NCBI GenBank assembly: GCA_034780895.1
Contig: JAUZTB010000002.1
Coordinates: forward strand, 37,233,530-37,297,529
DNA length: 64,000 bases
Direction: 5' to 3'
Source of the DNA: Rhynchobatus australiae
Taxonomy: Eukaryota
The notes under the pieces are model-generated. The model saw only the letters and a list, made by a program, of their open reading frames with translations, was not told the DNA's origin and searched no databases. The translations under genes were made by a program, and so were the position numbers. This document shows, one piece after another, positions 1 to 64,000 of the stretch. Positions within the stretch are counted from its first letter, which is position 1. Each line of letters starts with the position of its first letter.

Positions 1-813
1 GAGTTGCTTTGGTGTAGTGAAGATGATTGATATAATGAGCAGGAATTGCTTTCTGCTGTCTTGGACCAGCAGCTACATGTGAATTTTCAGGTAGTGACAT
101 ATTGGAGTTTCATTAAGAGCGTGCACTTCTGCAGAATATTGGAAACTGGAAACTCAGGCAGGGGATTTGACATAACAGTCTGTGGATCCTGAAGGATCTA
201 CTGGGAAATATTATAGGCAGGTTAAGCTTGAGAATACAAACCAGTGTTTAGAGCAGACCAGTTTGTCCCAACTGCTGGTCTGTGGCATCAGACTGCTGGT
301 TGAACCCCCATGATATAAATTTATCCTCATAGTGGTTTAAATGTGTAGTACCATGCCTTAGGGAGGTGTTAAACTAGCTATGAGTTCGTATTACCTGGTA
401 GGGTCTCGAGTGGAATTGAATTAATGACATCATTTCATTGGCTGTGATTCTTTTGTTGAAGGACATGGATTCTATAGAACAGTTTGATGCAGCTGACATT
501 TTCTTTGAAAGCTTTTGTGTAATAACCTCTCTTCTGAATTCAGAACACATTGATTGCATCTCCAATACTCCAAAGCTGTCCAATCTAAAATATTCCCTAG
601 TTTGTCAGGGATAAAAAATAAGTTACAGTGTTACACAATAGGACAGTAACCCTTGATTTTTTANNNNNNNNNNNNNNNNNNNNNTGAATACCTTGAAAGG
701 TAAAAAGTTTCTAAACCAGTCCTTACAAACATGGAAGTGTGTTTTCAATATTTTTGGTCTCTTTTTTTATTTTCTGTGTTGGGAAAGTTATATCTTGTTC
801 TTCTACATTTCAG

Positions 814-1483
814 TGGGAAGAGATCAGTGGAGTAGACGAGAACTACATCCCCATCCGCACGTACCAGGTGTGCAGAGTAATGGAACCTAATCAGAACAAT
901 TGGCTGCGGACTAACTGGATTGCAAGAAGCAATGCCCAGAGGATATTTGTGGAAATGAAGTTTACCCTGAGGGATTGTAACAGCATTCCAGGAGTCTTGG
1001 GGACATGCAAGGAGACATTTAACCTGTATTACTTTGAGAGCGACTCAGATGCTGGCAGGAACATTAAGGAGGTACAGTACCTCAAAATAGATACCATTGC
1101 AGCAGATGAAAGTTTTACTCAAGGAGACCTTGGAGAGCGTGTCATGAAGCTCAACACAGAGGTGCGAGAAATTGGGCCTCTGTCGAGAAAGGGATTCTAC
1201 TTGGCTTTTCAGGATGTGGGAGCCTGCATTGCCCTGGTGTCTGTACGTGTTTACTATAAGAAGTGCTGGTCGATCGTGGAAAATTTGGCAATTTTCCCAG
1301 ACACGGTGACAGGATCCGAATTCTCATCCCTGGTGGAGGTGCACGGCACTTGTGTCAGCGATGCCGAAGAGGAAGCAGAAAACCCTCCCAAGATGCACTG
1401 CAGTGCGGAGGGTGAGTGGCTGGTGCCCATCGGCAAGTGTATCTGCAAAGCTGGATTTCAGCAGAAGGGGGATGATTGTGATG
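814..1483 (+). CDS. EPHA7: Ephrin type-A receptor (EphA7-like), large ligand-binding/Cys-rich exon (canonical exon 3)
   Basis: Acceptor ttctacatttcAG at 812-813 and donor G|GTAAGT at 1484; 670 bp, phase 0 to phase 1. Translates [20 protein letters not shown]...[19 protein letters not shown]...[28 protein letters not shown]...[30 protein letters not shown]. The [21 protein letters not shown] block is characteristic of EphA7. Confidence 0.93.
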
Positions 1484-1846
1484 GTAAGTACTTCGAATTA
1501 GATGGAAATGCTACACCTGTAATTTATGAAATCTCTTTATAAGTGCTTAACTCCAGGGGTTAAATATTATAAAAAATTGAAGGTGAAACAAATAACCATA
1601 AGCTTTCAGGTTGTAAGGCATGGATCTTCAAATCAGCTCTTAAGTAGTTGGTGTCCTTAATTCTCACCAGGACATTATTCATAGGTAGTAAGTTCAGTTC
1701 TGCATGTCACATGAATGTGTCTGCTTCAGTTATATTATTTTTTTATCAGTTTCCCATTAGTCCGCCAAAGGACTCACAGTGTTAAATTAGGAAAAGCCTG
1801 ATGCGTGGGTAATTCTGAGAGCATCGACTTCATTTCAAGCTTTCTT

Positions 1847-2182
1847 GATCGGTGGTGTTGTGGATAGTGTGGAGGGCTGTTGGAGCTTACAGAGGGATAT
1901 CGATAGGATGCAGAGCTGGGCGGACAAGTGGCAGATGGAGTTTAATCCAGAGAAGTGTGAGGTGGTACACTTTGGAAGGACAAACTCCAGGGCAGAGTAN
2001 NNNNNNNNNNNNNNNNNNNNNNNNNNNNNNNNNNNNNNNNNNNNNNNNNNNNNNNNNNNNNNNNNNNNNNNNNNNNNNNNNNNNNNNNNNNNNNNNNNNT
2101 TAGATAGTGTGAGGTGTGGTTTGATGGGCAGCACAACACGGTGGGCCGAAGGGCCTGTATTGTGCTGTATTGTTCTGTGGTT
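1847..2182 (+). mobile_element. CR1/HER1-type LINE, 5'-truncated 3' end (gap inside)
   Basis: Encodes IGGVVDSVEGC..LQRDIDRMQSWADKWQMEFNPEKCEVVHFGRTN (CR1 RT C-terminus); ends in the gggccgaagggcctgt..gtgctgta..gttct tail. Confidence 0.9.
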
Positions 2183-3911
2183 TCTTAGATTGTGTTTTCT
2201 GCTTCTGTTCTTGACCATAGCTAATTGGATGGCCATGCCGATTCCTTAAACCCTTTGAGTGGATAAAAAAAAGTGAAGAAAAGCAATGCATGAAAAAAGC
2301 AGATTTTTAAATATCAGAAAACAAATCTTATAGGCTTAAATATTTCTTTTAATTACAGCATTTGTTAATTATCCTCTTCCTTGAGCCCCACTTAACTTTG
2401 CCATTTCCAGTGCTTCATCATGTCATTTCTCGTGTCGAATGCTGAGAAAGTCTGTAGCAAAAATGATATTGCAAATGTGATCAGTATTAAAGATATTTAA
2501 ATATTTACAGTGTCATCAGGAGAAACATGCATGGCTGACATTTTCTGATCTCTGGTCCTTGCCAATAACAAAGCAGCACCTTAAGGGAGATGAGTGAAGG
2601 GCGCTGTTACATGTAGACACACAAGTGTATGCTTCCTGAAGTTAACCCTGCACTGCAAACTACAAAATAATCTTCCAAACAGATCAAGGTTGAGCAGAAC
2701 ACCAACTCTTTTCAAAGATAAGCTTCTTTAGCTCATACCTTAAGCTGTAAAAATGTTGCTTTGAAGCACTGCAGACTTAATGTTGCTTAGAATAACCAAG
2801 AAGTTTCCAATGATTTTAAAATCAAAATAAATTGAAACAGAACTGATAGTATGAACATAATCACAGTCTATATTTATTGCAAAACATTCACTCAAAGGGT
2901 TTAAGGAATCGGCATGTGGATTAAGCACAAGCTTTTAGTTTCCACAGCAAGGAATTATGCATGGAAGAGCAAGTGTTTCTGAAACCATTTTCCCTTGATT
3001 CATGAATTGTCAGCGCTAGCAGTGTTTGCTTTGAGGGTGTTCAGTGTATTGCTATTGTTGCATTTGATGGTCTGGTGGTCTGCCCATTCTCACCAGAGGT
3101 TTGGTCCACTTCAGGTCTATGCACAAGTTTAAGTTGGCCACAGACTTTAAAAGAACTTCAAAACTTATGTGTTCATTGTGTACAATTATTGCAAAAATAG
3201 TCACAGAAATCCTGCAGAAATAAGGTGCTAAGCATCGGGCTAATATTATCTACCAGAAATCCATTCCAACCAACTTCCTCTTTGCCCTTCAGTTATATAT
3301 TGTAAGTTCACATTCAGAAACCTTTGGTTGAAATCTTCATGTTCATTGGCTTGGGGAAGATGAGGGTAAAGCTCTGAAGCAGCACCCAGAATGCTGTTGA
3401 TTGGAGTGCTCACTGTTCAGGAAGTCTTGAGCATTTTCAGCTTTGAATTTAGCCAGAGAGCGAATGACGTCAAGCAGATGCCCTTTCTCCAGCAGCCCAT
3501 TAGTTTGACAAGGCTTCCATCTGGGTGGAACTATCAGTGGGTTGGGCTTCTTGGGCTGATGATGGAGAGGCTGAATGTCGTGGAGCCCATCCTGAGAAAG
3601 GTAGAGATGGGGAGGGTGGTGAATGTAGGCTGGTAGCAACCCAGATGATCTGTGTTGTCCATTGCTTACAGAAAAAAATCCTTTAACAAAATCAAGGTCT
3701 TACCCTTCCTAAGCAGCTTGCAGTGGTTCATTAAAAGGCAGCCAATTATGCACAGCAAACAAGAATGAGACAATAAATAGATAATCTGCATTGACGATGT
3801 TAGTTTAGGGATAACTGAAAGGCAATGTATATGTCAAAAACCTCAAAACACTGTTTTGAGGAAGAATGTAAAGGTCTCTGTGATTTCGAGTTAACATTAC
3901 TAAAACTTGCT

Positions 3912-3988
3912 AGATGCTGCTCGACCCGTTGAGTTCCTCCAGTAGATTGTTGCTCCAGATTCCAGCATCTGCAGTCCACTGTGTCTCT
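3912..3988 (+). mobile_element. Penelope-like pLTR-derived repeat fragment
   Basis: agatgctgctcgacccgttgagttcctccag...ctccagattccagcatctgcagtc, the same motif as the copies at 13011-13085 and 40472-40538. Confidence 0.7.
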
Positions 3989-4048
3989 AACTTGCCATTC
4001 AACTCATTTGCTGGTTATAGGATTACAGTGCAATTTTTTTTTAAGTAA

Positions 4049-4272
4049 GATCTTTACTAGTCACATGTACATCGAAACACACAGTGAAAAGCAACTTTTG
4101 CATAGGGTGGTCTGGGGGCAGCCTTCAAGTGTCGCCACAGTTCTGGCGCCAACATAGCACGCCCACAACTTCCTAACCCGTATGTCTTTGGAATGTGGGA
4201 AGAAACTGGAGCACCCGGAGGAAACCCATGCAGACACGGGGAGAACAGACAAACTCTTTACAGGCAGCAGCG
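4049..4272 (-). mobile_element. V-SINE (HE1-like central V-domain) with LINE-type 3' tail
   Basis: Minus strand reads gagtttgtctgttctccccgtgtctgcatgggtttcctccgggtgctccagtttcttcccacattccaaagac (V-domain), then a tail ending ttttcactgtgtgtttcgatgtacatgtgactagtaaa. Confidence 0.85.
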
Positions 4273-5649
4273 AGACTGCAGCATTTGTCTACAGAGTAAA
4301 CACAACATGGAGAAACAATTCATTATAGGTGAAGCGCTTGAGATCATTCAGTGAGATAACGAAATGCCAGTCTAACTTAAAAAAATAGTACTTTATGGTT
4401 GGCGGTTAGAAAGTGAACCTTTCTCAAAGTCAGCCAAGTTGCCTGAGTTGAAAGTCTTTTGGCTGTAAATGTTAGACATTAGTTTAAGCCACTTTAGTAA
4501 GTTTCTGACCTGATGTATATTTCCAGCTTTTTTTTAATCTCCTTTATGTCTCTAATTTTGTGTTATTTTGCCTTTGTATCAGCAGAGTTCCTGCTGGCAA
4601 AAGGTCCACAGAATAAAACTCTCCTCACTAGCAAATTAGCACATCGTTGATTGCTGGGAACAGCCTTTAGAAAAATATCAGCAAAAGATTCTTGGTCTCA
4701 CTTTCAGGGTGGCACCTCTATTGCACCAATATGGGGCATTATCATCCTTTGTTACAGTGTCTTAGGTGTGATTGCCAAATTTGTGCTAATTTACTGTCTA
4801 ACTTCCAAAGAAAATGGTCTAAATGACCTTCTGAAAATCAAGGTGAATGATATAGTGAGTTGAATAATATTAATCTTAGGCATTCAAAGCCAGCATCAAT
4901 TGCTTTCAAATCAAGAAGATAGAAAGTCATTCCTGCTTTTTGTAGCTGCCAGAAATGTCCTCAGAGTTGCTCTTCCTGCACAGTATAATTGATCAGAAGT
5001 TTAGCATATGATTTCTTTTGCACATAGTTTTTTTGTGGGGGGGGAGGGAAAGATTTGGCATGACATTGGCTTTGGGTCTGAAGTACGAGCTGGTAATACA
5101 AGCTGGTCTAATGTGGAACTGATATATGTTGACACAGTGTTGTGACACTATGTTTGATTTTCCCTTCCCTACTAAATTCCTTGCTTCACTTGTGTCACTG
5201 AGGTTAATGCTATGTGTGTTGGGGACCTCCATGTGAATTGTGGAGGATACCACCATAAAAAGTAGAGCCTAAGGAACAGATAAGGAGCAACTTTAGAATG
5301 AAGGGTGTAGGGCAACTCTTCCAATCTCCCTGAACGTGCCCTTGGTGCCTGTCTACCCTGGCCCTTGCAGTTTAGTTCAGTGTGCCTGTGGGTGCAGTCT
5401 TCTGCTGGGAGCCAGGCTCCTAGCACTTTGGTGTGGCTGAGTGCAGCACTGCACAGCATACGAGCTGTCACTGTGCAGATAGACAGCGGCACTTACAGAA
5501 CAGTTGTTGAGGCCCCATTTTCCCACCTACCCAAACACCTACAGTAAAGAATATTAGAGAATATCTTTGGCAATCAGAAACATTTAAAATCACTAGATAC
5601 CAGGAAAATAGTAAAAATAACATTTAAAGAAAATAAAAGCATTAAAATA

Positions 5650-5651
<2 letters not shown>

Positions 5652-5680
<29 letters not shown>
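5652..5680. repeat. (AC)n microsatellite
   Basis: About 14 perfect AC units. Confidence 0.97.
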
Positions 5681-6431
5681 GCAATTGAAGACATAGAACT
5701 AATTAGAATAGCTGTTGTGACCTTTCTTCCAGCAACTGATTTCTGCCATTCAGTTCAATAGACCAACTGCAGCCATTCTTCCCAGTCCGAGAGCTGGAAA
5801 GTTTGAAGCAGTTCATGCTTCAGCTTTGGACAATGAAGAGTCCACCAAGTAGTGTAATGGCTGCCGGCAGCACAGGCGCCAGGTTGAAGATGCTGGCTTG
5901 GTTACACCCCAGTGCTGGAAATCTGGGTGAGTTCCTGTGTTATCTCTTGTGTGGAGTCAGAAGATCCAACTCAGTACATTGATGCTATGGAGGTTAAATT
6001 TAGAAGCTGTTAGACCAAGGAAAAGGAAGCTTTTTTCTCTTTTCAATGCAAAGGATTCAAATGCACATAAAATTGTTGAAAGTTGTAAAAATGCAATAAC
6101 TCATTAAAGAGATTTCAGAAAAAAAAATTGCACAAAATCATTAGAAATACTGAGGGCTTTCAACTTTCTCTCATCATCATATGCGCAGATATGATCTTCA
6201 CACCAGAACAAAATTGAATCTGTCTGCGGCACATGGCTGAAATGACTGAAATAGCTTAAAATGGGTGGCAGTTTATTGGTGGTCTGTTTTACAGTTGTCA
6301 TTTAAGTAGATAGAGGTTTGGCAATGTAATTTAAACAGCTTAAATGATTGTGGCAATTCACATGAGGTGATATTTAACATACAATCCATGTAAGTCAGTT
6401 ACATGCAGATTTTCTCAGAAAAGAACTGTAC

Positions 6432-6942
6432 TCAGAATCAGGTTTATTATCACTGACATACGTCATGAAATTTGTTGTTTTGTGGCAGCAGTACAGTGCA
6501 AGATATAAAGGGATAAAAATTACAATGTTACACAAATAAATATAGTGCAAAAGGGGACTAATGAGGTTGTGTTCATGGGTTCATAAACCGTTCAGAAATC
6601 TGATGATGGAGGGGAAGAAGCTGTTACTGAAATGTTGAGTGTGAGTCTTCAGGCTCCTGTACCTCCTCCCTGATGGTAGTAATGTGAAGAGGACATGTCC
6701 CGGGTGGCGAGGGGCCTTAATGATGGATGCTGCCATCTTGAGGCATTGCCTCTTGAAGACGTCCTTGATGGTGGGGAGGGATGTGCCTGTGATGGAGCTG
6801 GCTGAGTCTACTACCCTCTGCGGCCTCTTATGATCCTGTACATTGGAGCCTCCGTACCAGGCAGTAATGCAACCAGTCAGAGTGCTCTCCACCGTACATC
6901 TGTAGAGATTTGTAAGAGTCTTTGGTGACATACCAAATCTCT
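6432..6942 (-). mobile_element. Rex1/Babar-type LINE 3' end (RT C-terminal DUF1891-like region plus 3' UTR)
   Basis: ORF 6581-6931 reads LTNLYRCTVESTLTGCITAWYG...HPGHVLFTLLPSGRRYRSLKTHT..FSNSFFP; the element terminates in aataaa plus a (ctgatt)-type tail. Confidence 0.9.
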
Positions 6943-9900
6943 TGCACTGCAGTTACATTGCAGCTTCCCAGGAAATTCGAAGACATTACGCCGTTTCACC
7001 CCTGAATAAGCCAGACAATTCTGACAGTTTGCACAATGAAAACAGCAAATGCTGCATGAGCAGTTAACAAAACAGCAGATCTCATGAAGTTTAGTCAGAC
7101 ATCTCTGCAGGATATAGAGTGGGGATCATTTATTTTGAGTACTTGATACCTTTAAAAATAAACACATAATTAAAGATGCTGACCTTGAGTTAAAGAGATG
7201 TAAAATGTGCTTTGATCGCACTGTTTCGCTGCATGCACAGGTGTGGCTACTACTGACATTCTTCCATATTTTAAGCTTTTCTTGGAATAAAATTCTTTTG
7301 AAGGATTATATTAACAGCAGCCACCATAAACCTTGCAGCTATTATGTTGTGTCCCTGGAATCACTGTTCCAGCTGCATAAGGCAAATTTCTATTTAAGTG
7401 CATTTATGCTCAATGGAGCTCAATGAATGAGTCATGTTGTGGGAATCTTCTTGTTGTGCTTCAATAATTTAATTAACCAAGATTTTAACATTAAACATTG
7501 TTACACTTTCTGAGTCTACAAATAACTTAGTAGTCTTGGTTTAGTCATTTTTTGACCTCTTCTAGTATAATTTATTCATTGGAAATTTCTCTTGCTAATT
7601 CAACAGGATCTTCTAGATTTACATATGCTGAATATAGATGTATCACATTGCTGGTTCCCCATTTCCTGAAGGTTTATTTAAAGATAAGAAAGGCAGACTT
7701 TATTTTACGTGAACAGCTTTCATGGTTCTATTGGTAAATTTTCCACTTGGTGTGTTACTAAGCCACACGTTTGGAAAGTCACTGAGCAAATATGTTGTCT
7801 GTGGTGAGTTAGGGCAGCAGTGGGAGCTAGGAATTGCCATTCAATTTACAGGTCCTCCCAAGCTTATGAATACCTAACCTAGCATAGCCCGTACATAAAA
7901 ATGAGTGTTTGGGAGACTGGTGGTATGGATTTGCTAGCTACTGTGGTGCTGCAGGCATCTCCTGCTGCCTGAGAACTCGACTCGCAGCTGCATTTCCAAT
8001 TTGCGGACTGTTCAGGTTGCAAACAGTTCACAGGAACGGAACCCAGCTGTAACCTGGGGATGATCTGTACTATCCTCATCATAAGATGCACAGATATGCC
8101 GATCTCACCAGCACAGAACTGAGCTTGTCTGCAACACTTTCCATGGCTGAAGTGATTGCATTCATTTGCTGTCTAACATCACATATGGAGATTGGTTGCT
8201 CACATACGGTAGGAAGGGGTCCTCATTCTTCTAGATGGTAATCATACTTGAATCAACACCTCAGGAATGGAGGGGAGGAATGAATAAAAATAAATAAGCT
8301 GAGTGCTCTAATTGGATTTTTGTGTAAATTATTTTAATAACCCAGGGCTGTTAATTTAAAACTACAGTTGTGTTGACATTAGTATTATTGCAGAGGAATG
8401 TTGTCTTTGCACTTGAGTATAGCAGTGTGCAAGCGCACTTTCCATCCTTGGCAATGATCCAAGACAATCATNNNNAGAATACGCTATTCTGGAAGCAAGC
8501 CAATACCTTGTTTACAGCAATTCTTTCTTTCAGTAATCCTGTTAACATTTGGAAATGGATAAAAACGCTGACTGGGAAATGACAAGACGTTTTTGGAGAT
8601 CGTACTGAATAAATGCTCATAAGGCAATGGGATAGACAAACTGCAAAGGCAGTGGGAAAATTAATAGGTTATATTACTTGATAAATTCAAAAGTTGCTTT
8701 GATCCATTTAATCTCCCTTGTCAAAGAAATGTTTTTACCCTGTGTAGCGTTCTTCAAGATCTCTTTGAATTACACGTAGTGCACAATGGCATGATCAGAA
8801 CCATGAGATCTCATTTCATTAGTCATAGTTTAACAATGTACTGTCATTGCTTTAAAAGAAAATCCTGCAGTGCTGTAGATATAACTAAGACTGCAGTATG
8901 AGGGTACTGAGGTGATGGTTCAACTGAGCAATCAGACCCGATCTTACACTGAAGATTCCAAGACATGTTTCGCACCTGAAGCTTGTCCAGATAAATGAGG
9001 CATTTCCTTGATTTTAGACACTGCTTTATGATGTGTTCAACATTATGAAGCATCAGCACTACAGTGCATTCTGACTCCAGGCTTTGAACTGTTGGCTGAA
9101 GCTTGGCATGCTTTCTCTACTCTGAAAAATAAGAGAAAAATAGCAAGACATTTTAATGCAAAGGACCTACTTAAAAGCAACTGAACATTAGCATATTTAT
9201 TCTGCCATAAATGCACTCTGAAATTTACTATTTTATCTTGGTGGGAGGATCATAGATGAGTCCTGAGTCTTGTTGAAGACGATGGGAGTTTTATGTTTCT
9301 GATTCTTCTTTCATTTGCCTTATGGCCTGATGCTTTCCTTGTACACAGTGCTTAACACTGCCTTTGTAGATTGCTATTAGTGAGTCTTCAATGTTGTACT
9401 TTGATTTTTCTCCCTGCAGTATGTAACACTGACATGCTGGCTGTTTCCACCTCCCCCCACCCCCTATTGAAGGTTTTATAGAATCAAGTAAATCCTGAAT
9501 CATTCTATCTCAGCAGCAGGGGTGAAGAGTATGCTGTTGTGAAGTAGAGAGCCTTTTGAAAGTTGTACTTCAAGGAGACATTTTAGCTGTGGATAAAGAA
9601 AGTTATAAATGGTGAAAAAAAGCACTATAAAAACAAGTCATTCTGAACTGAAAAGTTGCAGGACTCTTTTCCTGAACTTTTATCATCACGGATGGGGGCA
9701 TTTTAGATTACTTTCAAACTCTTTATGTTATTAAATGTAAACTTCTCCATTTCTTAAATGGCTTCTCGTCTGTATGTAATCATAAATTTCATTCTTAACC
9801 TTTCTTTAATATTGTTGCAATCAACTATAGCATAGCAACCTACATAATTTTAATGTTTTTATTGAAGTTCTCCAATTATTTTGTTTAAATTTGGTTTTGT

Positions 9901-11810
9901 GGTAGCCTTCTTATCCCACTTCACTCAGACTTTGGATTGAATTTCAAGCCTATTTATCAGATGTTGTTCATTTGAAGTATTTCAGGTTCCTAAGAAAAGC
10001 ATCAGAACTGACAGTGTGACTTCCCTGTTGTTAATGAGGATCGAGAAGGTGGCACCAGGTGGAAGTAGAGAATGGGCTGGAGAAAGGGCTGTATGTTTAG
10101 CCTTTGGACACGGAGTAATAATGAACATGCATCTACTGAAGGATCTTTGACCCCCACAGCCCAATCTCATTTGGTGCTGGTTGATCTGCTAAGTGCATGC
10201 AAAATTTATTCNNNNNNNNNNGCGCCTGCCATATTTTTTTGATGAACAGCAAAGTCATAATCAGTTTCACGGGCCCCTCCAATATAATAATTATTTACAG
10301 AATGTATTCTGCTTTCAGTGCCAAAATCTTAAGAAGATTCTTAAAAATATTATTGTGCGATGGATTGTGTGACATCATGAGTGGAGAGCATTGTCCCTTT
10401 GCTGAGATTTCTTGTGAACTGTATTTGAAAGTCTATCATTTTCCACTTTTTTATTTCACTATGCTGGTGAGGGGAGAAGAGGAAAATTACAGTCTTTACT
10501 TCCAGTGCATAGGGTCCAATGGAATTGAGGACATCCCTTTGATCACTGCCATGGGAAGTGAGTTTAAAGAGTTTCAAATCACTTCCAAGTTGACATTTGC
10601 ATTTATGTAAGCTTTTTCATGTGTCAGTGGGCAGATCTGTTAACAATTTAAGCCAGTGGTTTTGTAGAGAACTACTTGCTATTTGCCATGTGTTCAGCTA
10701 TCTCTGACTTCTGCACCTCTGTGTTGAATTGTGGAGTCTGGGGATGAGCGAGACTCACTACTGACCTGCTGAAGAGTGGGGTCAAATGTACTTTGCATCT
10801 GGCCCCTCAGCTTTATGCTGGGAAGAGCTGTTGTAAGAAGTAGGACTCCATTCATTAGAGTAGGTTTGCCCACTCTGAGTACAAAGTGCAGGTAAGTTAT
10901 TTATTTATTTTACTTTATCTTAATGTTTCTAATGAACTAATAGTATTCCATTCAAATTATTTTTTTATTTTCTTAACAGATTTTTAAAAGTTGTTTATGT
11001 CTGTGTAAACAGTTAACAGTATCTGTATCAGTAAGGTTTCAAAAGGCCATTAGGTTGTTTGAGCATTGTGATTCACAATCCATTACTTGAGGCCGAGTCA
11101 CTGACTTTAGCCTGCTCCATTGTGAGCTTGTATGGAGGGTCAGGTTGGGCAGTTCTTTAAATATGGAACACATTATGCAGATAGACGGCACAAGTTCAGG
11201 AAGTGAGGTAAATCCAAGTCAATCCACGTGTTGCTATTCAGATTGCTGATGGCATAAAATTCATAACCTGACCATCATAAATCCACAAAGCTGACCGTTT
11301 CCAAACATGGAAAATGTTATTATGCAGATTGGAGTACATCGTGGACAAAGATTGTTGGAGAGAGATTTACTCTGGATTAAACAATGAAGTATGTGGCACA
11401 ATAGTGTTTGATGCTCATGTTACACCTCTTGTGTTTATGAAAATGATAGGTGGATGTGGAGATTGTGCGGTGGAAATCGGTTATGGCTAATTTTCAAGAA
11501 AGTTACCAGTGGGATCTGGACACAACCAGGAGGCAAAGGTTAACCATAAATTATGTTACAGGGCTTATTTCAAAACTTTGGGTGAACTGCCAGCTGGCTG
11601 ATTTCCAAAACATCACTTTCTGTCTGTGAGCCTTGCCGGTATTGCCTTGGATGAATCCCAGGTGATGGAGTATAAAGTGGAGGATTGGGGCTCGGGGAAC
11701 ATCATGAGATGGGAGAAAATCATGGAATGGAAGGTTAATTTCAGGATCACATGTAATCCTAGAGCTACAAATATTTGATGTTCAGGAAAAGCATGAGCAT
11801 CATTTTCTAA

Positions 11811-12035
11811 AAACATAAGAACCTAGGGATTAGGAGCAAGAGTAAACCATCTGGCTCTTTGAACCTACAGCTCCATTCAGCAGAGTCATGGCATTCATCC
11901 TGTTGAGCCCTAGTTGAATTTTCTAAGTTTCACCGAGATTTCCTCTCATTTTCCTAAATTCCAAATAATTTAGGTCTACATGTCTAAGTCTCTCCTCATA
12001 AGGCAAATCCGCCATCCCAGGTACCAGTCCAGTGG
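11811..12035 (-). mobile_element. CR1 LINE 3' fragment, eroded
   Basis: aacataagaa..taggagcaagagtaaaccat tail; minus-strand peptide GMADLPYEERLRHVDLNYLEFRKMRGNL. Confidence 0.8.
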
Positions 12036-12957
12036 ATTTCCATCCTTTGCTTTCATGTGGGTGAATCCTTTTATTGTAGCAAGTGTCGATTATCCTGATG
12101 CAGTTCCTCCATAACAATTATTGATTCCAATTGTGCCAGCAAATAAAAATTGACAGCCCCATTTTAATTTTTTTCAATAATTATTTGAATGGGCACAATA
12201 TAATTATTGGAATATGTCAGTATTGAAGTGGTTTAACATGTCACTGATTGAAGAGTCTAATTTCAACTATTGGTCAGTATGTAACTTCTTTTGAGAAAGT
12301 AATTTCTTCATAATAGTTTACTGGGATATGTGATAAGAATGGGAGTGAAATTACCTTGTCTGAAGCAACTAATAGTAAATCAGCAGCCCAACGTAATACT
12401 TCTCTGATTTTTTTTTCCCACTTACTTTGGAAAAGAAACATTTAAGTTTGTTAAGTAGGTTCACTGCTGCCATTTTAAGTTGCCATTTACGTAGAATGTC
12501 TTCACTTGAAAGCTCACAAATTAGTGACCCACCTAAATCATTTCAGCTTTTCTCTTTCTTTCAGTTTTTTCCCCAGCTCCCTGAAGGTAACATCTTACAT
12601 CGGGCTGCAGAGAAACAGCAACCTTCCTGTGGTATGCTCATATGGCCTTCCATTTTTTATGCCCCACCAGTATTGAAAGGCTGTTTAGTCAAATGTGACA
12701 TGGCAAGTGAGCCTAATTTAGCCCTGATCTCTTCAAGTTTCCAATAAGGATAGGGATGCCATGCTGGAGTTAGGAATCCTGGATAATTTTCCATCGCTAC
12801 TCCTCGCCCATGGCCTTTGAATACAATTATAATGTTGCCACCACTCAACAAGTTTCAGGAACCAAACATGAAAGCTTCCTCATCTGTGAGTCTTATTGTC
12901 ACATTAGTTGTTGCTTTTAACCACTGAACAAGTACAAGAGTCATTTCATTTTAGAGT

Positions 12958-13090
12958 CAGTCCAGATGAAAGGTCTCGACCCGAAACATTGACGGTCCAT
13001 TTCTCTGCACAGATGCTGCCAGACCCTCTCGAGTTCCTCTAGCATTTTTGTGTGTTGCTCCAGATTCCAGCATCTGCAGTCTTTTGTGCC
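12958..13090 (+). mobile_element. Penelope-like pLTR fragment with degenerate hammerhead motif
   Basis: CAGTC-CAGATGA-A-AGGTC-TC-GACCC-GAAA-CATT-GACGG followed by the acagatgctgcc...cagattccagcatctgcagt body. Confidence 0.75.
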
Positions 13091-13170
13091 TTCATTTCAG
13101 TTTTCCTTTGTTGCCTCATTGATGTAATATTTACCAGGAGGCATGCAATCATGGGAAATGAAAATCAAAA

Positions 13171-13335
13171 GACAAACTGCAGATGCTTGAAATCTGAAAT
13201 AAAAATAGAGAATATTGGAAAAAACTCAGCAGTTAGACACCATCTGTGGAAAGGGAAACCGTTTTGATGAGTTCTGACAAAAGGTCCTGGATCCGAAACA
13301 CTAACTGTTTCTCTCTCCACAGATGCAGTCTGGCA
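13171..13335. mobile_element. Penelope-like fold-back element (minus arm plus plus arm) with degenerate hammerhead motif
   Basis: The left arm actgcagatgcttgaaatctgaaataaaaa...catctgtggaaagggaaac is inverted relative to the right arm gtttctctctccacagatgc; AGTT-CTGACAA-A-AGGTC-CTG-GATCC-GAAA-CACT-AACT lies at 13270-13306. Confidence 0.7.
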
Positions 13336-13371
13336 TGCAGTCGTAGGAAGTGTGCTGACTTTGAACCAGAA

Positions 13372-13920
13372 GCTGCCATTTCGGTAGCCTTCAGGTGCAG
13401 CATTACATTGGTTGTTAATTTCTTGTTTGGAACGAGTTAAAGTTTTGGAATAACAGAAGTATATTCTTCCCTCATTTAGAGGGATCTTGTGTCCTTGGCC
13501 TTGCAGAGATCCAGTGTAGAACTGAAGGCTGATTTATTGAAGAAGAAAATGTGTACTAGTTTTCTAATGGATGGACATGAGCTCAGCCATGGTTGAGGTC
13601 TTCCAGGGATTATATCCTGGAATTCTCGCGAGGAGGCAAGGGCATAGTTTAGAGGTACTTGTGGAGTGACGGTTACTGGGGACACTGGTGTATTTTTCTT
13701 TATCCCCAGCCTGCCCAGCAGTGACTGGCTTTGTGGATTCTGTGTGTGCAGAAATCCACTGGGCCCATGCAAATAGGATGACCTTCCACTTGCCCAGCAT
13801 GCACTGGCAAGGTTAGTGGTAGAGGTCACCATAGGACTTGCCCTCAGCATCAGCTATTAGATCCGATCGATGAAGCAATTTTGTATCCATTCCTGCATCC
13901 CAGTGCTGTGCGACATAACA
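13372..13920 (+). mobile_element. Highly eroded PIF/Harbinger (HARBI1-like) transposase remnant
   Basis: Colinear motif remnants in shifting frames: AISVAFRCSITLVVNFLF, FPHLEG, YPG, LLG-D-G, HALARLVVEVTIGL, LDPIDEAILYP, CCA-HN. Confidence 0.5.
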
Positions 13921-16910
13921 ATTTCAGATAAATGTAATACTGTGCCATATTACTTTTTACAGTTTGCTCTATGTATGCAGGATGTTGTGTTAAAACATCC
14001 CACAATCTGTTACATATCTCAGCCCACTGAATTAAACCAGTTTCAATAGTTGAATGAATTAGCACTTTGTTTCTTCATGTTNNNNNNNNNNNNNNNNNNN
14101 NNNNNNNNNNNNNNNNNNNNNNNNNNNNNNNNNNNNNNNNNNNNNNNNNNNNNNNNNNNNNNNNNNNNNNNNNNNNNNNNNNNNNNNNNNNNNNNNNNCA
14201 GGGTCCAGTATGTAGCCGTGAACTAGCTGGCCCATTCCTTTCCATTTAATTTAAAGGATGGGAATTTGAACAGTTCTGTCATAACCAGTTGATTCTCCCA
14301 GGTTGGTTTTCATCTTTGTATTCTGGCCAGGAGATGTTTAAAGGATTGGGAGCCAGCAGTAACATTCATTTTCTTGAGTTAAAAAAGACTGATAAGAATT
14401 TCTTTGTCCTTTTGAAAAATTAAAATAAATAATTGTAGCAAGATTTTAAATATGCTGCAAATCAACAGAAAGTTTGTAACTTAAAACAAGTAAGCAAATG
14501 TTTTTTCAGTATCTTTGTTGAATGATTAAACAAATACATAGAGAAAAAAAATTACAAGAATGTCTATTTGAGTCCCATGGACCAATAATGCGCAGTGAAT
14601 CAGTGTAACAGAAACTGGAATCAATAGCTTTTAATGTTTTACACAGACCAATAGTATAGGTTTCCTTCCTGGAATAAGCAGTGCATTCTTAAGCTTGATT
14701 CCTATTTAAAACATTGAGCGGAAGATGACTTGAGCTCTGTTCATTGAACATGTAGTAGTGTCTTCCCAAAATGAGAGCAATGTCATTAGATTCATTTTAC
14801 CTTTCAAATACACTCAGAGGGAAATAACATAAGTGGAGGGTGTCCAGTGGTGAGATTTATGTTCCTCCACAGTTTCTTCTCAATTGTGACTTTACTGTCT
14901 TCAAGAAAGGAGAATTGTCATTTCCTCCAATGCAAAAAGGACAATTGGAGAGTCAGGCAAGTGGAATTCTTGCCTACTTTATAATGAGCAATGGCAGAAT
15001 CATGTAAACAGGCAGTTTGCCTGAGGTTTTGTGGGGAAATTGAAAGGAAAGAAAGAGATAATGTGCATTTAAGAAAAAGTACATAAATGAGACAAACAAG
15101 TGCAATCTGACTCCAGTATAACGTGGCAAAACATGGACATACATACAAACAATTTAGCAAAATAGTGATTGCTAAACTAAAATGAGAAGGGCAACTTTTT
15201 GTCATTTATATATTATTATATCAGAATATAGCTGCTATTTTGACATCAATATGTTTCTAATTGCTATTGGCAGATTGTAATTCAAAATCTATAATTTGAG
15301 TATCTGATCCATTATATAATTTAAAATGTCTAGTCCTGTGTCCATCAACAACTTGAATTAAAATAAATGTTTAATGATCATTCTAGCTGATTGTAGCAAT
15401 AAGTTGAAGGTGCAAAAAATCTGTATGGAATGGATCATTGCTTTACAGAGAAAAAAAAGTCTTGAAAGGAACTGCAGGAGATTTAAAGGATCAGCATTTT
15501 AGTCACAGAACTTTTGTTTTAAACAACTGCCTGAAAACCAAATGCAGCATTGTGGAGCTGAGGACAGAATTAATACAACTTTAAACATGCTGCCTAAAAT
15601 ATTAAACGGAAATGAGCTGTGAGTAAATGAGATGGGCTGCCAGTCATGTCACTCGAGCAGTCTCCTCTGAGCTTGGCTTCAGCTTTCACCAAAACGTGTT
15701 GTGATCAGCTCATTCATCACAGTCCGTGGAAAGGGGCCAGCTCATCTTTCACTGCTTCCCGTCTTCTGTCAACCTCTTTCGCACAGAACTGCTCTTTGTA
15801 CTCAAAAAAACTTTGCAAAGTATAACTTCTTCTCCCCTCCCCCTTTCCACCCCCCACCCCCTACCACCCCACCTCTTTCACCTTCTCTGTAAAGTAGAAG
15901 GGACACTAAGGAACATGGGGGAATAAGGATGTGGTAACAATTTGCACCAACCCAAGTTGTAACCAGCAGCGGGGGCACTTATTTAGCATGGCAGCTGCTG
16001 TGAGCCATTAAATAATATAACGCTTGAAAGAGTTTAAATGCTCTGGTTACCGGTCAGATTTTCTTTGACATTTTTGAAAAGAGCCTTGAAGATTTGTATT
16101 TCATTACTTTTGTTAGAAATTGCCAAGTGGGTGGAATTCCATTGGACATTGTTGAGTAGGTAGGATATCACTGTGTTCAATTTTCCCAAATGGCTGGAGA
16201 GCCACTGTCATTTTAAGTATTATCAATTCGGTGACGTTTCAATGCCATATTGGATATTTCAATATGATTGAACTTCTCTCATATTAGGCATTCACAACCT
16301 GGCTGAAATCTGCCTGATAACAAAATGCTCTATGAAATCTCTGTATTGTGGTTAATGAAACAAAGTTTTTCCTCCCAGAGGTTTAGCCAGTTATGAACAT
16401 CCCTAGACTGTATTTTGATAATTCCATACAAATAAAGCTTTTGAAGATAAGTGAATATAAGCATGTACTTTCAAAAACCTATTTTCGCTCTTTCCACCTC
16501 TTCCTTCTACCTCGTCTGTAGAGTGTAGAAAGCATAGGTCTGCACTCTATTCCAAGTCCCGTGCACACGCTTCTGGGATGACTGCAGCAATAAACCCACG
16601 GTCATTTGGAATGTCAAAAAGTACCATTATCCCATTTAAGCATGAGTTTTAANNNNNNNNNNGGAAGTGGGGTGTAATGGATTTTCTAATAAAACAAGAA
16701 ATATAAACCACTTGCTGAGCACTGAAAGAAAAACAGTCCAAAGGGAAATAAAAGTATTTAGTGATCAAATCCATCATTTATCTGCTGATCAGCATTTATG
16801 CAGAAAGCCATGTCAGTGGCCCCAAGTGTAGTCTAGATTGTTACTGAGATAACTCATTTCTCCGACCAGTAAGAGCACTTTACTGGCTTAACATTTAAAC
16901 TTTATATTTA

Positions 16911-17290
16911 AAGAAGAGTAGGCCATTCAATCCTCAAACCTGTTCTGCTACTCAGTGAATCATGTCTAATCTGTACTTTAAACTCTATCCATCTTTCTTT
17001 TCTGTAAGTATTAATACATTTTAATTCAGCAGTTTGTTTTTGGAGGGGAATGATTTCTTGCTTTCCACTAGGGTTTCTGACCTGCCTCTTAACATCATCC
17101 TTTAAAAGCAGGGCTCTCATTTGAAGATAATAATCTTTATTCTGGTATTTCCCCTCAGAAAAAAATATTTATGTCCATCCACCATACCTAGCCTTATAAA
17201 CAGCTTAAAGATATCAATAAATAACATCTTAATCTTACTCGAGAAAACACAAGCCTACCTTCTACAGCCTGTTTTTCACAACTTAATATA
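16911..17290 (-). mobile_element. Old CR1 LINE 3' fragment
   Basis: gagtaggccattcaatcctcaaacctgttctgc tail motif followed by CR1-like 3' sequence. Confidence 0.65.
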
Positions 17291-19710
17291 TTTAGCCCCC
17301 ATTTTGGTTATTATTTTAGGGATTGGATGGTGTTGGTGGTGGGCAAAGAGGTGAGCTGTGCCTTGTCAACTACTCCTGGTAAGCAAGGGGTAATTAAAAG
17401 TCCCCTTTTGTAGGTAGTTATGCTTCCACTGTGATAGTAAGAGTTTGGTGAAAGATGTTTTTTTATGCAATACTGACCGGGGCAATAAGCAAGTTGTACT
17501 GAGATCACCTTAGTTTATGCCTGAGAAATATACTTTGAAGTCTACAATCATGTCAAAGAATGGTGCAGGATGACCTAAAAGAAAGAATAAATAGTTAATT
17601 GAGGGAGGATATAGCTCATTTATTAAGGGGCTATTCTGTACAGGCTGAAATGTTATATATTTATTACAGTCAACCTTGGCTCTTGTCTTTGTAAGCTACA
17701 AAGAACACCAAATGTAGGGCACATACCCAATGGGTTGTTTGAACACAAAACCTGAATTGAACTCCCAAATCATTAAGTTGTCTGTGGACGTATTTATCAG
17801 TTTCTATTTGAAAACCTAGCATTGTGAGAAATATTTCTGGGTTGTAAAGGGTTAACTTGCTGGATCTTAAAATGAGGGATAGTAAGTCTGTTTTACATAT
17901 AAATAAAATGGAAATTCTGTCTCCACCTTCCAAGGAATGGTTGCACACGCAGAAAGGCTCTTTCAAATCAGAATTTGATTTACTATTTAAACTCTCTTCT
18001 CTTCCTGGTTATCTGAAATATTTCTGCTTGAACAGTATCAGTAATGTTATTACTAAGCCCTATATAAACGGCTTGTGTTCTCTCATCTGCAATCTGTCTT
18101 TCCTTTGTATTTGGGACTGGTGCAGTTAAAATAGTGGTGGGTACATGAAATATAATTAGCAGATGAACACTAACTATTTTAGCAATCAACAGAAAGCATC
18201 AAATAGCATTTCAATATACTTGAACCTCTGAAATAATCCTGTTACAGACGATTTTTTGAAAGTCTGCACAGTGTATGAAATTCCCTAGTGAAAAAGGTTC
18301 AAGCACTAATTGTCATTTATCACTGAGTGTGGCCTTTGAGGGAATAAGCCAGAGAAGTGTCAGTACACCATGCTCAGTGACATAATGTTCAGCTGCCTTG
18401 CCACAACCTATGCAGGAGACTGCAGTAAGCAAATTAAAAAAAAAAGAAGGTACTTTGTGGGATTTAGTTATTTGAAGCTTGCAGATTTAAAAGGGGTGGA
18501 GCTTAGTTCATGAAGATGTCTGGACCAGTTAGCACCAATAATGATGAAGGGAACTGAGAAAGTTGGAGAGTTCTTTTGTTGTAAAGAGAGTGGCTGTGAT
18601 GGTGATGTACACAGGGCCAAGGTCAGCCAGCATCATCATCCATCTTCTTCAGTGGCAGCTTTCTGTCAAGCCCCAGCTAACTTCCCCCTCAGCCAAGGCA
18701 GTAGGGCTCCTATTGTTGACACCAGCCAATTCCCAGCCAAGTGTAAATGAAGTTAATATCCTCTGACCTAATGCAAAGCCAATGACAGCCCCCAGTGTAG
18801 CCCTGGAAATAATGGAATTCAACACCTTCAATACCAAATCTAAGTGGTTTGACTAATTTTACTAAGGAACAATTGTAGTTATTTTCAAATTCTCTTCAAG
18901 GCCTAATGCTGTATCTTGTGTTCCCTTAAGGATCTGAAAAACTAGCAATGCTGAAGCAACATGATCTCTACTTGATATTGTTTCTGTACAAATTTTACTG
19001 GTAAAGGAATATCAAATTCTTCAAGAAAGGAATTTGATCTGTGTTTCTTTCTCTAATTAATTATATACTAAAGTCGGCTGGGTAAAGATTTTAACAAACT
19101 CTTTAGTATGAGTAATATCACAGAATGCAAACAAATATGTTTAACTGACTTTGACTTCTCGTACAATAGATTCCTAATCTTATTGAGCCTTCATTTGGAG
19201 GCATTGGGAAAAGACTAATTGGCAAACTACGAAGTGGGTGAGGGTAAAAATCAAAGATCTCAGTACTCCATGATACTGTCACTTATCATTATGCAATTGG
19301 TCAGAGTCTGCCTATGTTCTATGTGGAGGGACTGCTTTTAGAATCAAAATCAAGAGCAAAAAGGGATAAAACAGAAAATAAATGTTGTTGACTATTGTTC
19401 TGATGAACCCGTGAAGATAGAGGTTGTAGAATTGTGTTCTTCGAAACAGCAAAGTAAGTTATTAATATAGGGGTTGACAATAAATTGCTGATGGTGTTTC
19501 AGCAAAAGTATAATCAAAAAGAGAAGTGAGTTTAAATAGTAATTCAAACCCTTTCTGTGTGACAACTATTCCTGGGAAGGTGGAGATGGAAAAAAAGAGT
19601 TATGTGTTCATGTAATGTGTCTGAGAGCATCAAAATGGTTGGATATTTCCTTGGGACTACACCAGCTTTACCAGTGCAACTTCACTGGTAGTTGTTTAGA
19701 CATATCGGTA

Positions 19711-19982
19711 GTGTTTCTGCCAAACTTCCAGCAAAGTTGCAATGTCTTAAAATCTCACAGAGTAAGAAGCAGACTGCTTGTCAATGCTGAATTGCAGTTG
19801 ATTATGGTGTGAGAGCCTGTATGCACAGAGCATTGGGTTAGCACTGTTTGAATTAATTTAACATCGGCTGCACAGCTGGCAGGGAGAGAGGAGACATTTC
19901 ATGCTTGCAGTCTAGGCTGGATTTGAACTTTGGTCTCAGAGGTGAAAGGGTAACGTGGTAAATCATTGCACCACCCAATCCC
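19711..19982 (-). mobile_element. LF-SINE-like tRNA-derived SINE (5' half)
   Basis: Minus strand: gggattgggtggtgcaatg..CCTTTCACCTCT..GTTCAAATCCAGCC (B-box), then blocks colinear with the recalled LF-SINE consensus. Confidence 0.6.
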
Positions 19983-20992
19983 TCATGTCCTTATAGTTTT
20001 TAAACATGAGCAGCAATTGAAGTTAGAAACTAGTTGCTAGTCTTTCAGAAGTCAAACAGAATACCAAATTCAATTGCTCCAGAGTTTTATGTTAATACAG
20101 AAGTTTTTGTGTTATTAATTGAAGCTCTCAACCTCCACTCCAGAATGGCAGACTGTTAACCATGAGTCAACCTTGTTTAATATACAACGGTGGCAGCTGT
20201 AGCCTGCTACTGCTTCCTGCTCAGCAGACCAGTGGGAAGAGGTATGGTCCGGGCATATTTTAAAGAAGAAAAATATGAAATAAAATAATCTGTTATTTTA
20301 ACTTGAGATTTAACTTAAGTAGCTGGAGCATTGGATTCACTTTCCATTTCCTGTGATATTGTGTTGTCAACAGATTCAGAGTCACCCATAACAGGTCTGT
20401 TCCAAATAAAAACTCATTTTATTTTCACATGTGAACAACATCAGAATTAATTCACATCAAAATTATATTCAATTTTCCTTGTAAACAACTTCAAAATCAC
20501 TTCTTCGGAAAACACATATTGATTTTCTTCACCTCATTGAGCATGTTTACTTGTACAAATTGAGGAAATTTTCTTTCCGTTCAATATTCATTTGAAAGAA
20601 ACCTTCTGTTGAAATAATTCAAATTAACATTGTATGAGTTCCATGAACATTTTCCAATGAAAGGAAGACTTTTATAGAATTACATTGAGGACTTTTAACT
20701 CCCAGTGGGATGGGTGGTTTAGGGATGGGTGTAAAGTAAAATATTTTTAAAATCTTGACTGCCTCCACCCAACCAGCCACATCCAGTTTTAACAGAGGCA
20801 AGATGATGTGCACTTGGCTAATCTCTATTCCCCCATCTCCCAGTCTTCATGATTTCCCTGCTGATTCCCTCTGTCCTTTATGAACTCCCCATCACAGATC
20901 TACATCTGAAGACCTTTTCCAGTATTCTTCTACAACCCTACCCCACCACCCACAAACCTCTCCCTTTGTCGTTATTTCCTATTTGCAAATGA

Positions 20993-21114
20993 AACAAAAA
21001 CAACTGCAGATGCTAGAAATCTAAAATAAAAAAAGATTAAAATGCTGGAAATATTCAGCAGGTCAGGCCACATCTGTGAAAGAGAAACAGAATCAACGTT
21101 TCATCTTTGACCTT
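20993..21114 (-). mobile_element. Penelope-like pLTR-derived repeat fragment
   Basis: actgcagatgctagaaatctaaaataaa..aatgctggaaatattcagcaggtcagg..catctgtgaaagagaaacag..aacgtttc. Confidence 0.75.
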
Positions 21115-21115
21115 A

Positions 21116-21268
21116 AAGGGGCCACCTTCAATATTGCAGCATCTGCTCAGTACCAAGGTACTGCTTGGAATGGGAAACTAAGTTTTGTCTCCAAGTCTCA
21201 AGAGTGGATCTTAAAACACTGTCTTCTGACTCAAGAGGTGAGACTGGTATCAGTGAGCCATGGCTGAC
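21116..21268 (-). mobile_element. Deu-domain SINE (SacSINE1/AmnSINE-like) 5' portion, eroded
   Basis: ccaccttcaatattgcagcatctgctcagtac...ttctgactcaagaggtgagactggtatcagtgagccatggctgac. Confidence 0.55.
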
Positions 21269-21759
21269 ACACACAATGAAACTTGATATCAAACTACAAG
21301 GCAAAGACAGATGGAGAAGAGGGGAGTGGGTAATCCAAAGGGGGTACAGTTGTCGACACAGAACAACTGTGCAGAAAGATGCAAAAGGAAGAGGCTGATG
21401 AGTGAAACCTTAAAAAATAGGTGAAGCCAACCGAAAAGAGTGGAAAGAAAACCTGAAGGAAATGCAAAGTGGTCATTGACTCGGATTGAACTGTCTTCCA
21501 CTTCCACTCCCAGTCAAGGTGCCAGGGAGTTTATGTACTGAACTGGACAACTGAACTTGATGTTTATTTTAATGAAAAGTGTTACTGGCTGATATTTATG
21601 TATAAATGAGGCACGAGGAAGGTAGGCATGAGATAAACCTCAAAATTCTGAAGGCTGCTGTTTTAAGTGTGCCACAGCCCACCATTAACTTCATGGAATT
21701 GATGTCTCTTTGCCAGGATCACCATTGTATTCCATTGAACATCTCAGGTTGAAAACACT

Positions 21760-21878
21760 TTTTATTTCAGATTTCCAGCAATCAGAAGAGGGTCTTCATC
21801 CTGAAACCTTAACTGGTTCTCTTTGCATAGATCGTTCCTGATCTGCTGAGTTTTCCAGCATTTTCTGTTTTTAATTCA
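21760..21878 (+). mobile_element. Penelope-like pLTR fragment with degenerate hammerhead motif
   Basis: ttttatttcagatttccagca, then cagaaga-gggtc-ttc-atcct-gaaa-cctt-aactg, then cctgatctgctgagttttccagcattttctgttttta. Confidence 0.7.
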
Positions 21879-23270
21879 ATTTGATTTGCTGTGGTGGTAA
21901 ACGGTTGTTTAGTGCATTCAATCAGGGTTCAGATGCCTAGATTTTTTTGGACTGAAAGTTATCAGCTCACAGTTTCAGCAAGTAGCCATGCAAAAAAACC
22001 TAAGCACCTAAAGCTGCAAGGTCACGCCTGACTAGCCAGAAGCCCAGCTACAGTAAAATCTGGCTCCTTTGTCAATGACACGGGGTTAAAAAGGTCTGTT
22101 GAATTAAATGCCTATGGCGTTCAGCAGAGATCTCAAACTTTCCCTTGGCTGTCAAAAATGTATCTTTTTTTCTGAAAAAAAATTGAAAGTTTCAAAAGAG
22201 GCCAACAGCTGGTCTGACATCGTCACTTAGCCCAGCTGTTCCTGCCAGGATGAGGGGAAGGAAGAGTATGTGGTGAATGTATAGCTAATATCTTTGGTGG
22301 GAGATAGACCCTTTCTCCTGGTGATTAGTCTCAGTGGCAGTGCGGGGAGGGCACAGCAGAACCTATAATCCACTCTCTTTTATTCTGGAATAAAAGCTCA
22401 TTGATATTCCTGCCTCGGTTCTCAATTGTTGTGCATACTGCAATTCATTGCTCATCACGCTGTCAGCAGAACTGCGATAACAGCCTGAATCACAGTTTCC
22501 TTTTTCCTGTGGTTCAGAAGGGAACTGCTGCCAGTGTCCTCTTTGCAGGTCTACTCGTCTCTGACTGCCACACTTGCGTGGCACACCACAGGTCAGAAAC
22601 AGCTGGAGGGCAGATGTTGGCACTGCCCCCCCCCTTCACCCCACACATACAACTCACCGCTGTCCGCAGCTAGACTAATCGCAGGGTGCAGTGCAGTGAT
22701 GGAGCCCTGCTGTCCTGAGCTGAGAGGCCAGATACACTTTGCATGTAGCTACTCAGCTACATGCCAGGGACAACTGATGTAGTGGTGTGACACCATTCAT
22801 TCGAATGGAGTCACCTACAGTGATTGAATATGTAAGTGTAGGTCATGGTTTATTTTCTTTTAAATGTCCCTGGTTATATGAGGCCTTGTCACTATTAGCG
22901 CACTGCTTCACCTTGCAGAAAAGCCTTAGAATGAGGACTCAAATCTTTTGGAATTACAAGTAAAGGTGGCTGTGGGNNNNNNNNNNNNNNNNNNNAAATT
23001 GATTTATATCAAAAAATAATTTGTTGATAGGAAAATTCTGCAGGGAAGACATTAAACATGAACATTACAATAACCAAAGAGGTCCAGTAAGAAAGAGAGA
23101 AATGAAAATCAGGTTTTGGCAGGTAGGAAATATTTGCATCATTTTATTTATCCGAGGAGGCTTGAAATGCATGTGTAGAATTTAACCATTAGTGGGGTGA
23201 AATCATTTTGATGTAAATGTAGTAATTAGATGAGTCACCAGATGAAAAGGACAAATGATAGAACTACAAG

Positions 23271-23405
23271 AGCAAAATACAGTGAACACTAGTAATCTGG
23301 AAATTGCTGGAAATACTCAGCAGACTAGGCAATGCTTGTGGAGAGAGAAACAGAATTAACATTTCATGTTGTTGAACTTCCATTAGAAATGGGAAAGGTT
23401 AGAAG
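23271..23405 (-). mobile_element. Penelope-like pLTR-derived repeat fragment
   Basis: tgctggaaatactcagcag..tgtggagagagaaacagaattaacatttca. Confidence 0.7.
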
Positions 23406-24474
23406 TAAACAGATTTTCCATAATTCTGTGTTTTAATTCACTGAATTTGTTGCTTAAGTTAAAGTCTTCCTTCCTTTGATATGTTGCATCTCTGTTAAAT
23501 CAACCAGAATAATCTTGCAGACTTTTTTTTACCATAAGAAAGCTATGCTACCTTGATTTCACTCATAAATATTTCCGAACCTAAAGAGACTTTCCATCAC
23601 TGCTTTTTTTTCCATTAGCCCATGTCATAAAATCAAACACATTTCCCACATGATTTTCTGAACATTGAATGATGAAAGGATCATGCAGAGTGGTACCCAA
23701 ATTTGGGCTGTGATCTGCCAGAGTTAAAACTCCTACCAAGAATGACAAACAGAAACTTACCCTTATGATGTCTAGCATCCACTTATCCAGAGTTTACCTA
23801 TTGATCCATCTGTTCGTGCCATTTTTTGTCACACTGAATTATTTCAGCAAAAATATCAATAGCGGTGATTTCATCCCAGCCATGCCTTCTGCTACCTTCA
23901 TGGCTGAACTACAGACCATAGGTAATAAATTACGCTGGGTCAGTGATGTGATAAACATCTTCATCAGTTAATCTGACTAGATTCTGTGATGTGTGATGAA
24001 ATTAGGATTTCGGTTATGGCCACTTTTGCACAAGAAATTTCCACACTTCTACCCATGAGATCTCCACTTACAACTTTTTTTAAACTGGAAGGAAAACTTT
24101 TATATCCCCAAAATTCAGGCTTATCTTCTTTGTTACTTTGATGTTGTATGTAATGATTATTTATTTTAAATTTTACTTTTATCTTCCCACAGCGATCTGA
24201 GGAAAATATTTTTTGATGCTAATTCTTTCCTTGCATCAGACTTGGCTGGAATTGACTAATTATATAGCCATTCATCCAACCTGCCCCAACTATCATGGAC
24301 GCAGCTGAGCTGACCATTAAGTAGCATGGGGTGGAGGGAGGGGAGATGTCGACAGAGTTATGTATTCCATTCACTTATATTGAAAGACTTGGTAGAAGCT
24401 GGCCCAGTGATGTAATCAATACTGCATCAAGAACGAGATAGAATTGATGCTGGAGAATGGGGAAGTACCACTCT

Positions 24475-24612
24475 TAGAGTCGTGGAGTCATACAGCATGG
24501 AAACAGATCCTCAGCCCAACTGGTCCATACCGACCAAGATGCCCATCCAAGGTAGTCCCATTTTCCCACGTTTGGCCCATATTCTTCTAAACTTCTGTTA
24601 TCCATGGACCTG
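24475..24612 (-). mobile_element. HER1/CR1 3' tail fragment
   Basis: agtcatacagcatggaaacagatcctcagcccaactggtccataccgacc...tttggcccatattcttctaaac. Confidence 0.85.
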
Positions 24613-25696
24613 GCCACTCTTATGGTGATATTTGGAGGCTGCCTTAGAGTCAAGGGCGATAAGAACACAAATGGCTTTAGTAAAGTAAGCTGTATGGTGC
24701 CATTTTCTTTCTGGTTACAGCTGACCAACTTTGGTGCCAACATGCATTGGTCAGCAGTGGGTCTTTCACATTGTTGGGTCATATACACACTCTTCTGAGA
24801 TTGGAAATGGTGAAAATGCATATAAATTCATGTTTTGGGTCATTTTTCAGTCTTCAGTAATACTCTAGATTCCTCTCTACACTGCTCTTGGGATGAAATG
24901 AGAGTATTAGCAGCCAATACATACCAGAAACTATCGAAGCAAATGCAGTTTTGCTATGTAAATGGAGTGTTAGATTGGCTTATTAACACCACTCATTTCA
25001 TTATTCAGCAAGTCCCTGACTGCAGCCTACTGTGAGCATATTTACTCAGTAAAGATGATTAACTATGGCAACATAAGGCTCAGTTGTTTGCCAAAAAGCC
25101 CAGAGCACTGGTGATGAAAATATGGGACCATTCACTGGCATTCTGTAATAACTGCTAATCTTTGCAAAGCCGTGGTAGTTCACTGAATGAAGCATTTGTC
25201 TGTGGCAGATTGCGATCTGTGCAAATGCACAGTTAATTTAATTGAAGTAGTGTGTAGATTTAGTTTTGGAATATATTTCCTTCTTTCTCTCCAGAACCTT
25301 ATTTTCAGCTAATGTTATTTCTGCTATTTGTTTCTGCTGTAGGTTCATTTGTTTTACCTGTCTCTAACTCTTGTTTCCGATCAGCATTAAGAGAAATCCA
25401 GTATTCAATTGATTGTGCTTAGCATCGAGGATAGATTAAAGGGAACACAGTCTATTAATGTAGCAAAACTATTGTAGTCTTTTCTGTCCTGACTTCCATT
25501 TATGTTTAAGGGTTAGGTTAAAACATCTTTTTTGAAAGAGTAATGCAAGTGCCATAGAGTTGTGAATAATAATTGTGGCCCAGCACTATCTTGAGTTCAA
25601 TAAGAAAAGAAGCACCTAAAAATGAGTTGCCAAACTGGCACTGCTGCTAAGATGCAAAAATAACATGAATGGACAGAATTTAGCAATCTCACAACC

Positions 25697-26950
25697 AAAG
25701 ATCACATTGAAGGTCTGCAGTTTCACCACATCTAATTAAGAATGTTGTTGGGCACTTAAACAGCCAATGGGAGGAGGAGGCTCCTGGAGCATATCCATCC
25801 TCAGTGACGGCAGAGCCCTACACATGAGTGTTAAAGATAAGGCAAATATGGACCAAAGAGCTGAATTTCAGAGGTGAGTTGAGAGTTGCTGGCCATGAGA
25901 CCAAGGCAGCATTTGACGAAGAACCCTGGGGAAACTGAAGGCAATGGATAGTGCTCCAATGCATGTACAGACAAACAGACTGTTCAGGTTGTTCCAAGTC
26001 CATCATCTAAGTCCCAGGACACTACTGAGCATTATCTCAGGCTGAGCAATCTTCAGTTGATCCACCTCTGGTCTTCCATTCCACATAAGGTCAGAAGTTG
26101 GGATATGTATTGATGATTGTGCAATGTTCGATTCCTTTTGCAACTCCACAGTAAATTAGGTTGTCCAGGTCTGTGTAGCAGCAAGACTTAGTCAACATTC
26201 AGATGTGGGTTGATTAATGGCAGGGAACATTCATGTCAAAGGAAAGCCTGGCAATGACCTCTAACAAAAGTGAGTCTAGTTAGCTGCCCTTAATATTCAA
26301 TGGCAATACTATCACTGTGTATCCAATGTCAGCACCCTGGGAGCCACCACTGACCAGAAACTCAACTGGAAGAGCAACATCAACACCATGAATGCTAGGG
26401 GAGTTCAATGAGATGAATGACTCACCTCCTGATATCACATCTAAAAAGCATAAGTCAGGAGTGTGGTGGAATAGTCTCCACTTGCCTGGTTAAGTATAGT
26501 TCCAGTAACACTCAAGATGCTTGTAACCATCTAGGAAGAAGCAACCTACTGGATTGGCATCCAGTTCACCACTCTGAACATTAATTCTCTCCATCAATGG
26601 TGCATTCTGGCTTTGGTATTTACAATCTACAACATGCACTTAATGTCATTGCCTAGGCATTGTTCATTTTTCGACAGCACCTCTCAAACCTATGACCAAG
26701 AAGAAAAACAGCAGCAGGTCCCTGAGAACACCACTACCTGCAAGATCACCTCCACATTCACACCAGCCTAATTGGAAAAGTTTCGTCAACCTTCATTATC
26801 ACTGGGTCTAAATACTGGAATTTCCTGTCTAAATGCATTGTGGGAGTACTTTCACCAGGAGGATAGTAGTGATTTGAGAAGATGGCTTTCCACCACCTTT
26901 TCAAAGATGGTAAGGGGCATGCATAAATGTTGGCCTTGCCAGTGATGTCT
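25697..26950 (+). mobile_element. Old CR1-clade LINE (second family), degraded RT plus 3' end
   Basis: Remnants of RSEVGM.ADD, QQDL.NIQ.W..W and KA.VRSV.EYSPLAW motifs; terminal ataaatgttggccttgccagtgatg tail. Confidence 0.75.
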
Positions 26951-28734
26951 GCCTGTTGACAAAAGAATAAAGAAATAACCAAACTTTCTTGATATGGTAG
27001 AAGGTGCCAAGAAGACTGGCAGAGAGGTAGTTTTAAAGTGGAAATCAGTTTTCCAGTCTCTATCATTGTGTAGGGAGGGCAGTGGGAATGTTGGATGTAC
27101 ACTACCTCTGATGAGGTTAATAGTTGGCAATGGAAAGATTAAAATGGAGAAGGTGAAGGGAATTGGTATTATTGTCATCTTTTCAAAGACACATAAAAGG
27201 TACTTGTTTAGATAAAAATTTAGTTTGTCCAGCTTCCTTTTGGCTTTACAGTATTACAACTTAAACTTTGGCATACTGTGTGTGGAGACGGAAATGTAGC
27301 CAGCACAAGTGATTATTAATCCAGCGTCTTTCAGAGAAACATACTGTAGTTCTAGTTTATCAGACCACTTGAATGTGTTTGAATTGATTTCACAAATAGC
27401 ATATCAATGCTCCACCCTCAACCTCATCTGCCTGATATAACAGTTTGATTCAACTATAATGGCCTTAAAATCCATTCGCCTTCAGTAGAGCAAAATGCAC
27501 TCGTGCTAAGTAGTAGTAGCATTGCATTGTACTCTACCTCTACAATTGGATCTTTTGAAGTTGACGGAATGAATTTTGGAGAGAGAACACAATGCACTAT
27601 AACACTGAGTTGATTCAATGTAATATACAGTTTTTATAAAACTGCTTAGCAAAAGGTTCTCAATTTACTTCAAAACATGAAAGAGGGACATTTTAATTAA
27701 TTTTTTTTCATGTACAAAATGATTTGAAAATTATTTCAACAGAACCATTACGGAAAAGGAAAGAAAGTAGTTTTTTTGAAAATGGTCACACTAACAAAAC
27801 TATTTAGAGCAATTGTAGTAACCTTAAAGATTTATTAACCTAATGATTGCACTAACTAGTGATCACTTGGATTTAATGATCCTGCTAATTGATTAATATA
27901 TGATTTCACTAATTAGTGATGACATGAACCAGATGGTTTTGAAAGCCATCGATCAGACTAAGTACATGACTTGGCTGATTTGCGGTCAGACTCATCAAAT
28001 GAAGCTCCGTGACACCCTGGAAAGTGCCACCTGGAAATGCTGGAAAATGATGGTGTGAAATACTGCAAGAAAGAAAAAAAAGGGATTTGAGGATGTTATT
28101 GATTTTGTATCAGGCCACTTTGAACTGAAGTGCCTCAAGCCTGAAAATGAATATCCTGCCAAATCACAATTTTTTTGTGTTTTTTTTTCTGAAATGACAT
28201 TTCTTGCATTGGCTCAAGTCTGTCTGAGCTCTGAACTACTCACAGTCTGTCTCCCCCCAGACTTTTAAATGCAACTTTAGAAGAATAGGGAAGGACAGAA
28301 TCAGAAGATACAGCTTTCTATTATAGTGTGGAAGGCAGCTCAGCCAAGGTGTCCTTAAGCAGAACAATGTATAACCTTGTGGCTCAGAAATGGATGTAAT
28401 AATAATGAACGTCGATGAGTTTTCTGGAAAGGATTTTTTTTCTTAGCTCATTGTTTGCAACATTATCATCTTCCCTAACCGCTTCTGCATATAAATGTAG
28501 TGAGCATCTTGCTGCTTGGAAAGCAGTTTGTGCTTTCACATCACGGCTGGTAGAAGATTAAGGAAAAAGGAACCTGCTGGCAACTAACTAAAAGCAAGGT
28601 GCAAAAAGAGAAGTGTTACCAAGATTTTCCTAATTGTTGCTGCTACTTTTGCAGCATGAGTTTGGATCACTCTGAAGTTGGCTTGACTTCAGTGGAACTG
28701 AATTTCAGGATTGAGTTTCTCCCTTTTCCCTTCA

Positions 28735-30080
28735 TGATTTTAAATCCCTCTAATAGATCCCCTTTCTATCTCCTCTGCTCCAAGAGAAAAGAAAACAGCT
28801 TTTCCAATCCATCCATGGAACTAAAGTCCCTTATACTTGGAAGCATTTTAGTAAATTGTCTTTGCACCCTCACTAAAGCCTTCACATTTTTCCTAAAGTG
28901 GCACAGAGAACTTTCTTACTCTTGTACTCTGCGTCTCTATTTATAATATCTAAGATTCTGTTTGCTTTTAGAAGGATTTTTACCCTGCCACTTCCAATGT
29001 ACAAATACCACATCTCTCTCTGTTCTTGTACCTCTTTTGGAATCATGCCCTCTTGTTTATGTTGCTTTCCCATTCTTCATGTGAAAAATGTGATACCTCA
29101 CATATCTCAGCATTAAGTTTCATCTGCATCTAACTGCCCTTTCCACCATCCCATCTATGTCTCCTTGAAGTCTTTTTATTATCCTCATCACTGTTTTTTG
29201 AAATCTGAAAATTTAGAAATTGCTTTCTGTAAATCCAAATGCATATCATTAATATTTATGAGGAAACCTATTGGCCATGGTACTGACTCCTGGTGGATGT
29301 CGCTGTACATTTCCCCCTCCATCTGAAAAACAACCTTTCACTATAGCTGTAATTTTAGTAATTAAGCCAATGTTTTATCCATGCTGTTACTATTTTATTC
29401 TTTAGGCTTCAATGACAAGCCTGTTATGTGGCGCTTCATCAAATATCTTTTGGAAGTCTATGTATATCACAATGACTACACTTTCCTCATCAACCCTCTC
29501 TGTTAATTCATCAAGTTCATCGTCATAGGCACACAGACCCAGCATATAAATGCCATGAAAAATTAGCTTTTTGCTGCAGCAGAATACATTACAAACNNNN
29601 NNNNNNNNNNNNNNNNNNNNNNNNNNNNNNNNNNNNNNNNNNNNNNNNNAAATAAACATAACAATAACAACACTAGTGCAAGTTGAGAGAGAGGGAAAAA
29701 GAAATATAGTCCAAGGTAGTGTTAGAGTTTAACACCATGCTAAGGACTCTACCAAGTTAGTTACTCATGATTTCCCTTCAGCAAGTCCGTGTTAATTTTC
29801 TCTAATCAATACCCTCCTATCCAAGTGATTGTTAATTATGTCCCTGATCATTGTTTCTAGTAATTTGCTCACCAGTGAGGTTAAACTGACGTCTGTAGTG
29901 ATTGGATTATCTCCACACCCTTGTTTGAGCATGGGTATAATGTTTAGAAGTATCATCAGGCAGCATCCCTGAAGCTATAGATACTTGGAAGATTATAACC
30001 AAGGCTTCTGCAGTTTCTTGTATAACTTCCCACAGCAACCAAGGCTGCACCCCCTCTGGACCAGGTAGCCTTGCAACTTC
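28735..30080 (-). mobile_element. CR1 LINE RT region, degraded
   Basis: Minus-strand peptides KANRILDIINRDAEYKSKKV and ERVDEESVVIVIYIDFQKIFDEAPHNRL. Confidence 0.8.
29511..29730 (-). mobile_element. Rex1-type LINE 3' UTR inserted into the CR1 copy
   Basis: atgccatgaaaattagctttttgctgcagcag..tagtgcaa resembles the 3' UTRs at 6432-6580 and 55037-55170, and it interrupts CR1 RT sequence. Confidence 0.55.
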
Positions 30081-30197
30081 AAGTGAATCTCCCCTTATTC
30101 TTTACCACTTTTTATTATTTGTGGACACTCCAGCAGCATCTTTTTCCTTGATGAATACCAAACTACTGCACCACTGTGCTGCTCTACTTTGATTTAT

Positions 30198-30272
30198 AAC
30201 ATTAACTCTGCTTCTCTCTCTGCAGATGCTGTCTGACCCACTAAGTTCTTTCAACATTTACTATTTTTATAT
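30198..30272 (+). mobile_element. Penelope-like pLTR-derived repeat fragment
   Basis: aacattaactctgcttctctctctgcagatgctgtctgacccactaagttc..tttttat. Confidence 0.65.
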
Positions 30273-30309
30273 TGGAAGTATTATATTTGGTGTCGTCACC
30301 AGTGTCTGT

Positions 30310-30740
30310 GATACCCTGCCAAGCTCAGAATAATCCATTTATTCCTATTTATTATTTTCTATCTGCTAACCAACTCTCATTCTACTCTAATATATTCCCC
30401 TAATTCTGAGTGTTTAACTTTGTTCAGTAAAGTCCTGTGTCAGTCATTATTGGAGGCCTTCTGAAAATCCACAAATGCCACATGCACTGGTTCCCCCCTT
30501 ATATACTCTAGTGGATATATCTTCAATGATCTCTAAAAGATTAGTCACACATGACTTCGCTTTCATAAGTTCATGTTGATTCTGCTTGGTCACATAATTA
30601 TTTTCCAAGTACCTTGACATCACATCCTTTATTATAGATTTCAGCATTCTCCCAACCGGCAGCATCAGACTAACAGGTTGGTGGTTCACTACTTTCTCTC
30701 TCCCTTCTCAAATTGTGTGGTTATATTTGATATCCTCCAA
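30310..30740 (-). mobile_element. CR1 LINE RT N-terminal fragment
   Basis: ORF 30447-30689 reads NHQPVSL..VGRMLKSIIKD..YLENN...QH..MKAKSCVTNLLE. Confidence 0.85.
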
Positions 30741-33401
30741 TACCATGCCCCTATTTCAAGTAAAGTAGGGAGTTAAACAGTGTACCAGCTAAAGTTCCTT
30801 CCTTAGCAAGACTNNNNNNNNNNNNNNNNNNNNNNNNNNNNNNNNNNNTGTTGTTTGTTGGACTGCCATGTCCAGTCCCTTACCATTTTAACTCGTGTAT
30901 TTCAGTGTAAAGTGCTTTGACACTTTTTAAGGAAGTGACAAGATGAAATATACATTTAGTTTTTATGTCTTTTCCTCTCTGACCCATACACAATAAAAGA
31001 TGTTTCTTTGATATTCTTCGCAGTTTTCAGTAAAATTAAGAATGGTATTAGATTTCCAATGGTGTTTATTAATAACTGAGGAACTTCAATGTCATCAAAA
31101 ACTCCATTTTTCCAAAATTTAAGCTCTATTCTCTCTGTATTTATTTCCTAAAGTTAAATTTAAAAAGTCATTAAATAATTCAACAATAATTTGTGGCATC
31201 AGCTAATTTTAGTCACATATCTAGATATCTAGAAAAGTGCTGGAAATTATGATGATAACACAATTGTATGTGTTTTTTAATTTAATGTTCTAAACTAAAT
31301 TCTGGAATTTATTCTGTTTTAACAAAACTAGTACTTGAGCTTGAAATCAAATTAATAATCCTCAAGTATCTTTGTATATTTGATAAGCTCTTAACTCCCT
31401 TCCCTACTGATTTAATGCAAATTCTCTGCAAATCAATTTGCTGTAGACAAAAGGTACAAAACATTTCAATCCATTGGGAATAAGGGATTTAAATTCTGTG
31501 TCTTTTCTTTTTATATAGTGCCTCACAGTTTGCAATTTCTAATCTGCATTCTGTAACTATCAAGCTAGTGGATAATTTGTTGCTTATAAAAATATATGTG
31601 TATGAAATAAGAAATGCTAGTTCTATGATATTTTGGTGCATAAATCTCTGGCTAATTATGGAATCCTTGTGACTTTTCTTCTCATCTGCATTGCCCTTGG
31701 TAATTCTGCCTAGGGAGGTGAATGTTAGTGAGGAAGATGAAAGAGGGCTGTCGCAGTACCAGCACATGGAAAATTATCTGTAGGACTTTTTGATAATGGC
31801 AGGTAAAACAAAAAAAAACAGGAAAAATAAAGAGAAGTCCTTGCTAAAAGCATTGAGAGACGTTCAGTGAAAGTGGTCTGCCAGGTAATGAAGCTGTAAG
31901 TGGTTCTCTGAATGCTTCCCCTAGTGTCCATCAACCTGTATCAGGGATGCTCTCAGAAGTAACCTTGTTTATACATATCATTCACCACAGAGGCAAACCA
32001 CATTAAAAGCAGCTTTGTAATAGTTTCTCAGAAGGAGCAGCCTTACTGAGATTTTTCCAGGGATTTCAATAGGAATGAAATGTTCCCTCCTGAGCAAAGA
32101 TGTTGAAGTTTGGACATTACTGGAAGGAAAACAGAGAATTCTATAAAAGAGTTTGTGAACCAATTGTAATTTGAAGGAGGTTTCCAGGTAATTTAATGCT
32201 CTTCTCATATTACTCTTGTAGTCACTCAAACAGTTTTTTTAAATGCAACTTAGTCCTTTACTGAGAGGATGCTGTGTTCCTTTGGTCTGGGCACATGTTT
32301 GGCAAGGTACTGCATTATGTAAGTGATGCCATTACTAACTTATGTTCCTGATTAAGACCTCTTTCGAGTAAAGAATGTGGAGGGCTTCATTTTTTTAAAT
32401 TTTTAATTAAAAAATATTTTGGGGAAAAATGTTTATTTTTTCATGGATAAAACTTCACACCCATTATAATTGACAACAATGCAAACATTGCAGCTTGCTT
32501 TCAGAATGTTGAATGCAGCATTCAAAGCTGGCATATAAGCTACTGACCCATTTCACTTGTTCATGGGATGCACAGTGGCATGACAGTGGTGAATAAAATA
32601 AAATACCAACAAATGGTCGAAAGAAAATGAAAATTTGTGGAAGTTACGCAGGGTGAAAGATTTCATTCCAAAGGCTAGGTTGCCGAGCAGAAATTTTATG
32701 AACGATCTCACATGCTCAACCAAGCAGCCAATAGCCTTGGTAAAAGAACACCAACAAGATATTGTAACTGACAGGATCACCTTTAGTGCTAAGTCCTTTT
32801 CCTGCCAGATTGTAAAGTAGGCTCACTTCAACTCATGTGTCTGTTTGAATAAGGCATGAATAATGAAATCCAATATCTTCTGAAAGGGTGCAAAGATAAG
32901 GTCAACCTTTATCACCGTGTCTAACAAATGGCAGGGATCCTGCACGTGTATTTCTGTAATATCAAACCAGGTAGATCTCAACTCGCAGAACAGCTATATT
33001 ATGTAACTTAGAGAAGCAGTCCACAAATATGTCATGTCAGCCCATGACTTTGTTGTTATTTTGATTTAGCTGCATATACAGAAGCTGATAGCTAATTTTA
33101 TTTAATAATTGAAATTCATCAGTTTTGCTCAATACAAACAAAAGCTAACAAAAAATGCACCCTCAGGCTGAATCAACAATAGAAACCAAATAATTCAAGC
33201 TCCCAGTACACAGTACTTCAGCAAGCATGAATAACATAATCAAGTAAGAAGTAAGTTTGACCGAACTGTGTTGTATTTTACACTGATTTCCACAGTGTAC
33301 TGTACATAGGAGTGGAGGGGATGTTTGGAGTAGGGCTGCACAGTCATATAGAATGTGCTTTTCATATTTCTGCATTTTGATTAATTGGCCAGCTTTTCAG
33401 A

Positions 33402-33402
<1 letters not shown>

Positions 33403-33475
<73 letters not shown>
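33403..33475. repeat. (TG)n microsatellite running into a gap
   Basis: At least 36 perfect TG units. Confidence 0.97.
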
Positions 33476-34399
33476 NNNNNNNNNNNNNNNNNNNNNNNNN
33501 NNNNNNNNNNNNNNNNNNNNNNNNNNNNNNNNNNNNNNNNNNNNNNNNNNNNNNNNNNNNNNNNNNNNNNNNNNNNNNNNNNNNNNNNNNNNNNNNNNNN
33601 NNNNNNNNNNNNNNNNNNNNNNNNNNNNNNNNNNAGGGGATGCTCACTCCCTTTCATTCTTTTCAAGGTGTCCCTGATTTTTCAAACCATTCTACACTAG
33701 GCTGCTTGGACTTTTTTTTACATACCAAAGTCAGTGTCTCAAGTGTTTCTTTCTTTTAATCCCCTAAACTGCTGCTGTATGGACTCTTCCAGAGTTGAAT
33801 AATAGCTTTGCAAATGAGACTTTTTCACATTAAGTGGCTGCTGCTTATTTTTTTAACCACTTTTCACAGAAGCCTTCATCTTTGACGCCACAGTCAATTA
33901 TATTGTCACTAAAAGAAAACTGTTGACATTAATGTAAAGGTCCAAAAGGTAACAACAATCAATACCTATCCAGCAGCAGGAATATATACAACAGGCAATT
34001 TACTTAAACTGAGATAGATTAATTTAACAACTCAAGACTGGAGCATTTCAGCCTCAACAATTTTACTAGTTCTCCTTCATGTGGTTTAATTCATTTAAAT
34101 TATGTACAAAATATTTCTACCTTGCTGGGCATCTTTTAAATCAACATCTCTGCATTTATCTGCATGCTTGCTATGAGCAGCCATACTGAGCTCTCCCTTT
34201 GACTACATTAGAACTTCATGCAACAGTAAAAGTGGACAGAATACTCTTGGCATTAGTGCCATCTCGCAGTGGGAATAAAGCTCAGTGGCAAGGGTACTGG
34301 CAGACCTAGGATGCTTCCAGTATTGATTCTTGATCTACCATAGTGTCACTGATTATGGCAGTGAGTGTGATGTCATCTGTTTCAGTGTTCCTGGGCTGG

Positions 34400-34435
34400 T
34401 GAGGAAAAAGTGCGTCCTGAGGAAAAAGTGCGTCC
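34400..34435. repeat. 18-bp perfect tandem duplication
   Basis: tgaggaaaaagtgcgtcc x2. Confidence 0.95.
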
Positions 34436-34950
34436 TTCCATAGTTTTAGCTGAGAGAGTGTACTAAACAGGCAGTGAACAATCATCCTAAAGTAAAATGG
34501 GATTAGTGTAGGATGAATGTAAGTAGCTGCTTGATAGTTGACATGTTTGGCGGGACAAAGAACTTGTTTCTGTATAACTATCTGAGTATTTTGGACTAAA
34601 GTGGTGAAAGAGCAGCTGTTCCAGTGGTGGGTTACTGTAAGTAGTTGACAGTAATGAACGACAATTATATCTTATTCAATTTTAAGCCCTGTGGAATGTT
34701 TGCTTTGTTCTTTTATTGAAAACAAAGGGGAAGAGTGAATGAGCCCTTGGTTGGCAATTTTTCTGGTACCATTCAGTTTCTCCTTCGCTGAGGGTGAGAT
34801 TACATTTTAATGGGTATGGTAGCAATATTGTTCCAGTGGAACTACATAGACACCGAATTGCTGGTTTAGTAAAGTTACAGTGTGATGCTGGTCATTAATT
34901 TTGATTTTTCTAATCTGTATTCTTTTCTAAAAAACCAGGNNNNNNNNNCG

Positions 34951-34991
<41 letters not shown>
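34951..34991. repeat. Poly-C tract (41 nt) next to a gap
   Basis: Direct read; the length may be unreliable because it abuts Ns. Confidence 0.8.
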
Positions 34992-35675
34992 ACCTCAGTA
35001 AATGCACCTGATAGTATTGACTTTATTAGTTAGTAATTGCCACTTGATTTCAGTATGGATGGCAAGCATTTCATTGAAATCTTTTTTGAAAATCCTGCCT
35101 TCATGGGCAAATCAACTTTCCTTATCTACAATAGTATTTTGCATAGAGGTGGGCCAGTATTTCGTATACTTGGGAATTTCTTCACAAGATCAAATGCTTA
35201 TGGGGGAGGGGATAGGTGGGGTGAAAAGTATTCTGAGTTCCAAGACATTTGCAAAAATTCCTCATTGTTTATGCCCAGCATATCTCCCTACTTAATCATA
35301 ATTTTGCAGCCTGGGGAGGAGGAATAGCCTACAGGTCCCATAATCCTTTGCAATCAGACAGCCCCTGCTTAAACCTGGCTGCTCCCATAATGCTTCAGGG
35401 CTTGGAGTTTGATTAGTTTCATGAAGTGTCTGAGAGTGCAGGTACATGTGGAGAGTTCCAGGTATGGTTAGAGGTATTCTCAGTGTACATTGCTGCACCC
35501 TGCCCTGGATAAATTCACCAGGTTTTGTTTCACCCTCTGTAGGTGCAGAATTCTTAACTATTTATTTTAAAATCAATAGCATGCTATTTTAAAGGTTTTA
35601 GTATTTTACAAAATACTCTGCCTTGTAAGTCTCTCTCCTTGACTCTGGTCACTCAGAGTATGTAGCCAAAATCAA

Positions 35676-35875
35676 TTTTTTTCCCCCCAGGGTTGGGGTA
35701 TCAAAAATGAGAGGATACAAGTTTATGGTGAGAGGAAGGAATTTTAAAGGGGATATGAGGATGAGTTTTTACACAGAGATTGGTTGATATCTGGAATGCA
35801 CTGCAAGAGGAGATGGTGGGCTCAGATACAATTACTGCATGTAAGAGGCATTTAGACAGACGCCTAAATAGTCAA
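35676..35875 (+). mobile_element. CR1 LINE 3' fragment
   Basis: agaggatacaagtttatggtgagagg..ttttacacagag..tggaatgcactgc..catttagacag. Confidence 0.8.
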
Positions 35876-35973
35876 TGTTCTCGAAACCACTGAATAACAA
35901 AAAAGGATGGCTTTGGCTTGTTGAAGGGGAACAATTATCACTCAGAGAGAAACTCAGGCACAGGTAAATGAGT

Positions 35974-36110
35974 GTGATTACTGTGTTCCAGTTTGGAACT
36001 GAAGTGTTGTGTTTTGAGTACTGTGTTCCAGAATGATTACTGATGATTACAAAATGATTATGAAGAATGATTACAAAATGATTACTGTGTTCCAGAGATT
36101 GGAACCCAAG
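35974..36110. repeat. Imperfect local repeats (atgattac / ctgtgttccag)
   Basis: ctgtgttccag x3 and several atgattac units. Confidence 0.8.
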
Positions 36111-36759
36111 TCATGAGCTCCAGTTATATTGCCACCATTCCTACCCTCACAGATGAAAATCTATGCCTTCCTCTCCTCATTTAGTTGAGATTCTATCATT
36201 GATGTGCCTACCTATTGAAAATATCTCACCCTTTCTCTTTTCTTCATATTCTTCCCCTTCAACTCTTAATTTTCCATTTCCTATCCCTTTTCCTTGCTAC
36301 TTTCCATTTTGCCTTCTCCTCCCTTAGCTCTCTCCTTGGCATCTCTCCAGGACCCACCCTCTCCAGCTCTCCCCACTCTTGCACTCTTTACATCAAAAAC
36401 AAATGGTAAGGAGTCATCAAAAAAGGGGCATCTTGCTTTTCTCTAGTGTCGTGATGGGACAAGCCACTGAGATGCCTTGTCACTTTTTGGACTTTCACAT
36501 AAGCAGGATGTGATGAAGTCGATATTGTTACAGAGTGCTTTGCATCCAGTGTAGAACTGCTGTTATATATAAACAAACTCTCACAAGCTGTACTGAAGTT
36601 ACAACCAGGTACTTCATCCTCAGTTGGATGTGTGCTTATTCTTCATCTAAAATACTGTTCCAATGAGATCAATGGAGCTGAATTTCAGAAGCAAAACACA
36701 ACCGATAGGTGCTACTACATCTGGACATCTAGCACACATGATCAAAGATAATTTCTAGG

Positions 36760-37082
36760 CAAATGTGTTTCAATGATGTTATTAGGGGAATAAATATTGG
36801 CTAGGACATCAGGGATAATTTCCCTGCTGTTCTTTGAAATACTGCCAAGAGGTCCTCCACTCACACCTGACAAAGCAGACGGAGCTGTGGTTGATTGTCT
36901 CATCAAAACTAATGGCACAACACTATCTTGTGTTTTAAATCCATCTGAGAAGGCAGAGGGCCTCAGCTTCCAGTGGAAAGGTAGCACCCCCAATGGTGCA
37001 ACATTCCTTCAGCACTGGTGGCCAAATCTACAATGCGGAACTTGAACCTATATCCAACTGACAGATATGAGAATGCTGCCAA
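36760..37082 (-). mobile_element. Deu-domain SINE (SacSINE1-like)
   Basis: ataaatattggctaggacatcagggataatttccctgctgttctttgaaatactgcc..agcagacggagc..ggtgcaacattccttcagcact..cttgaacc is the reverse complement of the Deu core and tRNA-like head. Confidence 0.75.
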
Positions 37083-37130
37083 TAAAAGAGGGCTGCTATC
37101 ATGGTAGGAGGAATATTTCTAGTATTTATT

Positions 37131-37207
37131 ATTTCAACAGTTGAGTAATATAAAAGGACTGTAAATTAATAATTTCAACAGCTGAGTAATATAAAAGGAC
37201 TGTAAAT
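37131..37207. repeat. 41-bp-period tandem duplication
   Basis: atttcaacag(t/c)tgagtaatataaaaggactgtaaat x2, starting at 37131 and 37172. Confidence 0.95.
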
Positions 37208-37604
37208 AAATAAATGAAATATCTTTTATTTCATTTTCCTATCCTCAGGAGCTCTGTTATTTAATGTCTCCTGAGCATGCCAGGAGATGGTCTGTTGATA
37301 CCAGTGACAAATCCCATCAGCAAGTGGCTCTACTGCAATCCAAACCAATTCCTGATGCCATTCTGTAGGCAGCTGAGACTGGAAGCTCAGCACTGCCTTG
37401 TTCTTGCCATGTAATTGGGTCGATAGTAAATCTGAAGTAATGTAGACTAGACAAGACCACTAAGTGGGCTTTCAAAGACCTCCACGTTTCAGTTTATTAT
37501 GCTTTCTTCTGAGAGGAAAAGGACAGCGAGCCTTAGAGCCATGAAAACATTTCGTGAATAAGAATGTGAATAAGCTGAATGAGTATGTACCACCTCTTCA
37601 CGCT

Positions 37605-38330
37605 TTATACTCCAGTAATATTTATCCTGCTGCAACACTTGTCTTACAGTAACATTTATACAGTTAGAATTTCTATTTTGGCATTAAATACTGCAGTAAA
37701 ATTTACACTGCATTTGTAAATATATTTCGGTAAGATTTATATAATAATATCTCAGAGTAGTATTAATACATGCATAATATTTATGACACTAATATTTATA
37801 TTACAGTAATATTTATGCTGCAGGAAATGTTGCACCACAGTGGTAATTATGCTAAAGTAAAATGTATGTTATAACACATCTTGCAGTAATATGTATTTCA
37901 GAAAAAAATTATACTACTGTAATATTTATCCTGTGATGTTTATAGTGTAATAAGATTATATCGCAGTAATATTTTATGTTGCAGTATGATTTTGACCATA
38001 AATACATCTCACAGTAATATTTATACTGCCATAATTTTTATACCTCTGTAATATTTGTATTGCGGTAAGATTTATCCTATTGCAAATACTTGTATTGTAG
38101 TAGTAAGGACACTACAGTAATATTTAAGCTGTAGTAATATTGATCACACACTAATCTTTGTATTCCAGCAATATTTGTGCTGCAGTTATATTTTTATTGC
38201 ATTAATATTGCTATCATGGCAATGTTTATCCAACACTAACATACATCAGTAATATTTGTGTTGTGGCAGTGTTTATATTGCAGTGATGTTGGTACATTAG
38301 TAATATCTATTCCACAATAATATGTATATT
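37605..38330. repeat. Degenerate AT-rich minisatellite, ~17-bp unit CAGTAATATTTATACTG
   Basis: Many imperfect cagtaatatttat.ctg units over ~700 bp. Confidence 0.85.
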
Positions 38331-39874
38331 GTGGGGATATTTGCTTCAATGCTGGCAGGGTACTGAGCAAAATAATGGTGCAATGGGACCAACCTCCAGT
38401 CATAAGCTGTAATGCTAAATACACTAGGCTTGAAATTTGCTTTCAACCTGCTTTCCAATGCTGTTTGATCATGTTATTTTAATCAGAAAGGAATGTGAAA
38501 AATGGAGGTTGTTGCACTCTGACTTCAGATGGGGCTATATATTATCATTTAATCACTGACACAAACATTATTATACTGTGCTGAGATAGCAGCACAATCA
38601 TTTGAATTGTTTTGAGTGAACCCTTAACAGCACACTCTTTGTACCATTAATAAAAAAGAAACAGACCATGCCTGTGATTTTTTTTTTGAAAGCCATCTGT
38701 GGTTGATCTGTTGAAATTTTTGAAAACTGCAATAAGCAAGGGGGTTCTGCAGCTAACATTACAGAAGAGATGTAGGATATGCTTTCTAGTTGCTTTCTGA
38801 GCCAGGCAGTGTTACCTGACACTGCAACTGTAACTGGGAATCATATGAGAAGGAAACAGGGCAAGGAAAAGGAAAGTTAAAGTCAACAATAAAGTACAGG
38901 ATAAAGAAGAAAGATTTTGGTCGATGCTATTCATGTTTTCTGTCTTTATAAAGTTAATTTTAAAATGGATAGAAAGTTACTTGAGGTGGATTCATAACTT
39001 AAAATGGGTAGAGATTTATACTGGGGTATAATTGTAAAATTATTCCTGTAACTGCCAGCACCAGTTCTGATAGCCACAAAGTGGATCTCTGCATGCACAG
39101 ATGGCCTTTAATCCAGAAGGACAACGTTTAATTTCTGTGAATTTCTGCAGCTTCAAGATAGGTTACTGTTTTGTAGTAGTTTATATAATTCAGTGTGATT
39201 TATATAATTCACTGTGATTTACCCATTTGTATCACTTATGAACTATGATTCATTTGTCATTGTATTGACACATGCATATACAGTGCACATCCTGACATTG
39301 TGTAAGCTAGAGAGGTTCAAACTTAATGGGATAGAAATTCCTGGCATTAGTTGATATATAATCATTATTTGGGTTTTAGTGTAGTACTTGGCATTTATTT
39401 GTCCTGTTTTGAAATTCGAGTGAGGGTGGTTCTTGCCTAAATCCAAAGAATAAGCAGTACTGTTTGGGAGCCATCTGTCATAATACCCAGCATTTCCACT
39501 TTCATTTCCCTTTATATTTTCATGCAGTGATCCTTATCTTACTAACATTTTGTATTGACGGGAATGAGGCCGTGTTTACTAATTTTCGTATAAGTAAGTT
39601 AGTTCCTCCATTGGAATATTCTGTTCCTTAATTAGTGGCAAACTGCTACTCTGAAATTCATCTTGAATTGTGAAGGCATACAGTAGATAGCTCAGGTGAT
39701 TTGCCTCATGTCCCAGTATCTGGGACATGATACTAGAGCAACTGCTAGATGAAAGTCTCAATATGCAAAACCTGCAGTCCAAAGAGGAACCAGGAATTTT
39801 GAAGCTGCCACTGTTAAGCGTGTTGATGGACAATAAATGTTTTGTGCATGTTAATTTTTATTCATAGCAATTGT

Positions 39875-40826
39875 TGGTTTGGCTGCACTTGGAGCATTGT
39901 GTGCCGTTTTGGTCATCATGCAAAAGGAAGGATGTGATTAAGCTAGAGAGGGTGCAGAAAAGATTCACAGTAATGTTGTCTGGATTGGAGAGCTTGTGTT
40001 ATAAGGAGAGATTGCATAGGCTGGTTTTGCTTTCTCTGCAGTGAAAGGGGCTGAGAGGTGATCTTGTAGAGGTTTATAGAATTGTGAGGGGCATAGCTAG
40101 GGTAGATTGTGTCTTTTTCCCAGGCCAGGAGAGTCGAAAACCAGAGGGCATAAGTGTAATACACAAAAAGTGCTGGAGGAACTCAGCAAGTCAGGCAGTA
40201 TCCATGGAGGGAAATAAACAGTCGACATTCCAGGCCAAGATCCTTTATCAGGACTGGAAAGGAAGAGGGCCAAAGCCCTCTCACCTGATCTCGCCTATCC
40301 CCTGATCTCATCTATCCACTGATCTCACCTATCCCCTGCCTGTGTGTACCCCTCCCCTTGTCCCCCANNNNNNNNNNNNNNNNNNNNNNNNNNNNNNNNN
40401 NNNNNNNNNNNNNNNNNNNNNNNNNNNNNNNNNNNNNNNNNNNNNNNGTCGCCTGTTTATTTCCCTCCATGGATGCTGCCTGACCTGCTGAGTTCCCCCA
40501 GCATTTTGTGTGTTGCTCCTGACTCCAGCATCTGCAGAATTTCTTCCATCTCAGGCATAGATGTAAGATGGGGAGGGGGAGAGTTAAAGGGTATCTGAGG
40601 TGCAAGATTATCACATAGAGAGTGGTGGGGACATGGAATGAGCTGCCAGAAGAGATGGTAGAGGCATGTACAAATACAATGTTTAAAAGATATTTGGACA
40701 GGAGTATGTGTAGGAAAACTTTAGTGGGATATGGGCCAAATCGGATTAGGTTAAATAGGCATTTTGGTTGCTATAGACAAATTGGGCCAAAGGGCCTGTT
40801 TCTGTGCTGTATAACTCTATGAATCT
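39875..40826 (+). mobile_element. CR1/HER1 LINE 3' end, interrupted by a fold-back insertion
   Basis: cacttggagcattgtgtgc..gctagagagggtgcagaaaagattcac..ggctgagaggtgatc; resumes at 40554 and ends gggccaaagggcctgtttctgtgctgtataactctatga. Confidence 0.9.
40160..40553. mobile_element. Penelope-like fold-back element nested in CR1
   Basis: Arm 40161-40256 is inverted relative to 40448-40512; minus-strand hammerhead-like motif at 40219-40256; internal 18-bp cctgatctcacctatcc-type repeats; flanking 13-bp imperfect duplication. Confidence 0.8.
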
Positions 40827-41838
40827 ATAAGAATATGGATTTAAGTTGGGAAATATCACTTGACACAAGTTAAATTATCTGGTGAGTGGCGGGGGGGGGG
40901 GGGGAAGGTAGGACCTATTTTACTGTTTAACTACAATTTTTCCCGGGTGAAATACATTTTTTTGTNNNNNNNNNNNNNNNNNNAGTGCTCCTGTGAGGCA
41001 CTTTGGAACACTTTTTAAAGTTGGAGGTGCTATATAAGAGCATGTAGTGGTTGCTGCTTTTTCATTGTATTTAATATAAGACCAAGTCGCTTCACCAAGC
41101 TCACTGTAGGTATTGGTGGTGGGGTGGTGGAAGAGGGGAAGGTTTGCCAAACATTCATTCAAGGAGGCTTTAGATTTTAAGAAAACAATTTGCTGCAAAA
41201 TGTTTCTGTACAGAGAAGTCCTTGCACAACAGTGCAGATCTAGTTGAGTGGCCATAAAGTGCCACTACAAGGATATACACAAAAATGCAATGATAGAAGA
41301 ATCATCCTGTTAAGGTTATATGGACCATCTATATAAAGGATCAGTGCCACACAGTACCTTAGAGTTAAATAGAGATTATTTCAGACTGCTAAGTGATTCA
41401 GTTTGAGAGTGCATGTTGTGTGTAACAATGCAGCTGCACAAATCACCCAGCATACAGCTACATTGCCAGTGCAGGTCTTCTTGGTAACTCTGTTAAGCAG
41501 ATGCTTACACATACTTAGTTACAGGTGTAAGGCTAGTCAGCATTAACATTTCCTTTTTTTTAATGTTTATGAAACTGACGTATATTTTAGGAAAATTGCA
41601 TAAAATCAAGACATTTCCTGCAGCATTGTAGCAGGAGTTTGACAGGAGCCTCTAAATCATGGTCAGGAGCTCTGTATAAGTACTTGCCGCATAGCCTGAG
41701 GGTCATTGGCAGCCCTTATCCTTTTTATCTGTGACTTGGTGGAAGTGCTATTCCATGGGTCCTTGAACTTACAATCATAGTCCTTGCAGCTCTGAGACAT
41801 TGCCCATTCTAGGGGTTCAAAATGGAAGAAGAAAAATC

Positions 41839-42023
41839 ACAGGGGTGCTGGTAGAGGCAGATACATTAGGGACATTTAAGAGACTCTTAAATAGGCACGT
41901 GGATGATAGTAAAATGGAGGGGTATGTGGGAGGGAAGAGTTAGGTAGATCTTAGAGTAGGCTAAAAGGTTGGTGTAACATTGTGGGCTGAAGGGCCTGTA
42001 CTGTGCTGTAATGTTCTATGTTC
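41839..42023 (+). mobile_element. HER1/CR1 3' end
   Basis: ggtagaggcagatacattagggacatttaagagactc...gggctgaagggcctgtactgtgctgtaatgttctatgttc. Confidence 0.9.
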
Positions 42024-43028
42024 TTCATTGGGTTCTCAAATAGACTGGGAGAATTGGCGGTCATTGAAATGCTCACTACATTATAACTAAAATGGGCCAT
42101 CATACAGGATAGCACAGAGTGAAAGGGCGAGGGTAGTGCAGCGACATATAAGGCAGGCTCTTAGTGTGAGCACTGCCATGCTTCATAGAATAAAACAAAT
42201 TGTGACTGATTAAAGCAGGACTGCCTTTTTTGATTGAAGGCTATGAACAGCTAATGTGATGTTATCACTGCAGAATGATATTGTCACATGGTGAACAGGC
42301 AGTTGCAAGGACAAGAGAATAATTCTCCAGCTCTGAAACAGAATTACAGACTCTGCATATTATAAATAGAGGATACAGATTCAGATATGTTTATCCAACG
42401 GGGAACCTGACTGAATAATGCATGTAAGCTGAGACAATATCATGTTGAGACCAAATGCTGGATAAAAAATCAGTTCAATAGATTTCAATTATGTCATACA
42501 CTTTTACATTTAAATATATATTTTTTGCACATTGAATAGATCAGAATATAAGGAAAAAGGGACAGGCATAGTATCCAGTAAGATAAACCAGAAGTCTTTC
42601 ATCGAGGGGGAGAAGGAGGGCAATGGAAAATTGAGGGCTCAGATTTGATAATGGCCAATCCATAATGGGTACTTTATTGCTGGAACCATACCCCTGATTT
42701 CCCAAGCTTTCCTCTCTGCAGAGGGCACTATACCACATCATCACTACTAGGAGGACTATGGCCATGAGGATTTCCTTTAGTACTTTTTAAAATATTCCCC
42801 CCTATCTGGAAGATCTTGCTGTTTGGTTTCTTTGACCACAAGTGCCTCAGTGTAGCCCTTTTGGTGTGACTACTGGCAGAACAGCTGGCAAGTTTCATCT
42901 TGTTTTCATTCACACAAATGCACTTTTTGTGTTAACAGCAACTACAACAAATTCAACACAACCAGAACATAATAAAAACAATTCAAGGCACTGCACGGGG
43001 TATTACTGAAAAAACAAAACAATAAAAA

Positions 43029-43320
43029 CTTCTATTTAAGTGTAACTTCAATGCAACAAAAACAACCTAAGATGTGCCACAGGAGTGTTATCACCTAAAA
43101 TCATGCTGAACCCACTATGGAGATGAAGTGACAAGTGAACTGGCCACATCAAAAGTTTTTTGAGTGAATTATAGGATAAAAAAAGAGGCAGAGAAATAAA
43201 GAGGTTTAGGAAGCAGATTCCAGTGATTAGAACCTTGGAAGCTGAAGATATAGCTGTCAATGATAAGTAATTAATTTCAGGGATGGATAATGGTTCAGAG
43301 TTGGAGAACTATGTCACAGG
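43029..43320 (-). mobile_element. Old L2-type LINE 3' end
   Basis: cttctatttaagtg..acctaagatgtgccacagg..gaggtttaggaagcagattccag..agctgaag. Confidence 0.5.
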
Positions 43321-44023
43321 TCCAGGGCTAGAGGAAACTAGATAGGGCAAGACTATGGAGGTGCCAGAGTTGGTGAGCAAACACAAGGGCAATGAATGAT
43401 TGGAACCTGTGCTGACAAAATCTAGACTCGGATGTTGAGGCCACTGGTAGGATGTGCACTCTCTTCAAGCTCAGGGTGAAATTTCAGAGGGGTACTTTGA
43501 TCATCAACTTTGGCCAGAGAGCAGAATGCTGTCTCTCTGTGGTTTGTTCACCACTATTGTTGTGTTGCAGTGAATAAATGAAGGATCCTATGGATGCTCA
43601 CCAAAGAGTGATAGCAGGATTAGCGAGCAAATTCAAAAGTCTTCTGGTGAAGGCAAGTCCACAGTTCCATGATTCAAAGCTAATGGCACCCCATTAGCAA
43701 AGGGACTGAAAACAAACACTGATGATTTAGATGGAGGTACCACTTTGACGTAAAAGGGGTGAGGTACATTTTTGAGGTCAGTTAAAGTTGTGGAGGTATT
43801 CAGATTTTTACTCTCATCTGTACAGTGTTATATCTGACCCTGGTATACAAAGCCATATTATGGAATAGCATGTAAATGCATTTGAGGGAATTGGTGATGG
43901 ATGAAATCCTGCTATTCATTTGGTAGGCTCCTGGTTTTGGAAGGCAAGTCAGGAAAAAAAATGCTGCTCAGAGTTATTTATACCCCACCAGTCAGCAAAT
44001 TAGTACATATGCTTTTTATATGC

Positions 44024-45216
44024 CATAGAGTTACACGGCACAGGAACAGGCTCTTTGGTACAGTTTGTCCATGCCGACCAAGTTGCCTACCTAAGCTTAT
44101 TCCATTTGCCTGCATTTGGCCCACATCCTTCTAAACCCTTCCTCTCCACATACCTGTATAAATGTCATTCTGCTCTCTGGCCTCACTCCTTAAACCTATG
44201 CCCTCCAGGTTTAGTGGCCCCTACCCTGGCGAAAAAGACTGACTATTCACCTTATCTATGCTCTTCATGATTTTATATACTTCTGTAAGGTCACCCCTCA
44301 GCCTCCTATAAATAAAACCCCAGCCTATTCAGTCTCTCCATATAATTCAAGCCCTTCAGTCCTGTTAACATCTTTGTGATTTTTTTGTTCTGTACCCTTC
44401 CTAGCTTAAGGACACCCTTCTATAGCCAGGAGAGCAGAACAATACACGATACTCCAAATGCAGTCTCGCCGAAGTTTTGTACAGCTGTAACGTGACATCC
44501 CAACTCTTGTATTCAGTGCCCTGACCAATGAAGGCAAGCATACTAAATGCCTTCTTCAACCTGACTACGTGTTGCTTCCAGGGAACTATGTACTTGTACA
44601 TAGACTCAAGGACAGCTTCTGTCCTGCTGTTATAAGACTCTTGAATGGTTCACTGGTACAATAAGGCGGACTCGTGACCTCACAGTCTACCTTGTTATGG
44701 CCTTGCATTTTATTGTCTGCCCGCACTACACTTGCTTTATAACTGTAACACTTTATTTTGCATTCTGTTATTGTTTTCCCTTGTGCTACCTCAATGCACT
44801 GTTGTAATGTATGGATGGCATGCAACACAAGGTTTTACAGTGTACATCGGTACATGTGACAATAATAAATTCCAATTGTATCCCTAGGTCTCTCTGTTCT
44901 ATAACACTCTCCAGGGCCCTACTGCTTCCTGTGTAAGTCCTGCCCTGGTCATAAATGCAACACGTTGCATTTGTCCAAATTAAATTCCATCTGCCATTCC
45001 TTTCTCAGTTGATCTAGATCCTGTCGCAATCTTAGATGATCTTCTTCACTGTCCTCTATACCACCAATTTTGGTGTCATCTGCAATGTTGCCAACTATAT
45101 TCTCATCTATGTTGTTAATATATATGACAAACAACAGTTGACCCAGCACTGATCCCTGTGGCACACCGCTGGTCACAGGCCTCCAATCTGAAAAACAAGC
45201 CTCCACTATTACCATC
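44024..45216 (-). mobile_element. CR1/HER1 LINE, RT to 3' end
   Basis: ORF 44949-45215 reads SDWRPVTSGVPQGSVLG.LLFVIYIN..ADDTKIGG..WQMEFN; ORF 44401-44601 reads KKAFSMLAFIGQGTEYKSWDV.LQLYKT; tail at 44024. Confidence 0.92.
44599..44875 (+). mobile_element. Rex1-type LINE 3' end nested in CR1
   Basis: agactcaaggacagcttc..ataagactcttgaat (RLKDSF.P..IRLLN) plus a UTR ending gtacatgtgacaataataaa; TTGTA is duplicated at 44594-44598 and 44876-44880. Confidence 0.8.
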
Positions 45217-46020
45217 TGATATGATTAAATATCTCATGGAAGCTAAATAGATTTACTCACAAGGGGACAAGCAGTTTTGATTCTAATGGCAATGTGGAGA
45301 CACTGATATTATAATTGGTTAATTTGTCCTCAACTTCATTTGGAACCACTCTGAATATTGAACATTGTTGACTAATATTTCAAATACTGATGTAATTCAC
45401 CTTAATGTAAAGACATTGACTCTTTTAGAAGAAAGTAATGAGAAATTGCCACTGCCCAATCAGTTTATCCTATGTCCTTTGTACTTGTGCCAAATCCTGC
45501 AACTTTGCACCTTTTCTCTAACTTTATGCCAAACTCATGCCTAATAATATGAAAATGATGAAACTGCTGTCTATTTTGAAAGGATCACATCATCACTATC
45601 ACACAGTAATGTTATGAAAATTATAGCTCTTTCCACCATCCACTTCGTCTGTCAGGTATTCAAAGAGGGAATCAGCCTTGAGGATATTGTGAAGTTAATT
45701 TTTCATCAGTCTGTGTTGCCAGTGTGCCCAAACACTCAATGGATGGGTGATCTGAATATTGTAATCAGCCTAGAGAAAGTTACAACCATAATTTAACAAT
45801 AAGCTTTTTATTATACAGAAGCCACCAGTAGTGGCGCAGAGTTTAATTTTCACTTTTCAGTCCCTTGAGATGCCTTAACCTCCATGTTTATTGTATACTC
45901 TAAGATAGTGTCATAAAGTCACAGAGTGAAGATAACAAAAACATGCTGAAGAAAAAAATCATTGAATTTCTATCATTTTGTCTGTGCATTTTGTAGTTAA
46001 AATTTTGGGAAATTTGAAAT

Positions 46021-46408
46021 CAGTGGGCATCAAAGGGAAAAACAATCCAGTAGTCAGAGTCGTACCTCCACAAAGGAAGATGGTTGTGGTTGTTAGAGGT
46101 CAACCATTACAGCCTTGAGATTTAATTGCAGAAGTTCAAGGCCCATAAAAGCTTCATCAGTGACTTTCCTCTCATCATAAGGTCAAAAGTGGGGATGTTC
46201 ACTCATAATTGCATAATGTTAATAGAGTCCTGAAGAAGGGTCCTGACCTGAAACATTGACTGCCTGCTTTTCTTCACGGACGCTTCCTGGCTTGCTGAGT
46301 TCCTCCAGCATCGTGGTGTTTTTCTTAACATTCACTTCCATTTGCAACTGTTCAACAAATGATACTGCCCTTGCCTGAGTGTAGCAAGACCTAGACAACA
46401 TTCAGACA
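46021..46408 (+). mobile_element. Old CR1-clade LINE RT fragment (same family as 25697-26950)
   Basis: aaaggaagatggttgtggttgtt..ataaggtcaaaagtggggatgttc..agcaagacctagacaacattcag; interrupted at 46221-46325. Confidence 0.75.
46226..46262 (+). ncRNA. Minimal type I hammerhead-ribozyme motif in a Penelope-like fragment (46221-46325)
   Basis: AGTC-CTGAAGA-A-GGGTC-CT-GACCT-GAAA-CATT-GACT: stem I AGUC/GACU, intact CUGANGA and GAAA boxes, stem II; the helix III palindrome ACGU has decayed to ACAU. Confidence 0.6.
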
Positions 46409-46682
46409 CATGACTGAAAGTTGTTCAAACAAACAATTTAATCACTGAAAACCTTGCCATTTTGCCTCCTGCTGAAAGTATTCTGACTGATTTAGTACCC
46501 AAATTTAATTGCTGAAATATTTCACCAGAAAGATATTATGTTAGGGTAATGTAAAATGAAATCTGAAGCAAACCGTCTCTTAAATCACAGTGAGTCTGTG
46601 CCATTTGCAAGGGAGCTGGAGTAACAATATGGGCTGGCAGGTTGCAAAGAGATGTAAAAATCCTAAGCAACCATTATTTTGT

Positions 46683-46900
46683 ACATAAGATTAGATTGGA
46701 GCCAGCAACATACATTGTTTCCTGACTCCTTAATCGGGTAACTCATCTCTTTAGTGCCAGTTCCTCATAGCCCTCAATTCCCTGATCTTTCATAAATTTA
46801 TCTACTTCCTCTTTAAGTACTCCAGAGGATGTAGCCTCCACAATCCTTCAGGGTAAACAATTTCAGAGATTATGCAGTTTTGTTGAGGAGAGAAAAGATC
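46683..46900 (-). mobile_element. CR1 LINE 3' fragment
   Basis: acataaga..ctcatagccctcaattccctgatctttcataaatttatctacttcctctttaagtac..gcctccacaatc. Confidence 0.75.
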
Positions 46901-48504
46901 GGNNNNNNNNNNNNNNNNNNNNNNNNNNNNNNNNNNNNNNNNNNNNNNNNNNNNNNNNNNNNNNNNNNNNNNNNNNNNNNNNNNNNNNNNNNNNNNNNNN
47001 NNTCTCTGAGGCAAGATTCCTTCCAGTTGCTGCTGGTGTTTGGTCCTGAGGAAGTATCCTGACTCTAGTCCTGTACCAGTGTGCTACATTTGGGTTCTCT
47101 GTGAGCTTGCTCTTTGCTCAACATTGTGACACTCCTAGTGAGTCATAAAACCCATCCAAAACAATATCATGGATAAAGATGCAATGTCAAAACTTTAAGA
47201 TTGAGGATTCACTCCATAGAGAGAAGGAATCAAAAAAGACATCCAGAATTCCAACCAATCTTACGTGCTGTTTAGTATAAATAATTTATGACAATTATAT
47301 TTGTTACGTTGTCAGCTTCACACAAATACAGACATGCAGATGGTGCAATTATAGAGCTGCATATTATAATGAATGTAATGCATTGATTTTGACATCTGTG
47401 TTTGATGAAAGGAACTATAATTTTTTGCAATATATTGGCACAAAAAAAGCAACACTGTATGCTACTAAATTATTCTTAATATATAATGACCATTTTAAAG
47501 CATGTTTGAATTATTCATGGCATTGCAGCGCTGTTTTTGGACTGCTTATATATATTCAAATATTTTAGACAATGCAAAGATTTTCATATTCTTTGCCAGA
47601 GTTGTAAATCCACATTTACCACAATGATCTACTTTGCTGACTGCCATATGAGGAAGGCTCAGCATCAGCAATTTTCAATATTTCACATGAAGACTTTGAG
47701 AAGCACATGCTTTTTGGGAAAACTCATGCAAATTCTGCAGTGTCAGCAACCTACTTGTTGAAGCCACTTGACTAATGTGACAAAAGTTAACAAGTGCTGC
47801 TATAAAGGCTTCAGTTACAAAGGAATTCAAGGCAATGATGATCTTGACAGGTTCCTACCTTGCTGTATTTGATGGAATTCGCTGTGGGTATTCAGCTATT
47901 AGTTGATGCCTAGATTCCATGGAAGTACATCAACCTTCTGAGACGATGATGATGTCAAAAGTTAAACTCAGAACGCCTTGGACTGTATTTGATGAGTGAT
48001 TATGTTATAAGCGCAGACACTTTTTCTGTTATATCTCAGTCCAATATCAATCTTGCTGTACATTCATTGTGCTCCCCTTCATAACAGTAAAGCACCAGGA
48101 CTTCCATTTGGAAAATCTCTTTCTAATCCAAAGTGATACTCTTAGCACAGAAGAGAAAACTAACTGAATGAGTCCTGAATAAATCTATTTAATACAAAAC
48201 AGATCATTATGTGATAAGTCCAACACCAACCTTCTGCGGCTGCACACCAAATGCCCCCTCAACATGACATCTGTCTTATATGTAGTGGTGATAATAATTT
48301 GGGTTAGTCTTGGGCACACATTGGAGAGTTCTTCAGAAAGACTTACTTTCAAATGTTATTTTATATAGGAGATTGGGCTCAAGCAGATCTTAACATTGGA
48401 CTGATGGTTTCTTTGGCAGATGATTTGAGTGTAGCTAACTCATAGAGGATTAGTCTATCCACAGCCCCTTGGAGTGTATTAACTATGAGAAGAATCAGTG
48501 ATGG

Positions 48505-48982
48505 AAACAGAAAAATAAGAGTAGGAGTAGGCCATTTGACCCTTTGAGCCTTCCTCACCATACAATACAGTCATAGTTAATCTTCTGTTTCAGCGATATA
48601 TTCCCACTCTCTCCTCATATCTCTCAAAGCCTTTTGTGTCTGGGAATTTATCTATCCACTTCTTAAAAACAGTCAATGGCCTGGCCTCTAGTACCCTTGT
48701 GATAGCAAATTCCACAGGATCACTCTCCCCTGTATGAAGAAATTTCTCATCTCATTTCTAAATCTCTTACCCCATGATCTGAGACTATGAAACTCCATTG
48801 TAAACGCCCTAGCCAAAGGCAAAAATCCTTCCTGCATCTAATCAATCTAGCCTTGTCAGAATATTTTAGCTTTAATTAAGATCCCCTCTCTTTCTTTGAA
48901 ATCCTAGTGAAAATAATCTCAACCGAGATTAGTCAACCTAATCTCTCTTCATACAGCATGCTATCCCAGGAATCAGTCTGGT
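48505..48982 (-). mobile_element. CR1 LINE 3' fragment
   Basis: aggagtaggccatttgaccctttgagcc..aaattccacaggatcact..gaagaaatttctc..atcccaggaatcagtctggt. Confidence 0.85.
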
Positions 48983-50489
48983 AGTATTATAATTATAAAT
49001 ATAACATAACTTCAATTCATTTTCACATGTCATTATTTAATCTTTTGACTCTATGTTCTGGCCCGCCCTTCATTCTAAAGAGTGCTAATAAATTCTCCTC
49101 CAAAATCCATCCCTCTCTAAAAGCAAATAATTCTTATCCCTTTCAATTATAATCATATGTTGTCTTCCTCCAGTATTACATTCCTTACAGTTTCCTCAGT
49201 CTGAACCTCAATCTCCTCAAGTCCTGAACAGGATATATTTACAAATAACCTGACTGAGAAAATGTGAGTTTTAGCAGCATATTTTTATTCATTCACGATT
49301 AGCAACAATTCTTAAATATCTAAGACGTACTGTATGCCAGAAGAGAACAGGTAATGCTTCTCTGTTAAGTTAAGAGGCTTTTACAAAGGCCACTAAGTGG
49401 AATTTTAGTTTTATGAGTGAAGTTTATCAAATGTAACTTCTGTGTTCTAGATGGGACACATTGTGAAAGTTGTAAAAAGAATGAATACTTCACTTTCAAG
49501 TTAACAGAACATCATTGTCAAATTTGCCTGCATAAAGCTGCACTGAAACTGATGTAGTTGGCTTCAGTGCAGTGGTCCCTGTTGATGCATTGCAGATTCT
49601 CACAGTTGGCAACATGTTACATGGAAAATATGATCTTTGCAGCCAGTTCTTATGGGGATAAAGCACAAAACAGGGTGCAGTCTCCTTGCTGCACATGAGT
49701 GGTTCTGTGGAGATAATAACAATGTTGCAAGATGGTTAGGAGAGTGATCTCAAAAAGTCAGTAGAACCTGGACAAGCTGGTGAAGAAGAGTGTTTGTAAG
49801 AGCCATGTTCTATGTGAGTCACAGGGACCCTCATTGACTACAGCCAGGTGTTTCTTGGTAGGAGGTTGCCAGGGATGTTTGCATAAGATATTTGTATTAT
49901 CATTATAATAATTTGTACAGAAGAGGTCATTTGGCCCATTGGGCCAATGCCAGCTCACATTTTGTGTTTTTTTTAACTAAAAGTTTTGGGCAAGATGTGG
50001 TTAATAGAAGCTGGTTATTCTGTAAGTAATTGTTTGTTATATAAATGTTGATGCAATTTGGGACAGTTTTATTCTGGAGAAAAGGGTGTAATGGAGAATG
50101 AAAATCTTATGAGAGGAATTTTCTGATGGGAGCTGAACCACCCAGAAACTGCTCTGCTTCAGGATAAACCGGGTTTTATAACAGTAGATGTGTATTTTTT
50201 CGGAGTTGAGTTCTATCCTGTTGTGTTTAATATATAATGGATAACACATTTCTATATTTTAGTGTAATGCTACTCCAATAGCACTTCCTGTTCTGTTTGA
50301 TCAAAGCAATTATTACTGGCATAAGCTTTGATTATTTTAGTATTTGCATCAAGATGGTTACATTGTTCTCCCATTACTAAGAGATTACATATATTTTACC
50401 TTCCACTGTCGTCATTGTTTACTTATATCTTTGTAGTAGTTACAACAATATCTTCAAAATAGATGGTTTTAAGATGGGTGATGATGTGG

Positions 50490-50925
50490 CATAAGAATGT
50501 ATGAAGTAGAAGCAGGAATTGGCCACATGCCTTCTATCCCATTCAAAAAGATCTCAGTTGTTCTTCTTTATTGCAGCACCTGTACTAACTGTATATCTCT
50601 TGATTCCTTTAATATCTCAAAAATCTATCAGTATCTGCCTTAAATAAATTAAACACCTGAGCCTCCACAGCATTCTTAGGTGGAGAATTCCAAAGATTCA
50701 CTACCCTCAGGTTGAAGAAACTTCTTCTCACCTCTATTATGATTGACTGATCCCTTTCTTTGAGGCTGTGTTCCCTGGTTCTAGACGCCCCAGCCAGGGA
50801 AAACATCAGCTCTGCATCCATCTTGCCCAGCTCTAACAATTCTGTATATTTCAATGAAATTGCATTTCATTCTTGCAACTTGAGTGCATAGACCCAGGCT
50901 GCTTAATCTTTTCTTATGTGACAAA
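50490..50925 (-). mobile_element. CR1 LINE 3' fragment
   Basis: ORF 50609-50854 reads MFSLAGASRTREHSLK...RRSFFNLRVVNLWNS.P..AVEA..FKA. Confidence 0.88.
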
Positions 50926-52336
50926 TCTTTCCTTGTGTGACTACCAGTCTATAGGCTACTTGCCTTCTTTATGCTGTAATCAACACCATCCCCATGTAGA
51001 TGAGCAGAATCCTACTCACCAGCTGGAGCCCCACTGTTCCCCTATCTCTGTCATGCAGCATTCTGCTGTCAGTCACAAGTCTGAGAACTCTCAGCCATTG
51101 GCAATCGACTTTCAGCTCAAGGATTTTGAAAATCAATGTTGAGTAATGAAGGGATAATTGATAGTCAAAATACATTGCTAATCTATGTCAGATACAAAAG
51201 AGTAAACTTGATTCATTTGGGGAAAACCTGAAAAATGAAGCTGTAAAATTATTCCTTGAGAAGGATCTGAACGGCACCAAAGGACTCAATTGTTGAAAAT
51301 GTCTTAAGTTTCTCTGTTTATAACTATTTTGAATTAAATGTTTCCAATAATGTTTCATTAAGAGTTTTGAAGAAATGTGCCTTTGCAGCATGAATAAAAT
51401 TCTCTCTATTGCCACCTTGTACCACTGCCATCCTGTGGCTGTCTCCCTTCGCGACTGTGAGTGGTTACAATTTGAAATCCACTGACTGAAAGGGTAGTAA
51501 AAGCAGATGCTATGGTAACCTTCAAAACTGAATGGAATAAGTACTTGAAAATGAGAACATTGCCAGCTATGGGAAAAGACCAGAGGAATATGACTAATTT
51601 TTCCTGAGGTGGCATAGCCACAAGGGCTTTCTTCTGTGGGGTGTGGGTGTATAAGCACATCTTTTTGGTATCTTCATCTCAATTGAATAGTTCTTTTGTA
51701 TCTTTCAGATTTATCCCAGAGCACTAAGTAGTTTAAAATGCAGCTTGGTTTTACTCTCTCAGTTATTCAGAGGCTTCATTGCCAATTTGTCTTGGTTCCC
51801 ACTAAAAGCAATTAATACAAAAGCATTGGATAGGCAGCAGCTTTATTACACTCATGCACCTGTGGTTTCAATGGAAGCTGGGTGTTACATAAATAAGCCA
51901 TTGCAATAGGCAGCTAATGCTGAGCAAATCAACACTGCAGTTGTTTGGTTAGGGGCGTGATGCTTAAAATTGCACAACTGCTATTAGTGACACTTAGAAG
52001 TATTTCTTTGATTCAGAAGAACCCTAACTTTCAGCAGTCTGTTAACTGAACTTGGAATGCTTTTTTTTGTGGGATATATCATTTCCAGAGAGTAAAAGAT
52101 TGCTGCCTTTTTTCCATCTAAGTGTTGCTCTTGACATCATTCATGGGCATGGTTTGCTGAGTTTGTTCACCATTTTTGGTGGAGTGTTTTTGCCACTTGA
52201 CTTGTGCTTTGCATCAGATTGGTCCCAGGTTTCACCCGTATTCTGTGCTGAACTTGCTGTTGTTAGGAGGAGCAGTGGTGTGGACTAGTTTCAGCATTTT
52301 GAGCAGAGACTGATAGTGTAATGAGAAAATACCCCC

Positions 52337-52432
52337 TCCAGATCGAGGGTCTTGACCCAAATCGTCAACTCTCCAGCTACCTCCACAGATGTTGAGTTTC
52401 TGCAGCATGTTTCCAGAAAATCTTTGTTGCCC
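52337..52432 (+). mobile_element. Penelope-like fragment with degenerate hammerhead motif
   Basis: cagatcga-GGGTC-TT-GACCC-aaat-CGTC-aact..cctccacagatg. Confidence 0.6.
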
Positions 52433-55036
52433 GAAGTGAAAAGACATTTTCTCTTCAATCAGTAAACTTTTATAGCAGCATTTGCATTGCAGAAACGCTC
52501 ACTGACTACATTCATAAAGTTACTGCCTCAGGTCATGTGAAAGTGTGTGCATGTGCATGTGTGTACACGTGAGACAGTGTATGTATTTCTATTTTTATTT
52601 CAGCCTGATTTTTTTTCCCAGTTGCTTAATGGAGAATTTTACTTAATTTTTTTTGTATCTGTGAAGTCTGGCATTACTCTGTGTGTATTAAGGTGATTGC
52701 TAAAATTCCAAATTTATAACACAGAGCAATGTTTACTGTGATTTGGGTACATTGGTCTTTCAGTCCAATAAAGTTTTCAGTTCCATTTTAATGTTTAGAA
52801 AATCCTGTGAAATTACTGAGATTGACTCCTGTGGTGTAGCATGACATTGCTTGTTTGGCCATTATCGGAATGTTTTGGATATCATTAATGAGGAATTGCA
52901 GTGTTTTATCAATACCTTAAAACTTGTATTTACCTTCTGGTCTTAACATAAGAAATATAAAAGCATTCTACAGATGAAGAGAGGATACAAAAAGTGAAGG
53001 AAATGAGACAGTTACAGTAAAGGGAAAGTTTATTTATGGAGAGCTTCAGAACCAGGTAAGGATGATGTAGCAGAGGGATTTGGAAGGACCACCACAGCTG
53101 AAGGATTGGTAGGAGCATGAGTTGAAGTAGATTAGTGCAGATTGTTTGCAAGATCATAAAACTTGGAGGAGATCAGAAAACCAGGTTAGGGATGATCAAA
53201 AAGAACTTTAACATGAAGATCAAGGATATTTGAACCTTTGTGATACAGGAAAGCAGCAATACATGGTGGGCAGTATTTTGAGGGAGGTCCAGGGCTTTGT
53301 ATCGCATGCAGACTATGGATTGGATCTAGAGTTAGAAGCTCAGCTCAAGGTCAAGCACAATAGTAGACATTTGAACCTTGGGGTAAAGCAGTCTGGGATA
53401 GTAGCCTGCAGATGATCACAGAAGAGGAGGAGGATTTCCCTCATTGGTTATCATGACACTGATTATTTCAGTACAATGACAAAGTCAATTATTTTAACAC
53501 ACAGATATAGTGATGAATTCTGACATTAACAAATTGATTATTTTTGCCATTAGTTGATATTCAGAAAAATTATTGAATTAAAAATCTGAATTGCTCTTGA
53601 ACTTTGGTTAACTTCCACCAGCCATTTCAACCATTAACAAACATTGCCAGAAGCAACTCCATCTATATCTGAGGATTGGTGGTTCTGGAATCCAAACACA
53701 ATTGTCTTCAATCAGTTGCAGGCTTTGTGCTTGTTTTCTTTATAATGTGGTCTGTTCTTGGTAAACCCAATCATTTTCCAACTTCTGCCTTCCTATAATT
53801 ATCATTCCGGTAGGAAATACTCAGTTTCTGGCTGCTTTGGAATGATGCTCTTTATTTTGTATTGACGGATGTTTAAAAACTCTCATGGAATGCAGCATGA
53901 CTGTGCAATGCATTGTTTCTCCAGTTCGTTAATCCCTACTTCCTAGTTCTATTGCTAATGATCCAAAGTGAGGTGGGTGCATTTGGACCATTCTGTTCTC
54001 TGACTTCCATTTCAGGACTATAATATAAAATGTAGACCCCATGATTCCAGATGATATTTTCTGTGTCCAGCCTGTTGGTGTTTAGCCTGATGATTAGGAA
54101 TAATCAAAAATAAATACCACATCCTGAAAGCTAGAGATAACATTGTGACAGCTCCATTGGTTGCCAACCATTTTCAGATTTTTGGAATTTTTAAATCTCT
54201 ATTTTGCATTCTGATGATTGTTGCAGGGTAAGTCCTGCTTTTTGATAATCCCATCAAATGTTTTCTCTACTAGCGCAGCCAGTCACTGGAAGAACCAACC
54301 AACTGGCAACATCTTTATCTCAGTATTGAAGGAATTGATTTCAGAGTACGGAAAGCAATTAGAAATGGAAATCTTTGTGGTGCAACTCACGCTGTATTAG
54401 ATAAAGTATTTTTATAACATTGTGTTTAAAATATGACACCAAGGGAACATAACTCAGAGCAGAACAATAGGGATTCTAAGCCTTCTGTGGCTGGAGATAA
54501 TCAGCAAGAATGATTGGATCGGCAGAGCTCCAGATAGTCTCGGAANNNNNNNNNNNNNNNNNNNNNNNNNNNNNNNNNNNNNNNNNNNNNNNNNNNNNNN
54601 NNNNNNNNNNNNNNNNNNNNNNNNNNNNNNNNNNNNNNNNNNNNNNNNNNNNNNNNNNNNNNNNNNNNNNNNNNNNNNNNNNNNNNNNNNNNNNNNNNNN
54701 NNNNNNNNNNNNNNNNNNNNNNNNNNNNNNNNNNNNNNNNNNNNNNNNNNNNNNNNNNNNNNNNNNNNNNNNNNNNNNNNNNNNNNNNNNNNNNNNNNNN
54801 NNNNNNNNNNNNNNNNNNNNNNNNNNNNNNNNNNNNNNNNNNNNNNNNNNNNNNNNNNNNNNNNNNNNNNNNNNNNNNNNNNNNNNNNNNNNNNNNNNNN
54901 NNNNNNNNNNNNNNNNNNNNNNNNNNNNNNNNNNNNNNNNNNNNNNNNNNNNNNNNNNNNNNNNNNNNNNNNNNNNNNNAGCAATGTGTTCCAGTCAATT
55001 CCAAAGGCTAGTTTATTCAGCAAATTAAGAATTAAT

Positions 55037-55390
55037 ATCAGAATCAGATTTATTATCACTGACTTATATGACATGAAACTTGTTGTTTTGCAGCAGCAGT
55101 ACAGTGCAAAGATATAAAATTATGATAAATTACAAAGACAGTGCAAAAAAAAGAGTACTGAATTAGTGTTCATGGACCCTTCAGAAATCTGAAGGCAGAG
55201 GAGAAGAAGCTGTTCCTGAATCGTTGAGTGTGAGCCTTAAGGCTCCTGTACCTGCTCCCCGATGAGTAATGAGAAGAGGGTATGTCCTGAATGGGGATGG
55301 TCCTTAGTGATGGATGCCACCTTCTTGAGGCACCGCCTCTTGAAGATATCCTCAATGGTGGGGAGGGTTGTGCACGTGATGGAGTTAGCT
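55037..55390 (-). mobile_element. Rex1/Babar-type LINE 3' end (sister of 6432-6942)
   Basis: Closely similar UTR (atcagaatcagatttattatcactgac..cagcagtacagtgcaa) and peptide SGSRYRSLKAHTQRFRNSFF. Confidence 0.9.
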
Positions 55391-58300
55391 CTAGATGGAA
55401 CTAGCCTTCAATAAAACATTTATTTTATTTGAAAGGAATGGTTTTCTTGTTTCTTCTTGACCTATTGATAAAATCTAATTTGCAGAAACTGCTCATTTTG
55501 GAGCCTTACATTCTTTTGACTTCATTACCATCTTTTAATTACTGAGCAATGCAAGCAATCTGTTCAAAGCATTTCATCTCTGATGCTAAATGGTAACTTT
55601 AGGGAGGAAAGCAGTTACACTCAGCATAGGACCAGAATAATTGGTTAACTTTTAGGTAGGGCAGAATAAAATGAGAAGCTATGTCTTTTAGCATAATTTT
55701 GTAAAAAATACAATTCTAATACATTGACTTTAATAATTTCACATTTTCAATTGTAAGTATGTTCTGTCCTTAGCTGCCCAATTATTTGGTGGGGAACAAT
55801 ATTTTGGACATCTTTATTGCACTTTTTTTCTGTGTAATATCCCTACTATTTGTGTTTTCTGACATGAAGATAAATATGGGAGTTCAGATAATTAAGTATG
55901 TAAAAAAAAATTAAAACAGAACATGTCATTATTGATCTACATAGTAGTGGGCCCGAAGAACGAGTGACACAAAGTTCAGCAAAAAATGTCAACTTATTTT
56001 AGTGACTTAATTTCTTTTGATAGAAAATTGATGATGAACTTGTTTGCATGAAATTCCTTTATATGCTATTTTAACCTAATTATTTAAACAGGTTAATGAC
56101 TGCGCTAAAATAAGAATGTTATGTGAATTAACAATAGTACATTCCCAAAGGAGATTAACCCCTTAGTGTTGAAGGGTTTCATGTTTTTTCCCGTATGAAA
56201 TACTTGTTGCCATGATGTGTAAGGCATGGGGCAATGGATAATTGGGTCGGAGGAATATAAAATGTACTAAGCACCATTTGCAGAGCAAGTGGTCTCTAGC
56301 AGTGCCAGAACTGCCTTTGCTTCTCTGGAATGGAGTCTTTCACCTCAGACTGATAGCAGCAAGTGGGAAGCAGACGAAGAGGCTCTCTTGTGAAATTTAA
56401 AGTGCTCATTTCAGAATATGTGTAGGAAACCGTTTATGTACAAATGGACAGGGACAGGTGCGGANNNNNNNNNNNNNNNNNNNNNNNNNNNNNNNNNNNN
56501 NNNNNNNNNNNNNNNNNNNNNNNNNNNNNNNNNNNNNNNNNNNNNNNNNNNNNNNNNNNNNNNNNNNNNNNNNNNNNNNNNNNNNNNNNNNNNNNNNNNN
56601 NNNNNNNNNNNNNNNNNNNNNNNNNNNNNNNNNNNNNNNNNNNNNNNNNNNNNNNNNNNNNNNNNNNNNNNNNNNNNNNNNNNNNNNNNNNNNNNNNNNN
56701 NNNNNNNNNNNNNNNNNNNNNNNNNNNNNNNNNNNNNNNNNNNNNNNNNNNNNNNNNNNNNNNNNNNNNNNNNNNNNNNNNNNNNNNNNNNNNNNNNNNN
56801 NNNNNNNNNNNNNNNNNNNNNNNNNNNNNNNNNNNNNNNNNNNNNNNNNNNNNNNNNNNNNNNNNNNNNNNNNNNNNNNNNNNNNNNNNNNNNNNNNNNN
56901 NNNNNNNNNNNNNNNNNNNNNNNNNNNNNNNNNNNNNNNNNNNNNNNNNNNGAGTTAACTGCAGATATGCAACATTAGCTGTTTTCATCATATTGACCAT
57001 TTCTCATTGTTTTTCTCCATTTAAGCTTCTTTCATACATCACTTAGTAGCTTAGAAAATACTGAAGGCTTCGCTAACCTGCCTGTTATTTGCAAGTAGTG
57101 CACATCAGGGCCAATTGATGGGAGGAGGGGGAGGCAATGATTGGGTTGGAGGGGGGATATTGAAGGTGGGTTTGGGGTGGTTGCTTGTTAAATATTACTT
57201 TTGTTTTTAATGCATGACACCTATTGAATCTCTCCACCCCCACACATGTCCCTGATCCTAAGAAAAACAGCTATTAAATCCATGAACTGTTGCTGTGTCC
57301 ATAATTCATATCTGATTATTCTGTTATTGATTTCCCTTCCATATCACCATGAGACCTCCTCCTTTAGGAAAGAATAGTTTTCTTCCTGACCACAGGGAAA
57401 AAAAGAAAATCTACAGTGCAGTTAAATATTTCAAACTCTTAATCCAAAGTAGCTATGGCAAAAGGCTAATAATTCAAAAGTCTGACCTCAAATTCGACCA
57501 GTGTGATGTGATAACTGGTGCATGAAGTGACCATAAGAGCTGCCATGTTGCATGCTTTGACCAAGTTTACCACTAGCTTGTTCAAAATGCAGGTTGGAAA
57601 GAAGTTGTGAGAAAGAAGGCACGTTTGTGTTTTCCANNNNNNNNNNNNNNNNNNNNNNNNNNNNNNNNNNNNNNNNNNNNNNNNNNNNNNNNNNNNNNNN
57701 NNNNNNNNNNNNNNNNNNNNNNNNNNNNNNNNNNNNTTCCAGTTGAGCATTTTCATTCTTTTAAAAAATAACAAATATTTTCTATGTAATTATTTTCAGT
57801 GTTGCTTTTAGTACCCATTGAGGAATAGATTTGTTTTGGGGGTAAGATTTAAAATTAAACTGATAAAAAGTTTGAAACAAGAAACTCACCAGGTCTACTT
57901 CTGGTTTTAACAGAAGCAGATAAAGGCAGGCCTGGAAGTCTTCAGATGAAGTTAGGAGCCAGATCTATCAGGTGGTTGTCTCACAGCGGTTAGGAGTGGG
58001 TATGTTTCCTCTGAGTGTGACAGGCGAACCTGTAAACTCTACCTAACACACGTCCACTACCTCCAAAATTCCAGACCCTACACCCTGAAAACAATATGAT
58101 CAATGTCTTTGTGAGTACTAACCTCCAATCTCTTCGCTCCTTAACATGCTGCTGCTGCTGCTCCCCCTCCGACCTTTCCCTTCCATCTCCCCTGTCTCTC
58201 TACAATGTTTACCTCCAAAAATTATTTGATGTACTTTTTGAGTTGCAAGATTTCTCTTTCTTCTTCAAAAGCTGCCAATCAAGCTGGCTTCCAGTCAATG

Positions 58301-59204
58301 TATGTATTTTCTTTAAAAGCGTGCATCCACTGGAGTTAAAGTCCACAGTTTTTCCCAATAATAAGTAGCATTGCCATACCTTCAAGGCCTAATCTTGATG
58401 AGTATAGGGACTTTTTCTCATATTATTACCCTCCACACTTGGTCATTTAGAGTGGATTCTGAGATTGCTCTGTGGTGGTTAGTGTTAACTTGAGTAAAGG
58501 AAGCTTTCCCTAGGTGTGGACCTGCGGAAAAATATAAGAGGCATCAATGCAATCTATTTAACCTGAAAGAGCCTTATTTCTGTTCAGCAAGCTTTTCTGA
58601 GAGCTTTTCTGGTTTCGACCATGTAGCATTTTGCTTGCTGTATTTCTTCTTTACTATTGTAGAATGGGACCACATTTATGAGAAATCTTGACCGCTGCGT
58701 TGAGGGCTCCCAGATTGGAGATAAAGAACCAGTGAAAGTCAGGATGGATAAAAAGCAGTAGATTAGAAATTAGATTGCATAGCCCTGAAAAAATCAGTGC
58801 ATCTGATCCACTTATGATTGCACCTAGAGTAAATCATGTTAGCCAACATTTCCTGGTGACATTATACAAATTATGAAGTTGGACCAGGCTAGTGGCACAA
58901 ATCTTAAGCACTGAGATTTGTCAGCATTGCTGACTTTCGCTGAGTGTAGGCAGTCTTTGACTATACTCATGAGTCCACAATTATTTCCCCATTGACCTGA
59001 ACCTTTTTTTAATTGGAACCAGTTCCCATTCCCCCAGTGTGCAGATGGTTGTGGATCACTAGAAGAATTTTCTAATGGTGAATGTCAGTAGACATGACTT
59101 CTTCATCTAAGAGAGTCAGTTGTGCTGGATATTTTCAGTGCTGACACTACCCTGAGGGAAGAATCCTGGGGAACAAAGACTTCGTTCCATACACCATTGT
59201 ACTG

Positions 59205-59470
59205 TCTAAACACAGTAGCTCAACACAGGTATATGTGATCCACCAATACCAATACAGCAGTGAAAAATGCTTTATATCTCAGAAGACTGAGATGTTGTTG
59301 CTTGAATCAGTCCGGTGGCATCCAGCTCTACGTGTCCGGTAGCTGCAGAGACTTTGCCATAGTGTGCTTTATTCTGCATAACCTTTGCAATCAGAGGATG
59401 AGCAGCAAGAAGACAAAGAGCCTGCAGAGCAACAAGATCAAGAAGAGCAGGGGAAAGAAGAAAAATACCA
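59205..59470 (+). mobile_element. PIF/Harbinger (HARBI1-like) transposase C-terminal remnant
   Basis: RLRCCCLNQSGGIQLY...AIVCFILHNLCNQR resembles RFRCLD.SGG.LQY...IVVCC.LHN; followed in another frame by an acidic tail DEQQEDKEPAEQQDQEEQ. Confidence 0.6.
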
Positions 59471-60009
59471 GTGGAATTTCCTTTCTTGGTAACCACATCC
59501 TTGGGTTCAAGTGAGTGGAAAAAGAAGGCATTATATAAAAAAAACCTCTGTAATAAAGAGACAAAATCATGGTCCCTAATGCAAATTGTGAACCCTACAT
59601 CCTTCAATCTTTACCAACCATATATTAGGTAGGGAAGCCTATAGTGGTGTGAAACTCACACAGACATATCATATGAGGGCATAAAGTTTGTTTCTGTAGC
59701 AGATGGGTTTTCTCATTCCTGGAGAAGATACCTAGAACCATTGCCATGCATTTCCTCTTGTGATGGTTCTGGTTGGTCTCCTGCCCTGTTGGTGTACAGG
59801 ATCTCCCTTATGGCCCCTTGAGTGATTCTAGTAACTCCCTACCTCTTTCCTGCAGCCTTTCTCTCCTCCTTGGCTGCCATAGAGTGTGCTGCTGCTCTCT
59901 ACCTGGCTCATGGAGTGGGGGTTTCTTAACGGTTGACATTGGTAGGTATCCAACAAAGTGTTGCAAACCAGATTTAATTGAGCTTGATTCCATCGAGAAA
60001 CATATCGGA

Positions 60010-60084
60010 ACAAGAGACTGCAGATGCTGGAATCTAGGTCAAAAAAACAAACTGCGGAGGAACTGAGTGGGTCAGGCAACATCC
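60010..60084 (-). mobile_element. Penelope-like pLTR-derived repeat fragment
   Basis: agactgcagatgctggaatct..ggaggaactgagtgggtcaggcaacatc. Confidence 0.75.
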
Positions 60085-61386
60085 ACTTGATGGAGAGCCA
60101 GTGTCACAGGAGAGTTTCATTCTATCCTCCAATGATGTCCACAGAAATTAAGCTTCCAGGAAAGGACTTCTGACAATCATCAGGAAACTTTGCCTAAATT
60201 TTCCTCAAACATATTCTATGGGAATTGAAGTCAACTGTAACCCCAGGATTCCAGTCATGTCTGGCATCAACTGCCTGGGGATTGAGTTATAACATTTTTT
60301 TCGCCAGAACCTGATTCTTGCTGTGCCAAGAAATCTTTCCCTGCTATTATTGATGTGCACTCTTTGATTTGGAGTGGTCTTGAAGACCATTCCTCTTAAC
60401 TGGTGTGCAAGTAGACTATCCCATTAAAATTCAGTTTTGATCACCATTATTATTATTGAAACTAATAGAAAGTAATCCAATTGCAACACCAGCTAAAATT
60501 TGGTATTAGTATTCCCAGTCACACCACGATGACTCAACTGTGTATAAACATTGGTGATTGTAATGTATTGTGAGCATTAATAACGCAGCACTTTAAACAT
60601 TTCTAATATGTATCAGGTCATGGAATTTTACAGTCTCTCAGATTGTTCATCAGTGTACTTTCGGAAGTAACGCCACAGTCATCAATCCTCTAGTGTCAAT
60701 GGCATCACACTTGAAGGACAAGGTGTGCATTGGAACTCAGCCAGCCATGTACAAGAAAAGCTCCACACACCAAGAGCTCAGGCACAATGACATTGAGATA
60801 AAGGTTAATTCCAGAAGGATAGATCTTTGAACTTGCATGGATTTGACAGGCTTTGTGCAGGATGTTTCAATAATGACTGAATATTATGTTCCAGGCACTC
60901 AGTGGATAGTGACTCTGATTGTGAATCCTTGCTCATCCAGTTTAGTGTGAGCTATGCAGTTTTAAAAATTGTGGGTATCCCTTATGGATGTACTGCAAAT
61001 ATATCTGTTGAAAATCACAACAAAACTGGAAGGTAGAAAAAAGATATACAAAATTAAGCATTGAAGATGATAAATAATTAAATACTAACACAATCTGCGA
61101 ACTTAAACTAGTATTCAGATAATGGCTGTAAGTTGACGATTGGTTTATTTTGGGGTTTCATAGAGAGAGATAATAAGACTTGTATTACAATGTTCATGAT
61201 GTCAGTCTTCACAGCTGAAGGGGACCTATTAAAGAGTTGTCACTGATGTAATATAGGAAATGTGCCAGCAATTTGTTTTCCACAAGATCCCAGAGAACAT
61301 AACAACAGAGACAATTGGATAATTAGCGAGAAATTTATCTTGAGTCAGTACCACTAAATGTTATAAATAGTACTTGTATGATATGG

Positions 61387-61588
61387 AAGAGACTCTAGAT
61401 GCTGGAATTTGGAGCAAAATATAAACTGCTGGAAGAACTCAGTGGGTCAAGCAGTATCTGAGGAAGCAAAGTGTTGGTTGGCATCAGGACCTGATGTAGG
61501 CTCTCAACCCAAAATGTTGACTGTCTCTTTGCCTCCACAGATGTTGCTTGATGCACTGAATTGTGCCAACTGTTTATTTATTTTCTCC
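61387..61588. mobile_element. Penelope-like fold-back element with back-to-back hammerhead cores
   Basis: Left-arm reverse complement ctttgcttcctcagatactgcttgacccactgag matches right arm ctttgcctccacagatgttgcttgatgcactgaa; centre CATCAG-gac-CTGATG at 61482-61496. Confidence 0.8.
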
Positions 61589-61740
61589 TAGATGCTACAT
61601 TCCACTTCTGATATTCAGTTCCATTGACCTCAGTGGACCACATTTTGGAAGTTGAGTAGAATGTGCAGCCACTAATATATAGCATGTTTAGCATTACTGG
61701 GATTGAATTTCCAGGCAAATTAGTTTCAGTGACATGTACG

Positions 61741-61963
61741 CAGAAAATAGTGGAAATAATTAACAGGTCAGACAGTATATTTGAAAAGAGAAACAGAAAT
61801 TATATTTCATGTTGATGACCTTTCATGAGATAACCCATCATTCAGCTCATTGGTCTTAAATGGTAGCCTTTTTATTCTTGCAACATGGATGCTGCCTGAC
61901 TTACTGAGCATCTCCAACACTTAAAGTTTTAATTTAAGATTCCAGCATCCCCAGTATCTTGTT
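61741..61963. mobile_element. Penelope-like fold-back element, eroded
   Basis: Minus arm cagaaaatagtggaaata..caggtcagacag..gagaaacag and plus arm gatgctgcctgacttactgag..agattccagcatc. Confidence 0.65.
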
Positions 61964-63239
61964 CTGTTTCTCATGAGCTGAAATTTGGGTATAATATTTT
62001 CAAGGACTTCCCAGCTCATCATCTTCAAATTATGATGTAAAATATTTTTTTGCCATCAAGAGTTTAAAATCATAATCACATAAGAACAATACCTCCATTA
62101 TTGGCTCATCACTCTCCCTGTTCTGCACTAAAGTTTAAACCTGGGATGTGTTCAGTTCTGTGGAGAATCAGTTAAACCTATGGCCATCAAGTCATTCAGA
62201 GCCAAGAATACTACTGCTGAGCCAAGCTTGACAGCATTGTTTCATTGTTACCTAATAACCATTGCTTTGTAGGAATAGTCCATTATTATGTGTTTACTCA
62301 CATGCATCAAAGTTTAGAAGCAAGCAATGAGCAAACAAGGTACCATGAGTTAGTGTCAATATCTTCTTACTACAAAACTCCTAGCAAAACATTGGATATT
62401 CAAAGGTAGTCATTTTATTTTGAGGTTAGCTGGATATTTTTATAGTACAAGGGCTGCTCAGTGATTGAGCTAATATTTGTCTTATTATTTACAAATAAGA
62501 TATGGATATTTAGTATTGATTACTTTTGTCAACACATTTGAATGATATCAACAGAATATTTCACCAAATATTTCTTGCACACATTCCAATAGGCAGAGCT
62601 TGGCAGAAAGAAATGTTTTACCTCTATAGAATATCATTTTGCCAACTAAGTATTGGCCTGCTGCATTCTCTAATATTTTCTGCTTGTAGCCTGATAGAAT
62701 ATTGTATATTGTATTTTGATATGGTATCCAATATTCTTGTTACTTTAGCTCTTACATTTGAAGGGATTGTCAATTCTGAGCATGTATAGAATCAAGTTCA
62801 AATCCTGTAAGGTTTAGAATCCTACCAGTTTTTCCAGTAAAACCACAGTGAGGGATTTGTATTAATTTATTTTAGGGAGAAAAGAGATTCAGCTATTGTA
62901 ATGTCGATGGGCAAACCACAATGAAGTGAGAGGATTTTATTACAGACCTAAATCCTGGCATGAAGTGATTTATTTTCCCTACATTAATGGTGAACACTGA
63001 GTCATCATAATGACCATTAATGAGCTGAAGAGGTGTTAGTTATAGGTGATGAATGCATCTTGTCTTGACTTCCAGCACCTTACCTAGTACATGAGCTATG
63101 CCCTGATTTGTATTATGTGACCATCTTTTCTTGTTTCTCATTTATTTTTCACGATGTTCTTAATGAAACCTGCGCTGAACTTTGACTGTATACCTCTGAT
63201 GAAGAGGCTGACATTGAAATCATGTATTTCCTTTTACAG

Positions 63240-63395
63240 CTTGTGGGTGGGGATTCTACAAATCATCGTCACAGGACCATCAATGTGCTCGCTGCCCAGC
63301 TCACAGTCACACAGACCGGGAAGGCTCCTCACGATGTGAATGTGAGGATGGCTACTACAGAGCCCTTACTGACCCTCCCTCAGTACCTTGTACAA
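63240..63395 (+). CDS. EPHA7: EphA7-like next exon (canonical exon 4; EGF-like/Cys-rich region before fibronectin-III repeat 1)
   Basis: 156 bp, phase 1 to phase 1, AG acceptor at 63238-63239 and A|GTAAGT donor at 63396. Translated by hand: (A)CGWGFYKSSSQDHQCARCPAHSHTDREGSSRCECEDGYYRALTDPPSVPCT, matching EphA7 CGRGFYKSSSQDLQCSRCPTHS...CECEDGYYRAPSDPP. Confidence 0.95.
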
Positions 63396-64000
63396 GTAAG
63401 TTCAGTCATTTTCGCTTGTGCATCATGGTTTTCAGATATATCATGGATATTACTTCCTATTCAGCTAAAGGGCCTGATTTATGGCTAGTAATCCAGTTAA
63501 TGGGTTATTCACTTTTCCATTTCTAATTGTACATTACCTGAGGACAAAAGCAAGTGGTGTTTTTCCTATGTTCTTGCAAGCTTTAGAGACCTGCATAAAT
63601 TCAACATTGCTGCATCCATTGAACAGAGGTGGAAAGACCATAGAGTTTGGTCCTGATGTCTAGTTTGATGCTGCATGTATCTGCATTTATCTGAGTGGGG
63701 ACTCCAGGTGCCCAAGCCCAGCATGGAGATCATTTGTATCAGTTCTTACTGAATTTACCACTTACTCTTTGAGTGGAGAGGAGGAGAGTGGGAGACAGGT
63801 CTTATTCTTCTGTGATGCATTATGCCAAGACCACCATATTTAATGTGAATTACAATGATTGCACTTGAATAGGATATCTGGCCCTTTCTCTGGAGAGCCA
63901 ATATATCAGTTCATATGTTCCATAACCTAAAACACTTCCTAATAAAAGAAAAAAATTACAATTGCCTTTGAGTGATTCATGTAGAGCTAAAAATATGATA

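What the first reader, a model, noticed from the sequence alone, without database searches (positions are those of the whole stretch)
3912..61963. Intron seeded with about a dozen Penelope-like fragments carrying a minimal hammerhead ribozyme
Seen: copies at about 3912, 12958, 13171, 20993, 21760, 23271, 30198, 40160, 46221, 52337, 60010, 61387 and 61741 share one body. Aligning those that retain the 5' part gives the consensus CAGTC(or AGTT)-CTGANGA-A-GGGTC-NN-GACCC-GAAA-CGTY-GACTG(or AACT). This is stem I, the CUGANGA box, stem II, the GAAA box and a loop-less ACGU palindromic helix III ending in a GUH cleavage triplet. Stem I covaries between subfamilies (AGTC/GACT versus AGTT/AACT), which supports RNA structure. 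Established: Penelope-like element pLTRs and non-autonomous retrozymes carry such minimal type I hammerheads, which cleave as dimers. Inference: this is an abundant non-autonomous, ribozyme-bearing retroelement family in an elasmobranch, with no RT or GIY-YIG ORF recognisable in the window.
Basis: partly seen in the sequence, partly recalled or inferred. Interest (0 to 1): 0.7.

Follow-up and report, generated by a model that had tools for sequence, protein, structure and literature searches.

The report
Penelope transposon tails with decayed hammerheads
The repeats are shortened, worn tail ends of a known kind of jumping gene (a Penelope-like element) that carries a tiny, likely self-cutting RNA motif, none of them intact in this intron, and the one unusual point is that two widespread lineages of the element carry changed core letters that would likely weaken cutting.

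Summary
The repeat is real: 17 copies at the 13 cited sites, in an EphA-receptor intron. The family consensus is a minimal type I hammerhead. But no window copy is intact (0 descriptor hits), and 4 of the 13 sites hold half the motif or none.

It is not a non-autonomous retrozyme. It is the ~138-nt pseudo-LTR tail of RT + GIY-YIG Penelope-like elements of Neptune type. RT, GIY-YIG and tail are colinear in 12 of 20 RT loci, and the tail precedes the ORF start in 18 of 30 loci. The genome holds about 350,000 tails, so this intron is ordinary. Under 1% keep an intact canonical motif.

PLE hammerheads are published, and this scan noted the family three times elsewhere in this genome. The addition here: two lineages spread to thousands of copies with altered core positions, U4→A and A9→C. 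That suggests either tolerated variants or that cleavage is dispensable for spread. It is untested.

The parts
814..1483 (+). Host exon, EphA-type receptor (ligand-binding and Cys-rich domains); EphA7 by recall
   Evidence: Pfam Ephrin_lbd E 8e-67; PDB EphA hits; splice sites read
1484..63239 (+). Host intron holding all copies
   Evidence: GT..AG ends and in-phase join
63240..63395 (+). Next host exon
   Evidence: Pfam Ephrin_rec_like
3911..3986 (+). Tail only, no hammerhead
   Evidence: HMM positions 54-123; blastn
12958..13090 (+). Full tail, U4A lineage (CAGAUGA); helix II closing pair broken, G16.2 lost
13177..13338 (.). Head-to-head pair of old-subfamily copies (13259-13177 minus; 13270-13338 plus, core CUGACAA, triplet broken)
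21004..21103 (-). Old-subfamily tail with only the 3' half of the hammerhead
21783..21876 (+). Old-subfamily tail, decayed hammerhead
23297..23389 (-). Old-subfamily tail, decayed hammerhead (core CUAAUGG)
30197..30264 (+). Old tail fragment, at most the 3' edge of the hammerhead
40156..40537 (.). Inverted pair of subfamily A copies across an assembly gap (40256-40156 minus, with ~20 nt of 3' UTR, core CUGAUAA and GGAA; 40448-40537 plus)
46226..46328 (+). Subfamily D copy, closest to intact: both boxes kept, G16.2 changed to A
52337..52412 (+). U4A-lineage copy, both boxes decayed
60018..60085 (-). Tail only, no hammerhead
61394..61597 (.). Head-to-head pair of the A9C lineage (61483-61394 minus; 61488-61597 plus, core CUGAUGU and AAAA)
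61738..61950 (.). Head-to-head pair of old copies (61827-61738 minus, decayed core; 61884-61950 plus, no hammerhead)

Best explanation
The copies are 5'-truncated ends of Neptune-type Penelope-like retrotransposons encoding RT and GIY-YIG, whose pseudo-LTR begins with a minimal hammerhead predicted to cleave only as a dimer, and the copies in this intron have decayed and are likely inert. Shown: the order is 3' UTR, hammerhead (+1 to +38), tail (to about +138), then the ORF with a likely start near +173. Insertions end at two places about 35 nt apart and are often head-to-head. Inferred from the Anolis PAc work: the element's protein nicks DNA and primes reverse transcription inside the tail, stops early in most events, and leaves the 50-140-nt pieces seen here. 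After insertion, CpG decay hits G12, G16.2 and the cleavage step and removes the motif. Uncleaved RNA is the likely template, because 5' ends do not pile up at the cleavage site and lineages with altered cores spread widely.
For: GIY-YIG then tail at 290-500 nt in 16 of 16 evaluable GIY-selected loci; the other 14 of 30 are cut by gaps or contig ends. RT, GIY-YIG and tail colinear in 12 of 20 RT loci, 4 without a gap. Tail directly before the ORF N-terminus in 18 of 30 loci. RT fragment 52% identical to an intact 955-aa RVT_1 + GIY-YIG protein. C-x4-C-x2-C linker present, the Neptune/Nematis marker in PMC8557442. 3' ends peak at +100-103 (12 of 72) and +136-138 (13 of 72), the PLE tail of PMC11167929. 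31 of 126 sampled hits have an inverted partner within 50 nt. CpG sites keep 205 of 351 consensus letters against 2040 of 2395 in the tail. 2 ungapped breaks at +31..+36 against 2.7 expected.
Against: No copy with an intact whole ORF was seen; the longest gap-free RT frame was 423 aa, in a gap-rich assembly. Core sites are slightly better kept than the tail (590 of 652 against 2040 of 2395), which ascertainment can explain but which was not excluded as weak selection. Neptune placement rests on motifs, not on a tree with named references. The old subfamily E has only 1 clear GIY-YIG link among its 6 tblastn rows (L272). 5' ends are about three times denser at the hammerhead's 5' edge than elsewhere (13 against 4.3 expected, post hoc), which leaves room for short dedicated templates.
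Confidence: 0.88

Rival explanations
1. The copies are a non-autonomous retrozyme or SINE-like family that starts at the hammerhead, spreads through cleaved or circular RNA and borrows PLE proteins.
For: 46 of 126 sampled hits begin within -15..+10 of the hammerhead start. A local excess of 5' ends remains in young copies. One small tandem with two intact hammerheads 76 nt apart exists elsewhere in the genome (L317). The 2026 preprint reports tandem retrozymes in one chondrichthyan.
Against: Much of the 46 reflects an upstream model that lacked the old subfamily's UTR. In young copies truncation is spread along the tail (0.010-0.016 per nt). All subfamilies link to GIY-YIG. No head-to-tail array of the repeat occurs in the window. 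There is no peak at the cleavage site.
Confidence: 0.08
2. Sense-strand copies act as working or domesticated ribozymes that cut the Eph-receptor pre-mRNA.
For: 10 of 17 copies lie on the host's sense strand. Intronic domesticated hammerheads are known in amniotes (figure legend seen).
Against: 0 intact motifs in the window. The six sense copies that cover the motif all have core or helix III defects. Minimal motifs need a partner and were inactive as monomers (PMC4209133). Copy density is average.
Confidence: 0.02
3. The U4A and A9C lineages still cleave. A9C could be an inserted C with the following spare A acting as A9, helped by the element's own protein.
For: Helix II, the GAAA box and the ACGU palindrome are kept in both lineage consensuses. 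Metazoan minimal hammerheads carry a spare nucleotide after position 9. The PAc hammerhead cleaves only with protein. A viroid U4C variant keeps enough activity in vivo (PMC3088659).
Against: Single changes in the CUGA turn gave low activity in a full mutational scan of a type III hammerhead (PMC9901934). The A9C lineage also lost the outer pairs of helix I without compensation.
Confidence: 0.4

Closest known systems
Minimal hammerheads (min-HHR) of metazoan PLE pseudo-LTRs (Cervera and de la Pena 2014, PMC4209133; parts 1-2 of 4 read, supplements searched)
   Same: Type I layout, spare nucleotide after A9, G10.1-C11.1 pair, no loop III with a palindromic 15.2/16.2 pair, mostly single dispersed copies, some inverted pairs.
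   Different: Copy number here is about 350,000 tails with roughly 2,700 intact canonical motifs in the younger subfamilies, against 4,000-9,000 motifs reported for coelacanth and Xenopus by a different method. The core variant reported there is U3-A8; U4A and A9C were not in the text read. Shark terms gave no hit in 2 searchable supplement files; 1 file could not be searched.
Neptune-clade EN+ Penelope-like elements (as described in Craig et al. 2021, PMC8557442; passages read)
   Same: RT with C-terminal GIY-YIG, CX2-5CxxC linker, Cys pair inside the GIY-YIG core, heavy 5' truncation, partial tandems, inverted 5' copies, 30-40-nt tail.
   Different: Not placed on a tree with named references. 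Nematis shares the linker. Microsatellite targeting was not tested.
Anolis Poseidon element PAc (Frangieh et al. 2024, PMC11167929; parts 1-2 of 4 read)
   Same: Hammerhead at the pseudo-LTR/ORF junction; two 3' ends defining a tail.
   Different: The PAc ORF starts inside the hammerhead and Poseidon lacks the Zn linker. Here the likely start codon lies about 35 nt after the tail.
Non-LTR retrozymes of animals (Li et al., bioRxiv 10.64898/2026.07.22.740005; parts 1 and 3 of 5 and passages read)
   Same: Type I hammerhead, derived from PLE pseudo-LTRs.
   Different: Retrozymes are defined as head-to-tail tandem units with no ORF. The window has none; its copies are solitary or head-to-head and trace to ORF-bearing elements.

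Membership tests
EN+ Penelope-like element | RT plus C-terminal GIY-YIG in one colinear element | tested here: met
   12 of 20 RT loci; homologues with RVT_1 + GIY-YIG
EN+ Penelope-like element | Partial tandem: pseudo-LTR both before and after the ORF | tested here: met
   Tail before the ORF in 18 of 30 loci; after GIY-YIG in 16 of 16 evaluable loci
EN+ Penelope-like element | 30-40-nt optional tail and inverted 5'-truncated partner | tested here: met
   3' end peaks at +100-103 and +136-138; 31 of 126 with an inverted partner within 50 nt
EN+ Penelope-like element | Intact single ORF in a currently active copy | tested here: inconclusive
   Copies translated are broken or gapped; the assembly has many gaps at these elements
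Neptune clade | CX2-5CxxC linker before GIY-YIG | tested here: met
   C-x4-C-x2-C in L067, L068, L238
Neptune clade | RT phylogeny with named Neptune references | not testable with these tools
   No named PLE reference set was available
Minimal type I hammerhead | CUGANGA and GAAA boxes, helices I and II, palindromic helix III, NUH site (family level) | tested here: met
   Consensus of subfamilies A, D, E; 3,454 genome matches, 78 of the first 100 canonical; helices I and II form in folding
Minimal type I hammerhead | The same features in the copies of this window | tested here: not met
   0 descriptor hits; per-copy defects
Minimal type I hammerhead | Covariation beyond chance | tested here: inconclusive
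   One compensatory pair between subfamilies; the whole structure is not above shuffles but is above slid controls on cells paired
Minimal type I hammerhead | Self-cleavage as a dimer | not testable with these tools
   Needs an in vitro assay
Non-LTR retrozyme | Head-to-tail tandem units, each with a hammerhead | tested here: not met
   None in the window; one small example elsewhere
Non-LTR retrozyme | No coding capacity in the master element | tested here: not met
   GIY-YIG upstream in each subfamily
Non-LTR retrozyme | Circular or unit-length RNA | not testable with these tools
   Only assembled contigs were offered, no raw reads

The most novel reading that the evidence does not exclude
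Two ORF-bearing lineages of this element lost ribozyme activity through changes at normally invariant core positions (U4 to A; A9 to C with a shortened helix I) and still spread to an estimated 20,000 and 40,000 copies. This would be genome-scale in vivo evidence that hammerhead cleavage is dispensable for Penelope retrotransposition, with a ready set of natural variants to test.
Probability: 0.4. Interest if true: 0.55.

Novelty: new member of a known kind. Interest (0 to 1): 0.3.

Why it matters
It gains some value because the role of the PLE hammerhead is open. PMC8557442 calls its function unclear and raises the idea that it merely parasitises the element. PMC11167929 found core mutants harmless for insertion in vitro. 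Lineages that amplified with altered cores make that question testable with natural sequences: either cleavage is dispensable in vivo, or the hammerhead core tolerates two changes not seen in the papers read here. It also warns that motif counts overstate working ribozymes: under 1% of tails keep the intact canonical motif.

Tried and rejected
Rfam scans found no hammerhead in the window or on an intact copy, so Rfam is blind to this minimal form and its silence means nothing.

Splice-acceptor idea: the motif is preceded by a pyrimidine tract and CAG, and the Drosophila Penelope intron ends at helix I. But 5' ends show no single sharp peak after the AG and I saw no shared upstream exon by eye. 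Left open.

Cleavage-defined 5' ends: no peak near +34.

A first 18-fold 'cliff' of 5' ends at the hammerhead was largely an artefact of a UTR model without the older subfamilies. It fell to about threefold in 50 young copies kept from 76.

Expression: no RNA holder was listed for the host exon. Contigs of two runs of uncertain type from other organisms hold the family but cannot show ends or strand.

The tree resolved the A, D and A9C lineages but left the U4A lineage as a star, so the order of core changes is not shown.

Pfam missed GIY-YIG in the decayed copies; the assignment rests on alignment to intact homologues.

Lünse et al. 2017 on PLE hammerhead variants could not be opened and may already list such core variants. 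Searches for a shark or ray report and for inactive-core subfamilies found none. bioRxiv supplements were closed.
Full report
Observation. All 13 cited positions carry the repeat. A profile HMM built from genomic copies gives 17 hits in the window and none in the reversed control; four sites are head-to-head pairs. They lie in one intron (1484-63239) of an EphA-type receptor gene on the + strand (EphA7 is my recall). The family consensus reads CAGUC CUGAUGA A GGGUC UC GACCC GAAA CGUC GACUG: helix I, the CUGANGA box, a spare A, helix II, the GAAA box, a loop-less ACGU palindrome and a GUC site. Real intact copies fold helices I and II.

State of the window copies. Nine of 17 hits cover most of the motif, four its 3' part and four none. 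Of seven fully spanning copies one (46226) keeps both boxes, and it has lost G16.2. A structural descriptor finds no intact motif in the window or in 800 kb sampled at even steps along 11 large contigs, while it finds 33 in pattern-selected loci. Genome-wide, a 34-nt intact-fold pattern for the younger subfamilies has 3,454 matches. I counted 78 canonical, 16 U4A and 6 A9C among the first 100 listed, so about 2,700 intact canonical motifs; the old subfamily E is not covered by this pattern. G12, G16.2 and the cleavage step sit in CpGs, which keep 205 of 351 consensus letters against 2040 of 2395 in the tail and 590 of 652 at non-CpG core sites. This fits mostly passive decay after insertion.

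Covariation. It is one change between subfamilies. For the whole structure the covariation score equals that of shuffles (207 of 500 as high), though cells paired (67.5%) exceed all slid controls. The 60 rows were 58 of the 64 sampled copies (6 poorly aligned ones left out) plus two window copies.

What the repeat belongs to. Walking upstream from genomic copies reaches a GIY-YIG C-terminus about 330 nt away. The first look of the genome search gave 41,121 candidates for GIY-YIG and 11,601 for RT, of which 150 each were scored. Of 30 GIY-selected loci, 16 could be followed and all 16 lead to the tail; 14 end in gaps or contig ends. Of 20 RT loci, 12 show RT, GIY-YIG and tail in order, four without a gap. 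Searching with the ORF's 5' region, the tail lies directly upstream in 18 of 30 loci, the query's own locus included. The repeat is therefore the pseudo-LTR end and the leader of the ORF. The RT fragment is 52% identical to an intact 955-aa RVT_1 + GIY-YIG protein, and the N-termini of such homologues point to a start near +173 (my reading by eye). A C-x4-C-x2-C linker is the Neptune/Nematis marker (PMC8557442, passages). 3' ends in 72 young copies peak at +100-103 (12) and +136-138 (13), matching the optional tail that PMC11167929 ties to two RT start sites. 31 of 126 sampled hits have an inverted partner within 50 nt. No intact whole ORF was found.

Abundance. 126 hits in 800 kb scale to about 351,000 tails (bootstrap 284,000-423,000). 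The window's 17 against 11.7 expected is unremarkable (p about 0.09).

Subfamilies and core variants. Clustering 273 copies gives lineages A (canonical), B (U4 to A), C (A9 to C, with helix I cut to three pairs), D (canonical, youngest) and E (canonical, oldest). Of 58 sampled spanning copies, E has 29, C 15, B 7, A 4 and D 3, or roughly 42,000 C and 20,000 B genome-wide on these small counts. A CpG-free 18-mer with both positions open has 13,812 exact matches. Among the first 100 listed (one contig) I counted 43 canonical, 40 U4A, 12 with C at position 9 and 5 others; position 4 was A in 41 but C or G in only 3 each. These are inherited states, not scattered decay. With the core box masked, C is still a supported clade (98/97, 20 rows, none with A9), while B is an unresolved star. 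Both variants occur behind GIY-YIG, and one C copy behind RT and GIY-YIG (L297).

Meaning of the variants. A full mutational scan of another hammerhead found low activity for changes in the CUGA turn (PMC9901934, passages), and core changes are generally damaging though some are tolerated (PMC3088659, section 8 and passages). In PAc, dead hammerheads did not affect insertion in vitro and no RNA ends mapped to the cleavage site. Here 5' ends show no excess near +34 (2 seen, 2.7 expected) but a threefold excess at the motif's 5' edge (13 against 4.3, chosen post hoc). I give 0.4 to 'both lineages spread with dead ribozymes' and 0.4 to 'the variants still cleave'; mixed outcomes take the rest.

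Mechanism. Shown: anatomy, linkage to the ORF, two 3' ends, inverted pairs, decay, variant lineages. Inferred from published PLE work: target-primed reverse transcription from within the tail, early termination, dimer-only cleavage. Untested: any cleavage or expression.

Comparison and verdict. Minimal hammerheads in fish, amphibian and reptile PLEs are published (PMC4209133). I found no shark or ray report in three searches, but the most relevant paper on variants could not be opened. Three earlier notes of this scan reached the same main reading on other pieces of this genome; a word search found none on the core variants. Verdict: a new member of a known kind, inert in this intron, with one testable side finding. 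Interest 0.3.

Noticed in passing
L317:780-990 (G000:C1 near 2828230): Small tandem of about 70-76-nt units with two intact subfamily D hammerheads and a partial third. It is retrozyme-like and could form the dimer in cis.
   Followed up: partly
window:12950-12962 and family consensus: A pyrimidine tract plus CAG directly precedes helix I in subfamilies A-D, like a 3' splice site. The Drosophila Penelope intron ends at the same place.
   Followed up: partly
family-wide, model positions -10..+10: 5' truncation points are about three times denser at the hammerhead's 5' edge than along the tail: possibly a transcription start, a splice site or an RT stall.
   Followed up: partly
window:37595-38350: Degenerate 17-nt AT-rich minisatellite array.
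   Followed up: no
window:6421-6952 and 55027-55400: Two copies of a LINE-like RT C-terminal fragment about 85% alike; the family name was not checked.
   Followed up: no
window:1791-2249, 29402-30707, 44401-45224, 50609-50866: Fragments that read like CR1-type LINE ORF2 pieces (name recalled).
   Followed up: no
window:2234-2264 and 2886-2916: 31-nt inverted arms, 97% complementary, 621 nt apart; possibly a MITE.
   Followed up: no
L242:1360-1620: Contigs from another organism join +260 of the leader back to the hammerhead start, that is short tandems of pseudo-LTR plus ORF start.
   Followed up: no
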